A stretch of 37,691 nucleotides of DNA from a virus (taxonomy: Duplodnaviria > Caudoviricetes): IMG/VR virus record IMGVR_UViG_3300034056_000018, positions 1 through 37,691 of that record; one strand, given 5' to 3'. Both the position numbers and the translations under genes were made by a program. Each line of letters starts with the position of its first letter. Position 1 is the stretch's first letter. Shown here piece by piece: positions 1-37,691 of the stretch. Below the pieces are notes generated by a model. That model ran no database searches and was not told the origin of the DNA. It saw nothing but the letters and a program-made list of their open reading frames with translations.

Positions 1-1
1 T

Positions 2-199
2 GATGAAGAAGTCCAATTTGGCAAGAAAGACGATATTTTAAATGAAACTGGAGAATATTATTCAGACGAAATATACAAGCAATGTTTCTACAATCAATGG
101 ATATATCGTGGCAAAGACTACACAATGATTATGGTAGATACTCATACTGATGGTAACAAATTCTTGGCGATATTTGATAATTCTAAAGAGATTAAGTAG
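2..199 (+). CDS. 5'-truncated hypothetical phage protein (first gene of left-end array)
   Basis: Open frame from the window edge (DEEVQFGKK...MVDTHTDGNKFLAIFDNSKEIK) ending TAG at 197-199; not in the ORF track. Confidence 0.7.
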   Translation, partial: DEEVQFGKKDDILNETGEYYSDEIYKQCFYNQWIYRGKDYTMIMVDTHTDGNKFLAIFDNSKEIK

Positions 200-223
200 C
201 TCGCAATTTGATTATAGGGCGAA
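200..223 (+). repeat. 24-bp cassette-boundary site A: CTCGCAAT TTGATTAT AGGGCGAA
   Basis: Starts at the first base after the stop codon and precedes the next RBS; matches eight other sites in the window. Confidence 0.7.
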
Positions 224-240
224 TTTAAAGGGAGGATATT

Positions 241-423
241 ATGACAACTACAGAATTAATAGAATTATTAAAAAGTATAGAGCGTGGTGCTAGTGGCAGA
301 AGCAGAGAGATTAGTTTTAAAGTAGGTAAAGAACATATTTTTGAGCCCGATATAACAATTAGTAGCACAGGTGATGGTATTGCAGGGGCGGAAGTATGCT
401 TAAAAATTATAAAGAAAGATTGA
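241..423 (+). CDS. hypothetical protein, 60 aa
   Basis: GGGAGG RBS just upstream; bounded by sites A and B. Confidence 0.75.
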   Translation: MTTTELIELLKSIERGASGRSREISFKVGKEHIFEPDITISSTGDGIAGAEVCLKIIKKD

Positions 424-447
424 TATATCATTCAAAGAAATGAGCAA
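424..447 (+). repeat. 24-bp cassette-boundary site B (degenerate): TATATCAT TCAAAGAA ATGAGCAA
   Basis: Starts at the first base after TGA; same 8-8-8 register but weaker arms. Confidence 0.45.
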
Positions 448-483
448 CCATTATTGATAAGATTCATTAAGGAGGAATAAATT

Positions 484-645
484 ATGATAGTAATAAAGTG
501 TCCACAAAGCGATTGTGAAAGCACTGATGTGGTGTTTCACGAACACGAAGTTGTTAACGATAACGGCGATATTTACTATTGCAGAAATTGCGGAAATTAC
601 TTTGATGAATTTGCAGCTATAGAAGAACAAATGGAAGGTGAATAA
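484..645 (+). CDS. small zinc-ribbon-like protein, 53 aa
   Basis: AAGGAGG RBS; MIVIKCPQSDCES...YYCRNCGNYF with two Cys pairs; below the ORF-track cutoff. Confidence 0.75.
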   Translation: MIVIKCPQSDCESTDVVFHEHEVVNDNGDIYYCRNCGNYFDEFAAIEEQMEGE

Positions 646-662
646 TTCAAGTATAGGACGTA
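639..662 (+). repeat. 24-bp cassette-boundary site C: TGAATAAT TCAAGTAT AGGACGTA
   Basis: Contains the stop codon; left arm identical to site G and right arm identical to site E. Confidence 0.7.
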
Positions 663-665
663 AAT

Positions 666-691
666 AAGACTAGAGTATTCTCTAGTCTTTT
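666..691. terminator. intrinsic terminator between convergent genes
   Basis: Perfect 10-bp stem AAGACTAGAG/CTCTAGTCTT with a TATT loop. Confidence 0.8.
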
Positions 692-1601
692 ATCTTTCCA
701 TTTCTCTATCTTTTAACTTCTCGAGTGGTATCTTACATACACCTCTATAAAGCTTATTTTCCTTCCTAAGTTCCTTTATCTCTTTAGATAACTCTAAAAC
801 TCTCTTATCGGCTTCTAGAGCTTTAGTTTTATAATTTTCGATGTCACGTTCATATACTTTCAAAGTGTTCTCTAAACCCTTTATACGGTGTTTTAGGAGT
901 ATATTGTTCTTGTGTAGTGTCTGAGCTGATTCTTGAGTTACTTCATTGTCTAGTAGTCCATAATACTTTTTAATATCAATGTGTTTTGCTCTACTCTTTT
1001 TTATTCCTCTTTTTAAGCTTGGAAATCTTTCAGTAATTGTTTTAGCGTAATCGTCCTGGAGCTCGCTTAGTTTTTGTTTGTTTCCAAAGAAGTGTCTGTT
1101 GCTTAGTAAGTGATAGCCACGTTCTAGCCACCTCTTCGGTGAAATAAAAGCATGAATGTGAGGGCTAGTCTCATCCAGGTGAAGAATTGCATATAAAACC
1201 ATATCTTTGAACTTGTCTACTAGCCACTTAACATTAGTGTATACCCAGGATAGAAATTCCTCTTTACTGATATTATCAAAATATTCTTTAGATGCAGTTA
1301 ATAACATTTCCCTTCCTAGCGTGTTATCAACTTTTATAAACTTACAATCTGATATATATTCCTGCACGTTTTTAACTAGGTTTACGTCGCCTATAAGACG
1401 ATAATTTTTGATAGAGGTATCAGCATTAGGTGTGTCGTTAAACCTCTCCACGTGGTTTATAAACATCTGTATTTCACCGTAGTTTTTGAAGGAACGTTGT
1501 ACTCGCATTATTGCATAATAGTTCCCTCTTTGGGGAAAACTAAGAGGTTGGGTGCTTTCAAGTTGGAAGGGGTTATAATCTTTGATGTACTTACTAAACA
1601 C
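690..1601 (-). CDS. mobV: MobV/Pre family relaxase (plasmid recombination enzyme)
   Basis: YAIMRVQ start motif, NHVER, TPNAD, EMLLTAS, HLDETSPHIH metal-binding motif, LQDDY, LKRG...AKH and coiled-coil C-terminus. Confidence 0.92.
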   Translation of the reverse strand: MFSKYIKDYNPFQLESTQPLSFPQRGNYYAIMRVQRSFKNYGEIQMFINHVERFNDTPNADTSIKNYRLIGDVNLVKNVQEYISDCKFIKVDNTLGREMLLTASKEYFDNISKEEFLSWVYTNVKWLVDKFKDMVLYAILHLDETSPHIHAFISPKRWLERGYHLLSNRHFFGNKQKLSELQDDYAKTITERFPSLKRGIKKSRAKHIDIKKYYGLLDNEVTQESAQTLHKNNILLKHRIKGLENTLKVYERDIENYKTKALEADKRVLELSKEIKELRKENKLYRGVCKIPLEKLKDREMER

Positions 1602-2002
1602 TACCGCTCAACTCCCTTATCTTGATACCTTTCTTTATACTTTTCCTTTATCTCGTGTTCCCTGGCGAAGTGCCAAACAACCTCAGCAGCAGCTTCTTCT
1701 TTTGTATTGCATTTTAGAAGTTTAACCATGTGCTTTTCTTGCTCGTAATTAAGATCAGTGTCTAGACCTCTGAATATTTCATTATTCTCCATAACCTTGT
1801 GCATGAAGTTATTCCTTGTTTGAAGTTCGTTAATCTTCTTTTGTTGTCCGCTTAATAACTGATTAAGTGCAGTAATAAGTTCTTTATTACTCATAGTTTC
1901 GATATCTTTTTCTATTAACCATTGATACTCGTTGAATTTATTTAATAGGTTTTTAATGTGTGCCTTTAAAAAGAAGTCCTCAATATTTTCTTTAAGATTC
2001 AA
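1601..2002 (-). CDS. hypothetical coiled-coil protein coupled to the relaxase
   Basis: Stop overlaps the relaxase start; TTG at 2002 follows a GGGGG RBS (the ORF track extends to 2041). Confidence 0.65.
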   Translation of the reverse strand: MNLKENIEDFFLKAHIKNLLNKFNEYQWLIEKDIETMSNKELITALNQLLSGQQKKINELQTRNNFMHKVMENNEIFRGLDTDLNYEQEKHMVKLLKCNTKEEAAAEVVWHFAREHEIKEKYKERYQDKGVER

Positions 2003-2170
2003 TTTAAAACCCCCTATTATTAATTCTATCTTCAATGTCACATAGCTTTTGTAACAGGATATCCATATCGGTTTTTTTAGGTTTTCTAGTTTTCCAAAGA
2101 CTTATAGAGCAACCTGTTAATATTACTGCGGTTATTTTAACAATGTGTTGAAGTATAAAAGCATGAACCA

Positions 2171-3505
2171 TTACAACCACTCCTTGTATTTAGGATTTGT
2201 TTTATAATAATTGGTATCGTCTAATATAGGTTGAAAATTATCACTCAATATTACACATTTACCCTTTGGTATTCTCCTTAACTCTCCTGGTGTGAATAAA
2301 GGTTTCTTAGTTCTAACCTTTGATTTCTCTTGTTGTATGGTTATTTCTTCATCGTCACAAAGTAAACTTAATAATTTTAAAGTTTCAGAATCACTTATTC
2401 CCGGAAGTACCACCTTAGTTTTTAGGTTATTCCAAATGGTTAAAGCGTTATCGTGTCCATACACTTGTTTTAGTTGGTTAAAATCTTGCAAGAATAACTC
2501 AAAGGATATGCCACGTTTAGCACAAGTACTGATAGTTACATTAAAACCTGTGATCTGTCCAAGATTTGCAAATTCATCGAGTTTAAACCATATATCTAAA
2601 CCTTTAGTATCTATAAGCCTATTAATAAGCTGATTATACATAGGTGCTATTAACGGTGCTAAATAATATCCCATGTGTTCCGGGTAGGTTACATATACTA
2701 TTGTTTCTACCTTCCTTAGCGTTTCAGCATTGAAAGAAGTGCTTTTAATAGCTAGGTTATCAAGAAACAATCCAAGCATAGCAACCATAGTTCCCTTGAT
2801 ACTACCTTGCATATTCTGAGCAGATGCACCGCTTAAATAAGCTCTGTAATACCTTTCAGCATTACCATTAAAATCACTCTCCATTTTTTCATCATCGGCA
2901 ATTATGAAATATTCAATTACATCACTTAAACTCATTCTCTTACCTTTGGCATAAAAGAGAAGTGCAGCTAGTAGATTAGTGGACATTTGCAACCACTCAG
3001 TACCACCTGACTTTTTACCTGTTGGAAGTTCTATTGCTAGACAACCATTGATTAAAAGGTTTTGTGCTAACTGCACTACTTCTCTATCTTCTTTACACTC
3101 ACTTAAAGGATTGTATTCAACTTCTCCTGGTTTCAACGGATTGTATACTAATACTTTTCTACCTATTGATTCTTGAAATTTAGCAGTTGCGTTATATATT
3201 TCAAGCGAAGGATCATATACAATAATTGAACCTCTGATATTATTTTGAAGTAAATTAGGTATTAGAATATTGGTGGTTTTTCCTGCTCTTGTAGGTGCGA
3301 AAACTCCTATATGAGCTTGGCTTGCATCTTTTGAAAGGATATGATTTTTCGATAACTGTATTCCGTCTTTACCGCTTGATAACTCAGTTCCTAATTCTCC
3401 CGTTGCTAGTTTAACTCTTTCCCTTCTTGCTAGTACCGCTATTACTGCAAGTAGTGATCCTAGTCCTATTTTTAGTGCTAATTGAATAAAAGTTAATATT
3501 TCCAT
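2171..3505 (-). CDS. virD4: VirD4/TraG-type type IV coupling protein
   Basis: N-terminal TM segment, Walker A APTRAGKT, SIIVYDP, YNPL, Walker B LDEFANLG, LQDFNQLKQVYG, KPLFTPGELRR. Confidence 0.92.
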   Translation of the reverse strand: MEILTFIQLALKIGLGSLLAVIAVLARRERVKLATGELGTELSSGKDGIQLSKNHILSKDASQAHIGVFAPTRAGKTTNILIPNLLQNNIRGSIIVYDPSLEIYNATAKFQESIGRKVLVYNPLKPGEVEYNPLSECKEDREVVQLAQNLLINGCLAIELPTGKKSGGTEWLQMSTNLLAALLFYAKGKRMSLSDVIEYFIIADDEKMESDFNGNAERYYRAYLSGASAQNMQGSIKGTMVAMLGLFLDNLAIKSTSFNAETLRKVETIVYVTYPEHMGYYLAPLIAPMYNQLINRLIDTKGLDIWFKLDEFANLGQITGFNVTISTCAKRGISFELFLQDFNQLKQVYGHDNALTIWNNLKTKVVLPGISDSETLKLLSLLCDDEEITIQQEKSKVRTKKPLFTPGELRRIPKGKCVILSDNFQPILDDTNYYKTNPKYKEWL

Positions 3506-3561
3506 GATTACCCCCGTATATTTTTATTAATGTTGATAATAATATTAGTGAGGTGATTATT

Positions 3562-3636
3562 ATGCTAGTGTTAGAGATTATAGCTTGGGGTGCATCAATT
3601 ATATCTTTTGCAAGTGCGTTGAAGGATTTATTATAG
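3562..3636 (+). CDS. 24-aa hydrophobic peptide MLVLEIIAWGASIISFASALKDLL
   Basis: Strong GAGGTGA RBS; fills the virD4-parR gap on the opposite strand. Confidence 0.55.
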   Translation: MLVLEIIAWGASIISFASALKDLL

Positions 3637-3642
3637 GGGGAA

Positions 3643-3876
3643 CTATTCCCCCATGAACCTTTTTAATTCATCTATATCTAGTTCGTCAAATTCCTTAGGT
3701 TCTTCCACGACTTTTACATATTCTTTAATAAGTCTTTTAATAGTATCCTCTAAGGATTCCTTTTTCATATCTTCTCTAATTAACTCTTTCACGAAAGTAG
3801 AAAAGGGTTTATTCTGCGTTATAAAGTGTTCTATTAGTTTCTTATCCTTCTTACCGAAATTAACGGACTTACGCAT
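3643..3876 (-). CDS. ParR-like ribbon-helix-helix adaptor
   Basis: MRKSVNF...LIEHF...FSTFVKELIREDM RHH pattern, acidic tail, downstream of ParM. Confidence 0.7.
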   Translation of the reverse strand: MRKSVNFGKKDKKLIEHFITQNKPFSTFVKELIREDMKKESLEDTIKRLIKEYVKVVEEPKEFDELDIDELKRFMGE

Positions 3877-3891
3877 TCCATAACACCCTCC

Positions 3892-4311
3892 TTAACCTTG
3901 ATTATCGGTGCAGTAATCAACATGAAACGTGTTAAAATAAGGACAATATTTACCGTTAATTGTTTTTAGTTTTTCAAAGTCTATATTATTTGAATCCTTA
4001 AAAACTTTATCCAACTCCTGTGTTAATAGTGCATCTCGAATAACCTTTGAGTTTTCCTTAGTTATTTCAATCATTAAAGAATTGCAATATCCTGGTGTGT
4101 TTGTGCTATCTGCGGTTATCCATATACCTGGGGTTTTAGTATACTTTTTATAATATTTATTAACGTAGGAATCAAAAGCTTTTAGCATTGATTCTTTGTT
4201 GTCTGTAGTTCCTTCTTTTAAAATATTATCTCGTATTCTTTGAGTTATTATGTCTTTTGCAAGGCTTATACCTAATGCTACCGTCGCAATACCACAAGTT
4301 AAAATAATCAT
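3892..4311 (-). CDS. hypothetical protein with N-terminal hydrophobic segment
   Basis: GGGAGG RBS; lies between parM and parR. Confidence 0.7.
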   Translation of the reverse strand: MIILTCGIATVALGISLAKDIITQRIRDNILKEGTTDNKESMLKAFDSYVNKYYKKYTKTPGIWITADSTNTPGYCNSLMIEITKENSKVIRDALLTQELDKVFKDSNNIDFEKLKTINGKYCPYFNTFHVDYCTDNQG

Positions 4312-4328
4312 TATATTACTACCTCCCT

Positions 4329-5216
4329 TTAACTATTCCATAACATTTCGCCAACTGTTTCATTAGTGATGCTATTAGCAAACTGTGCATCTTCTACTAG
4401 GCTTATATTAGGGTATTCAGATTTAAAGTAATTTATAAGAGGTGCTGCACCCCCGCCAATTAATTCAATCTTACAGAGGTCATAATTAAAAGATTGATTA
4501 ACCTTGCTACATATCTTTGTTACGTGATCGGCTATTATAAATCTAGTAAAACTCATATCTCTAATTTCTTGCCTTATCTCATATTCATCTTTACCTATGA
4601 TATGCTCAATATCCTCACTACTCAACTTGCTTCTGTATTTAGCGTTTATAGCCTTTTTAAGCTCGTCATAAAGGGGTAGCATGCCAAGTGGTTCACTAGA
4701 ATGTTTAATAAGTTGTAGACCGTTAAATTCACTTATATCAGTAGTTCCTCCACCTATATCTATTAATAAGGTTCTTTGGCTTTTATATTTCTTAGGGTTA
4801 CTAAATACTATACTGTTTTCGCAAAATACCTCAGCATGTTTTATTCTTATGGTTCGTCTAACTCCATCAATATATATTTCTTGCATGCCCATGTTCGACA
4901 ACTTCTCTTTAAGTTCTTTTTTTAAGCTACTTTCGTATAAGTCCGGGGGTAGGCTTAGCACTACATTTTCCTCTATTACTTCATCATTGTTACTTTTAGC
5001 AATAGCAGTTAATAAGCATATATCGTACATATCGGAATAGATTCTATTAACTCCTATTACTGGTGTTCCTATCCCTACTGTGTACGGTTCATTTTTATAG
5101 ATTACCTTTATATCGTTGGTATTCATATCCTTGTGTCCTTTGCTTATGCGACTTGCAAACTTAATCATTCTGCTTGTTTTGGTTATCTCATTACCCAAGT
5201 CAATTCCTAAAGACAT
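4329..5216 (-). CDS. parM: ParM/StbA family actin-like partitioning ATPase
   Basis: Actin-fold motifs LGIDLGN, LIDIGGGTTD and LIGGGA. Confidence 0.9.
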   Translation of the reverse strand: MSLGIDLGNEITKTSRMIKFASRISKGHKDMNTNDIKVIYKNEPYTVGIGTPVIGVNRIYSDMYDICLLTAIAKSNNDEVIEENVVLSLPPDLYESSLKKELKEKLSNMGMQEIYIDGVRRTIRIKHAEVFCENSIVFSNPKKYKSQRTLLIDIGGGTTDISEFNGLQLIKHSSEPLGMLPLYDELKKAINAKYRSKLSSEDIEHIIGKDEYEIRQEIRDMSFTRFIIADHVTKICSKVNQSFNYDLCKIELIGGGAAPLINYFKSEYPNISLVEDAQFANSITNETVGEMLWNS

Positions 5217-5255
5217 TTAATATACCTCCTACTTTGTATGATTAACTCCTACTAT

Positions 5256-5333
5256 TATTTTATGTAGGTTAATACAAATAGTGCAAAAAGTATGATATTT
5301 TTGGTACTAAAATAAAACTATCGGCATATAGTA
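5256..5333. promoter_or_regulatory. back-to-back sigmaK/sigmaE-like promoter candidates
   Basis: Minus: GCAC-N16-CATAAAATA toward parM. Plus: AC-N17-CATATAGTA toward the 5368 ORF. Confidence 0.35.
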
Positions 5334-5367
5334 TTAATATAGAGAATGAAAAAGGGGAATAGTAAAC

Positions 5368-5589
5368 ATGTTAAAAATGAAGTCTTATCCATTTACTAGA
5401 GAAGGTTTTGAGGAAATGACCGCTAAGAAACCAATAATAACTAAGAAGAATTTAGTATTAGGAGTAACTGCAATAGCTTATATCTCTATAATTGCATTAC
5501 AAGCCAGTACAGGCACGATTGCTAGTATGGGTTCAGTAGAGGATAGCTTAATAAAAGCATTCTTTACAAAGCCACCAGTAGGACTATAG
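5368..5589 (+). CDS. hypothetical single-pass membrane protein
   Basis: AAGGGG RBS; hydrophobic stretch LVLGVTAIAYISIIAL. Confidence 0.7.
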   Translation: MLKMKSYPFTREGFEEMTAKKPIITKKNLVLGVTAIAYISIIALQASTGTIASMGSVEDSLIKAFFTKPPVGL

Positions 5590-5601
5590 GAGGTATGGAG
5601 T

Positions 5602-5799
5602 ATGTATAAATATTTTGCAGTATTCAAAAGTGGTAGATTATCAGAATATCAACTAGGGAATGACTTTCCGCATTACGAGTTTTTCGCACCAGGTGACGAA
5701 GATGCAAGAGATTGGGCGGAAGATTGGATAGAAGAATATAACGAAGATCACAAGACTAATTTTAGATTGTATATGATATATCCTTTAGGAGGTGCTTAG
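5602..5799 (+). CDS. hypothetical acidic protein
   Basis: AGGAGG RBS; follows the previous gene in an apparent operon. Confidence 0.7.
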   Translation: MYKYFAVFKSGRLSEYQLGNDFPHYEFFAPGDEDARDWAEDWIEEYNEDHKTNFRLYMIYPLGGA

Positions 5800-5800
5800 A

Positions 5801-6121
5801 GTGAAAAAAGAAATAATAGATTTAGCAAAACAGTATTCTACAGATATGAACGGAAAGACAATATTGAATTGTAATTTTACATGTGGTGATATGGCTTTAA
5901 GGATTGATAATATTAATGAAAAGGACGTTTATGTGTGTGCTAGAATTGACGGTACAGAGTGGAAATTTGATTTCTTTAGGCAGGCTTGTGTATTTCACTT
6001 CATAACCACTCAAGTAGGTTCACAAGAGGACGAAACGTTAAACGAATATTACGAAACAATAAAATATACGGTTGGTTCTAAATCGAAACAAGAAATTCAA
6101 TTACAACAAAAATTGTTATAA
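5801..6121 (+). CDS. hypothetical protein
   Basis: AGGAGGT RBS fits a GTG at 5801 (the ORF track starts at 5792). Confidence 0.65.
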   Translation: MKKEIIDLAKQYSTDMNGKTILNCNFTCGDMALRIDNINEKDVYVCARIDGTEWKFDFFRQACVFHFITTQVGSQEDETLNEYYETIKYTVGSKSKQEIQLQQKLL

Positions 6122-6123
6122 CA

Positions 6124-6150
6124 AAAGGGGTGGAGTTAACCGCCCCTTTC
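6124..6150. terminator. bidirectional terminator between the plasmid block and the lysis cassette
   Basis: AAAAGGGGTGG...CCGCCCCTTT stem between convergent genes. Confidence 0.7.
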
Positions 6151-6175
6151 CTCATGTCGTGATTTCCGACATTAG

Positions 6176-6379
6176 CTATTTATCATCACCAAAACCACTA
6201 TTTTCTGTGGTAGGATCATTTAAAATTCCCGCACCCACCAATATTGATAAACCTGTATTAACCAAAATGTCAATGTCCTCAGGCAACTGATAATTGGTGA
6301 ATGTCTTTATTAATAACATAACAAAGCCTATCACGCTAAATATAAAGGCTTTATTGCGTAGTCTACTTTTTAAGTCCAT
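6176..6379 (-). CDS. phage holin (phi LC3-like)
   Basis: MDLKSRLRNKAF start, two TM segments, GILNDPTT motif. Confidence 0.85.
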   Translation of the reverse strand: MDLKSRLRNKAFIFSVIGFVMLLIKTFTNYQLPEDIDILVNTGLSILVGAGILNDPTTENSGFGDDK

Positions 6380-7245
6380 TAGGAAACCACCTCCAACATT
6401 TTACTAAAGGTTTTAGGACCTACAATTCCATCCGCAACTAAACCATGTTTAGACTGAAAAGATTTAACTGCCGCTAGTGTTTTAGAACCAAATATACTAT
6501 CTATGTTAACTCCAACAACTAACTGAATAACTCTTACTGCTCTATCGTTGTTTGATCCTAATTTTATAATAGGTAGTTTTGATACTGCCGACCTAGTTAA
6601 AGGACCTACAATTCCATCAACAACTAAATTAGCAACTCTTAATACATTGCATAACTCTTGAAACTCTTTAACTCTAACATTTCCCAGTGACTTTGGTGCT
6701 TGTTTTACCTCTACTGGTTTAACTTCTATTGGTGTAACTCCATAAGATTTAACCTCGTTCATAAAAGTATCCTTATCAATAGAAGTACCTGGACATGTCT
6801 TTGGTGAATTCTCTCTATGGAATCTTATATATCTTCCTTTGTCATTAAAGTACTTAGCAAGCTTTAACATAGAATCCTTTTGAGTTCCACCGAATACGTC
6901 ATTACCTAGTTCGTTAGGTTGTCCAGTACCAGGAGTATCAAAGTTGCCTAATATCTCACAAGCAAATGCACCTGTGTTATATCCGCTAATAGATGCAGGC
7001 TTTACTCCAAAATCTCTACCAGTTACAAATAAACCGTTAGGAAGCAAAGTAACATGTTGCCCTATATCCGTCCAACCATTTGTATTTATATGAGTTCTTC
7101 TCATACTTGCTTGTAATTCTAGTCCATTGTTACCGTTAAAGCTAGAATGTGCGGGTTTCCATGTGTGGTGTGTATGTAACTCTTTATAGTCATACTTTTC
7201 TAATTCTGAAATTAATTGTTCTACGGTTAAAATTCTATCTGACAT
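6379..7245 (-). CDS. endolysin: N-acetylmuramoyl-L-alanine amidase with C-terminal peptidoglycan-binding repeats
   Basis: HTHHT, NGWTDIGQH, HRE..KTCPG catalytic motifs; VDGIVGPLT, IDSIFGSKT, FQSKHGLVADGIVGPKT repeats. Start 7245 or 7254. Confidence 0.9.
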   Translation of the reverse strand: MSDRILTVEQLISELEKYDYKELHTHHTWKPAHSSFNGNNGLELQASMRRTHINTNGWTDIGQHVTLLPNGLFVTGRDFGVKPASISGYNTGAFACEILGNFDTPGTGQPNELGNDVFGGTQKDSMLKLAKYFNDKGRYIRFHRENSPKTCPGTSIDKDTFMNEVKSYGVTPIEVKPVEVKQAPKSLGNVRVKEFQELCNVLRVANLVVDGIVGPLTRSAVSKLPIIKLGSNNDRAVRVIQLVVGVNIDSIFGSKTLAAVKSFQSKHGLVADGIVGPKTFSKMLEVVS

Positions 7246-7246
7246 A

Positions 7247-7474
7247 TTATTCACTCCTTTTGTTAATAACCTTGTTTTCTATTAGGTTAAGTCGCATGTC
7301 CATTTTATCAATAGTACTTGATATTTTTTCAAGACTTTCATTAGACTTTTCTAAATGCGTCATAAGTCTTTTTTCTCTTTCCCTGCTATCGTGTAATATG
7401 TACACTATCAATACAACTGCAAGTAACGCCCACAGTCCTTGATTGGCAGCAGCTTTTATTAGAACTTCTTCCAT
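7247..7474 (-). CDS. BhlA/UviB family holin-like peptide
   Basis: QGLWALLAVVLIVYIL..SREREKRL followed by a coiled coil. Confidence 0.85.
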   Translation of the reverse strand: MEEVLIKAAANQGLWALLAVVLIVYILHDSREREKRLMTHLEKSNESLEKISSTIDKMDMRLNLIENKVINKRSE

Positions 7475-7776
7475 TAGTTTACCTCCGTATATTTCTTTAG
7501 AGATTCTATGGTTTTAAATCCAACCCCCTTTACATTGTCTAATTCATCAAAGGATTTGATTATACCTTTAGATTTACGGTATTCTATTATATTTTTAGAC
7601 TTGACCTTACCAACTAAAGGTATAACTTCTAATTCCTCTGTTGTTGCTAGGTTGATATTTATCTTTTGTTCTTCAAACCTTATATCGCTTATCGGGGTGC
7701 GGAAATTATATACTATAACGAATATGCTAAATATTAGAAATATGATAAGCAGGAATTTAAGAAGTTTGTGTTGCAT
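7474..7776 (-). CDS. membrane-anchored ComEA-like helix-hairpin-helix DNA-binding protein
   Basis: N-terminal TM, then KININLATTEEL..IPLVG...IIEYR...FDELDNVKGVG double HhH. Confidence 0.88.
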   Translation of the reverse strand: MQHKLLKFLLIIFLIFSIFVIVYNFRTPISDIRFEEQKININLATTEELEVIPLVGKVKSKNIIEYRKSKGIIKSFDELDNVKGVGFKTIESLKKYTEVN

Positions 7777-7842
7777 ATACTTCCCCCAAACTAAAAGGAA
7801 ATATGTCCTTTTATATTCTTAGTAAGATGTTGATATACTAGG

Positions 7843-7872
7843 AAAAAGAGATAGGTTTTATTTCCTATCTCT
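7843..7872 (-). terminator. intrinsic terminator at the end of the structural operon
   Basis: AGAGATAGG/CCTATCTCT stem followed by a T run on the minus strand. Confidence 0.75.
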
Positions 7873-7965
7873 AAATATAACTGCGGATATTAAACAGAAT
7901 ACAAATATTAAACCAAAACCCCAACCCATTAAGTCGTAAATGAACTCAATTATCTTACCACCCAC
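7858..7965 (-). CDS. 35-aa membrane peptide MGGKIIEFIYDLMGWGFGLIFVFCLISAVIFRDRK
   Basis: GTG start after a GGGGTGG RBS; one TM and a charged C-terminus. Confidence 0.55.
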   Translation of the reverse strand: MGGKIIEFIYDLMGWGFGLIFVFCLISAVIFRDRK

Positions 7966-7975
7966 AAAACCACCC

Positions 7976-10900
7976 CTATTTTACATTATATTTTGCGTTT
8001 GCTTCTTTAGATAATTGTAACATTTTTAACCTTAATTTGGTAACTAAATTTTTATCTCCTTTTGCTTCTGCTTCTTTTATTTGTTTGTTAAGTGCTGACA
8101 TTTCAGTAGATACTTTATTAAGTGCATTTCTAGTCTGTTCCTGAGTAGTAACAGTTTTAGAATCCACCTTTTCAATTATGTTTCTATCAGCAGCTAACTG
8201 TTTGGATTTATCAAGCATATCATAGAAATCTGTTACACCTTGATTACTATAAGCAGGATCAGCAATAAACTGTGTTGTAAGAGGTTTAAAAGCCTTTTCA
8301 GTAGTGTTGCCTCCTTGCATAGTGTTTTTGGTTGTTAGAGGTAAACCAAGTTGAGCTATAACTCCTAGATAACTTCTAATTAAGTAGTCCATTTGCTTAG
8401 GTGATAAGTCTATTCCTTGCTTGCTTGCTAGTTCTGCTATCTTCTTTGTTATCTCACTTGTCTTTTCGTCATACTGTAGATACTTAGATCGTCCGTCCTC
8501 TGTCATCGCACGTGGCACAATATCACGTCCTGCGAAATCTTTATTACCACCTACCGCAATATTGATTGCAGGGCCAAAGAGATTACTCTCAAGAGGGTTT
8601 GCAGGGCCTATATTATTTCTGAGTGTTGTGCCAAAGTCTTTAAATGCGTTCTGCTCTCCATCTTGTTGTCTTAGATACCTTTCAGCAAGTGAACCGAATA
8701 GAACACCGTATTCCCTAGACTTAGGTATTTTGATAAAGGTTTTAGCGTTGCCCTTCTCATCTTTCTCACCAAATACATTAGGGATAAGAATATTGTTATC
8801 CTTGGTCCTATTATCTAAATCCTTAAAATTCGGATTGTCCTTGTTATAGTAGTTCATAGCAAGTACTGGAAGTGTAACAACTGTAGCACCTTTTAAGGCG
8901 GTTTGAACTGGACTTTTAATAACTTGTCTGCCTAGTTTGTCTAAACCTTGAACCGATGCGTTTAAATAAGGTGTGAATACATCAAAGAACTTGGTTAAAT
9001 CTCCACCCCTTGAGAAGTTAGTTGTTACCTCGGCAGCATCATACATAGCCTTATCTAAGTTTTCGCCACGTCCCAAACTATTCTTAAACTCTGCAAGTCT
9101 TGGAGCTGATTCAGTAACACTATTTAACTTTTCTATTCCTCCACCTATAGCGTTTAATATCTTCTTGCCTGTGCTTATATTTCTATATCCAGTAACTTTT
9201 CCTTCTGCATCAAGTATAGGAACTCTACCTGTTAATTCTGTTGCTGATTTAGTTGCATCTGATTTAAGGAAATTAGAACCTCCACCCCCTAAAGCTTTAT
9301 ACTGTTGATAGGTTGGTGAATTAGTTGCAATATCCTTAACCGCACCACCTAAGTTCCCAACAAGTTTAAAAGGGTTATTTTCTTTACTGTTAATTAAGTA
9401 AGTCGGAATATCTCTCATTACGTTTCGAATAGCAAACACTGGATTTTTAGTAGTTATTAAAGCTTTAAAAGCGGTGTTTATTGCCTTAATAGCTTTTGCA
9501 CCGTCGTGTAAATCTAATTTGTTTATAGAGGTTAACGCACCTAATAAGTTCTTATCATTGATTTGTAAGTATACAGGTTTGCCACCATCAAGAACAGTTA
9601 CAACATTATCTCTAGTTGCATAAGGATTGTGCTCAAAAGGTTTTGGAGGTGGTAATATCTCAGCGAGTTTACTCATAGCAGGGTTTTCTTTTACTGCCTT
9701 AACCACGTCTTGACCTACTTCATTATATTTAGCAGTCCTTATGGTTCTATTAACTAGATTCATTATGCTTTCAGTAGGGTCTACTATATCCCTTTGTGAA
9801 CCTGTGGCACTATTAATTGGAGTTGATTGATCCACGAAACTTTTACTATTGCCACTACCACCTGGGAGAAAATCTTCTAAGTCATTAAATCCCCTATTAG
9901 AAGGGATATAATTAGGGTATAACTCACGCATTTCATTGTATGCTTTCTCGTCAATAGTTCCCGCCTTAACTCCCCATTCTTTCATAAAGCTATCAAGCCA
10001 ACCAGAAATATTATCTGCTTTTTCTTTCCACTCTGGATGAAGCTTTTCTAAGTATTCTGCTCTTGCTTGTGATTCAGCAGGAGAATAAGCGACATCTTTA
10101 TCTTTGTAGTATATAGGCTTTTCTTGTCCTGCCCTTGCTACGTTATGACGTTGTAAAGCATACTCCCAAAAATCCACTTCCTCACCCTTTGGAATGTTAT
10201 CTTCAAGAGTTTTCTGCAAGGAATCACCTATCTTATTTCCCTTAGCATCTGATAAATGATTTTTAAGTACACTTTCAACAACACTTCCACTGTTAGCACT
10301 ATTAGTTGCCTTTACAAAAGCTTCGTTGCTAACTTTATCTATAGGCTTTTTAACATCAACTATTCTACTATAAGCAGTTTCCCATTTATCCTTAATACTA
10401 GTTTTACCTTTATTAGTTCCTGTTACTATACTTTGTTTAGGCTTAGCAGTAACGTCAAAATCTTCTGCAATAGTGTTGTTAGGTTCTTTGATGTTGATTT
10501 CCGCACTATCTACCTTGTCTATATTAGGCTCATCCATCTTAGAGTAATTAACCTTAAATGCTTCTTTCTTTGGTACATTACCCACGCTTATTCCCTCGAT
10601 AACGCTTAGAGGGTCTTTAAGCCCATCTATTTTAGTATTATTAACTACAGGGTTTATTTTAGTTTCTACGGTAGGTTTAACTGCAGGTAGGGTATTTGTA
10701 TTAACTTCTACTTTTGGAGCTTCTACAGGCTTGTTAACAGGTGTATTTTCAACTTTAGGAAGTTCAGTCTTTTTCCACTTAGGAAGTAAATCACCTGCAC
10801 CTTTTAAAATAGTTCCTACTCCTGCACCACCTATAAAGTTAGTACCCGCATTCTTGAGCATATCTTCTTTAGATTCTTTGTTAAATGTATCAGCAGCTAC

Positions 10901-11539
10901 ACCATAGGCAGTATTTTCAATACCTTCTTTAGCTGCATTCCCTGCATATTGTCCTAGTTTACCACCTAATTTATTAGCAATAGCACTTTCAGCAAGTTTA
11001 CCAACCTTAACCGCCCCCGATGCTTTACCGATGATATTAGCGGGAAGTAAATCAACTGCACTTCTAGCCAACATATAGGCAGCTTTTTCGGGTAGACTAG
11101 CATTAGTTTCATCAACTTTATTAGGTTCTACCATTACTCTGTCGTTATCTTCTCGTCTTTTCTGTAACCATTCTTGTTGACTTGAAGTGTTTATTCCTGG
11201 TATATGATTAACTGCTTTAAAATAATCGTCAGCAACATTTATAATTGCTTTATTGAAATTACCCACACCGCTATTAAGTGATTTGCCTATATTGGGAAGG
11301 AAGTTGCTCTTTTTAGGAGCAACCTCTTGTGTTGTTTCTTCTTCCTCAGGTGTGTAAGTTGTTATTGCAGGTCCTTTTATAGGGTTGGTTCTTACCTTAT
11401 CCATACCCGACATAAATTTATTGGAGGTGTTTTTAGGAGTTGTTGTATTGCTAGGTGCTATATTTTTTCCTTTTGCTTTATTCATTTTTTCCAAATAAGG
11501 GTTGTTACTCAAAATATCACTCTCCCTAATGTCTTGCAC
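7976..11539 (-). CDS. large internal virion/DNA ejection protein with LPD38-like C-terminal region
   Basis: 1187 aa; NPVFAIRN..RD, PRLAEF, TTNFSRGG, PYLNASVQG, FIKIPKS..YGVLF, NKDFAGRDIVP, LSPKQMDYLIRSYLG; last large gene of the structural module. Confidence 0.75.
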   Translation of the reverse strand: MQDIRESDILSNNPYLEKMNKAKGKNIAPSNTTTPKNTSNKFMSGMDKVRTNPIKGPAITTYTPEEEETTQEVAPKKSNFLPNIGKSLNSGVGNFNKAIINVADDYFKAVNHIPGINTSSQQEWLQKRREDNDRVMVEPNKVDETNASLPEKAAYMLARSAVDLLPANIIGKASGAVKVGKLAESAIANKLGGKLGQYAGNAAKEGIENTAYGVAADTFNKESKEDMLKNAGTNFIGGAGVGTILKGAGDLLPKWKKTELPKVENTPVNKPVEAPKVEVNTNTLPAVKPTVETKINPVVNNTKIDGLKDPLSVIEGISVGNVPKKEAFKVNYSKMDEPNIDKVDSAEINIKEPNNTIAEDFDVTAKPKQSIVTGTNKGKTSIKDKWETAYSRIVDVKKPIDKVSNEAFVKATNSANSGSVVESVLKNHLSDAKGNKIGDSLQKTLEDNIPKGEEVDFWEYALQRHNVARAGQEKPIYYKDKDVAYSPAESQARAEYLEKLHPEWKEKADNISGWLDSFMKEWGVKAGTIDEKAYNEMRELYPNYIPSNRGFNDLEDFLPGGSGNSKSFVDQSTPINSATGSQRDIVDPTESIMNLVNRTIRTAKYNEVGQDVVKAVKENPAMSKLAEILPPPKPFEHNPYATRDNVVTVLDGGKPVYLQINDKNLLGALTSINKLDLHDGAKAIKAINTAFKALITTKNPVFAIRNVMRDIPTYLINSKENNPFKLVGNLGGAVKDIATNSPTYQQYKALGGGGSNFLKSDATKSATELTGRVPILDAEGKVTGYRNISTGKKILNAIGGGIEKLNSVTESAPRLAEFKNSLGRGENLDKAMYDAAEVTTNFSRGGDLTKFFDVFTPYLNASVQGLDKLGRQVIKSPVQTALKGATVVTLPVLAMNYYNKDNPNFKDLDNRTKDNNILIPNVFGEKDEKGNAKTFIKIPKSREYGVLFGSLAERYLRQQDGEQNAFKDFGTTLRNNIGPANPLESNLFGPAINIAVGGNKDFAGRDIVPRAMTEDGRSKYLQYDEKTSEITKKIAELASKQGIDLSPKQMDYLIRSYLGVIAQLGLPLTTKNTMQGGNTTEKAFKPLTTQFIADPAYSNQGVTDFYDMLDKSKQLAADRNIIEKVDSKTVTTQEQTRNALNKVSTEMSALNKQIKEAEAKGDKNLVTKLRLKMLQLSKEANAKYNVK

Positions 11540-12317
11540 TTCCTACAACCGTTACACCGCTAAATGGTGAAGTTCTATAGGTCATTGTGTAATTATCTAC
11601 CCACTTCTTATATAACTTGTCATAGGTTGCTTGACCCGCTTGCTTTATTATTTCTTCACCGTTTTGATCTAAAAAGTTTTTCATATCTGATACAGTTTCA
11701 GCAGTATTAAAAGCTTCTTCAACTTGTTTCTGTACCGCTACTTTATCAGTTTTAGCTACACCACTTGAACTTCTCGAACTAGATCCACCACTTGAACGTC
11801 TAGCACTTGCAGCAGCTTGAGCAGCTTGTAACCTTTGATACTCCACTTCACTTCTTAATGCTTGCTCGTCACCTGTTGCACCTTCCTCGGTTAACCTTCT
11901 TCGATTATATATATCCGCTATCTTCTGTGCCTGTTCCCTCTGTGCGGTGGAATTTTGATTCATTATATCTCTATTGAAAGTATCTTCATTAGTTTTTATC
12001 CTTCCTAAGTTATTACTAAAATCAGTATTCGCCCTCATGTAAGCATCGGCACTTTCGCCACTTTGAAGTAAATTTTTACTAGCCATCCAGTCACGCATTT
12101 GTTGTACATTCTGTGCGTTACCTACTGCTGCTTCATTACGTTGATTGTAGTAACCTGTCTTAGCATCTTCTTGCTTAGTCTTTAACTGATTATAGAGGTC
12201 AGTATATTGGTTGTTTGTCGCTTGTTCTTCACTTGCTAGTCCTGCTAAACTCTGGTCTTTTTTCTTTTTAATATCATTTAGTTTAGCTTGATATAATTGC
12301 TCATACATATCTGCCAC
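11526..12317 (-). CDS. putative internal virion/ejection protein
   Basis: Gln/Ala-rich helical protein with a Ser/Gly linker, upstream of the large ejection gene. Confidence 0.55.
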   Translation of the reverse strand: MADMYEQLYQAKLNDIKKKKDQSLAGLASEEQATNNQYTDLYNQLKTKQEDAKTGYYNQRNEAAVGNAQNVQQMRDWMASKNLLQSGESADAYMRANTDFSNNLGRIKTNEDTFNRDIMNQNSTAQREQAQKIADIYNRRRLTEEGATGDEQALRSEVEYQRLQAAQAAASARRSSGGSSSRSSSGVAKTDKVAVQKQVEEAFNTAETVSDMKNFLDQNGEEIIKQAGQATYDKLYKKWVDNYTMTYRTSPFSGVTVVGSARH

Positions 12318-12329
12318 TATAACACCTCC

Positions 12330-12782
12330 TTAATATCCTATTGCTATCCAGTTAACAGGTAGAGACCCGCCCGGGTAATCTTGTTTTAAGATTACACTTG
12401 TTGCACCCTTACTAACAATACCCGCATAATGAGGGTTAACATCTATAACTGTAGGGAATACACCAACGCAGTTATTAGGGAATGCAGTTGAGAAAGTTAT
12501 TGTTGTACCTCCATTAGATACGTTAGTTTCTCCCCATTTAACAATAAACTTAGAACTACCCACAGGAATATCAACACTCCCCTGTGCTGCTAGAGTACCA
12601 CTAACCGCTAAACTTGCGTGTGTATGGTCTGTTTTTGAATAATCGTCATTGTCATTGAGATAGTCTTTTAATTGATTAAATAGTGTCATGAATTGTTGTC
12701 TTGCTACCGTTTCACTTGCGGGATCACTAGGAAATGTATTTATATCTAAAAGGCCCGTTGTTGGATCGTATGTAAAACTCAT
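12330..12782 (-). CDS. short tail-fibre-like protein (gp53-like C-terminal domain)
   Basis: IVKWG...TITFSTAFPNNC...VNWIAIGY C-terminal pattern typical of tail fibre tips. Confidence 0.65.
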   Translation of the reverse strand: MSFTYDPTTGLLDINTFPSDPASETVARQQFMTLFNQLKDYLNDNDDYSKTDHTHASLAVSGTLAAQGSVDIPVGSSKFIVKWGETNVSNGGTTITFSTAFPNNCVGVFPTVIDVNPHYAGIVSKGATSVILKQDYPGGSLPVNWIAIGY

Positions 12783-12793
12783 TGTATACCCCC

Positions 12794-14629
12794 TTATTTA
12801 ACTTGCTTTCCAATTGTATATTTTAAAACTAAAGCTATTATTGAAAGGTTTTTATTATATTCGTTATTAGAAATCTCGAACTGAAAATAGATTACCCTCT
12901 TGGAATTACGTATTTTCTCTTTAACCACAGGGTCAAACTTTAATACTTTCCATGAGAAGTTATTCCATGAGAAATTACCCCATGAAAAACTCTTAGTATC
13001 CGCTGAACTTATAGGAATACTCTCAGTTTCGTGTTTGTCGTTGTAGATATTAACAGAGATTGAACTTGAACTATTAGCTCTGGTAGTCAACCAAAAAGCA
13101 TTTATAGTTTTTTCATAGTCCGTATAACCGAAATCCATTATCTTTGACTTCCATATAGCGTTTATAGGCTGCCCAAAGTCATTAGAAGCTGCTATAAACT
13201 TAACTAAGTGCCCTAGTTCTCTGTGACCGTAACAGAGTTCGTTATCACGACTAAAGAAGCAATTAGCCTTTATATTATCGTAATAGAACCATGTCAATGT
13301 CTTAGGCTTTTTAACATCAAAAGAAATCTTGTAATCCCATATATAACAATGATCGTCAACACATATATAATACTTGTTACCTAAATCAAAACTAGAAGCA
13401 CTCTTTAGCATTGTAACATCTTCTTGAAGTAATCCGGGACGTTGAAGATTACCATTGATATTGTCACTCACAGGAGTTATATTCTTTTCTCCTGGTATTA
13501 AGGTACTTAGAATTATATGAACCCCTCCATAAGTGTTACAAAATACAACATTATTGTTAACTAATTGTACTGTATCCGGCATGTCACAACCTATTTCCGT
13601 ATTCAAGTATGATATAGGGAATGAAGCGGTATTGTCTAGTCCTAGTGCAGCCTCCACAGTTGCGGTTAAATCCTCTTTAAATACTATTAACTTCCCATAA
13701 TGCACCGCAAAAGCAGTAACTTTCTTATCAGCACCCCTTACCCCGTACCGATATTTCTCAGGGAAATAAGAAGCATCTAGGGAATCAGTAACACCACTAG
13801 CAAAATAGAAGTTAGGTATATCGTCATTCCCTGTAAAGAACATTCTATTACTAAATTCTATTGCCCTCTTACATTTGAGTATAGAATCAACCTTTCCGCT
13901 AAAGGTTTTATATGCAGTAATCTGCACATTATTTAAGCCACTTGCAGGAGCAGCACTAAAATTAACATATCCTGTGGTACGATTAACGGTAAATCCACTA
14001 CCCTCTGTAAGTCCTGCTAAATTAACTGTTACTGTAGTATTTTCTAAACTATCAAAGCTTAATTTATAAGCAGTTGAAGTTCCGTCACCGTTGAACTGGT
14101 CCGTAAATCCTGTACCTATCATGTTCCAACTTTCATTAACTGTACTTTCAGAACCATCCGGCTTACGGTTAATACTAACCTTAGGTATATAAGGGGTAAC
14201 TGTACTTACCGTTGTACCATCGTATTTTATGTAGTTAGTTCCGTTAATCATATACAGAGTACCATTATAGACAAAGAAAAAAGCCTTACTATTAGCAAGA
14301 CCGCTATATACTTCCACAGGTTGATTACTTCCAACCTGTGTATATAGTTTTGTTCCATGTGCTATTATGGTTTTATCTTTATAGTTACTGTAAACACCAT
14401 TTATAGCCCCTGAGCCGAGGGAAGTTTCATAGACATAGGCTTGCCCATACCTTTTGATTAACATGCCCCCATCGTCGCAATTAAGGTTTACCATGTAAGG
14501 ACTTTGGGTAAGGTTAATGTCTGATTCTTGGTCTAGACACAAGCCACCATTTAGAGGTATTTTACCGTTGGCCCCTAACCTTAATTCGTATTCCTTCTTT
14601 TTACTTGTAGGGTAATTCAAATTTACCAC
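12794..14629 (-). CDS. tail nozzle / DNA stabilisation protein (P22 gp10 / T7 gp12-like)
   Basis: 611-aa beta-rich protein, NGGL...SP.MVN start, EIGC motif; follows the adaptor. Confidence 0.65.
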   Translation of the reverse strand: MVNLNYPTSKKKEYELRLGANGKIPLNGGLCLDQESDINLTQSPYMVNLNCDDGGMLIKRYGQAYVYETSLGSGAINGVYSNYKDKTIIAHGTKLYTQVGSNQPVEVYSGLANSKAFFFVYNGTLYMINGTNYIKYDGTTVSTVTPYIPKVSINRKPDGSESTVNESWNMIGTGFTDQFNGDGTSTAYKLSFDSLENTTVTVNLAGLTEGSGFTVNRTTGYVNFSAAPASGLNNVQITAYKTFSGKVDSILKCKRAIEFSNRMFFTGNDDIPNFYFASGVTDSLDASYFPEKYRYGVRGADKKVTAFAVHYGKLIVFKEDLTATVEAALGLDNTASFPISYLNTEIGCDMPDTVQLVNNNVVFCNTYGGVHIILSTLIPGEKNITPVSDNINGNLQRPGLLQEDVTMLKSASSFDLGNKYYICVDDHCYIWDYKISFDVKKPKTLTWFYYDNIKANCFFSRDNELCYGHRELGHLVKFIAASNDFGQPINAIWKSKIMDFGYTDYEKTINAFWLTTRANSSSSISVNIYNDKHETESIPISSADTKSFSWGNFSWNNFSWKVLKFDPVVKEKIRNSKRVIYFQFEISNNEYNKNLSIIALVLKYTIGKQVK

Positions 14630-15162
14630 CCACCATCGTATATTCTTTTTACAACTGTTTGTCTTACCTTATCAGCTCTTATAGAACTAAACCCATCTTC
14701 CCACATATTAAGCCACTTAACTGCACGATCATCATCTTCTATATTGAAATATTGAAAGGCTGCATAGTAACATAATAACCTGTGGTCCACCGCTTCGTCA
14801 GGAAGTTCAGGAACGTCTGTAAGACTTGATAATTCATTGGGTATATAATTATAAAGCACATCTACAGGACCATCATAATCAAATTCTATTGCGTTATTCT
14901 CTATAGTGAAATCTATAGGAAGATTATCAACACTTACCTTTTTAAGTTTATAGAATTTCTTAGTAAGAGGGTCACCGCTTGATACGGTGTCCTCATATTC
15001 TAAAGGATATTTCTCTCTTACTATCTTCTTATAAGCGAAGTTAATCGCAGATTTAAATATATTGGTTAAAGTTATGCTCTCACCTATATATTCGTTATCC
15101 TGCTTTTGAAGTACCTCGCCTATATACATAGCGGTTTCGTTGTACATTTCATCTAAAGTCAC
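14623..15162 (-). CDS. head-tail adaptor protein
   Basis: 179 aa; MTLDEM start, YNYIP..L...DVPELP...HRLLCYYAA pattern; position before the nozzle. Confidence 0.65.
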   Translation of the reverse strand: MTLDEMYNETAMYIGEVLQKQDNEYIGESITLTNIFKSAINFAYKKIVREKYPLEYEDTVSSGDPLTKKFYKLKKVSVDNLPIDFTIENNAIEFDYDGPVDVLYNYIPNELSSLTDVPELPDEAVDHRLLCYYAAFQYFNIEDDDRAVKWLNMWEDGFSSIRADKVRQTVVKRIYDGGW

Positions 15163-15166
15163 TTTA

Positions 15167-16591
15167 TCACCCCATTAAATAAACGTCAGTACGATAGATT
15201 CCAATACTATCCCCTGCACCTGTTAAACTACACGCAATAGATATATCTTGATCCGAAGTGTTTACAAAACCACTTGAAGCAGTTCCCATACGTGGTGAAG
15301 CTAAATTGTGACGTAACATTCCAAAGGCTCTATAACCTCCCGCAACTTCATGTAAATTAACCTCAACATCAAAATAAGAACTTGTTGCAGCAGCAGGCAC
15401 CGTTAATGCAAGAGACATTCCACCAATGTTTATGGTCAACGTACTTCCCGAAGTTACAGTATAAACACCATATATTTTGATTCTGCACGTTTTACCAGTA
15501 CCTTTCAACCTTCCTGCCTTAATTGTATAAGGAGTTGCTAAGGTAGTTGAAACTATACCAGAAGCACTTCTGTATGTTCTATCGTATACTACCCTTACTT
15601 CCGATGAACCATTGATACCCTCTGAGCTTTCACCTGAGAACGCTCTATAATCAATGTCTTGGTAAACTTGAGCATTAGCAGTACCTACATTAAAGTTATT
15701 AGGTGTATAAGGGTTATCACCAAAGTAACCACTATTTGAACATCTCACACCATAATCATTCTTTTTAAAGTCGTTGCCTACCGCATCAACACGTGAATTA
15801 GCTTCAACATGAATACCTATAGCGTTAGTATCTAGTGTGCAATAATCTACGTGTCCATCTGTACCACGTGACCAATAAACACCACTTTCAATACAGTTTT
15901 TTATTATCGTTCCACCTGATAACGAGGTAGCACCATAACCAACGGTAACTTTAGCACCATCTGTATTTACACCATTTCGACAATTTTCAATTATTCCGCC
16001 TTGTTGCCTTCCTTGAGAACGTCTTGACCAATACACGCCGAACCAAGAGCAGTTATCAACGTGAACATTATAAGTGTAACCATCAGCACCATTATCGAAT
16101 AGAAGTCCACCTCTAGAGTTGTTGCCACTATCTCCGTTATAGTTTTGAAATTTAATATTCTTTACACTTGCACCTACACCAAAACCACTAATAGTAAGAC
16201 CATGAATATAACTTCCTGTACTTGCAGAACCATCGAAAATTACTGTAGGCACATTAGGATGCCCTCCAACGTCTGGTCCTTGAATAGTTACCTTTGTTTT
16301 TGTTGGAGTATAAAACACATTAGATATTATGCTATACGTACCCGCTGCAACATTCACAACCCAGGTTGTTTTCATGTTTCTATACACATAAGTTTCTATA
16401 TAATCAAGTGCTTTTTGAAGTGTTAGAAAAGGAGTTGATATTGTTAAACCATCATTTGAATCACTTCCAGTTGTGCTAACATATAAATTAACCGTATGAA
16501 GTTCCGAGATATCAGTAAAGTCATTTTCTAAATCCGTTAATCTATCATTGAAACTTTTAGTGCTAGTTGAACCAATAGGAATAGTACTCAT
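15167..16591 (-). CDS. right-handed beta-helix (pectin-lyase-like) spike/depolymerase candidate
   Basis: LYVSTTGSDSNDGLT..TPFLTLQKAL cap motif followed by N/C/G-rich beta-helix rungs. Confidence 0.75.
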   Translation of the reverse strand: MSTIPIGSTSTKSFNDRLTDLENDFTDISELHTVNLYVSTTGSDSNDGLTISTPFLTLQKALDYIETYVYRNMKTTWVVNVAAGTYSIISNVFYTPTKTKVTIQGPDVGGHPNVPTVIFDGSASTGSYIHGLTISGFGVGASVKNIKFQNYNGDSGNNSRGGLLFDNGADGYTYNVHVDNCSWFGVYWSRRSQGRQQGGIIENCRNGVNTDGAKVTVGYGATSLSGGTIIKNCIESGVYWSRGTDGHVDYCTLDTNAIGIHVEANSRVDAVGNDFKKNDYGVRCSNSGYFGDNPYTPNNFNVGTANAQVYQDIDYRAFSGESSEGINGSSEVRVVYDRTYRSASGIVSTTLATPYTIKAGRLKGTGKTCRIKIYGVYTVTSGSTLTINIGGMSLALTVPAAATSSYFDVEVNLHEVAGGYRAFGMLRHNLASPRMGTASSGFVNTSDQDISIACSLTGAGDSIGIYRTDVYLMG

Positions 16592-16604
16592 TCAATCACC
16601 CCTT

Positions 16605-16883
16605 TTATTGTCCGTATAACCCCAAGTTGAATAGAGTTATATAGTCATTTACTTGCTTTGTACATTCTTCACTAGCAGTTAAAGTATCTGCTTCTGTTTG
16701 TGCCAGTGCTTGTATATCTTCTGCGGAAAGTCCTTCAACTTCTGATAATTCCCTTTGTGTTAAATTGGCATGAAATACTAAAGTATCTACATGTTTAATA
16801 TCTACATAGCCGATGAGTTTAAAGTCCTCACCTATTTTTGCACCGAAGTATTTAACCTCGGTTGTTAAATCTGCTTGTGTCAT
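16605..16883 (-). CDS. hypothetical protein, possible fibre chaperone
   Basis: AGGAGG RBS; lies between two fibre-like genes. Confidence 0.65.
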   Translation of the reverse strand: MTQADLTTEVKYFGAKIGEDFKLIGYVDIKHVDTLVFHANLTQRELSEVEGLSAEDIQALAQTEADTLTASEECTKQVNDYITLFNLGLYGQ

Positions 16884-16895
16884 AGTTAATACCTC

Positions 16896-18602
16896 CTATT
16901 GTTTTAGTTTTAGTGATATGTCGCTGAATGTAAAAGTTCCTGCTGTGGTGCTATAAAAATGCAACCTTATCTTATTTGTGTTTGCTCCAACAATCACACT
17001 TGCTGTTTTTAATCCGCTTGATGCGTGGATTGTAGCGTTATCTTTTACTGTAATACTATTGTATTTTTCTTGGATATTGGTAACAGAATTTACACCATTA
17101 ACTGTACATATAAATTCATATTTGTTGTTGGCTAGAACAGGAATGTCAACATATGACCACTGATTAGCCCCAGTAGCATTAAGCGTAATAACTCCATTAC
17201 TCCTAGTAGCATTAGCGTGTAAGGTTACTGCGTTGATATCAAAGAGTTCTTTCATGCTTACACCTAATTTATTTCCACTAGTTCCTCTTAGAATTGCGTC
17301 TGCTTCTGCATCCGAAAGACCGTTCTGCTTTCCTAGTGCTTGCAGATCATAGAGTGAAAAGGTACTTGCAAATATGTCACCCTGCTCTGAACCGTTTTGA
17401 TTAAGTGTGTGTAAAGGCATTTGACCGAATAACTGAGTAACTTCGGCATTGGTTACCTTCTCTACAGTTCCGTTATTCTTTAATAAAAACATAAACATGC
17501 CACTTGCATTTTGTCCTACAATAAATCTATAAGCTTGATTTTTAGAGAATGTATTTGCACTACTTGTTAAACTTGTCGAAACTCCTGCCTTAACTTTAAG
17601 CAAGGAAAAATAACCTGCCGAAGTTGATCTACTAAATATCCATCTATTATTTACGTCTGTATAAAACGCAAATACTCTTTTGTTAACCCCACCCGCAACA
17701 CTATCAAATTGAGGACTAAAACCACCTACCATCGCCCAATATTTAGGCAAATACACATTTTTACTTGCTACGGTATCAACGGTTCTATTAAGTCCTATAG
17801 TTATTTTTGCGTAGTCTAGACTTACGCTAGATGCTATTGTTCCGTCACTTGGATAGGTTGCGTAAATAAGAATGTAAATTTTATTAGAACTATTAACCAC
17901 CACTTGAGAAGTAGCGTTGTCTAAATACGCTCTTGTCAACTTCTGTATAGTACCACCTGTATTTTCTGAAACATTTCCACTCCAACTCGCTCCGTTAATC
18001 CACGATGTTATTTTAACACCATTAGTCAACACACTCGCATTACTACCACTACCCAATGCCCACACATCAGCAGTAATTGCCTTTAAAGCTGCCTTTAGTG
18101 CTGCATTACTTCCACCGTATAATTGATTTGCTAGTGGTGTTAGATCGATTTCTAGCATGAGTTGTGAAATTTGACTATTTATTGTACTGTTAAGCGTATA
18201 ATTCGAACCATCTTGTAACTTCACTAAATCTAGCGTTGCTTGATTTCCTGCACCAAATTCAAACCACCCAGTAGATGAATCTGCTGTTATGTTTGTTGGA
18301 GGTTGAAGCGTTGACACTTTAGAAGCGTATAACTTCATAGGACATTCTACAACACTTCCCGCAACCTTTATCCCAAAGTCATAGGCAACCTCTAAAGTGT
18401 CACCACCTATGAAACCATAATCACCATGAGATACCTCAACATTATTATTGAACTGTGTCATAACATTACCTGTCGATACGTTGTAGGCTTCAAGCGGATT
18501 TACTGCGACTGATGCTCTAGTTACTTGTAAATCTTTAACTATTGTACTTGATATTAATTTCTTCTTGACTTTCTTTCTTTTAGGATAAGGGAATAATCTC
18601 AT
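16896..18602 (-). CDS. putative fibre / carbohydrate-binding virion protein
   Basis: 568 aa, Ser/Thr/Asn/Gly-rich with several beta-sandwich-like segments. Confidence 0.55.
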   Translation of the reverse strand: MRLFPYPKRKKVKKKLISSTIVKDLQVTRASVAVNPLEAYNVSTGNVMTQFNNNVEVSHGDYGFIGGDTLEVAYDFGIKVAGSVVECPMKLYASKVSTLQPPTNITADSSTGWFEFGAGNQATLDLVKLQDGSNYTLNSTINSQISQLMLEIDLTPLANQLYGGSNAALKAALKAITADVWALGSGSNASVLTNGVKITSWINGASWSGNVSENTGGTIQKLTRAYLDNATSQVVVNSSNKIYILIYATYPSDGTIASSVSLDYAKITIGLNRTVDTVASKNVYLPKYWAMVGGFSPQFDSVAGGVNKRVFAFYTDVNNRWIFSRSTSAGYFSLLKVKAGVSTSLTSSANTFSKNQAYRFIVGQNASGMFMFLLKNNGTVEKVTNAEVTQLFGQMPLHTLNQNGSEQGDIFASTFSLYDLQALGKQNGLSDAEADAILRGTSGNKLGVSMKELFDINAVTLHANATRSNGVITLNATGANQWSYVDIPVLANNKYEFICTVNGVNSVTNIQEKYNSITVKDNATIHASSGLKTASVIVGANTNKIRLHFYSTTAGTFTFSDISLKLKQ

Positions 18603-18606
18603 TTAA

Positions 18607-18849
18607 TTACCCCCTCACATAACCCCTGTAAGCACTTGCAGAAGCATTTGTTATTGTTATAGTGTTAAAGGGCGCTAAAAACTCATCAAAGGTTTCTAAA
18701 GGCTTTATAGTGAATATATTGCCGTTAACCGTTAAAGTTATGTCTGAACCACCATCATTTGTTACCCATATACCACTCATCATGCTTGGGAATGTATGAG
18801 TATTTGTTGCACTACCACTAAAGGGAAATTGTGCTTGTATTCCTGCCAT
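18607..18849 (-). CDS. small beta-rich virion protein
   Basis: GGAGG RBS; 80 aa, close downstream of the capsid gene. Confidence 0.6.
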   Translation of the reverse strand: MAGIQAQFPFSGSATNTHTFPSMMSGIWVTNDGGSDITLTVNGNIFTIKPLETFDEFLAPFNTITITNASASAYRGYVRG

Positions 18850-18860
18850 GTTATTACCTC

Positions 18861-19175
18861 CTAATCTAATCTTTTTACATAAGGTCGCAATTCTTTTGCT
18901 ATTGATTCAATTGTGTTGTCACAATCCCTTTGTTTACTGGATTCTATTTTCTTATTATTTGCTTCAATTTCTGCTAGTATATCAGCATTAACGTTTTTAT
19001 AAACTACTTCACGAACTTTTCTTATAGTTCTATCGTCTAGTTCTTCTTTAGAGATTGACATAAAGTGACCGCCCTTGTGAGTGATCTCATACTGTCCATT
19101 TCCTACATAAAACATATCTAAGTCTTTATCTATTGTCTTTATTCTTCCTTTTACATTGTGTAAATCTCCAAACAT
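18861..19175 (-). CDS. hypothetical phage protein
   Basis: GGAGG RBS; structural operon context. Confidence 0.7.
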   Translation of the reverse strand: MFGDLHNVKGRIKTIDKDLDMFYVGNGQYEITHKGGHFMSISKEELDDRTIRKVREVVYKNVNADILAEIEANNKKIESSKQRDCDNTIESIAKELRPYVKRLD

Positions 19176-19191
19176 AAATCCTCCACATAGT

Positions 19192-19226
19192 AAAAAAAGG
19201 GGAAATCAATTAAGACTTCCCCTTTT
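19192..19226 (-). terminator. terminator after the major capsid gene
   Basis: AAAAGGGGAA/TTCCCCTTTT stem with a T7 tail on the minus strand. Confidence 0.75.
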
Positions 19227-19235
19227 AGTTTATTA

Positions 19236-20411
19236 TTAAGCTTCTGTTATATCTGATAATACAGTCATTGCATTTCTCATGCTTGTTCCAAGTTCATGAT
19301 AAAGGTAAAGTATTCCCTCATATGCATCTTGTCCTGATACTCTTGAAAGAACTGCTCCATCTTCTTGCATCCATTCTATATCACTCATTCTATAGAATTT
19401 AAGTTGACTTTCATCTGCGAAGAATAACTTTCCTGGTGTAGCATCTTTATCAGCTATCAAAGGAAGTCCATTGTAATCAAGTGCAGTAAAACCACCTTTT
19501 AATTCTAATGGATTTGTGTACTGTTTAAGTGCTGCAAGTAATGACTGGTACGCTCTCCTTACACCGTATGAAGTGTATATTGCAGAAGTTTTTCCTGCTG
19601 AGTTTTGCTCAGTAGTATCTAAAGCAGTTTGCATTAGAACCTCAGAGATTGCTCTTGCACTTCCGCTATTTGATAGTACGTTAGCTTTCCAGAACGGATA
19701 TGTAGCTACATCTAAACCTTGAAGCGTTGAAGTTGCTGAGAATATTCCCTCAACTCCCATAATCTCGTAGTTTCTTGAACCCATTACATAAACACTAAAA
19801 GTATTATCTGTTGTTATTGCAGCACCAGATATTACGAAATGTGTTGCATCTGTAATGCTTGATACAACTCTATCAGTTGCACCAGTTGAAGTAGTTCCAT
19901 CTGCCGTAACTAAAACATCAATTCTCATGCCTACTCTTAATTTTCTAGTAGAAGCAACAACTACAGTCGTACTGTTTGAAGTAGTTCCGCAAACTGTTAA
20001 TGCTCCTGTTCCATCGCCCCATAGTTGTCTATTAACAGACGCTCTAAAGTCGTTCATAAGTCCTTTCATTTCGCTATCAACCGCTTTTAAGAATGCTCCT
20101 TCATTTGTTTGAGCAGCTTTAATTGTTTGTCCTGTGATTTGCAATCTACCGTATAGGTATTTCATTGGTACAATAGCATTCTTATAGCTTTGGTTTCCTG
20201 CTACTGGTAATGTTCCGCCTTCTCCACGTCCTGCCACAGATTCATTTCTTCCTGTGTGTAGTGCCATAGTGAAGTTTTTACCTACTACAGAATCATAATC
20301 TTTTTCTAATCTTGAAAGTATTACTGATAAATTATTGAATTGTTCATTAACCGCTGGTAAATACTGAGTTTTTAAAATCGAATCAAGTGTACTTAATGTA
20401 GTTCCTGCCAT
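19236..20411 (-). CDS. major capsid protein
   Basis: 391 aa after the scaffold, followed by a terminator; EGGTLP, NRQLWGDGTG, YNGLPLIADKD patterns. Confidence 0.85.
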   Translation of the reverse strand: MAGTTLSTLDSILKTQYLPAVNEQFNNLSVILSRLEKDYDSVVGKNFTMALHTGRNESVAGRGEGGTLPVAGNQSYKNAIVPMKYLYGRLQITGQTIKAAQTNEGAFLKAVDSEMKGLMNDFRASVNRQLWGDGTGALTVCGTTSNSTTVVVASTRKLRVGMRIDVLVTADGTTSTGATDRVVSSITDATHFVISGAAITTDNTFSVYVMGSRNYEIMGVEGIFSATSTLQGLDVATYPFWKANVLSNSGSARAISEVLMQTALDTTEQNSAGKTSAIYTSYGVRRAYQSLLAALKQYTNPLELKGGFTALDYNGLPLIADKDATPGKLFFADESQLKFYRMSDIEWMQEDGAVLSRVSGQDAYEGILYLYHELGTSMRNAMTVLSDITEA

Positions 20412-20426
20412 TTATAACATCTCCCT

Positions 20427-21188
20427 TTATTTAAATATATTTGATGCCCTGAGCATTTCTGCCGCTCCCTTGCGAGCATCCTCGAACGTCTTTGGTTGTT
20501 GAGTAATTAATACAGGTGAAGCACCGCCACCCTCTACTGGACGATTGCCTTTTTTTAGGTTAACGAAATATTCTTCTACCGCACTTTTCTTTAGTGCTTC
20601 AATGTCAACCTCAGGTTTCATAAGTTTATAAGCTTTCTTAGGGTCGCTTATACCTTCTTCCATCATGGATTGAATTAACTGTTCTTCGGTGATATCAACA
20701 CCGTCTTTTTTAGCTAGTTCTAGAACTTCATTGACTTGGCCTTTTATTTGGGATTCCCATTGTGCCTGTTCTTGCTTAGCAATTTGGCTTGCTTTTTCTT
20801 CTTCCTGTGCTGCTATCTTTTGTTTAAGTTCATTAAGTTCTCTTAGTACCTCAGGAGAAGCATTCATTTGTTGAGCTTGTCTTTCGAGCTCTTGTTGTTG
20901 CTTTTGTTGGTTATAAGCTTCTAGATATTCTTCTACAGTGTTAAAACCATAAGATTCAGCAGCTTCTTGAAGAACTGACTTATAAGGGTTGTACTTCCCC
21001 TCTAATTCTGCTGCAAGCTTGCTTCTTTCTTCTGCTAATCTCTTAGCGAATGACTGAGTTTGTGTAATATCTTGTTGAGTGGTTTGCACTGGTTCGGTTT
21101 GTACCTCTGTAGTGCTTGTAGTTTCATCTATTGGGTTGGCGATTCCCTCCGATTGCTCGGTATTAGCAGCCAAGTTTAATTCATCCAT
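20427..21188 (-). CDS. capsid scaffolding protein
   Basis: Acidic, Q/E-rich coiled-coil protein between portal and capsid. Confidence 0.75.
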   Translation of the reverse strand: MDELNLAANTEQSEGIANPIDETTSTTEVQTEPVQTTQQDITQTQSFAKRLAEERSKLAAELEGKYNPYKSVLQEAAESYGFNTVEEYLEAYNQQKQQQELERQAQQMNASPEVLRELNELKQKIAAQEEEKASQIAKQEQAQWESQIKGQVNEVLELAKKDGVDITEEQLIQSMMEEGISDPKKAYKLMKPEVDIEALKKSAVEEYFVNLKKGNRPVEGGGASPVLITQQPKTFEDARKGAAEMLRASNIFK

Positions 21189-21270
21189 AGTTATTACTCC
21201 TTAGCTTGTCTTTGGTGAACGACGTCCCAGTAAGCTACACTGTTTTGCAGTTCATATACAATAAAGCCAC

Positions 21271-23151
21271 CTACATAATAGGCGGTTGAGTTTGGCTATT
21301 CATCATTGGTTCTTCCATAGGTTGCTCACCCATTGGAGGTGCTGCGGTCATCATTAGATAGTTCTCATGTTGTTTCACATGTTCGTCTATCATCATTTGT
21401 AGCTCAGGTGGTAATTCCTCGTATTCATCGGACTTCCTAAACTTATCATGCTCCTTTATATGGACCATATGATTATAGAAGTCACGTACTATAGGACTAC
21501 CGTCACCCTTCTTCCACTTATCAACTTCATTCTGTGCTTGATTAACGTCAATAGTGGCATCACTGTATAAATCTTCTGTTATTCCTAATTCAAGCATTTT
21601 AAGTATTAAATCTCTATCTCTTACAGGGTCAAGCAATTTTTCATGTAATAAGTTAATTACCCAGTCTTGCTTAGCTGCTTTTGATTGAGGTAAAGAACTT
21701 CCTGCTTGTACCCTTACATCTGTAGAGGTTAATTGACTTCCCTGGAATTGAATTACTTCAACACTGTTATTTTTGCCCACAATGTTAATAGTTCTGGGGA
21801 TATTATACTTAATCTTAATTATCTTAAGCATATATGCTATATATTTCTCTATGCACTTCTCTAAATTCTGTACTGTAGGTCCTAACTTAGTATCATCCTG
21901 TTCTTGTAAGAATGAAATAGCAGTACCCGAAGTAACTCCCGTAGGTGTTTCACCATGTGATACCTCATGTTGACCGCTTATAAAGTCAAATTCCTCTTTA
22001 CATTCTTCAAGATTCCTATACACATCACTAGATATAACAGGAGGTTGCTCAATCTTAGGTGCTGCAAAACCCTTCTTGTACTGTACTACTTGTCCTGGCT
22101 CGTCTGTTATCTCTACATCTATTGAACCTTCTTCAACTAACCACACAGGATTGCTAATAATATTCTTATTCTCAATTATCTGTGATCTAGTTTTGTTGTA
22201 TTCCCTTTGCACAGGAATAAGATTCTCTATTACAGACATTCCGTTAACTCGTCCAGGTATAACAATATGTACAAAAGGAAAGAAAGGTAATTCTCTCTCT
22301 GTCTTATCAGCTTCACCAAATCCTATATCTTCCTCATATAAGAGTAACACGTGGTTTGCTACGGTTATTCTACGTCCCTTAGGATACTTGCTTGAAGGCT
22401 TTTCCCAATACTCTCTTACTATAGCACTACTTTTAACTTCATCGGTTTTAGTTTCAGTGCCTATATTATTAAGGTCCTTAAGTTTAGCACTAAATATATT
22501 ACTTACTGCAATTCCTGATTCCGCTGCAACATCTTTCCCATACACTTCTTTTATGTAGTCTACCTCTCTAGGCTTTTCGTGTACTATCCACTTAACTTCC
22601 TTCCACTTCTTAGCGGTAGGGTCAATCTTAACATCAAACATGGATACTACATCGTAATCTATGTCACCTAGATTCATTTGCTCGCCTTGAGGGCTTACAA
22701 CACTATCACCTTTACTTGGATTCCAATAAGGTTTCATAAAGGCTATATCAGTACATAAACCCCACATAGCGAGTTCCTTATTAGCTTCTTGCAAGTCTAA
22801 CTCGTAAAACAACCAGTCTGCTATTTTCTGCCCTAGATGAGCTGATTTAATATCATCGTCATCATTTGAAGCAGGAATAACATTAACAATAGGCTTAGTC
22901 TTGGTTATCTTAGCTAATTCAGTACGTACAATAGGTTGTATTCTGTTACCTACAAAGCGTACTTTATGAGCTTCTTTAGGTGGTTCAAACAATCTGTTAT
23001 TAGCCTTATCCCAACTTATCCATTGTTTACCCGCAAAATACGCTATGTTTATATAACCTTGTTGCTCCATAGCTGAGTTAGTACCATTCTTACTAGCTTC
23101 TTCAACTACTTTTACAAGGTCCTTTTCTTCTATCACATTAGGTTCTTTCAC
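21271..23151 (-). CDS. portal protein (P22-like)
   Basis: 626 aa downstream of terminase; GKQW, NRIQPIV, LIPVQREYNK, ISG...TSGTAI..LQEQ patterns. Confidence 0.85.
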   Translation of the reverse strand: MKEPNVIEEKDLVKVVEEASKNGTNSAMEQQGYINIAYFAGKQWISWDKANNRLFEPPKEAHKVRFVGNRIQPIVRTELAKITKTKPIVNVIPASNDDDDIKSAHLGQKIADWLFYELDLQEANKELAMWGLCTDIAFMKPYWNPSKGDSVVSPQGEQMNLGDIDYDVVSMFDVKIDPTAKKWKEVKWIVHEKPREVDYIKEVYGKDVAAESGIAVSNIFSAKLKDLNNIGTETKTDEVKSSAIVREYWEKPSSKYPKGRRITVANHVLLLYEEDIGFGEADKTERELPFFPFVHIVIPGRVNGMSVIENLIPVQREYNKTRSQIIENKNIISNPVWLVEEGSIDVEITDEPGQVVQYKKGFAAPKIEQPPVISSDVYRNLEECKEEFDFISGQHEVSHGETPTGVTSGTAISFLQEQDDTKLGPTVQNLEKCIEKYIAYMLKIIKIKYNIPRTINIVGKNNSVEVIQFQGSQLTSTDVRVQAGSSLPQSKAAKQDWVINLLHEKLLDPVRDRDLILKMLELGITEDLYSDATIDVNQAQNEVDKWKKGDGSPIVRDFYNHMVHIKEHDKFRKSDEYEELPPELQMMIDEHVKQHENYLMMTAAPPMGEQPMEEPMMNSQTQPPIM

Positions 23152-23333
23152 TACTTAGTCACCTTCTTTGCAACTGCTTTGATCTCAAATCCATCAATAT
23201 CGTCTATTACCTCTACTGTAACAGGTAAAGCCTGAAGATTATGCTTTTCTTTTATGTTCTTTATTGCTTCTGCTTCTGTCTTAGCCACTGTATAGAATTT
23301 GTATTTACCATATCCACCGTAAAATAATTTCAT
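23151..23333 (-). CDS. hypothetical protein, 60 aa
   Basis: GGAGGTG RBS; stop overlaps the portal start. Confidence 0.7.
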   Translation of the reverse strand: MKLFYGGYGKYKFYTVAKTEAEAIKNIKEKHNLQALPVTVEVIDDIDGFEIKAVAKKVTK

Positions 23334-23367
23334 TTAATCACCTCCCCAAAATAGTTATAAGGACTTA

Positions 23368-23691
23368 TTAAAGCAAACTATATAATCTATCTATATCGCT
23401 TGGTTTATGTCCATCCCACTCAGGTGCAAACTCTATTTCTTGTACATTGAATTTATCCCAATTATCTTTATGATAGTGATATGTATAATCACCTTTAGGA
23501 GTTGTTACACCAACTATAAAATAATCATCATACATAGTACCGTCAGAATGTTTTGAGGATTTCCACGCCACAGGTTTATAAGTATTGCAGATTATCGAGA
23601 ATAAAATCATTCTATGATGATATAACTCGTCAAACGTATGGTATCCGTCACTTATCTGACCTTTATTCTCTACATCAAATTCAAACTTCAA
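23368..23691 (-). CDS. WDGH-motif phage protein
   Basis: SDGYHTFDELY.HR, WKS..H.DG, YH, APEWDGH. Confidence 0.75.
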   Translation of the reverse strand: MKFEFDVENKGQISDGYHTFDELYHHRMILFSIICNTYKPVAWKSSKHSDGTMYDDYFIVGVTTPKGDYTYHYHKDNWDKFNVQEIEFAPEWDGHKPSDIDRLYSLL

Positions 23692-23729
23692 TTAATATAT
23701 CCCCCCTTGAAATGTCGCTAAATATTTAT

Positions 23730-23858
23730 TTAGTAGCATGTTACTTTTCTTTTGCCACATTTTTCACACCTAAAAAACTCTTTTAACTTTCTGTTTTCTT
23801 CTTCGCATCTTTCAAATTCATATCTATGCTTACAGAATAATCTTTTAATAAAGTTCAT
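23730..23858 (-). CDS. 42-aa Cys/His zinc-binding protein (DUF1660-like)
   Basis: MNFIKRLFCKHRY...FRCEKCGKRK; GAGGTG RBS. Confidence 0.65.
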   Translation of the reverse strand: MNFIKRLFCKHRYEFERCEEENRKLKEFFRCEKCGKRKVTCY

Positions 23859-23868
23859 TATTACACCT

Positions 23869-24048
23869 CTATATAAAATCTATTTCCTTGCTCTCAGGCT
23901 TTTTTAATTCCTTTTTACTCTCTGTGGTTAAAGCTTTATATTCGCTTAAATCGCGAGCTTGTATTCTGTCCAATAGTCTAGCTCTCTCTTTATGATTCAT
24001 CACCGTTAGAAAGGCTATAAGGGCTATTAAAGCTATATCTATTATCAT
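23869..24048 (-). CDS. 59-aa protein with N-terminal hydrophobic segment
   Basis: ATGA overlap with the terL stop; MIIDIALIALIAFLTV...ERARLLDRIQARDLSEY. Confidence 0.65.
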   Translation of the reverse strand: MIIDIALIALIAFLTVMNHKERARLLDRIQARDLSEYKALTTESKKELKKPESKEIDFI

Positions 24049-25514
24049 AAGAAATCATTTCTCCTTTTCTTGCTTGTTAATTTCTCTAAGTTCTTTTGCA
24101 CTCTATCTTCCATAGAGTTAATAGGGAATCTTCTTTCCTCCGGCTTATTACTTCTGCTATAGTAGATTAATCTATTTAAAGCTTGTGTCATACTATCTAC
24201 CATATCATCATGAGCACCACTAGGAAATGCGGAACATTCTTCTATGAACTCATTCACCCATTGATTATTTAAAGGGTTAGGTAAGAACACATTCCCACTC
24301 TCTATAGCCGGGGATACTGCCGAAGCTCTTGTAATCTTTCCACCCTCTGGATTGATTGCAATAAGTCCCGGTAATCTAGTCTGTAGCATTTGGATAACTG
24401 CCGGTCCGTTAGCTTTATCCTCTACAAGTTTGAGAGTAGCTTTTGGATATTTCTCACTCATATTGAGTATTGCTTGCATTGTAGTAGGTAGGTCCATTCT
24501 ATCTCTAAATTGATCTACGAGATAATAATAAGCTCCTGCTCTTGCCCATACTTGACCAACAACAAAATCTGAACCGTCACTATCTTTAAAGGTACAGTCC
24601 CACGATTGAATATATTCGTCTATCCATTCTGGTAAACTCTCGTAGAACTTCCACCAATGACGTTTAAGCATATTACCTTCTTGAGCAGTTGGGTGTCCTT
24701 GCATTAAAGCATTCCACGCTCTAGAGCCTTCTTTAGTCATGTAGGCTTTTTTGAACTCTCTAAGCCACTCGTTATCCTTTCCTATCTCCGGGAACAACGC
24801 TTCACCTTTAGTACGTCCTAATACATCATTATCTTCGGCTTCTAGAGGTATATTAATCTCTAGTGCTTTATCCGGCATATACTTGAGTATTCTTCCTGCT
24901 AAATCATCCTCATGCCACCTGGTCATAATAAGAATGATTTTTCCTTTAGCTGATAGTCTTGTATATATGGAGTTTAGGAACTCATCCCATAATCTTTCCC
25001 GGTATGTTTCGGAATCTGCTTCTTGTCTATTCTTAATAGGGTCATCAATAATAATTAAATCTCCTGGTTGCCCGGTTATACCTGACATAATACCACGAGA
25101 TATCATTGAGCCCTTATGTCCTTCTATTTCAAAGTCTGTAGCTGAGTTTCTTTCCTTGCTTATCTTTATATCAAATAGGTCAAAGCCAAACTCATTTATT
25201 TTATCTCTATTCCTTCTTCCAAACCTCTGAGCAAGATCATCACCATATGAAGTTTCAATAACTCTCTTACTCGGAAACTTCCCTAAGTAATAACTGGGTA
25301 ATGTTTCAGTAACGCATTGTGATTTACCATGCTGCGGTGGAACTGACAATATTAATATCTGCTCTTTTAATCTATCAAATATTAAATCCTCTACGGTTTT
25401 ACATATTAACTCTAAGTGCTTACCTAAGAACCATTTACCGCTATGAACATATATACAGTAATCAGCGTATGATCTTCTTGCTAATTCCTTCTTAAGTTCT
25501 TCTCTAATCTTCAT
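24045..25514 (-). CDS. terL: terminase large subunit
   Basis: Walker A PPQHGKS, Walker B IIIDDPIK, MTRWHEDDLAG, nuclease SWD, VEDKANG, HDDMVDS. Confidence 0.95.
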   Translation of the reverse strand: MKIREELKKELARRSYADYCIYVHSGKWFLGKHLELICKTVEDLIFDRLKEQILILSVPPQHGKSQCVTETLPSYYLGKFPSKRVIETSYGDDLAQRFGRRNRDKINEFGFDLFDIKISKERNSATDFEIEGHKGSMISRGIMSGITGQPGDLIIIDDPIKNRQEADSETYRERLWDEFLNSIYTRLSAKGKIILIMTRWHEDDLAGRILKYMPDKALEINIPLEAEDNDVLGRTKGEALFPEIGKDNEWLREFKKAYMTKEGSRAWNALMQGHPTAQEGNMLKRHWWKFYESLPEWIDEYIQSWDCTFKDSDGSDFVVGQVWARAGAYYYLVDQFRDRMDLPTTMQAILNMSEKYPKATLKLVEDKANGPAVIQMLQTRLPGLIAINPEGGKITRASAVSPAIESGNVFLPNPLNNQWVNEFIEECSAFPSGAHDDMVDSMTQALNRLIYYSRSNKPEERRFPINSMEDRVQKNLEKLTSKKRRNDFL

Positions 25515-25899
25515 TTTTTAATAGTTCCCTTATCTGGTCCGTAGTTAGTTTAGAGAAATCTATTTTATTATTCACTGTAGTTTCTCCAGAGGTTTCAACT
25601 TCCGTTTTATCTTTCCAACCGAAATTATTCTTTAAGTTGAATATAGTTACCGTTGGATTTGTTTCGCCTATTAATGATTTTTCCTCTAGCCAATTCTCTA
25701 TCCTCATCTTAGCCATTTTTATTGTGTGGAAATACTCTTCCGATTCTTCATAGTTAATTAATGTTTTCCTATCACAATTTAAGTGTAAGCACAATCCAGT
25801 AACAGTATAAGGCTTGTTTTTCTTTTCTGCATATTCAAAGTATTCTTCTATCTTCTTTTCCAAATCTTCTACCGATTTAAACTTTAATGGTCTACCCAT
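25504..25899 (-). CDS. terS: terminase small subunit (P22 gp3-like DNA packaging protein)
   Basis: MGRPLKF, TVTGLC..L, IFNLKNNFGWKDK; overlaps terL. Confidence 0.88.
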   Translation of the reverse strand: MGRPLKFKSVEDLEKKIEEYFEYAEKKNKPYTVTGLCLHLNCDRKTLINYEESEEYFHTIKMAKMRIENWLEEKSLIGETNPTVTIFNLKNNFGWKDKTEVETSGETTVNNKIDFSKLTTDQIRELLKNED

Positions 25900-25914
25900 A
25901 CTGCCACCTCCTAT

Positions 25915-26070
25915 CTATTTACATTTTCTTATATCAAGTCCGTTGTTATCTTTCATAATGTTTTCTATATCTTCCCTTTTCCTTTTCCATTCACTAGGTT
26001 TACAATATACTTCAACGCAATAATTACAAATGTCAGTTTCCTCATATTCACACTTATTACATTCAAACAT
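25915..26070 (-). CDS. 51-aa Cys-rich protein
   Basis: MFECNKC...ICNYC; GGGTGAG RBS. Confidence 0.55.
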   Translation of the reverse strand: MFECNKCEYEETDICNYCVEVYCKPSEWKRKREDIENIMKDNNGLDIRKCK

Positions 26071-26094
26071 ATCACTCACCCTTTCAATGCAAAT

Positions 26095-26122
26095 AAAAAA
26101 GACAGTCTGTGGATGACTGCCT
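26095..26122 (-). terminator. intrinsic terminator in the leader of the packaging operon
   Basis: GGCAGTC/GACTGTC stem followed by T6 on the minus strand. Confidence 0.65.
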
Positions 26123-26142
26123 AATGGGTTCGGGGAATTTTT

Positions 26143-26191
26143 TCTTTAGTACGTCTACTGATCTTTAGTTTTTCACCATGAAATCTTTAGT
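26143..26191 (-). repeat. three exact ACTAAAGA direct repeats
   Basis: TCTTTAGT on the plus strand at 26143, 26162 and 26184. Confidence 0.75.
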
Positions 26192-26198
26192 TGTCTTT

Positions 26199-26245
26199 AT
26201 TATAACACAATTTGTAAATAGTTTCTAGGACATATTAACGACATT
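26199..26245 (-). promoter_or_regulatory. candidate late promoter with activator direct repeat
   Basis: ATGTCG-N5-ATGTCC repeat upstream of TTTACA and an extended -10 TGTTATAAT. Confidence 0.45.
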
Positions 26246-26398
26246 TTACAACTTACTAGCTTCTTTTATAGCATTTCTTTTCATTTCCCTATACCAATCT
26301 CCCCTATCTTTATAGCCTAACTTCTTTATAGCTTCATCAAGTGACTTTAATTCTGTTTCAACCTCTCTAACTTGAAATCTTATATTCTTATTTGTCAT
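26246..26398 (-). CDS. 50-aa ribbon-helix-helix-like protein
   Basis: MTNKNIRFQVR...LDEAIKKLGY..RGDWYRE; GGAGGGG RBS. Confidence 0.6.
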   Translation of the reverse strand: MTNKNIRFQVREVETELKSLDEAIKKLGYKDRGDWYREMKRNAIKEASKL

Positions 26399-26410
26399 TT
26401 ATAACCCCTC

Positions 26411-26884
26411 CTAATATCTATTAAACTCATAATATCCTGGTATCTTCTGAATATCTTCTTGAGCCTTTTTAAGCCAATCTAATGCAACATTAAATTTTTG
26501 AACATAATAAACTATATTTTCACTTTCTGCAATTTCTTCTTTTAATTTTTCCTTTATATCTTTTAACTTGTTTTCTATATAACTAATATCAAATTTTATA
26601 TTCTTTTCTTTATTATATTCACATAGACATATTTCAAAACGTTCGCATTCTCTACTTAGATATAAATAGTGTCTTTCGTATCTCCTACAATGATATACGC
26701 TATACCCTTCTATATTAACATTGCTTTCTATTCTCTTGTTTAGTACCTTCCCACTATATCCCCTTAAACACTCTATTAGTTGATCATATATTTTAATGGT
26801 TTCTTTATTTCTTCTTATTGTCTTGTCAGCATGAGCAACTAATTTATTATAATCATCATCAGATATTTTATAATTTAAGTTCAT
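26411..26884 (-). CDS. hypothetical protein, 157 aa
   Basis: GGGGTGA RBS; second gene of the moron. Confidence 0.7.
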   Translation of the reverse strand: MNLNYKISDDDYNKLVAHADKTIRRNKETIKIYDQLIECLRGYSGKVLNKRIESNVNIEGYSVYHCRRYERHYLYLSRECERFEICLCEYNKEKNIKFDISYIENKLKDIKEKLKEEIAESENIVYYVQKFNVALDWLKKAQEDIQKIPGYYEFNRY

Positions 26885-26922
26885 ACTATCACCCCTTAAA
26901 GGGGAATTTCTTCCCCAACCTT

Positions 26923-27378
26923 TTATACTAGTGCATATCTTGAAGATGTATTTATTTTCTCACTTCCAAACTTCTCTCTTATAGCATCCATTGACCATTC
27001 GCCTTTTTTCTTTCCTGTTGTTTCGCCTAATGACCACTTTTCTTTTTTACTTCTCCATTTGAATCCAAGTTCTTTTAACACTTCTTTATATTGCTTAGTG
27101 TTTCCACCTACCCACAACCATGATCCACACACTTCTATTTCTAAACCTATACAATTTATTAATCTATCTATTACTTCCTTGAATTGTTCTGCAAATTCCA
27201 TTTCGTTATGTTCTTCTTTTGCGGTGCTTGCTAACTTCTTTAACATTAAGTCATAAGCTGCGTTTAACTCTTTCATTGTTTCAGCATTTCCGCCCCTATC
27301 TGGGTGATGTACAAAAGCTAATTTTCTGTATTCCTTTTTTAGTTCCTCGATTGATTTTACATTACTAAAGAATTTCAT
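26923..27378 (-). CDS. J-domain (DnaJ-like) protein
   Basis: ELKKEYRKLAFVHHPDRGG...MKELNAAY with an intact HPD motif; C-terminal GSWLWV...LKELGFKW domain. Confidence 0.88.
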   Translation of the reverse strand: MKFFSNVKSIEELKKEYRKLAFVHHPDRGGNAETMKELNAAYDLMLKKLASTAKEEHNEMEFAEQFKEVIDRLINCIGLEIEVCGSWLWVGGNTKQYKEVLKELGFKWRSKKEKWSLGETTGKKKGEWSMDAIREKFGSEKINTSSRYALV

Positions 27379-27425
27379 GATTTAATTTCCCCTTTCAAAA
27401 CTTGTTATTTGCTTTCCACAATCTT

Positions 27426-27455
27426 AGTATACACCACACGTACTCCATTTGTCAA
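27426..27455 (-). promoter_or_regulatory. sigmaA-type promoter of the J-domain moron
   Basis: TTGACA-N18-TATACT. Confidence 0.7.
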
Positions 27456-27482
27456 CACATATTTAAAATATTTTTAGAAAAT

Positions 27483-27505
27483 AAAAAAGAGGGTTTTACC
27501 CCTCT
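27483..27505 (-). terminator. terminator at the end of the early/middle operon
   Basis: AGAGGG/CCCTCT stem with a T tail on the minus strand. Confidence 0.6.
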
Positions 27506-27906
27506 AATTCTTTGACTATTCGCATAACATGTCTATCAGTAATATAAACCATATCAGCTATTTGTTTATTACTATATCCTACCTCTTTAAGTATCTTTAC
27601 TGCTTCTTTAGTATTCTTACCCTTTATTAATGTGTCTATGTAGTTCTTACGCTCTGTTAACTTATGTATTACTTCCTTTTCTTCTTTCATTCTGTTTTGA
27701 TGATGTATTGCTTTAGTAAACACTACTCCTGCATCTAAATCAATTGACGATCCTTTAGGCATATCTGAGTATGACATTGCTTTTAATTCTCCAGGTGTCC
27801 AACTATCTGCAATCTTTGTATAGTACTGATAGCTTATCCTATGACTTTCTAATAAATTTTCGTGAATCTCTATTTCCTCTAGTAATTGTTTATATCCCTC
27901 TACCAT
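27496..27906 (-). CDS. putative late transcriptional activator (ArpU/RinA-like C-terminal HTH)
   Basis: YSDMPKG motif and GYSNKQIADMVYITDRHVMRI HTH; last gene of the middle operon. Confidence 0.65.
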   Translation of the reverse strand: MVEGYKQLLEEIEIHENLLESHRISYQYYTKIADSWTPGELKAMSYSDMPKGSSIDLDAGVVFTKAIHHQNRMKEEKEVIHKLTERKNYIDTLIKGKNTKEAVKILKEVGYSNKQIADMVYITDRHVMRIVKELEG

Positions 27907-28024
27907 ATTCTTTCCTCTCTATCATCACATAGTTTTTTTCTATAGTCACTATTCCTTTAGCTGCTTTAGTTATCCTCATAAGTTCAGAAAAGCTTTTATA
28001 AGGTATCACCTCAACAACTAACAT
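27890..28024 (-). CDS. 44-aa hypothetical protein
   Basis: GAGGTGA RBS; fills the gap between neighbouring genes. Confidence 0.45.
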   Translation of the reverse strand: MLVVEVIPYKSFSELMRITKAAKGIVTIEKNYVMIERKEYGRGI

Positions 28025-28258
28025 TTATCTCACCTCTTTACTTGCCTTGCATAGTGCTAACCAAATTACAGTTACTGCAACACCTATTACAGTTATAATT
28101 ACATTTACCCACTCATTTAATATATAAACCATGCACCCAACTGCAATAAGTAAAACTAATCTACTGAACAAACTCATTTTATCCATTAACGTCACTACCA
28201 AGCAGCCTATTATAACTCCTACCATTAAAGAGATTGTTAAATTTGTTAAGTATTCCAT
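28025..28258 (-). CDS. small multi-pass membrane protein
   Basis: Three hydrophobic segments; GGGAGGG RBS. Confidence 0.7.
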   Translation of the reverse strand: MEYLTNLTISLMVGVIIGCLVVTLMDKMSLFSRLVLLIAVGCMVYILNEWVNVIITVIGVAVTVIWLALCKASKEVR

Positions 28259-28285
28259 TTTATAACCCTCCCATAAATCTATTTT

Positions 28286-28612
28286 CTATACTTCTGTTTG
28301 AATCCTCAATATACTTTGTAGACCATTCTGTTGTGTCTTAATAGCATCCAATGAATTTAACGCAGCTTTCCACCTGGCTTCGGCTATATCCCTTTGATAC
28401 TTTAATTCCGAGGTGTTCCCCCTAGCTATATCGGGTATTAATGTTGCTTGTACCTTTTCATCTCTTAATCTAATTATCTCTAGTGCTAAGGCTTTTCTAT
28501 ATTCCTTTTCACTCTCAGCCATTTCTTTTGCTAGGTTAAATAGTTGTTTACTTCCATTCTCCAACCTTTTGCCCGAATTATAAATTTCTTCCGCTATTAC
28601 TGCTACTTCCAT
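28286..28612 (-). CDS. coiled-coil hypothetical phage protein
   Basis: GAGGTG RBS; helical, 108 aa. Confidence 0.7.
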   Translation of the reverse strand: MEVAVIAEEIYNSGKRLENGSKQLFNLAKEMAESEKEYRKALALEIIRLRDEKVQATLIPDIARGNTSELKYQRDIAEARWKAALNSLDAIKTQQNGLQSILRIQTEV

Positions 28613-28803
28613 CGTTCCACCTCATGCAAGTTGTCTAAAAACCTATTACCGATTCTCTGTGTTCTTTCCTTGCTAATTCTCTCAGGTTCAAAAGCTGCAT
28701 TAAGTGCATCACTAAACCTTTGATCTAACCTTTTGCAATACATATCGAATTTATATAATGCTATACTTTCAGAAATTATTGTTAAACTCTGTTTACTTAA
28801 CAT
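28603..28803 (-). CDS. hypothetical protein
   Basis: Overlaps both neighbours; start 28803 or 28812. Confidence 0.55.
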   Translation of the reverse strand: MLSKQSLTIISESIALYKFDMYCKRLDQRFSDALNAAFEPERISKERTQRIGNRFLDNLHEVERWK

Positions 28804-29153
28804 TCTACCCACTCCCCTTTATACCACTTTAACCAGGTTAATTTATGAGGTTGAAAGTAATTGAATAGTTTCCTTTTGAGTTTTGCTCCCTCTGTTGGAT
28901 ATCCTTTAATGTCTATTACCTCTAGAGTATTATCTAAGTGATATATAAGGAAATCACCAACATATTCTAACCTTCTATACTTCTTCCCCATCTTTTCAAA
29001 GGAAGGTATTAATATAAATCTAGGTTGCAACTCAAAGTTATCTATCAACCCCTTTGCCTTGTCCTCTTTTAGTTTTTCATAATATTTCGATTCTGTTTTG
29101 CTATCAAAGGTATAAGCATCAACTGTTACTTTTTTGGCTTTATACTTACTCAT
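28797..29153 (-). CDS. DUF1064 family putative PD-(D/E)XK nuclease
   Basis: MSKYKAKKV..D...FDSK.E, LQPRF.L, YVGDF, VIDIKG. Confidence 0.85.
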   Translation of the reverse strand: MSKYKAKKVTVDAYTFDSKTESKYYEKLKEDKAKGLIDNFELQPRFILIPSFEKMGKKYRRLEYVGDFLIYHLDNTLEVIDIKGYPTEGAKLKRKLFNYFQPHKLTWLKWYKGEWVEC

Positions 29154-29566
29154 TCCTCCACCTCTAAATAATTTCTATCACCCATCATATGAAAAATTAA
29201 TTCTTTTGCAGAATAACCTTCCTTGTACAATTTCAATCTCTTTGTTAACTTCTCAGCTTCTTTTTTACTTATATCTAGCATAATTCTTATTTGATGTATC
29301 GTATAATAATCGTGTGTGAACATAGTTTGGAGTTTGACTTGGAGCTCTTGCTTATACTCCAAGTCCTTTTCCTTGTTATGATGTACACCTACTTTATGAT
29401 CCCGGTGGCATCTGCTACAGATATATTTATGGTTTATAGGTACATTCTCCATGCTCTTTAGTTGACTTCTAAAAACAGTATGATGAAGTTCTATTCTATC
29501 GTTTATAGCGTATCGGCTTGTACTTTTCCATTGTCCACATTCTTCACATTCTCTGTATTCATCCAT
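29150..29566 (-). CDS. HNH-like zinc-binding protein
   Basis: CEECG...ELHH.VFRSQ...N...ICSRCH...GVH. Confidence 0.65.
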   Translation of the reverse strand: MDEYRECEECGQWKSTSRYAINDRIELHHTVFRSQLKSMENVPINHKYICSRCHRDHKVGVHHNKEKDLEYKQELQVKLQTMFTHDYYTIHQIRIMLDISKKEAEKLTKRLKLYKEGYSAKELIFHMMGDRNYLEVEE

Positions 29567-29576
29567 ACATTCACCT

Positions 29577-29936
29577 CTAAAACAATTTATTGTGCAACCT
29601 AGGACGATTTTTGTTTTTCTTCATCTTTTTAATTATTTCGTCTTCGAGGTTTATATCCTCACAACCCGATAAATCGAAAATTCGTAGGCATACATCACTT
29701 ATTTCTTCATCAAAGTTTTCTATATCACCTTTTCTTAATGCTTCTTGAGCTTCTGCAACCTCTCCGACAATCAACATGAGCTTTTGACTTAAGAAAGCGT
29801 TTTGAACCGCTACAAGCTCTTCTGACGTTACTAAAGAGCATTTGTTAAGCTTATCTAATATTGAACTCTCTAAATCATGAAACCCCTTCATAGTTGCATT
29901 AATATGTGCTTTAGTTACCAAGTCTTTAATCTCCAT
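29577..29936 (-). CDS. MazG-like nucleotide pyrophosphohydrolase
   Basis: LMLIVGEVAEAQEALRKGD.ENF.EEISDV..RIFDL, KM..N..RP..H.K. Confidence 0.8.
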   Translation of the reverse strand: MEIKDLVTKAHINATMKGFHDLESSILDKLNKCSLVTSEELVAVQNAFLSQKLMLIVGEVAEAQEALRKGDIENFDEEISDVCLRIFDLSGCEDINLEDEIIKKMKKNKNRPRLHNKLF

Positions 29937-30120
29937 TTTTACAACCCCACTTTACAATTTTATCTCTATTGCCTTGATGTACTCTATAAGTGTAATTCGG
30001 TCTTTGTACACAGAATATATAAGCTTCTGTAGAGGTTGCCTTTGTGCAAACCCCAACCAAACCATGCCAATCTGACCCGTCTTTGATTTGTATATAATCA
30101 TTCTTCTTTATGTCTATCAT
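29926..30120 (-). CDS. hypothetical protein, 64 aa
   Basis: GAAGGG RBS; overlaps the MazG-like start. Confidence 0.65.
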   Translation of the reverse strand: MIDIKKNDYIQIKDGSDWHGLVGVCTKATSTEAYIFCVQRPNYTYRVHQGNRDKIVKWGCKNGD

Positions 30121-30147
30121 TTTATAACCCTTCTTTCTGTGGTTATT

Positions 30148-30171
30148 TACATCTTATCTTTGTATTGCGTA
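30148..30171 (-). repeat. 24-bp cassette-boundary site D2: TACGCAAT ACAAAGAT AAGATGTA
   Basis: 6 nt after the stop of the 46-aa gene; direct repeat with D1. Confidence 0.7.
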
Positions 30172-30177
30172 TCAATT

Positions 30178-30318
30178 TTATTTGCTCCAAGCATCTCTGA
30201 TAATTTTGTTTGAACACTTTCTGCAAATTTCTTTCCCATTGTCTACGTAGAGTTCAATGCGTTTATGCTCTTCGCCACAGATTTCGCATTTAATAATTTC
30301 TTGCATATTTTGTTTCAT
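30178..30318 (-). CDS. 46-aa zinc-finger protein (putative cassette gene)
   Basis: AAGGAGG RBS; KCEICGE...ICRKCS; flanked by sites D1 and D2. Confidence 0.7.
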   Translation of the reverse strand: MKQNMQEIIKCEICGEEHKRIELYVDNGKEICRKCSNKIIRDAWSK

Positions 30319-30334
30319 AATATCCTCCTTGTAG

Positions 30335-30358
30335 TTCACAATATACTCAAATTGTGTC
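30335..30358 (-). repeat. 24-bp cassette-boundary site D1: GACACAAT TTGAGTAT ATTGTGAA
   Basis: Starts at the first base after the ssb stop; CACAAT/ATTGTG inverted arms; spacer 7/8 identical to site A. Confidence 0.75.
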
Positions 30359-30745
30359 TTAGAAAGGACTATCTCCCAAATCTCCTGTCATTCCTTCAAA
30401 TCCGCTATCACTTGCAGTTTCATTACTTGCTTGTTGTCCTTTACTTAAAAACTGTACTTCACTTGCTACAACCTCTGTAACATATCTTTTAGAACCATCT
30501 TTGGCATCATAGGAACGACTTTGGAGTCTGCCACACACCGCAACCAAAGAACCTTTACTAGTGAAATTCGCTACATTTTCGGCAATTTTACCCCAAACAA
30601 CTACCGCTATATAATCAGCACCTTTTTCACCATTTACAAACTTATCTACTGCTATAGTGAAACTAGCAACCGCTTTCCCATCGTTTTGAGTAAACTTCAA
30701 ATCACAATCCTTAGTAAGCCTGCCAATCAAAATCGCTTTATTCAT
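30359..30745 (-). CDS. ssb: single-stranded DNA-binding protein
   Basis: MNKAILIGRLTKD, VVWGK.AE, GRLQSRSY, YVTEVVA, acidic tail ending PF. Confidence 0.95.
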   Translation of the reverse strand: MNKAILIGRLTKDCDLKFTQNDGKAVASFTIAVDKFVNGEKGADYIAVVVWGKIAENVANFTSKGSLVAVCGRLQSRSYDAKDGSKRYVTEVVASEVQFLSKGQQASNETASDSGFEGMTGDLGDSPF

Positions 30746-31085
30746 TATTCATTCTCCTTTTAATTTTATTTCTTTCCCTGATAAATTTGTGTTCTACACT
30801 CCTACTACTTCTAGCAGTTCCAAATTTATAACACAAGTGTGCAGCTATCTGTTCATAGGTACATTCATTTTTCAACCTTTGTGCTTCTTCCCATTCTTCA
30901 TTGGTCCACCACACATATTCTTCTGATCTACAACCTTTTTTTAATAACTTTTTATGAATTGAATCTTCTGACCTACCCATTATCTCAGCTATAGTTACTA
31001 TTGTTAACCCTTCTTTTCTTAATCTCATTGCTTCTTTTTCCTCTTTTATGGTCCAGAGCATAACTACACCTACTTTAATTTCCAT
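30738..31085 (-). CDS. tandem HTH/Myb-like DNA-binding protein
   Basis: Two WT..E...A..L...T...IA...RS..S repeats; true start may be 31061. Confidence 0.6.
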   Translation of the reverse strand: MEIKVGVVMLWTIKEEKEAMRLRKEGLTIVTIAEIMGRSEDSIHKKLLKKGCRSEEYVWWTNEEWEEAQRLKNECTYEQIAAHLCYKFGTARSSRSVEHKFIRERNKIKRRMNNE

Positions 31086-31441
31086 TTCAAATTCAAAGGT
31101 ATAGTTGATGTTGGTATCATGCAGTCGCTTAAACCCTCTGTAGTTATATAAAGGTTATCATTTAATAGCTTGGCATTATAAACTCTACCATTTGTAGCAC
31201 CTTCAAACTCTAAGTTAGGATTTACCTCTAATATCGAAATTAAATCTCTTAAACCATATTCACTCATTTTATTATCCTCCCCTATCACTTTACTATCTCT
31301 TTTCGGTAACACTCCCCCGGCTTCTTCTACATCTAGAGCAAACCAGGCATCATGCGACCATTCTTTTACTTCTACAATTCTTCCTATGTACTTTTCATGC
31401 CACCATTCTTCTATTGAGCAACCTATTATTTCAACCTTCAT
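31070..31441 (-). CDS. hypothetical protein, 123 aa
   Basis: AGGTGAGG RBS. Confidence 0.65.
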   Translation of the reverse strand: MKVEIIGCSIEEWWHEKYIGRIVEVKEWSHDAWFALDVEEAGGVLPKRDSKVIGEDNKMSEYGLRDLISILEVNPNLEFEGATNGRVYNAKLLNDNLYITTEGLSDCMIPTSTIPLNLKWKLK

Positions 31442-31456
31442 ACCTCACCTACTTAT

Positions 31457-31480
31457 TACACAATATATAGCAATTATTCA
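31457..31480 (-). repeat. 24-bp cassette-boundary site G: TGAATAAT TGCTATAT ATTGTGTA
   Basis: 11 nt after the methyltransferase stop; left arm identical to site C, right arm 7/8 to D1. Confidence 0.7.
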
Positions 31481-31491
31481 TTACCCCGCAT

Positions 31492-32259
31492 CTACTCGTA
31501 TATATAACCATTAATCCTGTTGTAAGTTATTTCTACAGCTCTAGGGTTAATGTCACAACCTATATAATTACGCTCCAATATTTTAGCCTTTGCTATGAAA
31601 AATCCAGAACCCATAAAGAAATCTGCTACAGTATCTCCTTTATCACTTGATGCTAATATAATTCTCTCTGCTAAAGATAAAGGTTTTTGAGTATCATATC
31701 CAACATATTCTACATTAGCAGGATTTACTATACACTTTATATCAGTCCACCAATCAACCATAGGAGTTCCAATATTAACTCTATCTGATTTATCTTCACC
31801 CCTATGTTTGTGCTTAAGTCGTCCTACCGAGTTATCGTTGTACGGCTGATATTGAGTGTTAAACTTATAATCTTTGGTTTTTGAATAGAATAATATATTA
31901 TCGTGTTTTCGGTTAAATCTTTGCTTGGTGATACCCCCGCCGTTATAACACCATATGATTTCATTCTGAAAATTATCGTAGCCAAACACATCGTCCATTA
32001 TTTCTCTTATCCAGTGAACTATTCTGTAATCCATTTGTAGATATATAGACCCTGTGACTTTTAATAATCTATGCATTTCATCAAGTCTAGGTATATAAAA
32101 GCTTTCCACTACCACTCTATTTGGTTTCAAATCTTGATAATCTTTGAATTTCTTACCTGTGCAATATAGAATATCACCATATATCAAATCAATGCTTTCG
32201 CTTGGCAAACTTTTCATGTACTCAAGATTATCCATGCAGACAACTTTATTTATTTCCAT
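31492..32259 (-). CDS. orphan beta-class N6-adenine/N4-cytosine DNA methyltransferase
   Basis: IDLIYGDILY, GSIYL, NEIIW.Y, HDNILFYSK, TQKP..L..RII, VADFFMGSG, YIGCDI; ATG at 32259 follows AGGAGG. Confidence 0.88.
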   Translation of the reverse strand: MEINKVVCMDNLEYMKSLPSESIDLIYGDILYCTGKKFKDYQDLKPNRVVVESFYIPRLDEMHRLLKVTGSIYLQMDYRIVHWIREIMDDVFGYDNFQNEIIWCYNGGGITKQRFNRKHDNILFYSKTKDYKFNTQYQPYNDNSVGRLKHKHRGEDKSDRVNIGTPMVDWWTDIKCIVNPANVEYVGYDTQKPLSLAERIILASSDKGDTVADFFMGSGFFIAKAKILERNYIGCDINPRAVEITYNRINGYIYE

Positions 32260-32261
32260 AC

Positions 32262-32285
32262 AACCTCCTAAATTCAAATTGCTTC
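32262..32285 (-). repeat. 24-bp cassette-boundary site H: GAAGCAAT TTGAATTT AGGAGGTT
   Basis: Contains the upstream stop codon; its right arm doubles as the methyltransferase RBS. Confidence 0.5.
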
Positions 32286-33044
32286 AACCTCATAACTTGT
32301 TATCCCTAGTTCTTTTTTTATCCTTATGTATGTCTTTTCTGATATCCCAAGTTTATCTATAATCTTTTTATTGGTGTTGTATCCCTCTTTAACTAGGTTC
32401 AGTATTTCTTCTTTGGTTGCTACCTTTTTCTTTATCCCTTTTCTACCTTTGACAACAATTACATCTTCACCATTTTCCCTACATGCTTTTATCCTGTTAC
32501 ATATACAAGTTTCAGAAACTCCGAGTATCTTAGCTACTTCTCTTTGGTTGTGAGTTTTTAACAACTCTTTCATTCTCTCTATGTCAACTTTATATACGAC
32601 TTTTTGAGTTATTCCGCTACAACGTCTATACCTACAAACCGTATTAACAGAAACATTCATTATTTTAGCTATTTCACTTGCGTCCATATCTTTTTTTATA
32701 AGTTCCATTATCTTTTCAATCCTATCGCCCTTACTCACTCTATAGCTTGTAAGTCCGTACTCCCTTTTATAGTCGCTTAACGTACTTTTAGATATGAATA
32801 ATTCTTTTGCAATTGCTTCATGTTTCCAGTTCTTATTCATTAACTCTATTATTTTTTCTTTTGAGGGTTTTATTTTCTTAGAATCTTCTCTGAGGTAAGC
32901 TTTTGTTGTTGCGGTATGTGCTGCTTCTGTATTTACTGTTAATCTGTTTTCAAATATGAATTTGTTTAATTCTCTAGTGGTGGGCATTACTTCAAAATTC
33001 TTCTTAACTAATTTTACAAACTCTTTTGTCTGCATCCTTATCAC
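32274..33044 (-). CDS. multi-HTH DNA-binding protein
   Basis: Four HTH-like repeats (IAKELFISKSTL, IAKIMNVSVNTV, VAKILGVSETCI, IIDKLGISEKTY); true start may be 33035. Confidence 0.75.
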   Translation of the reverse strand: MIRMQTKEFVKLVKKNFEVMPTTRELNKFIFENRLTVNTEAAHTATTKAYLREDSKKIKPSKEKIIELMNKNWKHEAIAKELFISKSTLSDYKREYGLTSYRVSKGDRIEKIMELIKKDMDASEIAKIMNVSVNTVCRYRRCSGITQKVVYKVDIERMKELLKTHNQREVAKILGVSETCICNRIKACRENGEDVIVVKGRKGIKKKVATKEEILNLVKEGYNTNKKIIDKLGISEKTYIRIKKELGITSYEVEAI

Positions 33045-33156
33045 TCCTTATTTCTTCATCGAGTGCGTTTAACTTCTTTTCTGCTTCTTCAATGGTGCAT
33101 CCTACTGCCTTAGCCAATATCATTGCGGTTTTCATTCTTAATAATTCGTCCCTCAT
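33004..33156 (-). CDS. 50-aa hypothetical protein
   Basis: Open frame MRDELLRMKTAMILAKAVGC... filling the gap after dnaB. Confidence 0.45.
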   Translation of the reverse strand: MRDELLRMKTAMILAKAVGCTIEEAEKKLNALDEEIRSDKDADKRVCKIS

Positions 33157-33197
33157 TTTCTCATACCCTCTTTCACTTTACTTCTTAATATTTTACT

Positions 33198-34589
33198 TTA
33201 CTTCTTACCCTGTTTATTAAATAGTGTTGGATTGTATTTACCTTCGTATGTCATGTCTAGGTTGCCTATTCTCTGATATTCTGGCTTCCAATGAAAAGCC
33301 TTTTTACTTGCAGGAACATTACGTCCTTTTAATATGTGTATCTCCATACACTCTGGATTAACTGTGGCATCTTTAGCATGATAATTAAGTTTTCCACTAT
33401 TGTTTAATTCTTCTCTATAGCCTGGATCTTCTAACCTTTTATCTCGGTAAAGTCCTAATACTAGGTCACTATCTTCCGCTATTCCTCCAGATTCTTTTAT
33501 ATCTGAAAGCGTTGGTGCTTTATCTATCCTTTGTTCAACCATTCTATTTATCTGTGCAGTTATTATTATTGGCATCCCTAACTGACCGCCTAATATTTTC
33601 AGCCTTCTTGTTATACTTCCTAAAAACTCAGCTCTTTTACTCGACTTGTCCTTAAAGTCCGTAACTCTATTAATTAAATCCAGGAATATAACGTCAGTAT
33701 TGTATTTTAGCTTTTCAATCTTTATCTGTTTGATTATCCTATTTATATCATCCATGTATTCGTATATTTCAAAGTGCTTTCCTGCTAGGAATGTTGATAT
33801 ATACTGAACCATTTTGTCTTTTTCCTGTGTGTTTAACTGCTTTTTATCCAACTTTTCAAACTCTATAGAGCAACCATTGGAAACCAATTTATTTATTATC
33901 TCTTCTCTTCCCATTTCTAAGCTGAACAGAGCTATTTTTTTATTCTGTCTTAACATGTTGAGTATTATTTGACTTGTAACTATAGACTTCCCAACTCCTG
34001 TATAAGCTGCTATTGTTATTAGTTGCCCTGGTTTAATTCCATTTGTAACATCATCAATTTTACTTAACCCTGTTTTTATTGTCTTTTCTTCTTTAGGTTC
34101 ATACATTTCATTTATATACTCAAACAAATATTCATTAGTGCTTATGGTCTTGTCCTCTTCCTTTAGAAGTTCCGTTGTTAACTCACCAAGATCACTTGTT
34201 ATAGCTTCAACATTATTACTAAAGTCTATTTTCTGTACCGTTTTAAGTATCTTCCGTTTATTCATGTATTCCACTAACATTCCTACGTAGGATTCAAAGT
34301 GCATTGTCGTTGCTATACCACCAATTAATTCACCGACATAAGTTATGCTTATATTCTTTCCACTCTCTTTTACATAATCAAGCAGCGTGATTACATCAAT
34401 TGGCTTGTCAGCTTTTTTAATATCTTTCATAAGTCCAAATATCTCAGCGTTAACAGTAGCGTAAAACAAGTCATTAGGGTAATATTCTATATCGTTAAAT
34501 AGCGTGTTGTCTTTAAGCAAACAACCTAACACAGATTGCTCTACTTGGTTATTGTGCATATGCTCTGATGCTTTGGCTAAGTCAATCAC
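33198..34589 (-). CDS. dnaB: DnaB-like replicative helicase
   Basis: EQSVLG, Walker A AAYTGVGKS, FSLEM, AQINR, PTLSDIKESGGIAEDSDLV. Confidence 0.92.
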   Translation of the reverse strand: MIDLAKASEHMHNNQVEQSVLGCLLKDNTLFNDIEYYPNDLFYATVNAEIFGLMKDIKKADKPIDVITLLDYVKESGKNISITYVGELIGGIATTMHFESYVGMLVEYMNKRKILKTVQKIDFSNNVEAITSDLGELTTELLKEEDKTISTNEYLFEYINEMYEPKEEKTIKTGLSKIDDVTNGIKPGQLITIAAYTGVGKSIVTSQIILNMLRQNKKIALFSLEMGREEIINKLVSNGCSIEFEKLDKKQLNTQEKDKMVQYISTFLAGKHFEIYEYMDDINRIIKQIKIEKLKYNTDVIFLDLINRVTDFKDKSSKRAEFLGSITRRLKILGGQLGMPIIITAQINRMVEQRIDKAPTLSDIKESGGIAEDSDLVLGLYRDKRLEDPGYREELNNSGKLNYHAKDATVNPECMEIHILKGRNVPASKKAFHWKPEYQRIGNLDMTYEGKYNPTLFNKQGKK

Positions 34590-34599
34590 ATTATCACCT

Positions 34600-35391
34600 C
34601 TAATCTATATATCTTGATCGGTCTGTTTCTACTTCTACTTTCACCTCCATTTCTAAATATCCTTTATATTCTGCATTTTGTCCTATGAAATTTGTACTTC
34701 TAACCATGTATTGCCTGTCTACTGTTTTTCTAGCCTTTAAATAGGCTATATATTTTTCAGTAGCTTTCATGATGTTTTCAACGGATTCGGTTTTAATTCG
34801 ATTCTTCCAGTTTTTGAATGTTTGGGATTTGTTAAAAGGATTGGGATACAATTTATAGAAACGCTCAAATTCTTCTGTATATTTAACCTCTGATTTCTTT
34901 TTCTCTATATCTTCTTTTATATCTTGCTCTATCTCTATATCTATATGCTCGTTACTTTTTGTTACCTCGTCGTTACTGTTAGTTACATCACCGTTACAAA
35001 GTAACGCTATATTTTCTTTATTCTCTCTATACCTTCTTACCCTCTCAGCACTTTGTCCTTCACTTCCAATTAGGTTTTGTACCTCTGTCATGAATAGAGT
35101 TCCATCATCTAGCCTTTCAACCATTCCTAGTTGTAGAAAAACTGTAATAGCTGCTCTTACAATATCAATGTTTGTGTTTGTGATAGTTGATAGCATTTCA
35201 TCTGAGTAAGGTATTGTGTTTTTAAATAATAAGTGTCCCTCAGTATTTATGCTTTTCAATTGTAGCTTTAAAAGGAATATTATATAGTCCTTTCCATTCT
35301 TCATACTTTCAACGATCTTTATATCATCTTGTTCAAAGAAGTCCTGTTTTAATTTCAACCAGTAAAATCTTTTTTCTGCCACTTCTATCAC
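34600..35391 (-). CDS. phage replisome organiser / replication initiator
   Basis: KRFYWLKLKQDFF, IPYSDEML, IGSE..SAERVRRYR, C-terminal FERFYKLYP; upstream of dnaB. Confidence 0.88.
   Translation of the reverse strand: MIEVAEKRFYWLKLKQDFFEQDDIKIVESMKNGKDYIIFLLKLQLKSINTEGHLLFKNTIPYSDEMLSTITNTNIDIVRAAITVFLQLGMVERLDDGTLFMTEVQNLIGSEGQSAERVRRYRENKENIALLCNGDVTNSNDEVTKSNEHIDIEIEQDIKEDIEKKKSEVKYTEEFERFYKLYPNPFNKSQTFKNWKNRIKTESVENIMKATEKYIAYLKARKTVDRQYMVRSTNFIGQNAEYKGYLEMEVKVEVETDRSRYID
34951..35005. repeat. iteron-like origin candidate inside the initiator gene
   Basis: GTTAC at 34951, 34961, 34972, 34982, 34993 plus inverted GTAAC at 35001. Confidence 0.7.
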
Positions 35392-35775
35392 CTACTCAAA
35401 TTCGCTAATATAATCTTGTAAGAAGTAGTATTTTATATACAGTCTTTTTCTCAAGAACATATCCATATTTTTTTCTTTAGTTAGGTGTAAGACTTTAAAC
35501 TCTTCCCTTAAATCCTCAAGACTTTTTTTGCTGAACATATTCAAGTAATACCCTTCGTTGTATTGGCTTGTATTTATGTCGTTAGCCTTTGGAATTAACT
35601 TTTCATAGAATTTATAAAGGTTGTATTTCTCTTCACCAAACCTTTTTTCTATATATATCCTGGGATAATATTCTGATAGTGTCCATAAAAAATCCAATCT
35701 TTTTATTAGCCATTCTTCATCTTCTTCCCATTCATTAGGTTTATAAGGTTCAGTATACCGTCTGTAATCTTTCAT
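35392..35775 (-). CDS. hypothetical protein, 127 aa
   Basis: AAGGAG RBS; abuts the initiator start. Confidence 0.7.
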   Translation of the reverse strand: MKDYRRYTEPYKPNEWEEDEEWLIKRLDFLWTLSEYYPRIYIEKRFGEEKYNLYKFYEKLIPKANDINTSQYNEGYYLNMFSKKSLEDLREEFKVLHLTKEKNMDMFLRKRLYIKYYFLQDYISEFE

Positions 35776-35776
35776 A

Positions 35777-35929
35777 TTACTGCTCCTTTTGTCTTTGGAT
35801 CTTTTCTTCTATAGCTTCTAATATAAACTTGTTCATTGACATACCTTTTTTCTCAGCTGCTGCTTTTATAACATCTCTATATTCGCTAACAAACTTCAGT
35901 GGAAATGTTATAACTTTGAATTCGTTCAT
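35777..35929 (-). CDS. 50-aa Arc/RHH-like regulator
   Basis: VITFPLKF...IKAAAEKKGMSMNKFILEAIEEK; AAGGAGG RBS; first gene of the replication operon. Confidence 0.75.
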   Translation of the reverse strand: MNEFKVITFPLKFVSEYRDVIKAAAEKKGMSMNKFILEAIEEKIQRQKEQ

Positions 35930-35972
35930 TGTTAAACCTCCTTTATTAATAGTTACTAACTACTATACTTTA

Positions 35973-36001
35973 ATTATATACCCTTCTTAACTATATTGCA
36001 A
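35973..36001 (-). promoter_or_regulatory. sigmaA-type promoter of the replication operon
   Basis: TTGCAA-N17-TATAAT. Confidence 0.7.
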
Positions 36002-36095
36002 TAGTATTTGGAATAATTTTTTAATTTTTCTGGAATATTTTTTTATATATTGGTTACAATAATAGTATCCTCAGTTTCGAAATACATTATACTTT

Positions 36096-36126
36096 AGAGG
36101 TATGTTGTAGCATACCTCTTTTTTTT
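36096..36126. terminator. intrinsic terminator hairpin
   Basis: AGAGGTATG/CATACCTCT stem; T run on the plus strand. Confidence 0.7.
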
Positions 36127-36149
36127 ACGTCCTATTATTGTATGGCGAA
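36126..36149 (-). repeat. 24-bp cassette-boundary site E: TTCGCCAT ACAATAAT AGGACGTA
   Basis: 3 nt after the stop of the 67-aa gene; right arm identical to site C. Confidence 0.7.
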
Positions 36150-36152
36150 TCA

Positions 36153-36356
36153 TTATTCAATAATTTCAACACTATCAATTTCATTAAAGTGTAACGATAG
36201 ATTATCTTCAAATTGCACACTACCGTCGCCTACAAAACGTACAATACCCTGAATAACAGTACCTTTTAAGCTTGTTAGTCTTACATTTTGATTTTTTCTT
36301 AATACGATATTTCTATTTTCATCAACCAAAACTATCTCGTTTCTAAATTTTTTCAC
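36153..36356 (-). CDS. 67-aa hypothetical protein (putative cassette gene)
   Basis: GGAGGTG RBS; flanked by sites F and E. Confidence 0.7.
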   Translation of the reverse strand: MKKFRNEIVLVDENRNIVLRKNQNVRLTSLKGTVIQGIVRFVGDGSVQFEDNLSLHFNEIDSVEIIE

Positions 36357-36370
36357 TTCACACCTCCATG

Positions 36371-36394
36371 TTCACCCTATATTCATATTTTTCA
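36371..36394 (-). repeat. 24-bp cassette-boundary site F: TGAAAAAT ATGAATAT AGGGTGAA
   Basis: Just before the RBS; left arm 7/8 to sites C and G, right arm 7/8 to site A. Confidence 0.65.
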
Positions 36395-36407
36395 TTTGAC
36401 TACATTC

Positions 36408-36491
36408 CTAATACTTAATTGAAACTAGCATCATTATAACCATAGTCCATAACACCACACATGGTATCCCCACCATTAAATCTCTTTTCAT
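36408..36491 (-). CDS. 27-aa hydrophobic peptide MKRDLMVGIPCVVLWTMVIMMLVSIKY
   Basis: AAGGGGG RBS upstream; single TM. Confidence 0.45.
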   Translation of the reverse strand: MKRDLMVGIPCVVLWTMVIMMLVSIKY

Positions 36492-36526
36492 CCCTTTATC
36501 CCCCTTTACGGGAGGTTTTAACCTCC

Positions 36527-37099
36527 CTATTCTTCTACTATTCTACTCGCCCACATGTCACTAAAGTGAAGTATCATTTGAAGCGGTGTTTCCTTACCTT
36601 GTAACTGATATTTTAAATCTGAGTACATTCCATTGTGGTGTAGTATTGCGAAGTTTTCTTCCTCTGTAAGCTCTATAAACTGTGATATAATTTGAATTGA
36701 TCTTATTTCGTGCGGTATTGGGAGTAAATCTTTATTAGTTTCATAAGGCTTCTTGTCTGATTGAATAAAACCACCTTTTCTATCACTTATCATATTAGGT
36801 GTGTAATTAGGTTTCCCAAACTGTCCTGCCTTTCCTAAGTCGTGTAATAGTGAAACTATTCTCCATGAATCATAATGTCCTATTAAATGTTTAGGTGTAT
36901 TAATCATCAAGTTATGAAGTCCACTATTGCCCACCTCATAAACATTCAAACTGTGTTCAACCAAACCACCCTCTTTACAAAGGTGGTATTGACCGCTACA
37001 TGGTGCAGTAAAGAATCCGTTGTTATCCATCCATTCAATTAAGTTTTCCATTCCGAATCTTTTAGTACTCATTAATAATTCAACTATTTTTTCTCTCAT
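36527..37099 (-). CDS. HD-domain phosphohydrolase
   Basis: FFTAP.S..YH...GGLVEHSLNV, LLHDLGK, AILHHNG, LHFSD. Confidence 0.88.
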   Translation of the reverse strand: MREKIVELLMSTKRFGMENLIEWMDNNGFFTAPCSGQYHLCKEGGLVEHSLNVYEVGNSGLHNLMINTPKHLIGHYDSWRIVSLLHDLGKAGQFGKPNYTPNMISDRKGGFIQSDKKPYETNKDLLPIPHEIRSIQIISQFIELTEEENFAILHHNGMYSDLKYQLQGKETPLQMILHFSDMWASRIVEE

Positions 37100-37689
37100 T
37101 ATTTAGCACCTCCTGCATTTTCTAACCTATTACATAACTCGTCATATTCTTCCTTAGTTAAATCAGCTATTTCAACCTTGTTATAACTCTTAGTTATTGA
37201 ACTTTTTATCTGTGCTAATGTTATGCCCTTGCTCTTACCTATCGCAATCGCTCTATTTACTTGTTTATCGCTTAGTTTTACATTTGGTAATGTATTTGTA
37301 TTACCTTGCTCTTTATTCTCTCCTGAGGGCTTATAATCGTTTTTAGAGCTATCACTACCATGAACCGCATCTAACGCATCGTGTTCAACTATTTCAAAGG
37401 CATTTACGTATAAGTATCTTCTAAGATAAGTTTGAACTGCTCCAAGATTTTGCACATCGTGGCAGCCTTTTAAGTTGGCACTAGACATTGGAGAAGTGAA
37501 TTGTATTTGTTCCTCTGGCTTTTCACTATTTACTAGCGTTAATACTGCTAACTCAGTACCAAAGTTTATAAAGCTGCTCATTTTGTTATTCTTCATTATC
37601 ACGTTGATAGCGGGTAAAAAATCACCTAGTTCAAAGTAGTCATATCCCGCAAACTTATTATTACCGCTTTTCTTTAATGATGTATTCTG
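37099..37689 (-). CDS. ERF family single-strand annealing protein (5'-truncated at the window edge)
   Basis: Frame open to the edge: KKSG.NKFAGYDYFELGDFLP...QNLGAVQTYLRRYLY..AFEI. Confidence 0.85.
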   Translation of the reverse strand, partial: QNTSLKKSGNNKFAGYDYFELGDFLPAINVIMKNNKMSSFINFGTELAVLTLVNSEKPEEQIQFTSPMSSANLKGCHDVQNLGAVQTYLRRYLYVNAFEIVEHDALDAVHGSDSSKNDYKPSGENKEQGNTNTLPNVKLSDKQVNRAIAIGKSKGITLAQIKSSITKSYNKVEIADLTKEEYDELCNRLENAGGAK

Positions 37690-37691
37690 CA

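Follow-up and report, generated by a model that had tools for sequence, protein, structure and literature searches.

The nine 24-bp sites of this phage are likely the core sites of a tyrosine recombinase whose crossovers would require matching cores (probability about 0.6). The sites are shared among many Clostridium phages, are ordered in pairs around accessory genes and tail-protein tips, and mark differences between related phages; they are therefore likely matched crossover points. The window is the whole stretch of DNA analyzed, 37,691 nt in length. We found no description of these sites in the literature.

All nine 24-mers picked out by a sequence-only reading are in the window exactly as written and where it put them, with each minus-strand site located by its first base on that strand. 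That reading placed them at gene ends and in the orientation of the genes, and both points held for the whole set. Sites A, B and D1 begin at the first base after the upstream stop (offset 0), and E follows at +3. The offsets are +6 for D2, +11 for G, -7 for C and -12 for H. Site F is 13 nt downstream of a 27-codon open reading frame (ORF) at 36408-36491. The arms pair at a mean of 4.2 of 8 positions, compared with 2.1 in random 24-mers.

The sites differ in strength. In leave-one-out scoring, A, C, D1, D2 and F outscored every non-training position. One such position beat E, one beat H, 16 beat G and 50 beat B. We also scored the window with an outside matrix, built on 27 sites of other phages and no window site, although those 27 had been found initially through the window's own matrix. 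Exactly four of 75,336 positions exceeded 12 bits, and these were D2 (rank 1), D1, E and A. All four exceeded 15 bits, against a mean of 0.08 (maximum, 2) in 60 Markov shuffles. Site F came next with 11.8 bits, and C, H, G and B ranked 16, 40, 44 and 156. Among the 60 gene ends in the window, seven of the eight top scorers are claimed sites. We grade A, D1, D2, E and F as strong, C and G as supported, and H and B as weak. H and B are doubtful because the right arm of H is the Shine-Dalgarno sequence of a methylase gene and B is degenerate.

The proposed 8-8-8 geometry was right in its two-armed layout. A 9-6-9 division fits better, and the spacer is not random and falls in classes. The family in Clostridium phages has 9-bp near-mirror arms and a 6-bp core. 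In an arm-only scan of the window, with a model that included the window sites, a 6-bp core gave three matches and cores of 5, 7 and 8 bp gave none. The arms are conserved over 8 to 9 bp, and flanking bases often extend them in gut sites. A layout of the Cre/lox type, with inverted arms around an asymmetric 8-bp center, is present, which bears out the suggested core-site geometry of tyrosine recombinases.

Site A (200..223, plus strand) is of the opening class. Its core is TGATTA, it starts at the first base past a stop, and it scored 15.9 bits with the outside matrix. A 60-aa gene with no family (241..423, plus) separates A from site B (424..447, plus). B has a closing-class core, CAAAGA, with degenerate arms, and may be a decayed site. 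A 53-aa gene resembling a Zn ribbon (484..645, plus; a weak match, below the cutoff) lies between B and site C (639..662, plus). C is of the closing class, with core CAAGTA, and is the last site ahead of a terminator; a hairpin like an intrinsic terminator (666..689, plus) is directly 3' of it. The minus strand then encodes a Mob_Pre relaxase, a type IV coupling protein and a ParM-like actin (690..5216). These three proteins are consistent with a phage-plasmid.

The next four sites are on the minus strand. Site D1 (30335..30358) is of the opening class, has the core TGAGTA and starts at the first base past the ssb stop. Site D2 (30148..30171) is of the closing class, with core CAAAGA. The cargo between them is a small Cys-rich gene (30178..30339, minus). 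In another phage locus, L004, ssb is likewise followed by a TGA site and the cargo is different. Site H (32262..32285) has the core TGAATT. Between H and G is an ORF for an N6/N4 DNA methylase (31492..32277, minus; PF01555), and site G (31457..31480), with core GCTATA, follows it.

The last pair is also on the minus strand. Site F (36371..36394) is of the opening class (core TGAATA), and site E (36126..36149) is of the closing class (core CAATAA). Their cargo is a 67-aa gene with no family (36153..36356, minus). A hairpin follows E at 36096-36119, and a terminator scan calls it a plus-strand terminator. An Erf-family single-strand annealing protein (37099..37689, minus; PF04404) is cut by the contig end.

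The window thus keeps an order of TGA and then CAA in F-E, D1-D2 and A-B/C. The same order was counted in other phages with core positions 10 and 11 neutralized in the matrix. Seven of eight TGA-core sites at stops have a CAA-core site within the 2 kb after them, and 8 of 11 CAA-core sites have a TGA-core site before them. The layout of the early region is a TGA-core site, a gene and then a CAA-core site. In every pair the two cores are unlike at bases 1 and 2, and the early sites diverge strongly from one another. Sites are present in the cultured phages phiCT453B and phiCp-D. In phiCT453B a TGA/CAA pair surrounds a radical-SAM gene, and each site is at the base after a stop. phiSM101 has two marginal matches only, phiCD38-2 has no site match, and phiCT19406B has two matches inside genes plus one on the opposite strand.

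The system also extends to tail-protein tips, beyond the sites first noticed. Among the gut phage records, 23 of 27 carry an in-frame TAAAGA site in a tail gene, followed farther along that strand by a TAAAAA site. One record, G001, combines an early pair with a tail pair. Sites inside long ORFs use one reading frame in 44 of 45 cases. All sites read in the gene direction by their A-rich core, an orientation that the symmetric arms make partly a convention.

The constraint acts on the DNA. At in-frame sites the codon GCG is used in 39 of 44 cases, compared with 6% of Ala codons, and rare codons are kept while the encoded residue may be S, A or T. The same arms are also found in noncoding DNA. 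Selection for a hairpin is absent (24 A·C mismatches versus 2 compensated pairs in 106 gut sites), and five of the nine window sites do not fold.

Homology between related phages breaks at the sites. Breakpoint counts are non-independent events, mostly at tail sites of other phages, and in these terms 182 of 690 BLAST ends fall no more than 12 bp from a site (1.5% expected). At sites that the search had not selected, the count was 96 of 690 (0.8% expected). At site-free stops it was 53 of 690 (3.4% expected). Three loci (L016, L028 and L062) were dropped ahead of this analysis and that of crossover position. Position 9 tracks the left flank (0.93 versus 0.67). Positions 16 and 23 track the right flank (0.89 versus 0.70 and 0.92 versus 0.67), with position 16 weakly separated from background (0.89 versus 0.85). 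The crossover maps between positions 9 and 16-23, a range in which the invariance of the core is partly imposed by the filter. By this alignment evidence, the homology break probably falls inside the core. Six four-gamete quartets were found at in-frame sites and none at closing sites. An early CAA site is the meeting point of a three-way mosaic. Sites with the same core share flanks in 207 versus 7 pairs, as common descent would also predict.

Sequencing run X1 contains this phage and may represent its source sample. One short X1 contig leaves the window inside the core of G, at 31468. It matches the window through the first 13 bases of G and then has a different core end. Past the break come an arm with 7 of 8 bases identical to the C/E right arm and a Shine-Dalgarno sequence. 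Four of the five loose ends in X1 are not inside any site. Run X2 gave scattered pieces only and no site junction. The contigs of the two runs, an assembled form of the data that drops rare variants, contained no skip joint across a cassette. We found no close relative of this phage. Matches to its HD protein have 52 to 69% identity, and the best for the capsid has 69%. The replisome organizer matched four distant loci, and GenBank phages gave short matches only. The Mob protein had no match, and neither did the plasmids searched. When cultured phages and plasmids were searched by short-query BLAST, the only matches were those due to chance. No RNA runs holding this phage were listed.

The window lacks a recombinase, as the sequence-only reading noted, in a contig that is 52% complete. 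PF00589 and serine resolvase gave no match in it, and it has no integron integrase. PF00589 is present in 22 of the 48 records searched (L018 and L038 were left out). It is present in 16 of 29 near-complete records and missing from 13. The leading candidate enzyme is a phage-borne Xer-like recombinase of 325 to 350 aa acting in trans; the alternative is a host Xer-like protein. A site lies within 460 bp upstream of the candidate family in only four of eight cases, and 14 of 79 further loci have a match of at least 12 bits. Six of seven chromosomal members adjoin hsdS genes, and the repeats listed there differ in sequence. A second recombinase, of 217 to 223 aa and encoded ahead of the terminase genes, has a site about 1.1 kb away in just two phages. 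We rejected the idea that the site is the chromosomal dif. The pattern occurred at 15 places in 13 of 112 often incomplete genomes, versus 15 control matches, in a search that may have been too strict. In the chromosomal regions examined, the neighborhoods of host tyrosine-recombinase genes gave no scoring site. By eye, the gut consensus matches Bacillus subtilis dif (PMC3025954) at 5 and 7 of 11 positions.

We infer binding by a protein, the recombination chemistry, core matching as the rule and the enzyme itself. Since the opening and closing cores are unlike, the genome would not lose a gene by looping it out. The partner would be a coresident phage or a prophage, joined at one site and resolved at the other. 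With two crossovers, the gene or tail-protein tip between the sites would be replaced, and a single crossover would swap everything downstream. Replacement by two crossovers fits better than single-gene excision because the paired cores differ. In engineered recombinase-mediated cassette exchange, an unlike site pair around a cassette likewise favors replacement over excision. Two loci, L003 and L004, each carry two TGAATA cores in direct repeat. Strict matching should permit deletion there, and this counts against the replacement reading.

Under the sequence-only reading, single genes would leave as circles and reinsert as in integrons. A site does lie on either side of each cargo gene, some genomes carry identical cores in direct repeat, and pdif spacers with one mismatch can recombine (PMC13141974). 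We give this version little credence, given the differing cores (TGA, then CAA) and the missing skip joint in the contigs of both runs. It also lacks an attC-like hairpin and an integron integrase in the contig. A likelier alternative, which we still consider rather unlikely, treats the sites as short linkers that phages share and keep for protein binding. Exchange would then occur across them by relaxed homologous recombination (Erf/Sak/RecT annealing) with no dedicated enzyme. The window encodes Erf, no tyrosine recombinase accompanies the sites consistently, breakpoints would be expected at any shared stretch of 24 to 32 bp, and the PeSL cassettes described in PMC2839356 are a precedent. 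The linkers would leave the mirror arms, the slot-specific asymmetric cores and the ordered TGA-then-CAA pairs unaccounted for. The sites are also not promoter-terminator units, and the early ones are too divergent mutually to offer much homology.

It is very improbable that the sites are repressor operators or roadblocks, for which stoperators are the comparison, with no role in recombination. They are co-oriented with transcription and close to ribosome-binding sites, and the window encodes HTH and Arc-like proteins. The in-frame copies at tail joints and the copies ahead of terminators control no promoter, however, and breakpoints concentrate on the sites. With tblastn, these HTH and Arc-like proteins matched none of the fetched loci. 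Hardly credible for the family as a whole is the idea that tail copies are conserved protein joints and early copies are chance or Shine-Dalgarno look-alikes. It draws on H, on the low scores of B and G, and on similar matches driven by Shine-Dalgarno sequences in other phages. It does not explain rare codons kept while the residue varies, arms in noncoding DNA, or four window sites above 15 bits where 0.08 were expected. This explanation stands for H and B and is largely disproved at A, D1, D2, E and F.

The sites resemble several known systems in part. The pdif-bounded dif modules of Acinetobacter plasmids, acted on by XerC/XerD, as described in PMC13141974, also carry accessory genes flanked by two-armed sites that have a 6-bp spacer. 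Exchange there is spacer matched with one mismatch tolerated, single modules are replaced between related replicons at matching spacers, and the element has no recombinase. Unlike those modules, the sites here have near-symmetric arms that differ from the pdif/dif arms printed there, and they seem to share one orientation where the modules alternate between C/D and D/C. They also occur in Clostridia phages, one class is in frame in a tail gene, and the search for a chromosomal dif that matches them found none. Cre/loxP-type sites and the TnpI/IRS sites presented in PMC2847244 share the inverted arms, the asymmetric 8-bp center and a 6-bp exchanged part; TnpI cleaves with a 6-bp stagger. In contrast to both, the sites here have no cognate recombinase reliably beside them, form several pairs per genome and are naturally arranged in this way.

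Integron attC cassettes, including those in phages (PMC9892861), likewise have a co-oriented site right after the stop of a small gene. Compared with the attC sites of that account, those here are 24 bp, have no folded single-strand form and no integron integrase, and are paired with unlike cores. The PeSL cassettes of T4-type phages (PMC2839356) are repeated intergenic elements where relatives swap accessory genes, as here. PeSLs are described as a promoter plus a terminator, whereas the sites here are neither and some are inside a coding frame. Shuffling of hsdS, as in the pneumococcal tvr locus (PMC6265443), is a recombinase-driven exchange of protein domains at repeats, and relatives of the candidate enzyme adjoin hsdS. 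Unlike the phage sites, tvr as described acts in one locus, beside its own recombinase and at other repeats. No consensus promoter or terminator was found within a site; weak 9-of-12 matches touch site edges only, and promoter counts are near the shuffle level.

More tentatively, Firmicutes phages may have in common a natural system of cassette exchange. A single recombinase family acting in trans would read the common arms, and the 6-bp core codes would serve as slots. Tail tips and early accessory genes would be swapped slot by slot across morphologies, and clade-specific codes would limit the partners. Whether phage mosaicism arises through dedicated boundary sequences and enzymes or through random and homologous exchange is an old question. 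The sites supply a defined 24-bp boundary with a testable core code, and they make cassettes predictable from sequence. If true, the proposed system points to an uncharacterized recombinase with several non-cross-reacting sites, and it would explain the in-frame exchange of enzymatic tail-protein tips among Clostridium phages.

The site family is real. The same motif, 9-bp arms around a 6-bp core, lies directly 3' of stop codons in related phage loci. An exact-pattern scan of IMG/VR retrieved 52 loci, nearly all of low GC content, and genome matches with the same context were named Clostridium, Clostridiales or uncultured Firmicutes. Higher-GC phage loci carry further cores. The sites have two uses, as early-region pairs and as tail-region pairs, and one genome (G001) carries both. 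Clostridiaceae chromosomes also carry strong sites, single or in tandem and with other cores, at gene ends in accessory-gene regions (L109, L115, L118, L119, and L121).

All nine 24-mers of the window were confirmed as the sequence-only reading had listed them. Their offsets from a stop codon range from 12 bases upstream to 13 bases downstream, and three (A, B, and D1) begin at the base immediately after it, also as claimed. The expectation that a weight matrix would single them out from the genome and from shuffles held for D2, D1, E, and A, then F; C, H, G, and B ranked lower. A matrix was built from 27 sites of other phages and none from the window, but those sites had first been found with the window's matrix; with it, D2, D1, E, and A were the sole positions of 75,336 above 15 bits (shuffle mean, 0.08). 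F was the next best, followed by C (rank 16), H (40), G (44), and B (156). Five sites (A, D1, D2, E, and F) are firm. C is supported as a real site by a leave-one-out test and G by its junction. B is degenerate, H is largely a Shine-Dalgarno sequence, and both are doubtful as sites. A weak site-like 24-mer (10.4 bits, core TGAAAA) lies at 13101-13124 on the minus strand, inside a 611-aa tail ORF. It has the frame of tail-type sites, and no closing partner was seen there.

Early-region pairs consist of a TGA-core site, one or two genes, and then a CAA-core site. This order is kept by 7 of 8 TGA sites and 8 of 11 CAA sites of other phages and by the window pairs F-E, D1-D2, and A-B/C. A TGA site follows ssb both in the window and in phage locus L004, with unrelated cargo. 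The enclosed genes include an MT-A70 methylase and small genes of no assigned role; in the cultured phage phiCT453B, a pair encloses a radical-SAM gene. Locus L003 contains a 102-bp duplication of a small gene (5658-5759 and ~6718-6817), whose second copy stops 4 bases 5' of a TGA site.

In the tail use, a TAAAGA-core site is in frame and translates as about S-Q-F-K-D-I-A. In 23 of 27 records, a TAAAAA-core site is found farther downstream, on the strand of the in-frame site. The records were picked for a pattern match, the in-frame site itself not being a selection criterion. The in-frame site is followed by protein parts such as GDSL esterase, pectate-lyase-like, and peptidase domains, among others; one of these parts is preceded by a BppU anchor. 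Among 78 protein alignments at the site, 13 end, 14 begin, 20 cross, and 31 do otherwise. Another Clostridium genome has a tail pair with TGAAAA and TAAACC cores. Several gut phage loci (L013, 3976-4024; L018; L162; L182) contain a third site, core TGAATC, one base after the closing site. In a chromosomal setting with phage-type flanks, L087 (3001-3079; identical to L111) contains two tail-type sites 55 bp apart, which resemble an emptied or remnant cassette.

The codon GCG is used at 39 of 44 in-frame sites, compared with 6% genome-wide, and the first codon has a third-place G in 27 of 44 though its residue varies. Arm covariation is absent (24 A.C mismatches against 2 compensated, in 106 sites), five of the nine window sites do not fold, and no promoters were found inside sites. 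These features point to double-stranded DNA that would be recognised by a protein dimer or tetramer.

In 49 loci, 690 alignment ends were counted, which are non-independent events; 182 of them lie within 12 bp of a site (expected, 1.5%), and site-free stop codons gather 53 (expected, 3.4%). Breakpoints between relatives are enriched at the sites and probably lie inside the core. Variants at position 9 track the left flank, and the right flank is tracked by those at positions 16 and 23. This pattern places the crossover at or close to the 6-bp core, the position 16 signal being weak against background and part of the core fixed by filtering. Four-gamete quartets occur at in-frame sites (six) and at no closing site. 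One early CAA site has three flanks joined in two combinations. Same-core flank sharing (207 versus 7) is expected from descent as well.

Sequencing run X1, possibly the source sample of the window phage, has a branch point at site G. A single short contig equals the window through G's first 13 bases and then diverges: the end of the core is different, the arm that follows agrees with the C/E right arm at 7 of 8 bases, and a Shine-Dalgarno sequence comes next. None of the remaining four loose ends is inside a site. The proposed excision of single genes found no support: no joint in the contigs of two runs skips a cassette, although contigs drop rare forms, and unlike flanking cores would block excision. 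At window position 36124, an X1 contig has the hairpin downstream of E joined to a different gene end without a site.

Mirror arms, a crossover-holding 6-bp core, and slot-specific cores are the kind of features that tyrosine recombinases produce. A 6-bp stagger is described for TnpI (PMC2847244), and spacer-matched module replacement, via cointegrate formation and then resolution, for pdif (PMC13141974). Against strict core matching, L003 and L004 each carry two identical TGAATA cores as a direct repeat. Relaxed homologous recombination by Erf, which the window encodes, is a serious rival as the maker of the exchanges. Searches of the window contig (52% complete) for a tyrosine or serine recombinase were negative, in agreement with the sequence-only reading. 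Of 29 near-complete records searched, 13 lack PF00589, so a recombinase would have to act in trans. The search for a chromosomal site copy common to all genomes was negative (13 of 112 genomes match, the control level), and host Xer-like genes had no site next to them. A phage recombinase of 325-350 aa lies closely 3' of a site in phiCp-D, L153, L019, and L031 and not in four others; 14 of 79 further loci of its family have a nearby site, and three of these 14 were known before. The enzyme is no more than a candidate, and its location near tail and early genes could explain its link to the sites. Chromosomal relatives of this enzyme occur in 7 of 112 genomes, mostly next to hsdS genes that have other repeats. 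Loci L313-L319, where relatives adjoin hsdS genes with their own short repeats, are probable type I restriction shufflons.

The window, a linear contig that CheckV rates as 52% complete, encodes a P22-like portal, terminase, DnaB helicase, replisome organiser, ssb, and Erf. It also encodes ParM, a Mob_Pre relaxase, and a type IV coupling protein, and is therefore probably a phage-plasmid. These three, at 690-5216, accompany a podovirus-type structural module. phiCp-D has ParM and a coupling protein too, which suggests that both are mobilisable phage-plasmids. From phages with common genes and sites, we infer a Clostridia-type host group. A 256-aa protein (32274-33044) has several HTH motifs in tandem and is without a match in the fetched loci. 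A good sigma-70-type promoter (35973-36001, minus strand) precedes an Arc-like gene downstream of site E.

No published description of this family was found in full-text literature outside subscription journals and bioRxiv supplements, judged on title and abstract start, and sequence and position look-ups returned nothing on it. In supplement 2 of PMC3025954, rows for the genus Clostridium have predicted dif 137-176 degrees from the GC-skew shift (four rows) or not determined (two rows), so the true Clostridium dimer-resolution site may still have to be located. In membership tests, window-type sites did not qualify as pdif (PMC13141974), integron attC (PMC9892861), or PeSL (PMC2839356). The family would nevertheless work like pdif module exchange or cassette exchange between unlike lox sites. 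Cores that are unlike on a gene's two sides would favour its replacement.

Follow-up and report, generated by a model that had tools for sequence, protein, structure and literature searches.

The window, a 37,691-nucleotide stretch of DNA from a tailed virus, encodes a MOB_V relaxase (MobV), a VirD4-type coupling protein (T4CP) and an actin-like partition system near the phage lysis genes, and its T4CP-MobV pair is a recurrent module of clostridial phages. Our preferred reading is that it comes from a tailed, likely temperate phage that probably lives as a plasmid and probably conjugates through the pore of another element. The first-pass annotation had proposed a mobilizable phage-plasmid; the intact genes, their position inside the phage and the circular relatives support this proposal, and conjugative transfer itself we infer.

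Gene content and partition module

The podophage-type contig (37.7 kb) likely comes from a clostridial host. It is linear, without terminal repeats, and incomplete (CheckV, 52%), so that the lack of an integrase applies to the sequenced part only. Profiles for tyrosine integrases, resolvases, recombinases, AAA_10 (VirB4) and P-loop_TraG gave zero matches across this linear, partial contig, in agreement with the initial claim for the window. The virion, packaging and lysis set of a phage-plasmid is present as open frames: a virion module encoding an LPD38 protein, tail and adaptor proteins, the major capsid protein, a P22-like portal, TerL and TerS (7976–25899, minus strand), and a lysis cassette of holin, endolysin and BhlA-type holin (6176–7474, minus strand). 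Lytic replication and early genes, namely those of DnaB, a replisome organiser and an ERF protein truncated by the contig end, occupy 33198–37691 (minus strand). The closest relative, G001, is a complete, circular 40-kb genome of the same layout that has the block, lysis and early genes in common with the window but little of the virion module. A capsid search returned one close 9-kb contig and otherwise weak matches. When viral contigs were queried with the single sequences of MobV and of the endolysin, no relative was confirmed.

Profile and homology matches bear out the gene content assigned to 690–6121, i.e. MobV, VirD4 T4CP, ParM and a ParR-like protein, while two additional ORFs had been overlooked: a 58-aa ORF with a hydrophobic N-terminus (2004–2180, minus strand; conserved in G001, 48%) and the peptide gene at 3562–3636 (plus strand) described below. 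The genes lie where described, but form two separable modules, Par and Mob, rather than one block. They do lie in the same region as the lysis genes but not directly after them, since three small plus-strand ORFs intervene (73, 65 and 109 aa; 5368–6121; 60–91% identity to G001) and a 139-aa ORF is inserted further in. The three small ORFs are phage accessory genes, not mobilization genes. The flanking terminators were recovered as hairpins: one at 666–689, found by a hairpin scan between phage plus-strand ORFs and mobV and kept in G001, and one at 6123–6148, read by eye between plus-strand ORFs and the holin gene. An Rfam search of positions 1–8000 gave no match.

The partition component of a phage-plasmid is represented by a ParM/Alp actin-like ATPase (295 aa; 4329–5216, minus strand; ALP_N, E 9e-14; PHROG 691 partition protein, E 3e-47) and a ParR-like adaptor (77 aa; 3643–3876, minus strand), with parC not identified. 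The adaptor has one clear homologue (E 8e-10), located directly behind the closest relative of ParM (locus L139). Inserted between parM and parR is the 139-aa ORF, which has an N-terminal hydrophobic helix and no family (3892–4311, minus strand), and a hairpin read by eye between the peptide gene and parR (3636–3652) is likely a bidirectional terminator. The ParM proteins of the window and G001 fall into different clades, and the Par module has been exchanged independently of the mobilization cassette.

Relaxase and candidate oriT

The relaxase (303 aa; 690–1601, minus strand; Mob_Pre, E 1.9e-28) exceeds both the Pfam cut-off (100.1 bits versus 25.5) and that of the NCBIfam MobV profile (102.3 versus 100) and matches pMV158 MobM (PDB 4lvi, E 5e-12). 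Its N-terminal H-x-x-R and H-x-D-E-x-x-P-H-x-H motifs are intact. Judged by the residues given for MobM in PMC13436267 (catalytic and metal-binding H22, H126 and H133), the window protein possesses both the catalytic N-terminal and the metal-binding histidines, the equivalent of H22 having been assigned by motif because the pairwise alignment to 4lvi begins downstream of it. All 33 aligned relaxases of the family keep the N-terminal histidine, and six of the 33 have the last metal-binding histidine replaced.

A weak oriT/nick candidate with the core TAGTAAGT (1589–1601, minus strand) overlaps mobV codons 1–5. It contains a 12-mer in common with G001 intergenic DNA, where the copy lacks the GT step, and ranks outside the top 8 matches of the family nick matrix in the window and likewise in G001. 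Across the family, 18 of 32 loci have a MOB_V-type nick-like motif no more than 500 nt from the cassette, and 19 nt in locus L081 are identical to the pMV158 nick region as printed in PMC5863519. A pMV158-type pattern, broadened post hoc, was found upstream of T4CP in 8 of 34 loci versus 7 of 2082 tiles; four of these matches are near-copies, and the one in L010 lies inside the peptide coding sequence. The look-alike upstream of T4CP in the window is the ribosome-binding site (RBS) of the peptide gene and was therefore discarded as an oriT. Upstream of mobV, a 146-aa ORF of no family (1601–2041, minus strand; 48% identity with a G001 protein across 71 aa) is possibly a relaxosome accessory; Atlas searches with this and the 139-aa ORF gave sub-threshold leads only.

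Coupling protein

The T4CP (444 aa; 2171–3505, minus strand; T4SS-DNA_transf, E 1.1e-51) belongs to the VirD4/TraG superfamily, with a nucleotide-binding domain carrying intact Walker A and B motifs and similarity to TrwB and Cag5. A hydropathy scan detected a single hydrophobic helix at its N-terminus. The VirD4-type subfamily comprises proteins of 500–750 aa that begin with two or more N-terminal helices (PMC7434980); judged by its sequence, the window protein would work like a T4CP but stands outside this subfamily, in length as well as in helix number. It scored 165 against the nearest NCBIfam equivalog (cut-off 250). GenBank phages contain no close relative of either T4CP or MobV, only matches of 24–30%. 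Bacillus plasmids with a distant T4CP (~30%) were considered and rejected as carriers of the same module, as their partner is a MobA/MobL relaxase and they are not phages.

The T4CP-MobV pair recurs in clostridial phages under purifying selection

MobV lies behind T4CP in 25 of the 35 other non-redundant T4CP clusters. By hand tally, as for all cluster and context counts here, 19 of 20 evaluable clusters have a phage context, which covers podo-, sipho- and myophages of plasmid type as well as integrated ones, and the ratio is 13/14 without those clusters that had first been detected in the viral collection. Of 381 Clostridiales genomes sampled, 10 had the cassette. Purifying selection acts on both genes, with dN/dS of 0.07–0.19 for T4CP and 0.065–0.23 for MobV (10/10 pairs); against G001 the values are 0.11 and 0.23, at a dS close to that of the endolysin and SSB genes. 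FastTree phylogenies agree in large part, the MobV tree recovering 9 of 13 strong T4CP splits (Mantel 0.72), with conflicts at two strong T4CP splits and one strong MobV split that include the deeper placement of the window. Damaged copies also occur in the family (MobV split in two loci, T4CP broken in two). Plasmid pGA0702E1CS, of conjugative type according to MOB-suite, carries the same pair, and MOB-suite labels two replicons with such cassettes 'non-mobilizable', so existing counts overlook such replicons. The literature searched contained no description of a MOB_V plus T4CP phage kit.

Selection for the kit in many unrelated clostridial phages makes the borrowing of foreign conjugation channels likely. 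The window has the relaxase of a mobilizable element and, incomplete as the contig is, zero VirB4 or pore genes. VirB4 (AAA_10) was found in none of nine carrier genomes, compared with 29 of 387 sampled Clostridiales; since ~0.7 VirB4 carriers would be expected among nine, the difference is not significant. P-loop_TraG above cut-off was likewise absent from six of six carrier genomes, and no helper enrichment was seen among carriers.

A divergent membrane-peptide gene with a forespore-like promoter

A gene for a 24-aa hydrophobic peptide, with an RBS, diverges from T4CP (3562–3636, plus strand) behind a sigmaF/sigmaG-like, i.e. forespore-type, promoter motif (3516–3544, plus strand). This hidden membrane-peptide gene with its forespore-like promoter is new here. 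It belongs to a family of membrane peptides of 24–35 aa whose genes are oriented away from T4CP. The family was seen only beside the T4CP family of the window (154 loci searched), a search of 386 genomes returned no further stand-alone match below E 1e-3, and the peptide had no meaningful match in Pfam. Two genome matches to the peptide turned out to be cellulose-synthase-like helices. With patterns tuned after the sequences had been inspected, the promoter motif precedes the peptide gene in 15 of 18 loci, far above shuffles (mean 0.17, maximum 2 in 2000 runs), the opposite strand (0/18) and background (32/718). It resembles the mapped C. difficile spoVT, spoIIR and spoIIQ promoters (PMC7438776).

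Such a promoter, the confinement of the peptide to this neighbourhood and the lack of VirB4 in the nine carriers could also indicate that the relaxase and the single-helix T4CP act within the sporulating cell, with conjugation secondary. The two proteins would move the prophage strand into the forespore or be blocked there, and the peptide would be a partner or an 'already occupied' signal. Clostridial temperate phages of all three tail types would then possess an undescribed module, made up of a MOB_V relaxase, a coupling ATPase with a single helix and a membrane peptide expressed in the forespore. It would link the export of DNA with the programme of sporulation: either the prophage strand would be pumped into the developing spore with no mating pore, or the spore would turn conjugative export on or off. 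If so, these phages would be inherited by four routes: in virions, through plasmid partition, by conjugation and through the loading of spores. We regard this account as unlikely, both as a role for these proteins and as a module of such phages. Besides the post hoc tuning, the motif is nearly missing from the T4CP (1/36) and mobV (0/28) strands, a long-T4CP clade without the peptide retains MobV and the nick motif, and the pair is also found on the conjugative plasmid. To our knowledge, no T4CP transports DNA without a pore.

Alternative roles and the plasmid state

Distinctly unlikely is a function in maintenance or interference, whereby MobV would relax or resolve the plasmid prophage and the T4CP would jam, or compete with, the pores of incoming conjugative elements. 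One study (PMC13436267) reports that MobV alters copy number and plasmid-borne expression, either role would yield the observed purifying selection, and the oriT candidate of the window is weak. However, these roles explain neither the joint travel of relaxase, T4CP and nick motif nor the retention of both genes in integrated prophages, and the Walker motifs of the T4CP are intact.

Residence as a plasmid is supported by circular relatives. G001 and a second complete, circular genome, G002, contain neither tyrosine nor serine integrases and neither VirB4 nor pore genes, as expected of extrachromosomal phage-plasmids, and two complete circular plasmid records (NZ_CP022398.1 and NZ_CP022402.1) are myophages with T4CP-MobV-ParM. 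Phage-plasmids are not the only carriers of the cassette, which is also found in integrated prophages: provirus G005 combines it with a serine integrase, and in locus L142 ParM and the cassette adjoin chromosomal genes. Together with the linear, partial contig, these two cases would accommodate an integrating prophage with its integrase gene in the missing part, with ParM/ParR that act only after excision and with a kit that works like the mobilization module of an IME. We hold this to be quite improbable, as the corresponding stretch of the closed G001 carries repressor and initiator genes and no integrase.

The block is part of the phage genome

Contigs from sequencing run X1, possibly the source run, span both borders of the block at a flat depth of ~7–11, which supports a place inside the phage. 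The only repeats around the block are of 8–10 nt, within the null expectation for att-like repeats; its GC content (0.333) matches that of the early region (0.326), and the gene order is the same in circular G001. An own integrase with flanking att repeats, the signature of an IME residing in a phage, was not found in the contig.

The left flank also carries the 24-bp intergenic motif of the phage, as had been pointed out, at 201–224 (plus strand) and 640–663 (plus strand; same position in G001), with four further copies in the early region. In a matrix built from the four early-region copies, which were chosen with a pattern composed after the left-flank copies were known, the copies at 201 and 640 rank next window-wide (23.6 and 19.8), followed by a next-best score of 14.0, and 0 of 1000 shuffles reached the left-flank scores. 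A generic repeat finder missed these sites, which were recovered by pattern and matrix. It is very improbable that the block is a passenger, whether a fragment of a decayed plasmid, an element inserted separately or an assembly error, given the bridged borders, the missing att-like repeat and the dN/dS and dS values against G001, even with broken family copies in four loci, 90–95% mobV variants in X1 and no exact match over T4CP or mobV among the pieces listed for run X2, whose share of only 0.12 makes sparse cover no evidence of absence.

Discussion

Under the mobilizable phage-plasmid reading, the lysogenic genome would replicate in circular form by means of a second initiator encoded in the missing part of the contig, where G001 has one, and ParM/ParR would segregate it. 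MobV would nick an oriT beside mobV and bind the strand via its histidine, and the phage's own T4CP would dock the relaxase-DNA complex onto a foreign mating pore, which would make recognition by a helper coupling protein unnecessary. Once in the recipient, the strand would recircularize, thereby evading the limits that receptors and adsorption impose. The divergent peptide, likely made in the forespore, may speculatively gate the T4CP during sporulation, and offers a small, testable link of element mobility to sporulation.

Transfer by phage and transfer by conjugation are viewed as alternatives, and a relaxase on a phage-plasmid is taken to indicate fusion or decay. A selected cassette in intact podo-, sipho- and myophages, both plasmid-type and integrated, would mean stable dual mobility and would let prophages pass receptor barriers among clostridia, including medically and industrially important species.

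The system resembles pMV158 MobM/oriT (MOB_V1; PDB 4lvi; PMC5863519) in relaxase family, histidine motifs and, in relatives, a nick-like motif; in contrast to pMV158, the carrier is a complete-looking tailed phage that encodes a T4CP itself, the nick motif is found at differing positions and on either strand, and MobV has ~25 extra N-terminal residues. A relaxase and T4CP without a mating pore are also found in CloDF13 (MOB_C1) and streptococcal IMEs (PMC7434980, PMC5357655). Those are not phages, and streptococcal MobV IMEs lack a coupling protein, VirD4 occurring only with MobC (PMC5357655), whereas here MOB_V is paired with a single-helix VirD4. With the phage-plasmids P1, N15 and clostridial members (PMC7969092, PMC10879196, PMC10123127, PMC10210947) the window has virion, lysis and partition genes in common, as well as circular relatives and no integrase found. 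Conjugation-related elements occur in only 6 of 222 E. coli phage-plasmids, these six being oversized (PMC10123127), and P1-like elements acquire relaxases while losing phage genes (PMC10879196); unlike these, genomes of ~40–50 kb here retain both gene sets under selection. Finally, movement of the streptococcal 'conjugative prophage' Phi1207.3 is likewise reported to match how conjugation is defined operationally (PMC4260502). The main text of that report mentions no relaxase and calls the mechanism unknown, whereas the phages described here encode a MOB module.

A mobilisation and partition block lies beside the lysis genes

The window is a linear virus record, a whole contig of 37,691 bases with a CheckV completeness of 52%, in which no terminal repeat was found. 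We scanned its 60 ORFs against Pfam and PHROG. Read from the right end, the minus strand begins with ERF (cut by the contig end), followed by genes for a replisome organiser, DnaB, a methylase, SSB and a resolvase-type nuclease, then by TerS, TerL, a P22-like portal, the major capsid protein, adaptor and tail proteins and an LPD38 protein, and finally by BhlA holin, endolysin and holin. The portal and adaptor, with no tape measure, suggest a podophage. The major capsid protein is 28–35% identical to capsids of Cellulosimicrobium, Microbacterium and Arthrobacter phages. The nearest named relative of the VirD4-type coupling protein (T4CP; 49% identity) sits in Clostridium mobile MSJ-11, which points to a clostridial host. 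Just upstream of the lysis cassette, positions 7474–7776 encode a ComEA-like helix-hairpin-helix protein with a hydrophobic N-terminus.

Behind the holin lies a hairpin (6123–6148), followed by three small plus-strand ORFs, parM (4329–5216), a 139-aa ORF, a parR-like gene (3643–3876) whose one clear homologue lies directly behind the closest ParM relative, a second hairpin, the T4CP gene (2171–3505), ORFs of 58 and 146 aa, mobV (690–1601) and, past it, a terminator (666–689). The first-pass annotation had placed MobV, VirD4 and ParM/ParR-like genes after the lysis genes, and domain scans agree: MobV scores above both cut-offs (Pfam and NCBIfam) and is similar to MobM (4lvi, E 5e-12), the Walker motifs of T4CP are intact and its N-terminus has a single hydrophobic segment, and ParM matches clostridial ParM structures. 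A profile of the T4CP family gives matches to Cag5 and TrwB. When the contig was searched in six frames, in line with the reported lack of integrase and VirB4, neither a tyrosine integrase nor a resolvase, recombinase, AAA_10 or P-loop_TraG was detected.

The 24-bp sites said to be shared by the left flank and the early region are real (201 and 640, plus strand; 30170, 30357, 36148 and 36393, minus strand), the pattern for the early copies having been written after the left-flank copies were seen. They occur at the same place in G001, a complete circular relative (10073, 10643, 2462, 2709 and 22020). In both phages the motif follows a stop codon and precedes the RBS of a small early-type gene. 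It may serve as a regulator site, as a leader element or as a site at which recombination shuffles small genes.

A closed relative shares the arrangement

In sequencing run X1, one contig covers 1–895 and another extends from 5807 to beyond 12000; depth over the block is even at about 7–11, and X1 may be the source run, so this support is not independent. In run X2, from a second study, pieces that match exactly (depth 2–3.6) fall in the left flank, in parM, in the small ORFs and in the virion module, and none of the matches listed falls in T4CP or mobV. No att-like repeat was found flanking the block. Over 1029–1600, X1 also contains mobV variants at 90–95%, so related elements co-occur in that sample.

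G001 (locus L001), the closest relative, is a closed 40.1-kb record with the gene order of the window: lysis genes, three ORFs, parM/R, T4CP, small ORFs, mobV, terminator and small ORFs. T4CP is 75% and MobV 55% identical between the two. Searches of the closed record found neither integrase nor VirB4. Beyond the shared stretch, where the window stops, G001 carries a second initiator-like gene and repressors; its spacing suggests that the window lacks about 4 kb, with which the CheckV estimate disagrees. Because the G001 ParM belongs to a different clade and the head genes show little similarity, the Par, Mob and virion modules are exchanged separately. At the one position, window 4329–5216 and L001 8612–9550 encode unrelated ParM clades, a partition-module swap. 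Values of dS, rough because near saturation, are 1.53 for T4CP, 1.82 for mobV, 1.51 for endolysin and 1.41 for SSB, consistent with long residence of the block next to the lysis genes. A multi-HTH protein (window 32274–33044; G001 39132–39893) is 96% identical, compared with 30–90% for other genes of these phages, which suggests its recent exchange.

The T4CP–MobV pair recurs in phage contexts

A protein search with T4CP gave 34 matches, 26 of them T4CPs at 34–100% identity. Their alignment was used to fetch loci from viral, genome and metagenome collections; among the matches listed, at least 40 loci at 32% identity or more were kept and 75 distant ones dropped. Plasmid records and a Clostridiales genome sample were added, the latter positive in 10/381 genomes (centre genome counted; 20 genomes not scored). 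Clustering at 90% identity gave at least 35 T4CP clusters besides the window. By hand tally, MobV lies behind T4CP in 25 of 35 clusters among the matches listed; it is absent from four (two have two-helix T4CPs and lie outside phage DNA, the other two have flanks of only 0.7–1.5 kb), and in six the contig ends too early to score.

Virion, lysis or phage replication genes flank 19 of the 25 MobV-positive clusters (two by a single lysis-type domain); five are too short to judge, and L138 has no phage genes in 14 kb. With six clusters first found in IMG/VR left out, phage context holds in 13/14. The contexts are podo-like (L001, L009, L100), sipho (L003–5, L082, L084, L105, L142) and myo (L008, L081, L085), and some loci carry ParM or ParA. 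L002, L082, L085, L113 and L142 adjoin chromosomal genes, and provirus G005 has a serine integrase. The neighbouring genes that were scanned (for the most part representatives of clustered ORFs of at least 100 aa, E 1e-5) included no VirB4 family. NZ_CP022398.1 (whole record) and NZ_CP022402.1 (half covered) are circular C. botulinum myophage-plasmids with the order endolysin–T4CP–MobV–ParM. MOB-suite types both as non-mobilizable, although each encodes T4CP and MobV and has a nick-like palindrome in between. Both also carry tyrosine recombinases. The pair also occurs on pGA0702E1CS, typed conjugative; this plasmid is described as non-neurotoxigenic in PMC4824171.

Related two-helix T4CPs without MobV occur in non-phage DNA (L087, L096, L097, L110), with ParM upstream and a seven-repeat DUF4379 protein downstream in L096 and L097. 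In L098, a family T4CP lies near AEP primase, small terminase and serine recombinase genes, resembling a phage satellite; the contig stops before any relaxase.

T4CP and MobV descend together

dN/dS is 0.07–0.19 for T4CP and 0.065–0.23 for MobV in 10/10 pairs, so both genes are under purifying selection. Trees were compared for 23 chosen loci in which both genes are whole: the MobV tree contains 9 of the 13 strong T4CP splits, and the T4CP tree contains 7 of the 11 strong MobV splits; two T4CP splits and one MobV split conflict. The Mantel correlation of 0.72 was reached by none of 2000 permutations. Such agreement shows that the two genes descend together; it does not show what they do. Some copies are damaged: L009 and L099 have a split MobV, and in L006 and L134 T4CP is broken. 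In L003–L005, L106, L113 and L081, MobV has Ser or Asn in place of its last metal-binding histidine, and dN/dS is still low for the L003–L106 pair despite this replacement.

Of 32 loci, 18 (some near-copies) have a nick-like motif, AAAACCGTAGT(A/G)AGT(T)ACG, derived from the loci themselves, no more than 500 nt from the cassette; outside, there are eight matches in 405 kb, and four of these follow mobV at a distance of up to 2 kb downstream. In G002, another complete circular relative, the best matrix site falls between T4CP and mobV, and L081 shares 19 identical nt with the pMV158 nick region. The candidate window oriT has the core TAGTAAGT at 1589–1596 (minus strand), overlapping the mobV start. 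Four exact words of at least 11 nt are shared with non-coding G001 DNA, the 12-mer of this candidate among them; only this 12-mer and the terminator flank are at matching positions. The family matrix does not rank this candidate, and the G001 copy lacks the GT step.

A divergent peptide gene precedes T4CP

At 19 loci a hydrophobic 24–35-aa ORF with a strong RBS lies on the opposite strand, 43–225 nt upstream of the T4CP start (3562–3636 in the window). Its profile matches only this site beside T4CP in 154 loci, with no strong match beyond the three training copies in 386 genomes; the gene is missing from the long-T4CP clade. A bipartite motif of sigmaF/sigmaG type precedes it in 15/18 non-redundant loci, with spacers tuned on these same sequences (a mean of 0.17 and at most 2 in 2000 shuffles; none on the opposite strand; 32/718 in the background). 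The window site (3516–3544) is weaker and sigmaG-like. Judged by eye, the family's sites look similar to promoters mapped in C. difficile for spoVT, spoIIR, spoIIQ and sspA (six rows of PMC7438776 supplementary file 11). A close sigmaF/G-like match in the window, at 1513–1542 (plus strand), is antisense to the mobV 5′ end and directed across the oriT candidate; it was not seen by eye in G001, so it may be chance. This peptide gene, spore-linked by prediction, was previously unnoted.

Probable mobilisation through a foreign pore

We consider it most likely, with fair confidence, that the window phage is a mobilisable phage-plasmid. ParM/ParR would maintain it during lysogeny, MobV would nick and pilot one strand, and the phage's own T4CP would couple that strand to a foreign pore. 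AAA_10-type VirB4 was found in 0/9 carrier genomes versus 29/387 sampled genomes, and P-loop_TraG over cut-off in 0/6 carriers. This comparison shows no enrichment of helpers and has little power, and draft genomes lose plasmids. It is compatible with opportunistic use of foreign pores and also with a role that needs no pore.

Sporulation-linked traffic is an unlikely alternative reading of a block whose peptide is predicted to be expressed in the forespore; sigmaF/G-like promoters on their own strand precede T4CP in 1/36 and mobV in 0/28 cases. Maintenance or interference seems somewhat less probable still. We regard an integrating prophage, with its integrase in the missing gap, as improbable. 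That the block is a passenger or an artefact is very improbable.

Comparison with known phage-plasmids and mobilisable elements

The literature searched, with few subscription journals, gave no description of a MOB_V–VirD4 module in clostridial phages; supplementary tables of phage-plasmid surveys may list such elements. The comparison also covers PMC12282955, PMC5863519, PMC10993401, PMC11389934, PMC7434980, PMC13436267, PMC4260502 and 10.1101/2025.08.29.673033. No pairing of MobV with VirD4 was observed in 144 streptococcal IMEs (PMC5357655). Phage-plasmids of clostridia are already known and occur frequently (PMC7969092), and C. perfringens has 46 phage-like contigs (PMC10210947). Conjugation-related elements are rare in E. 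coli phage-plasmids (6/222; PMC10123127) and mark decay in P1-like elements (PMC10879196). The feature described here is real: phages that look intact carry a mobilisation module as a stable part of their genomes.
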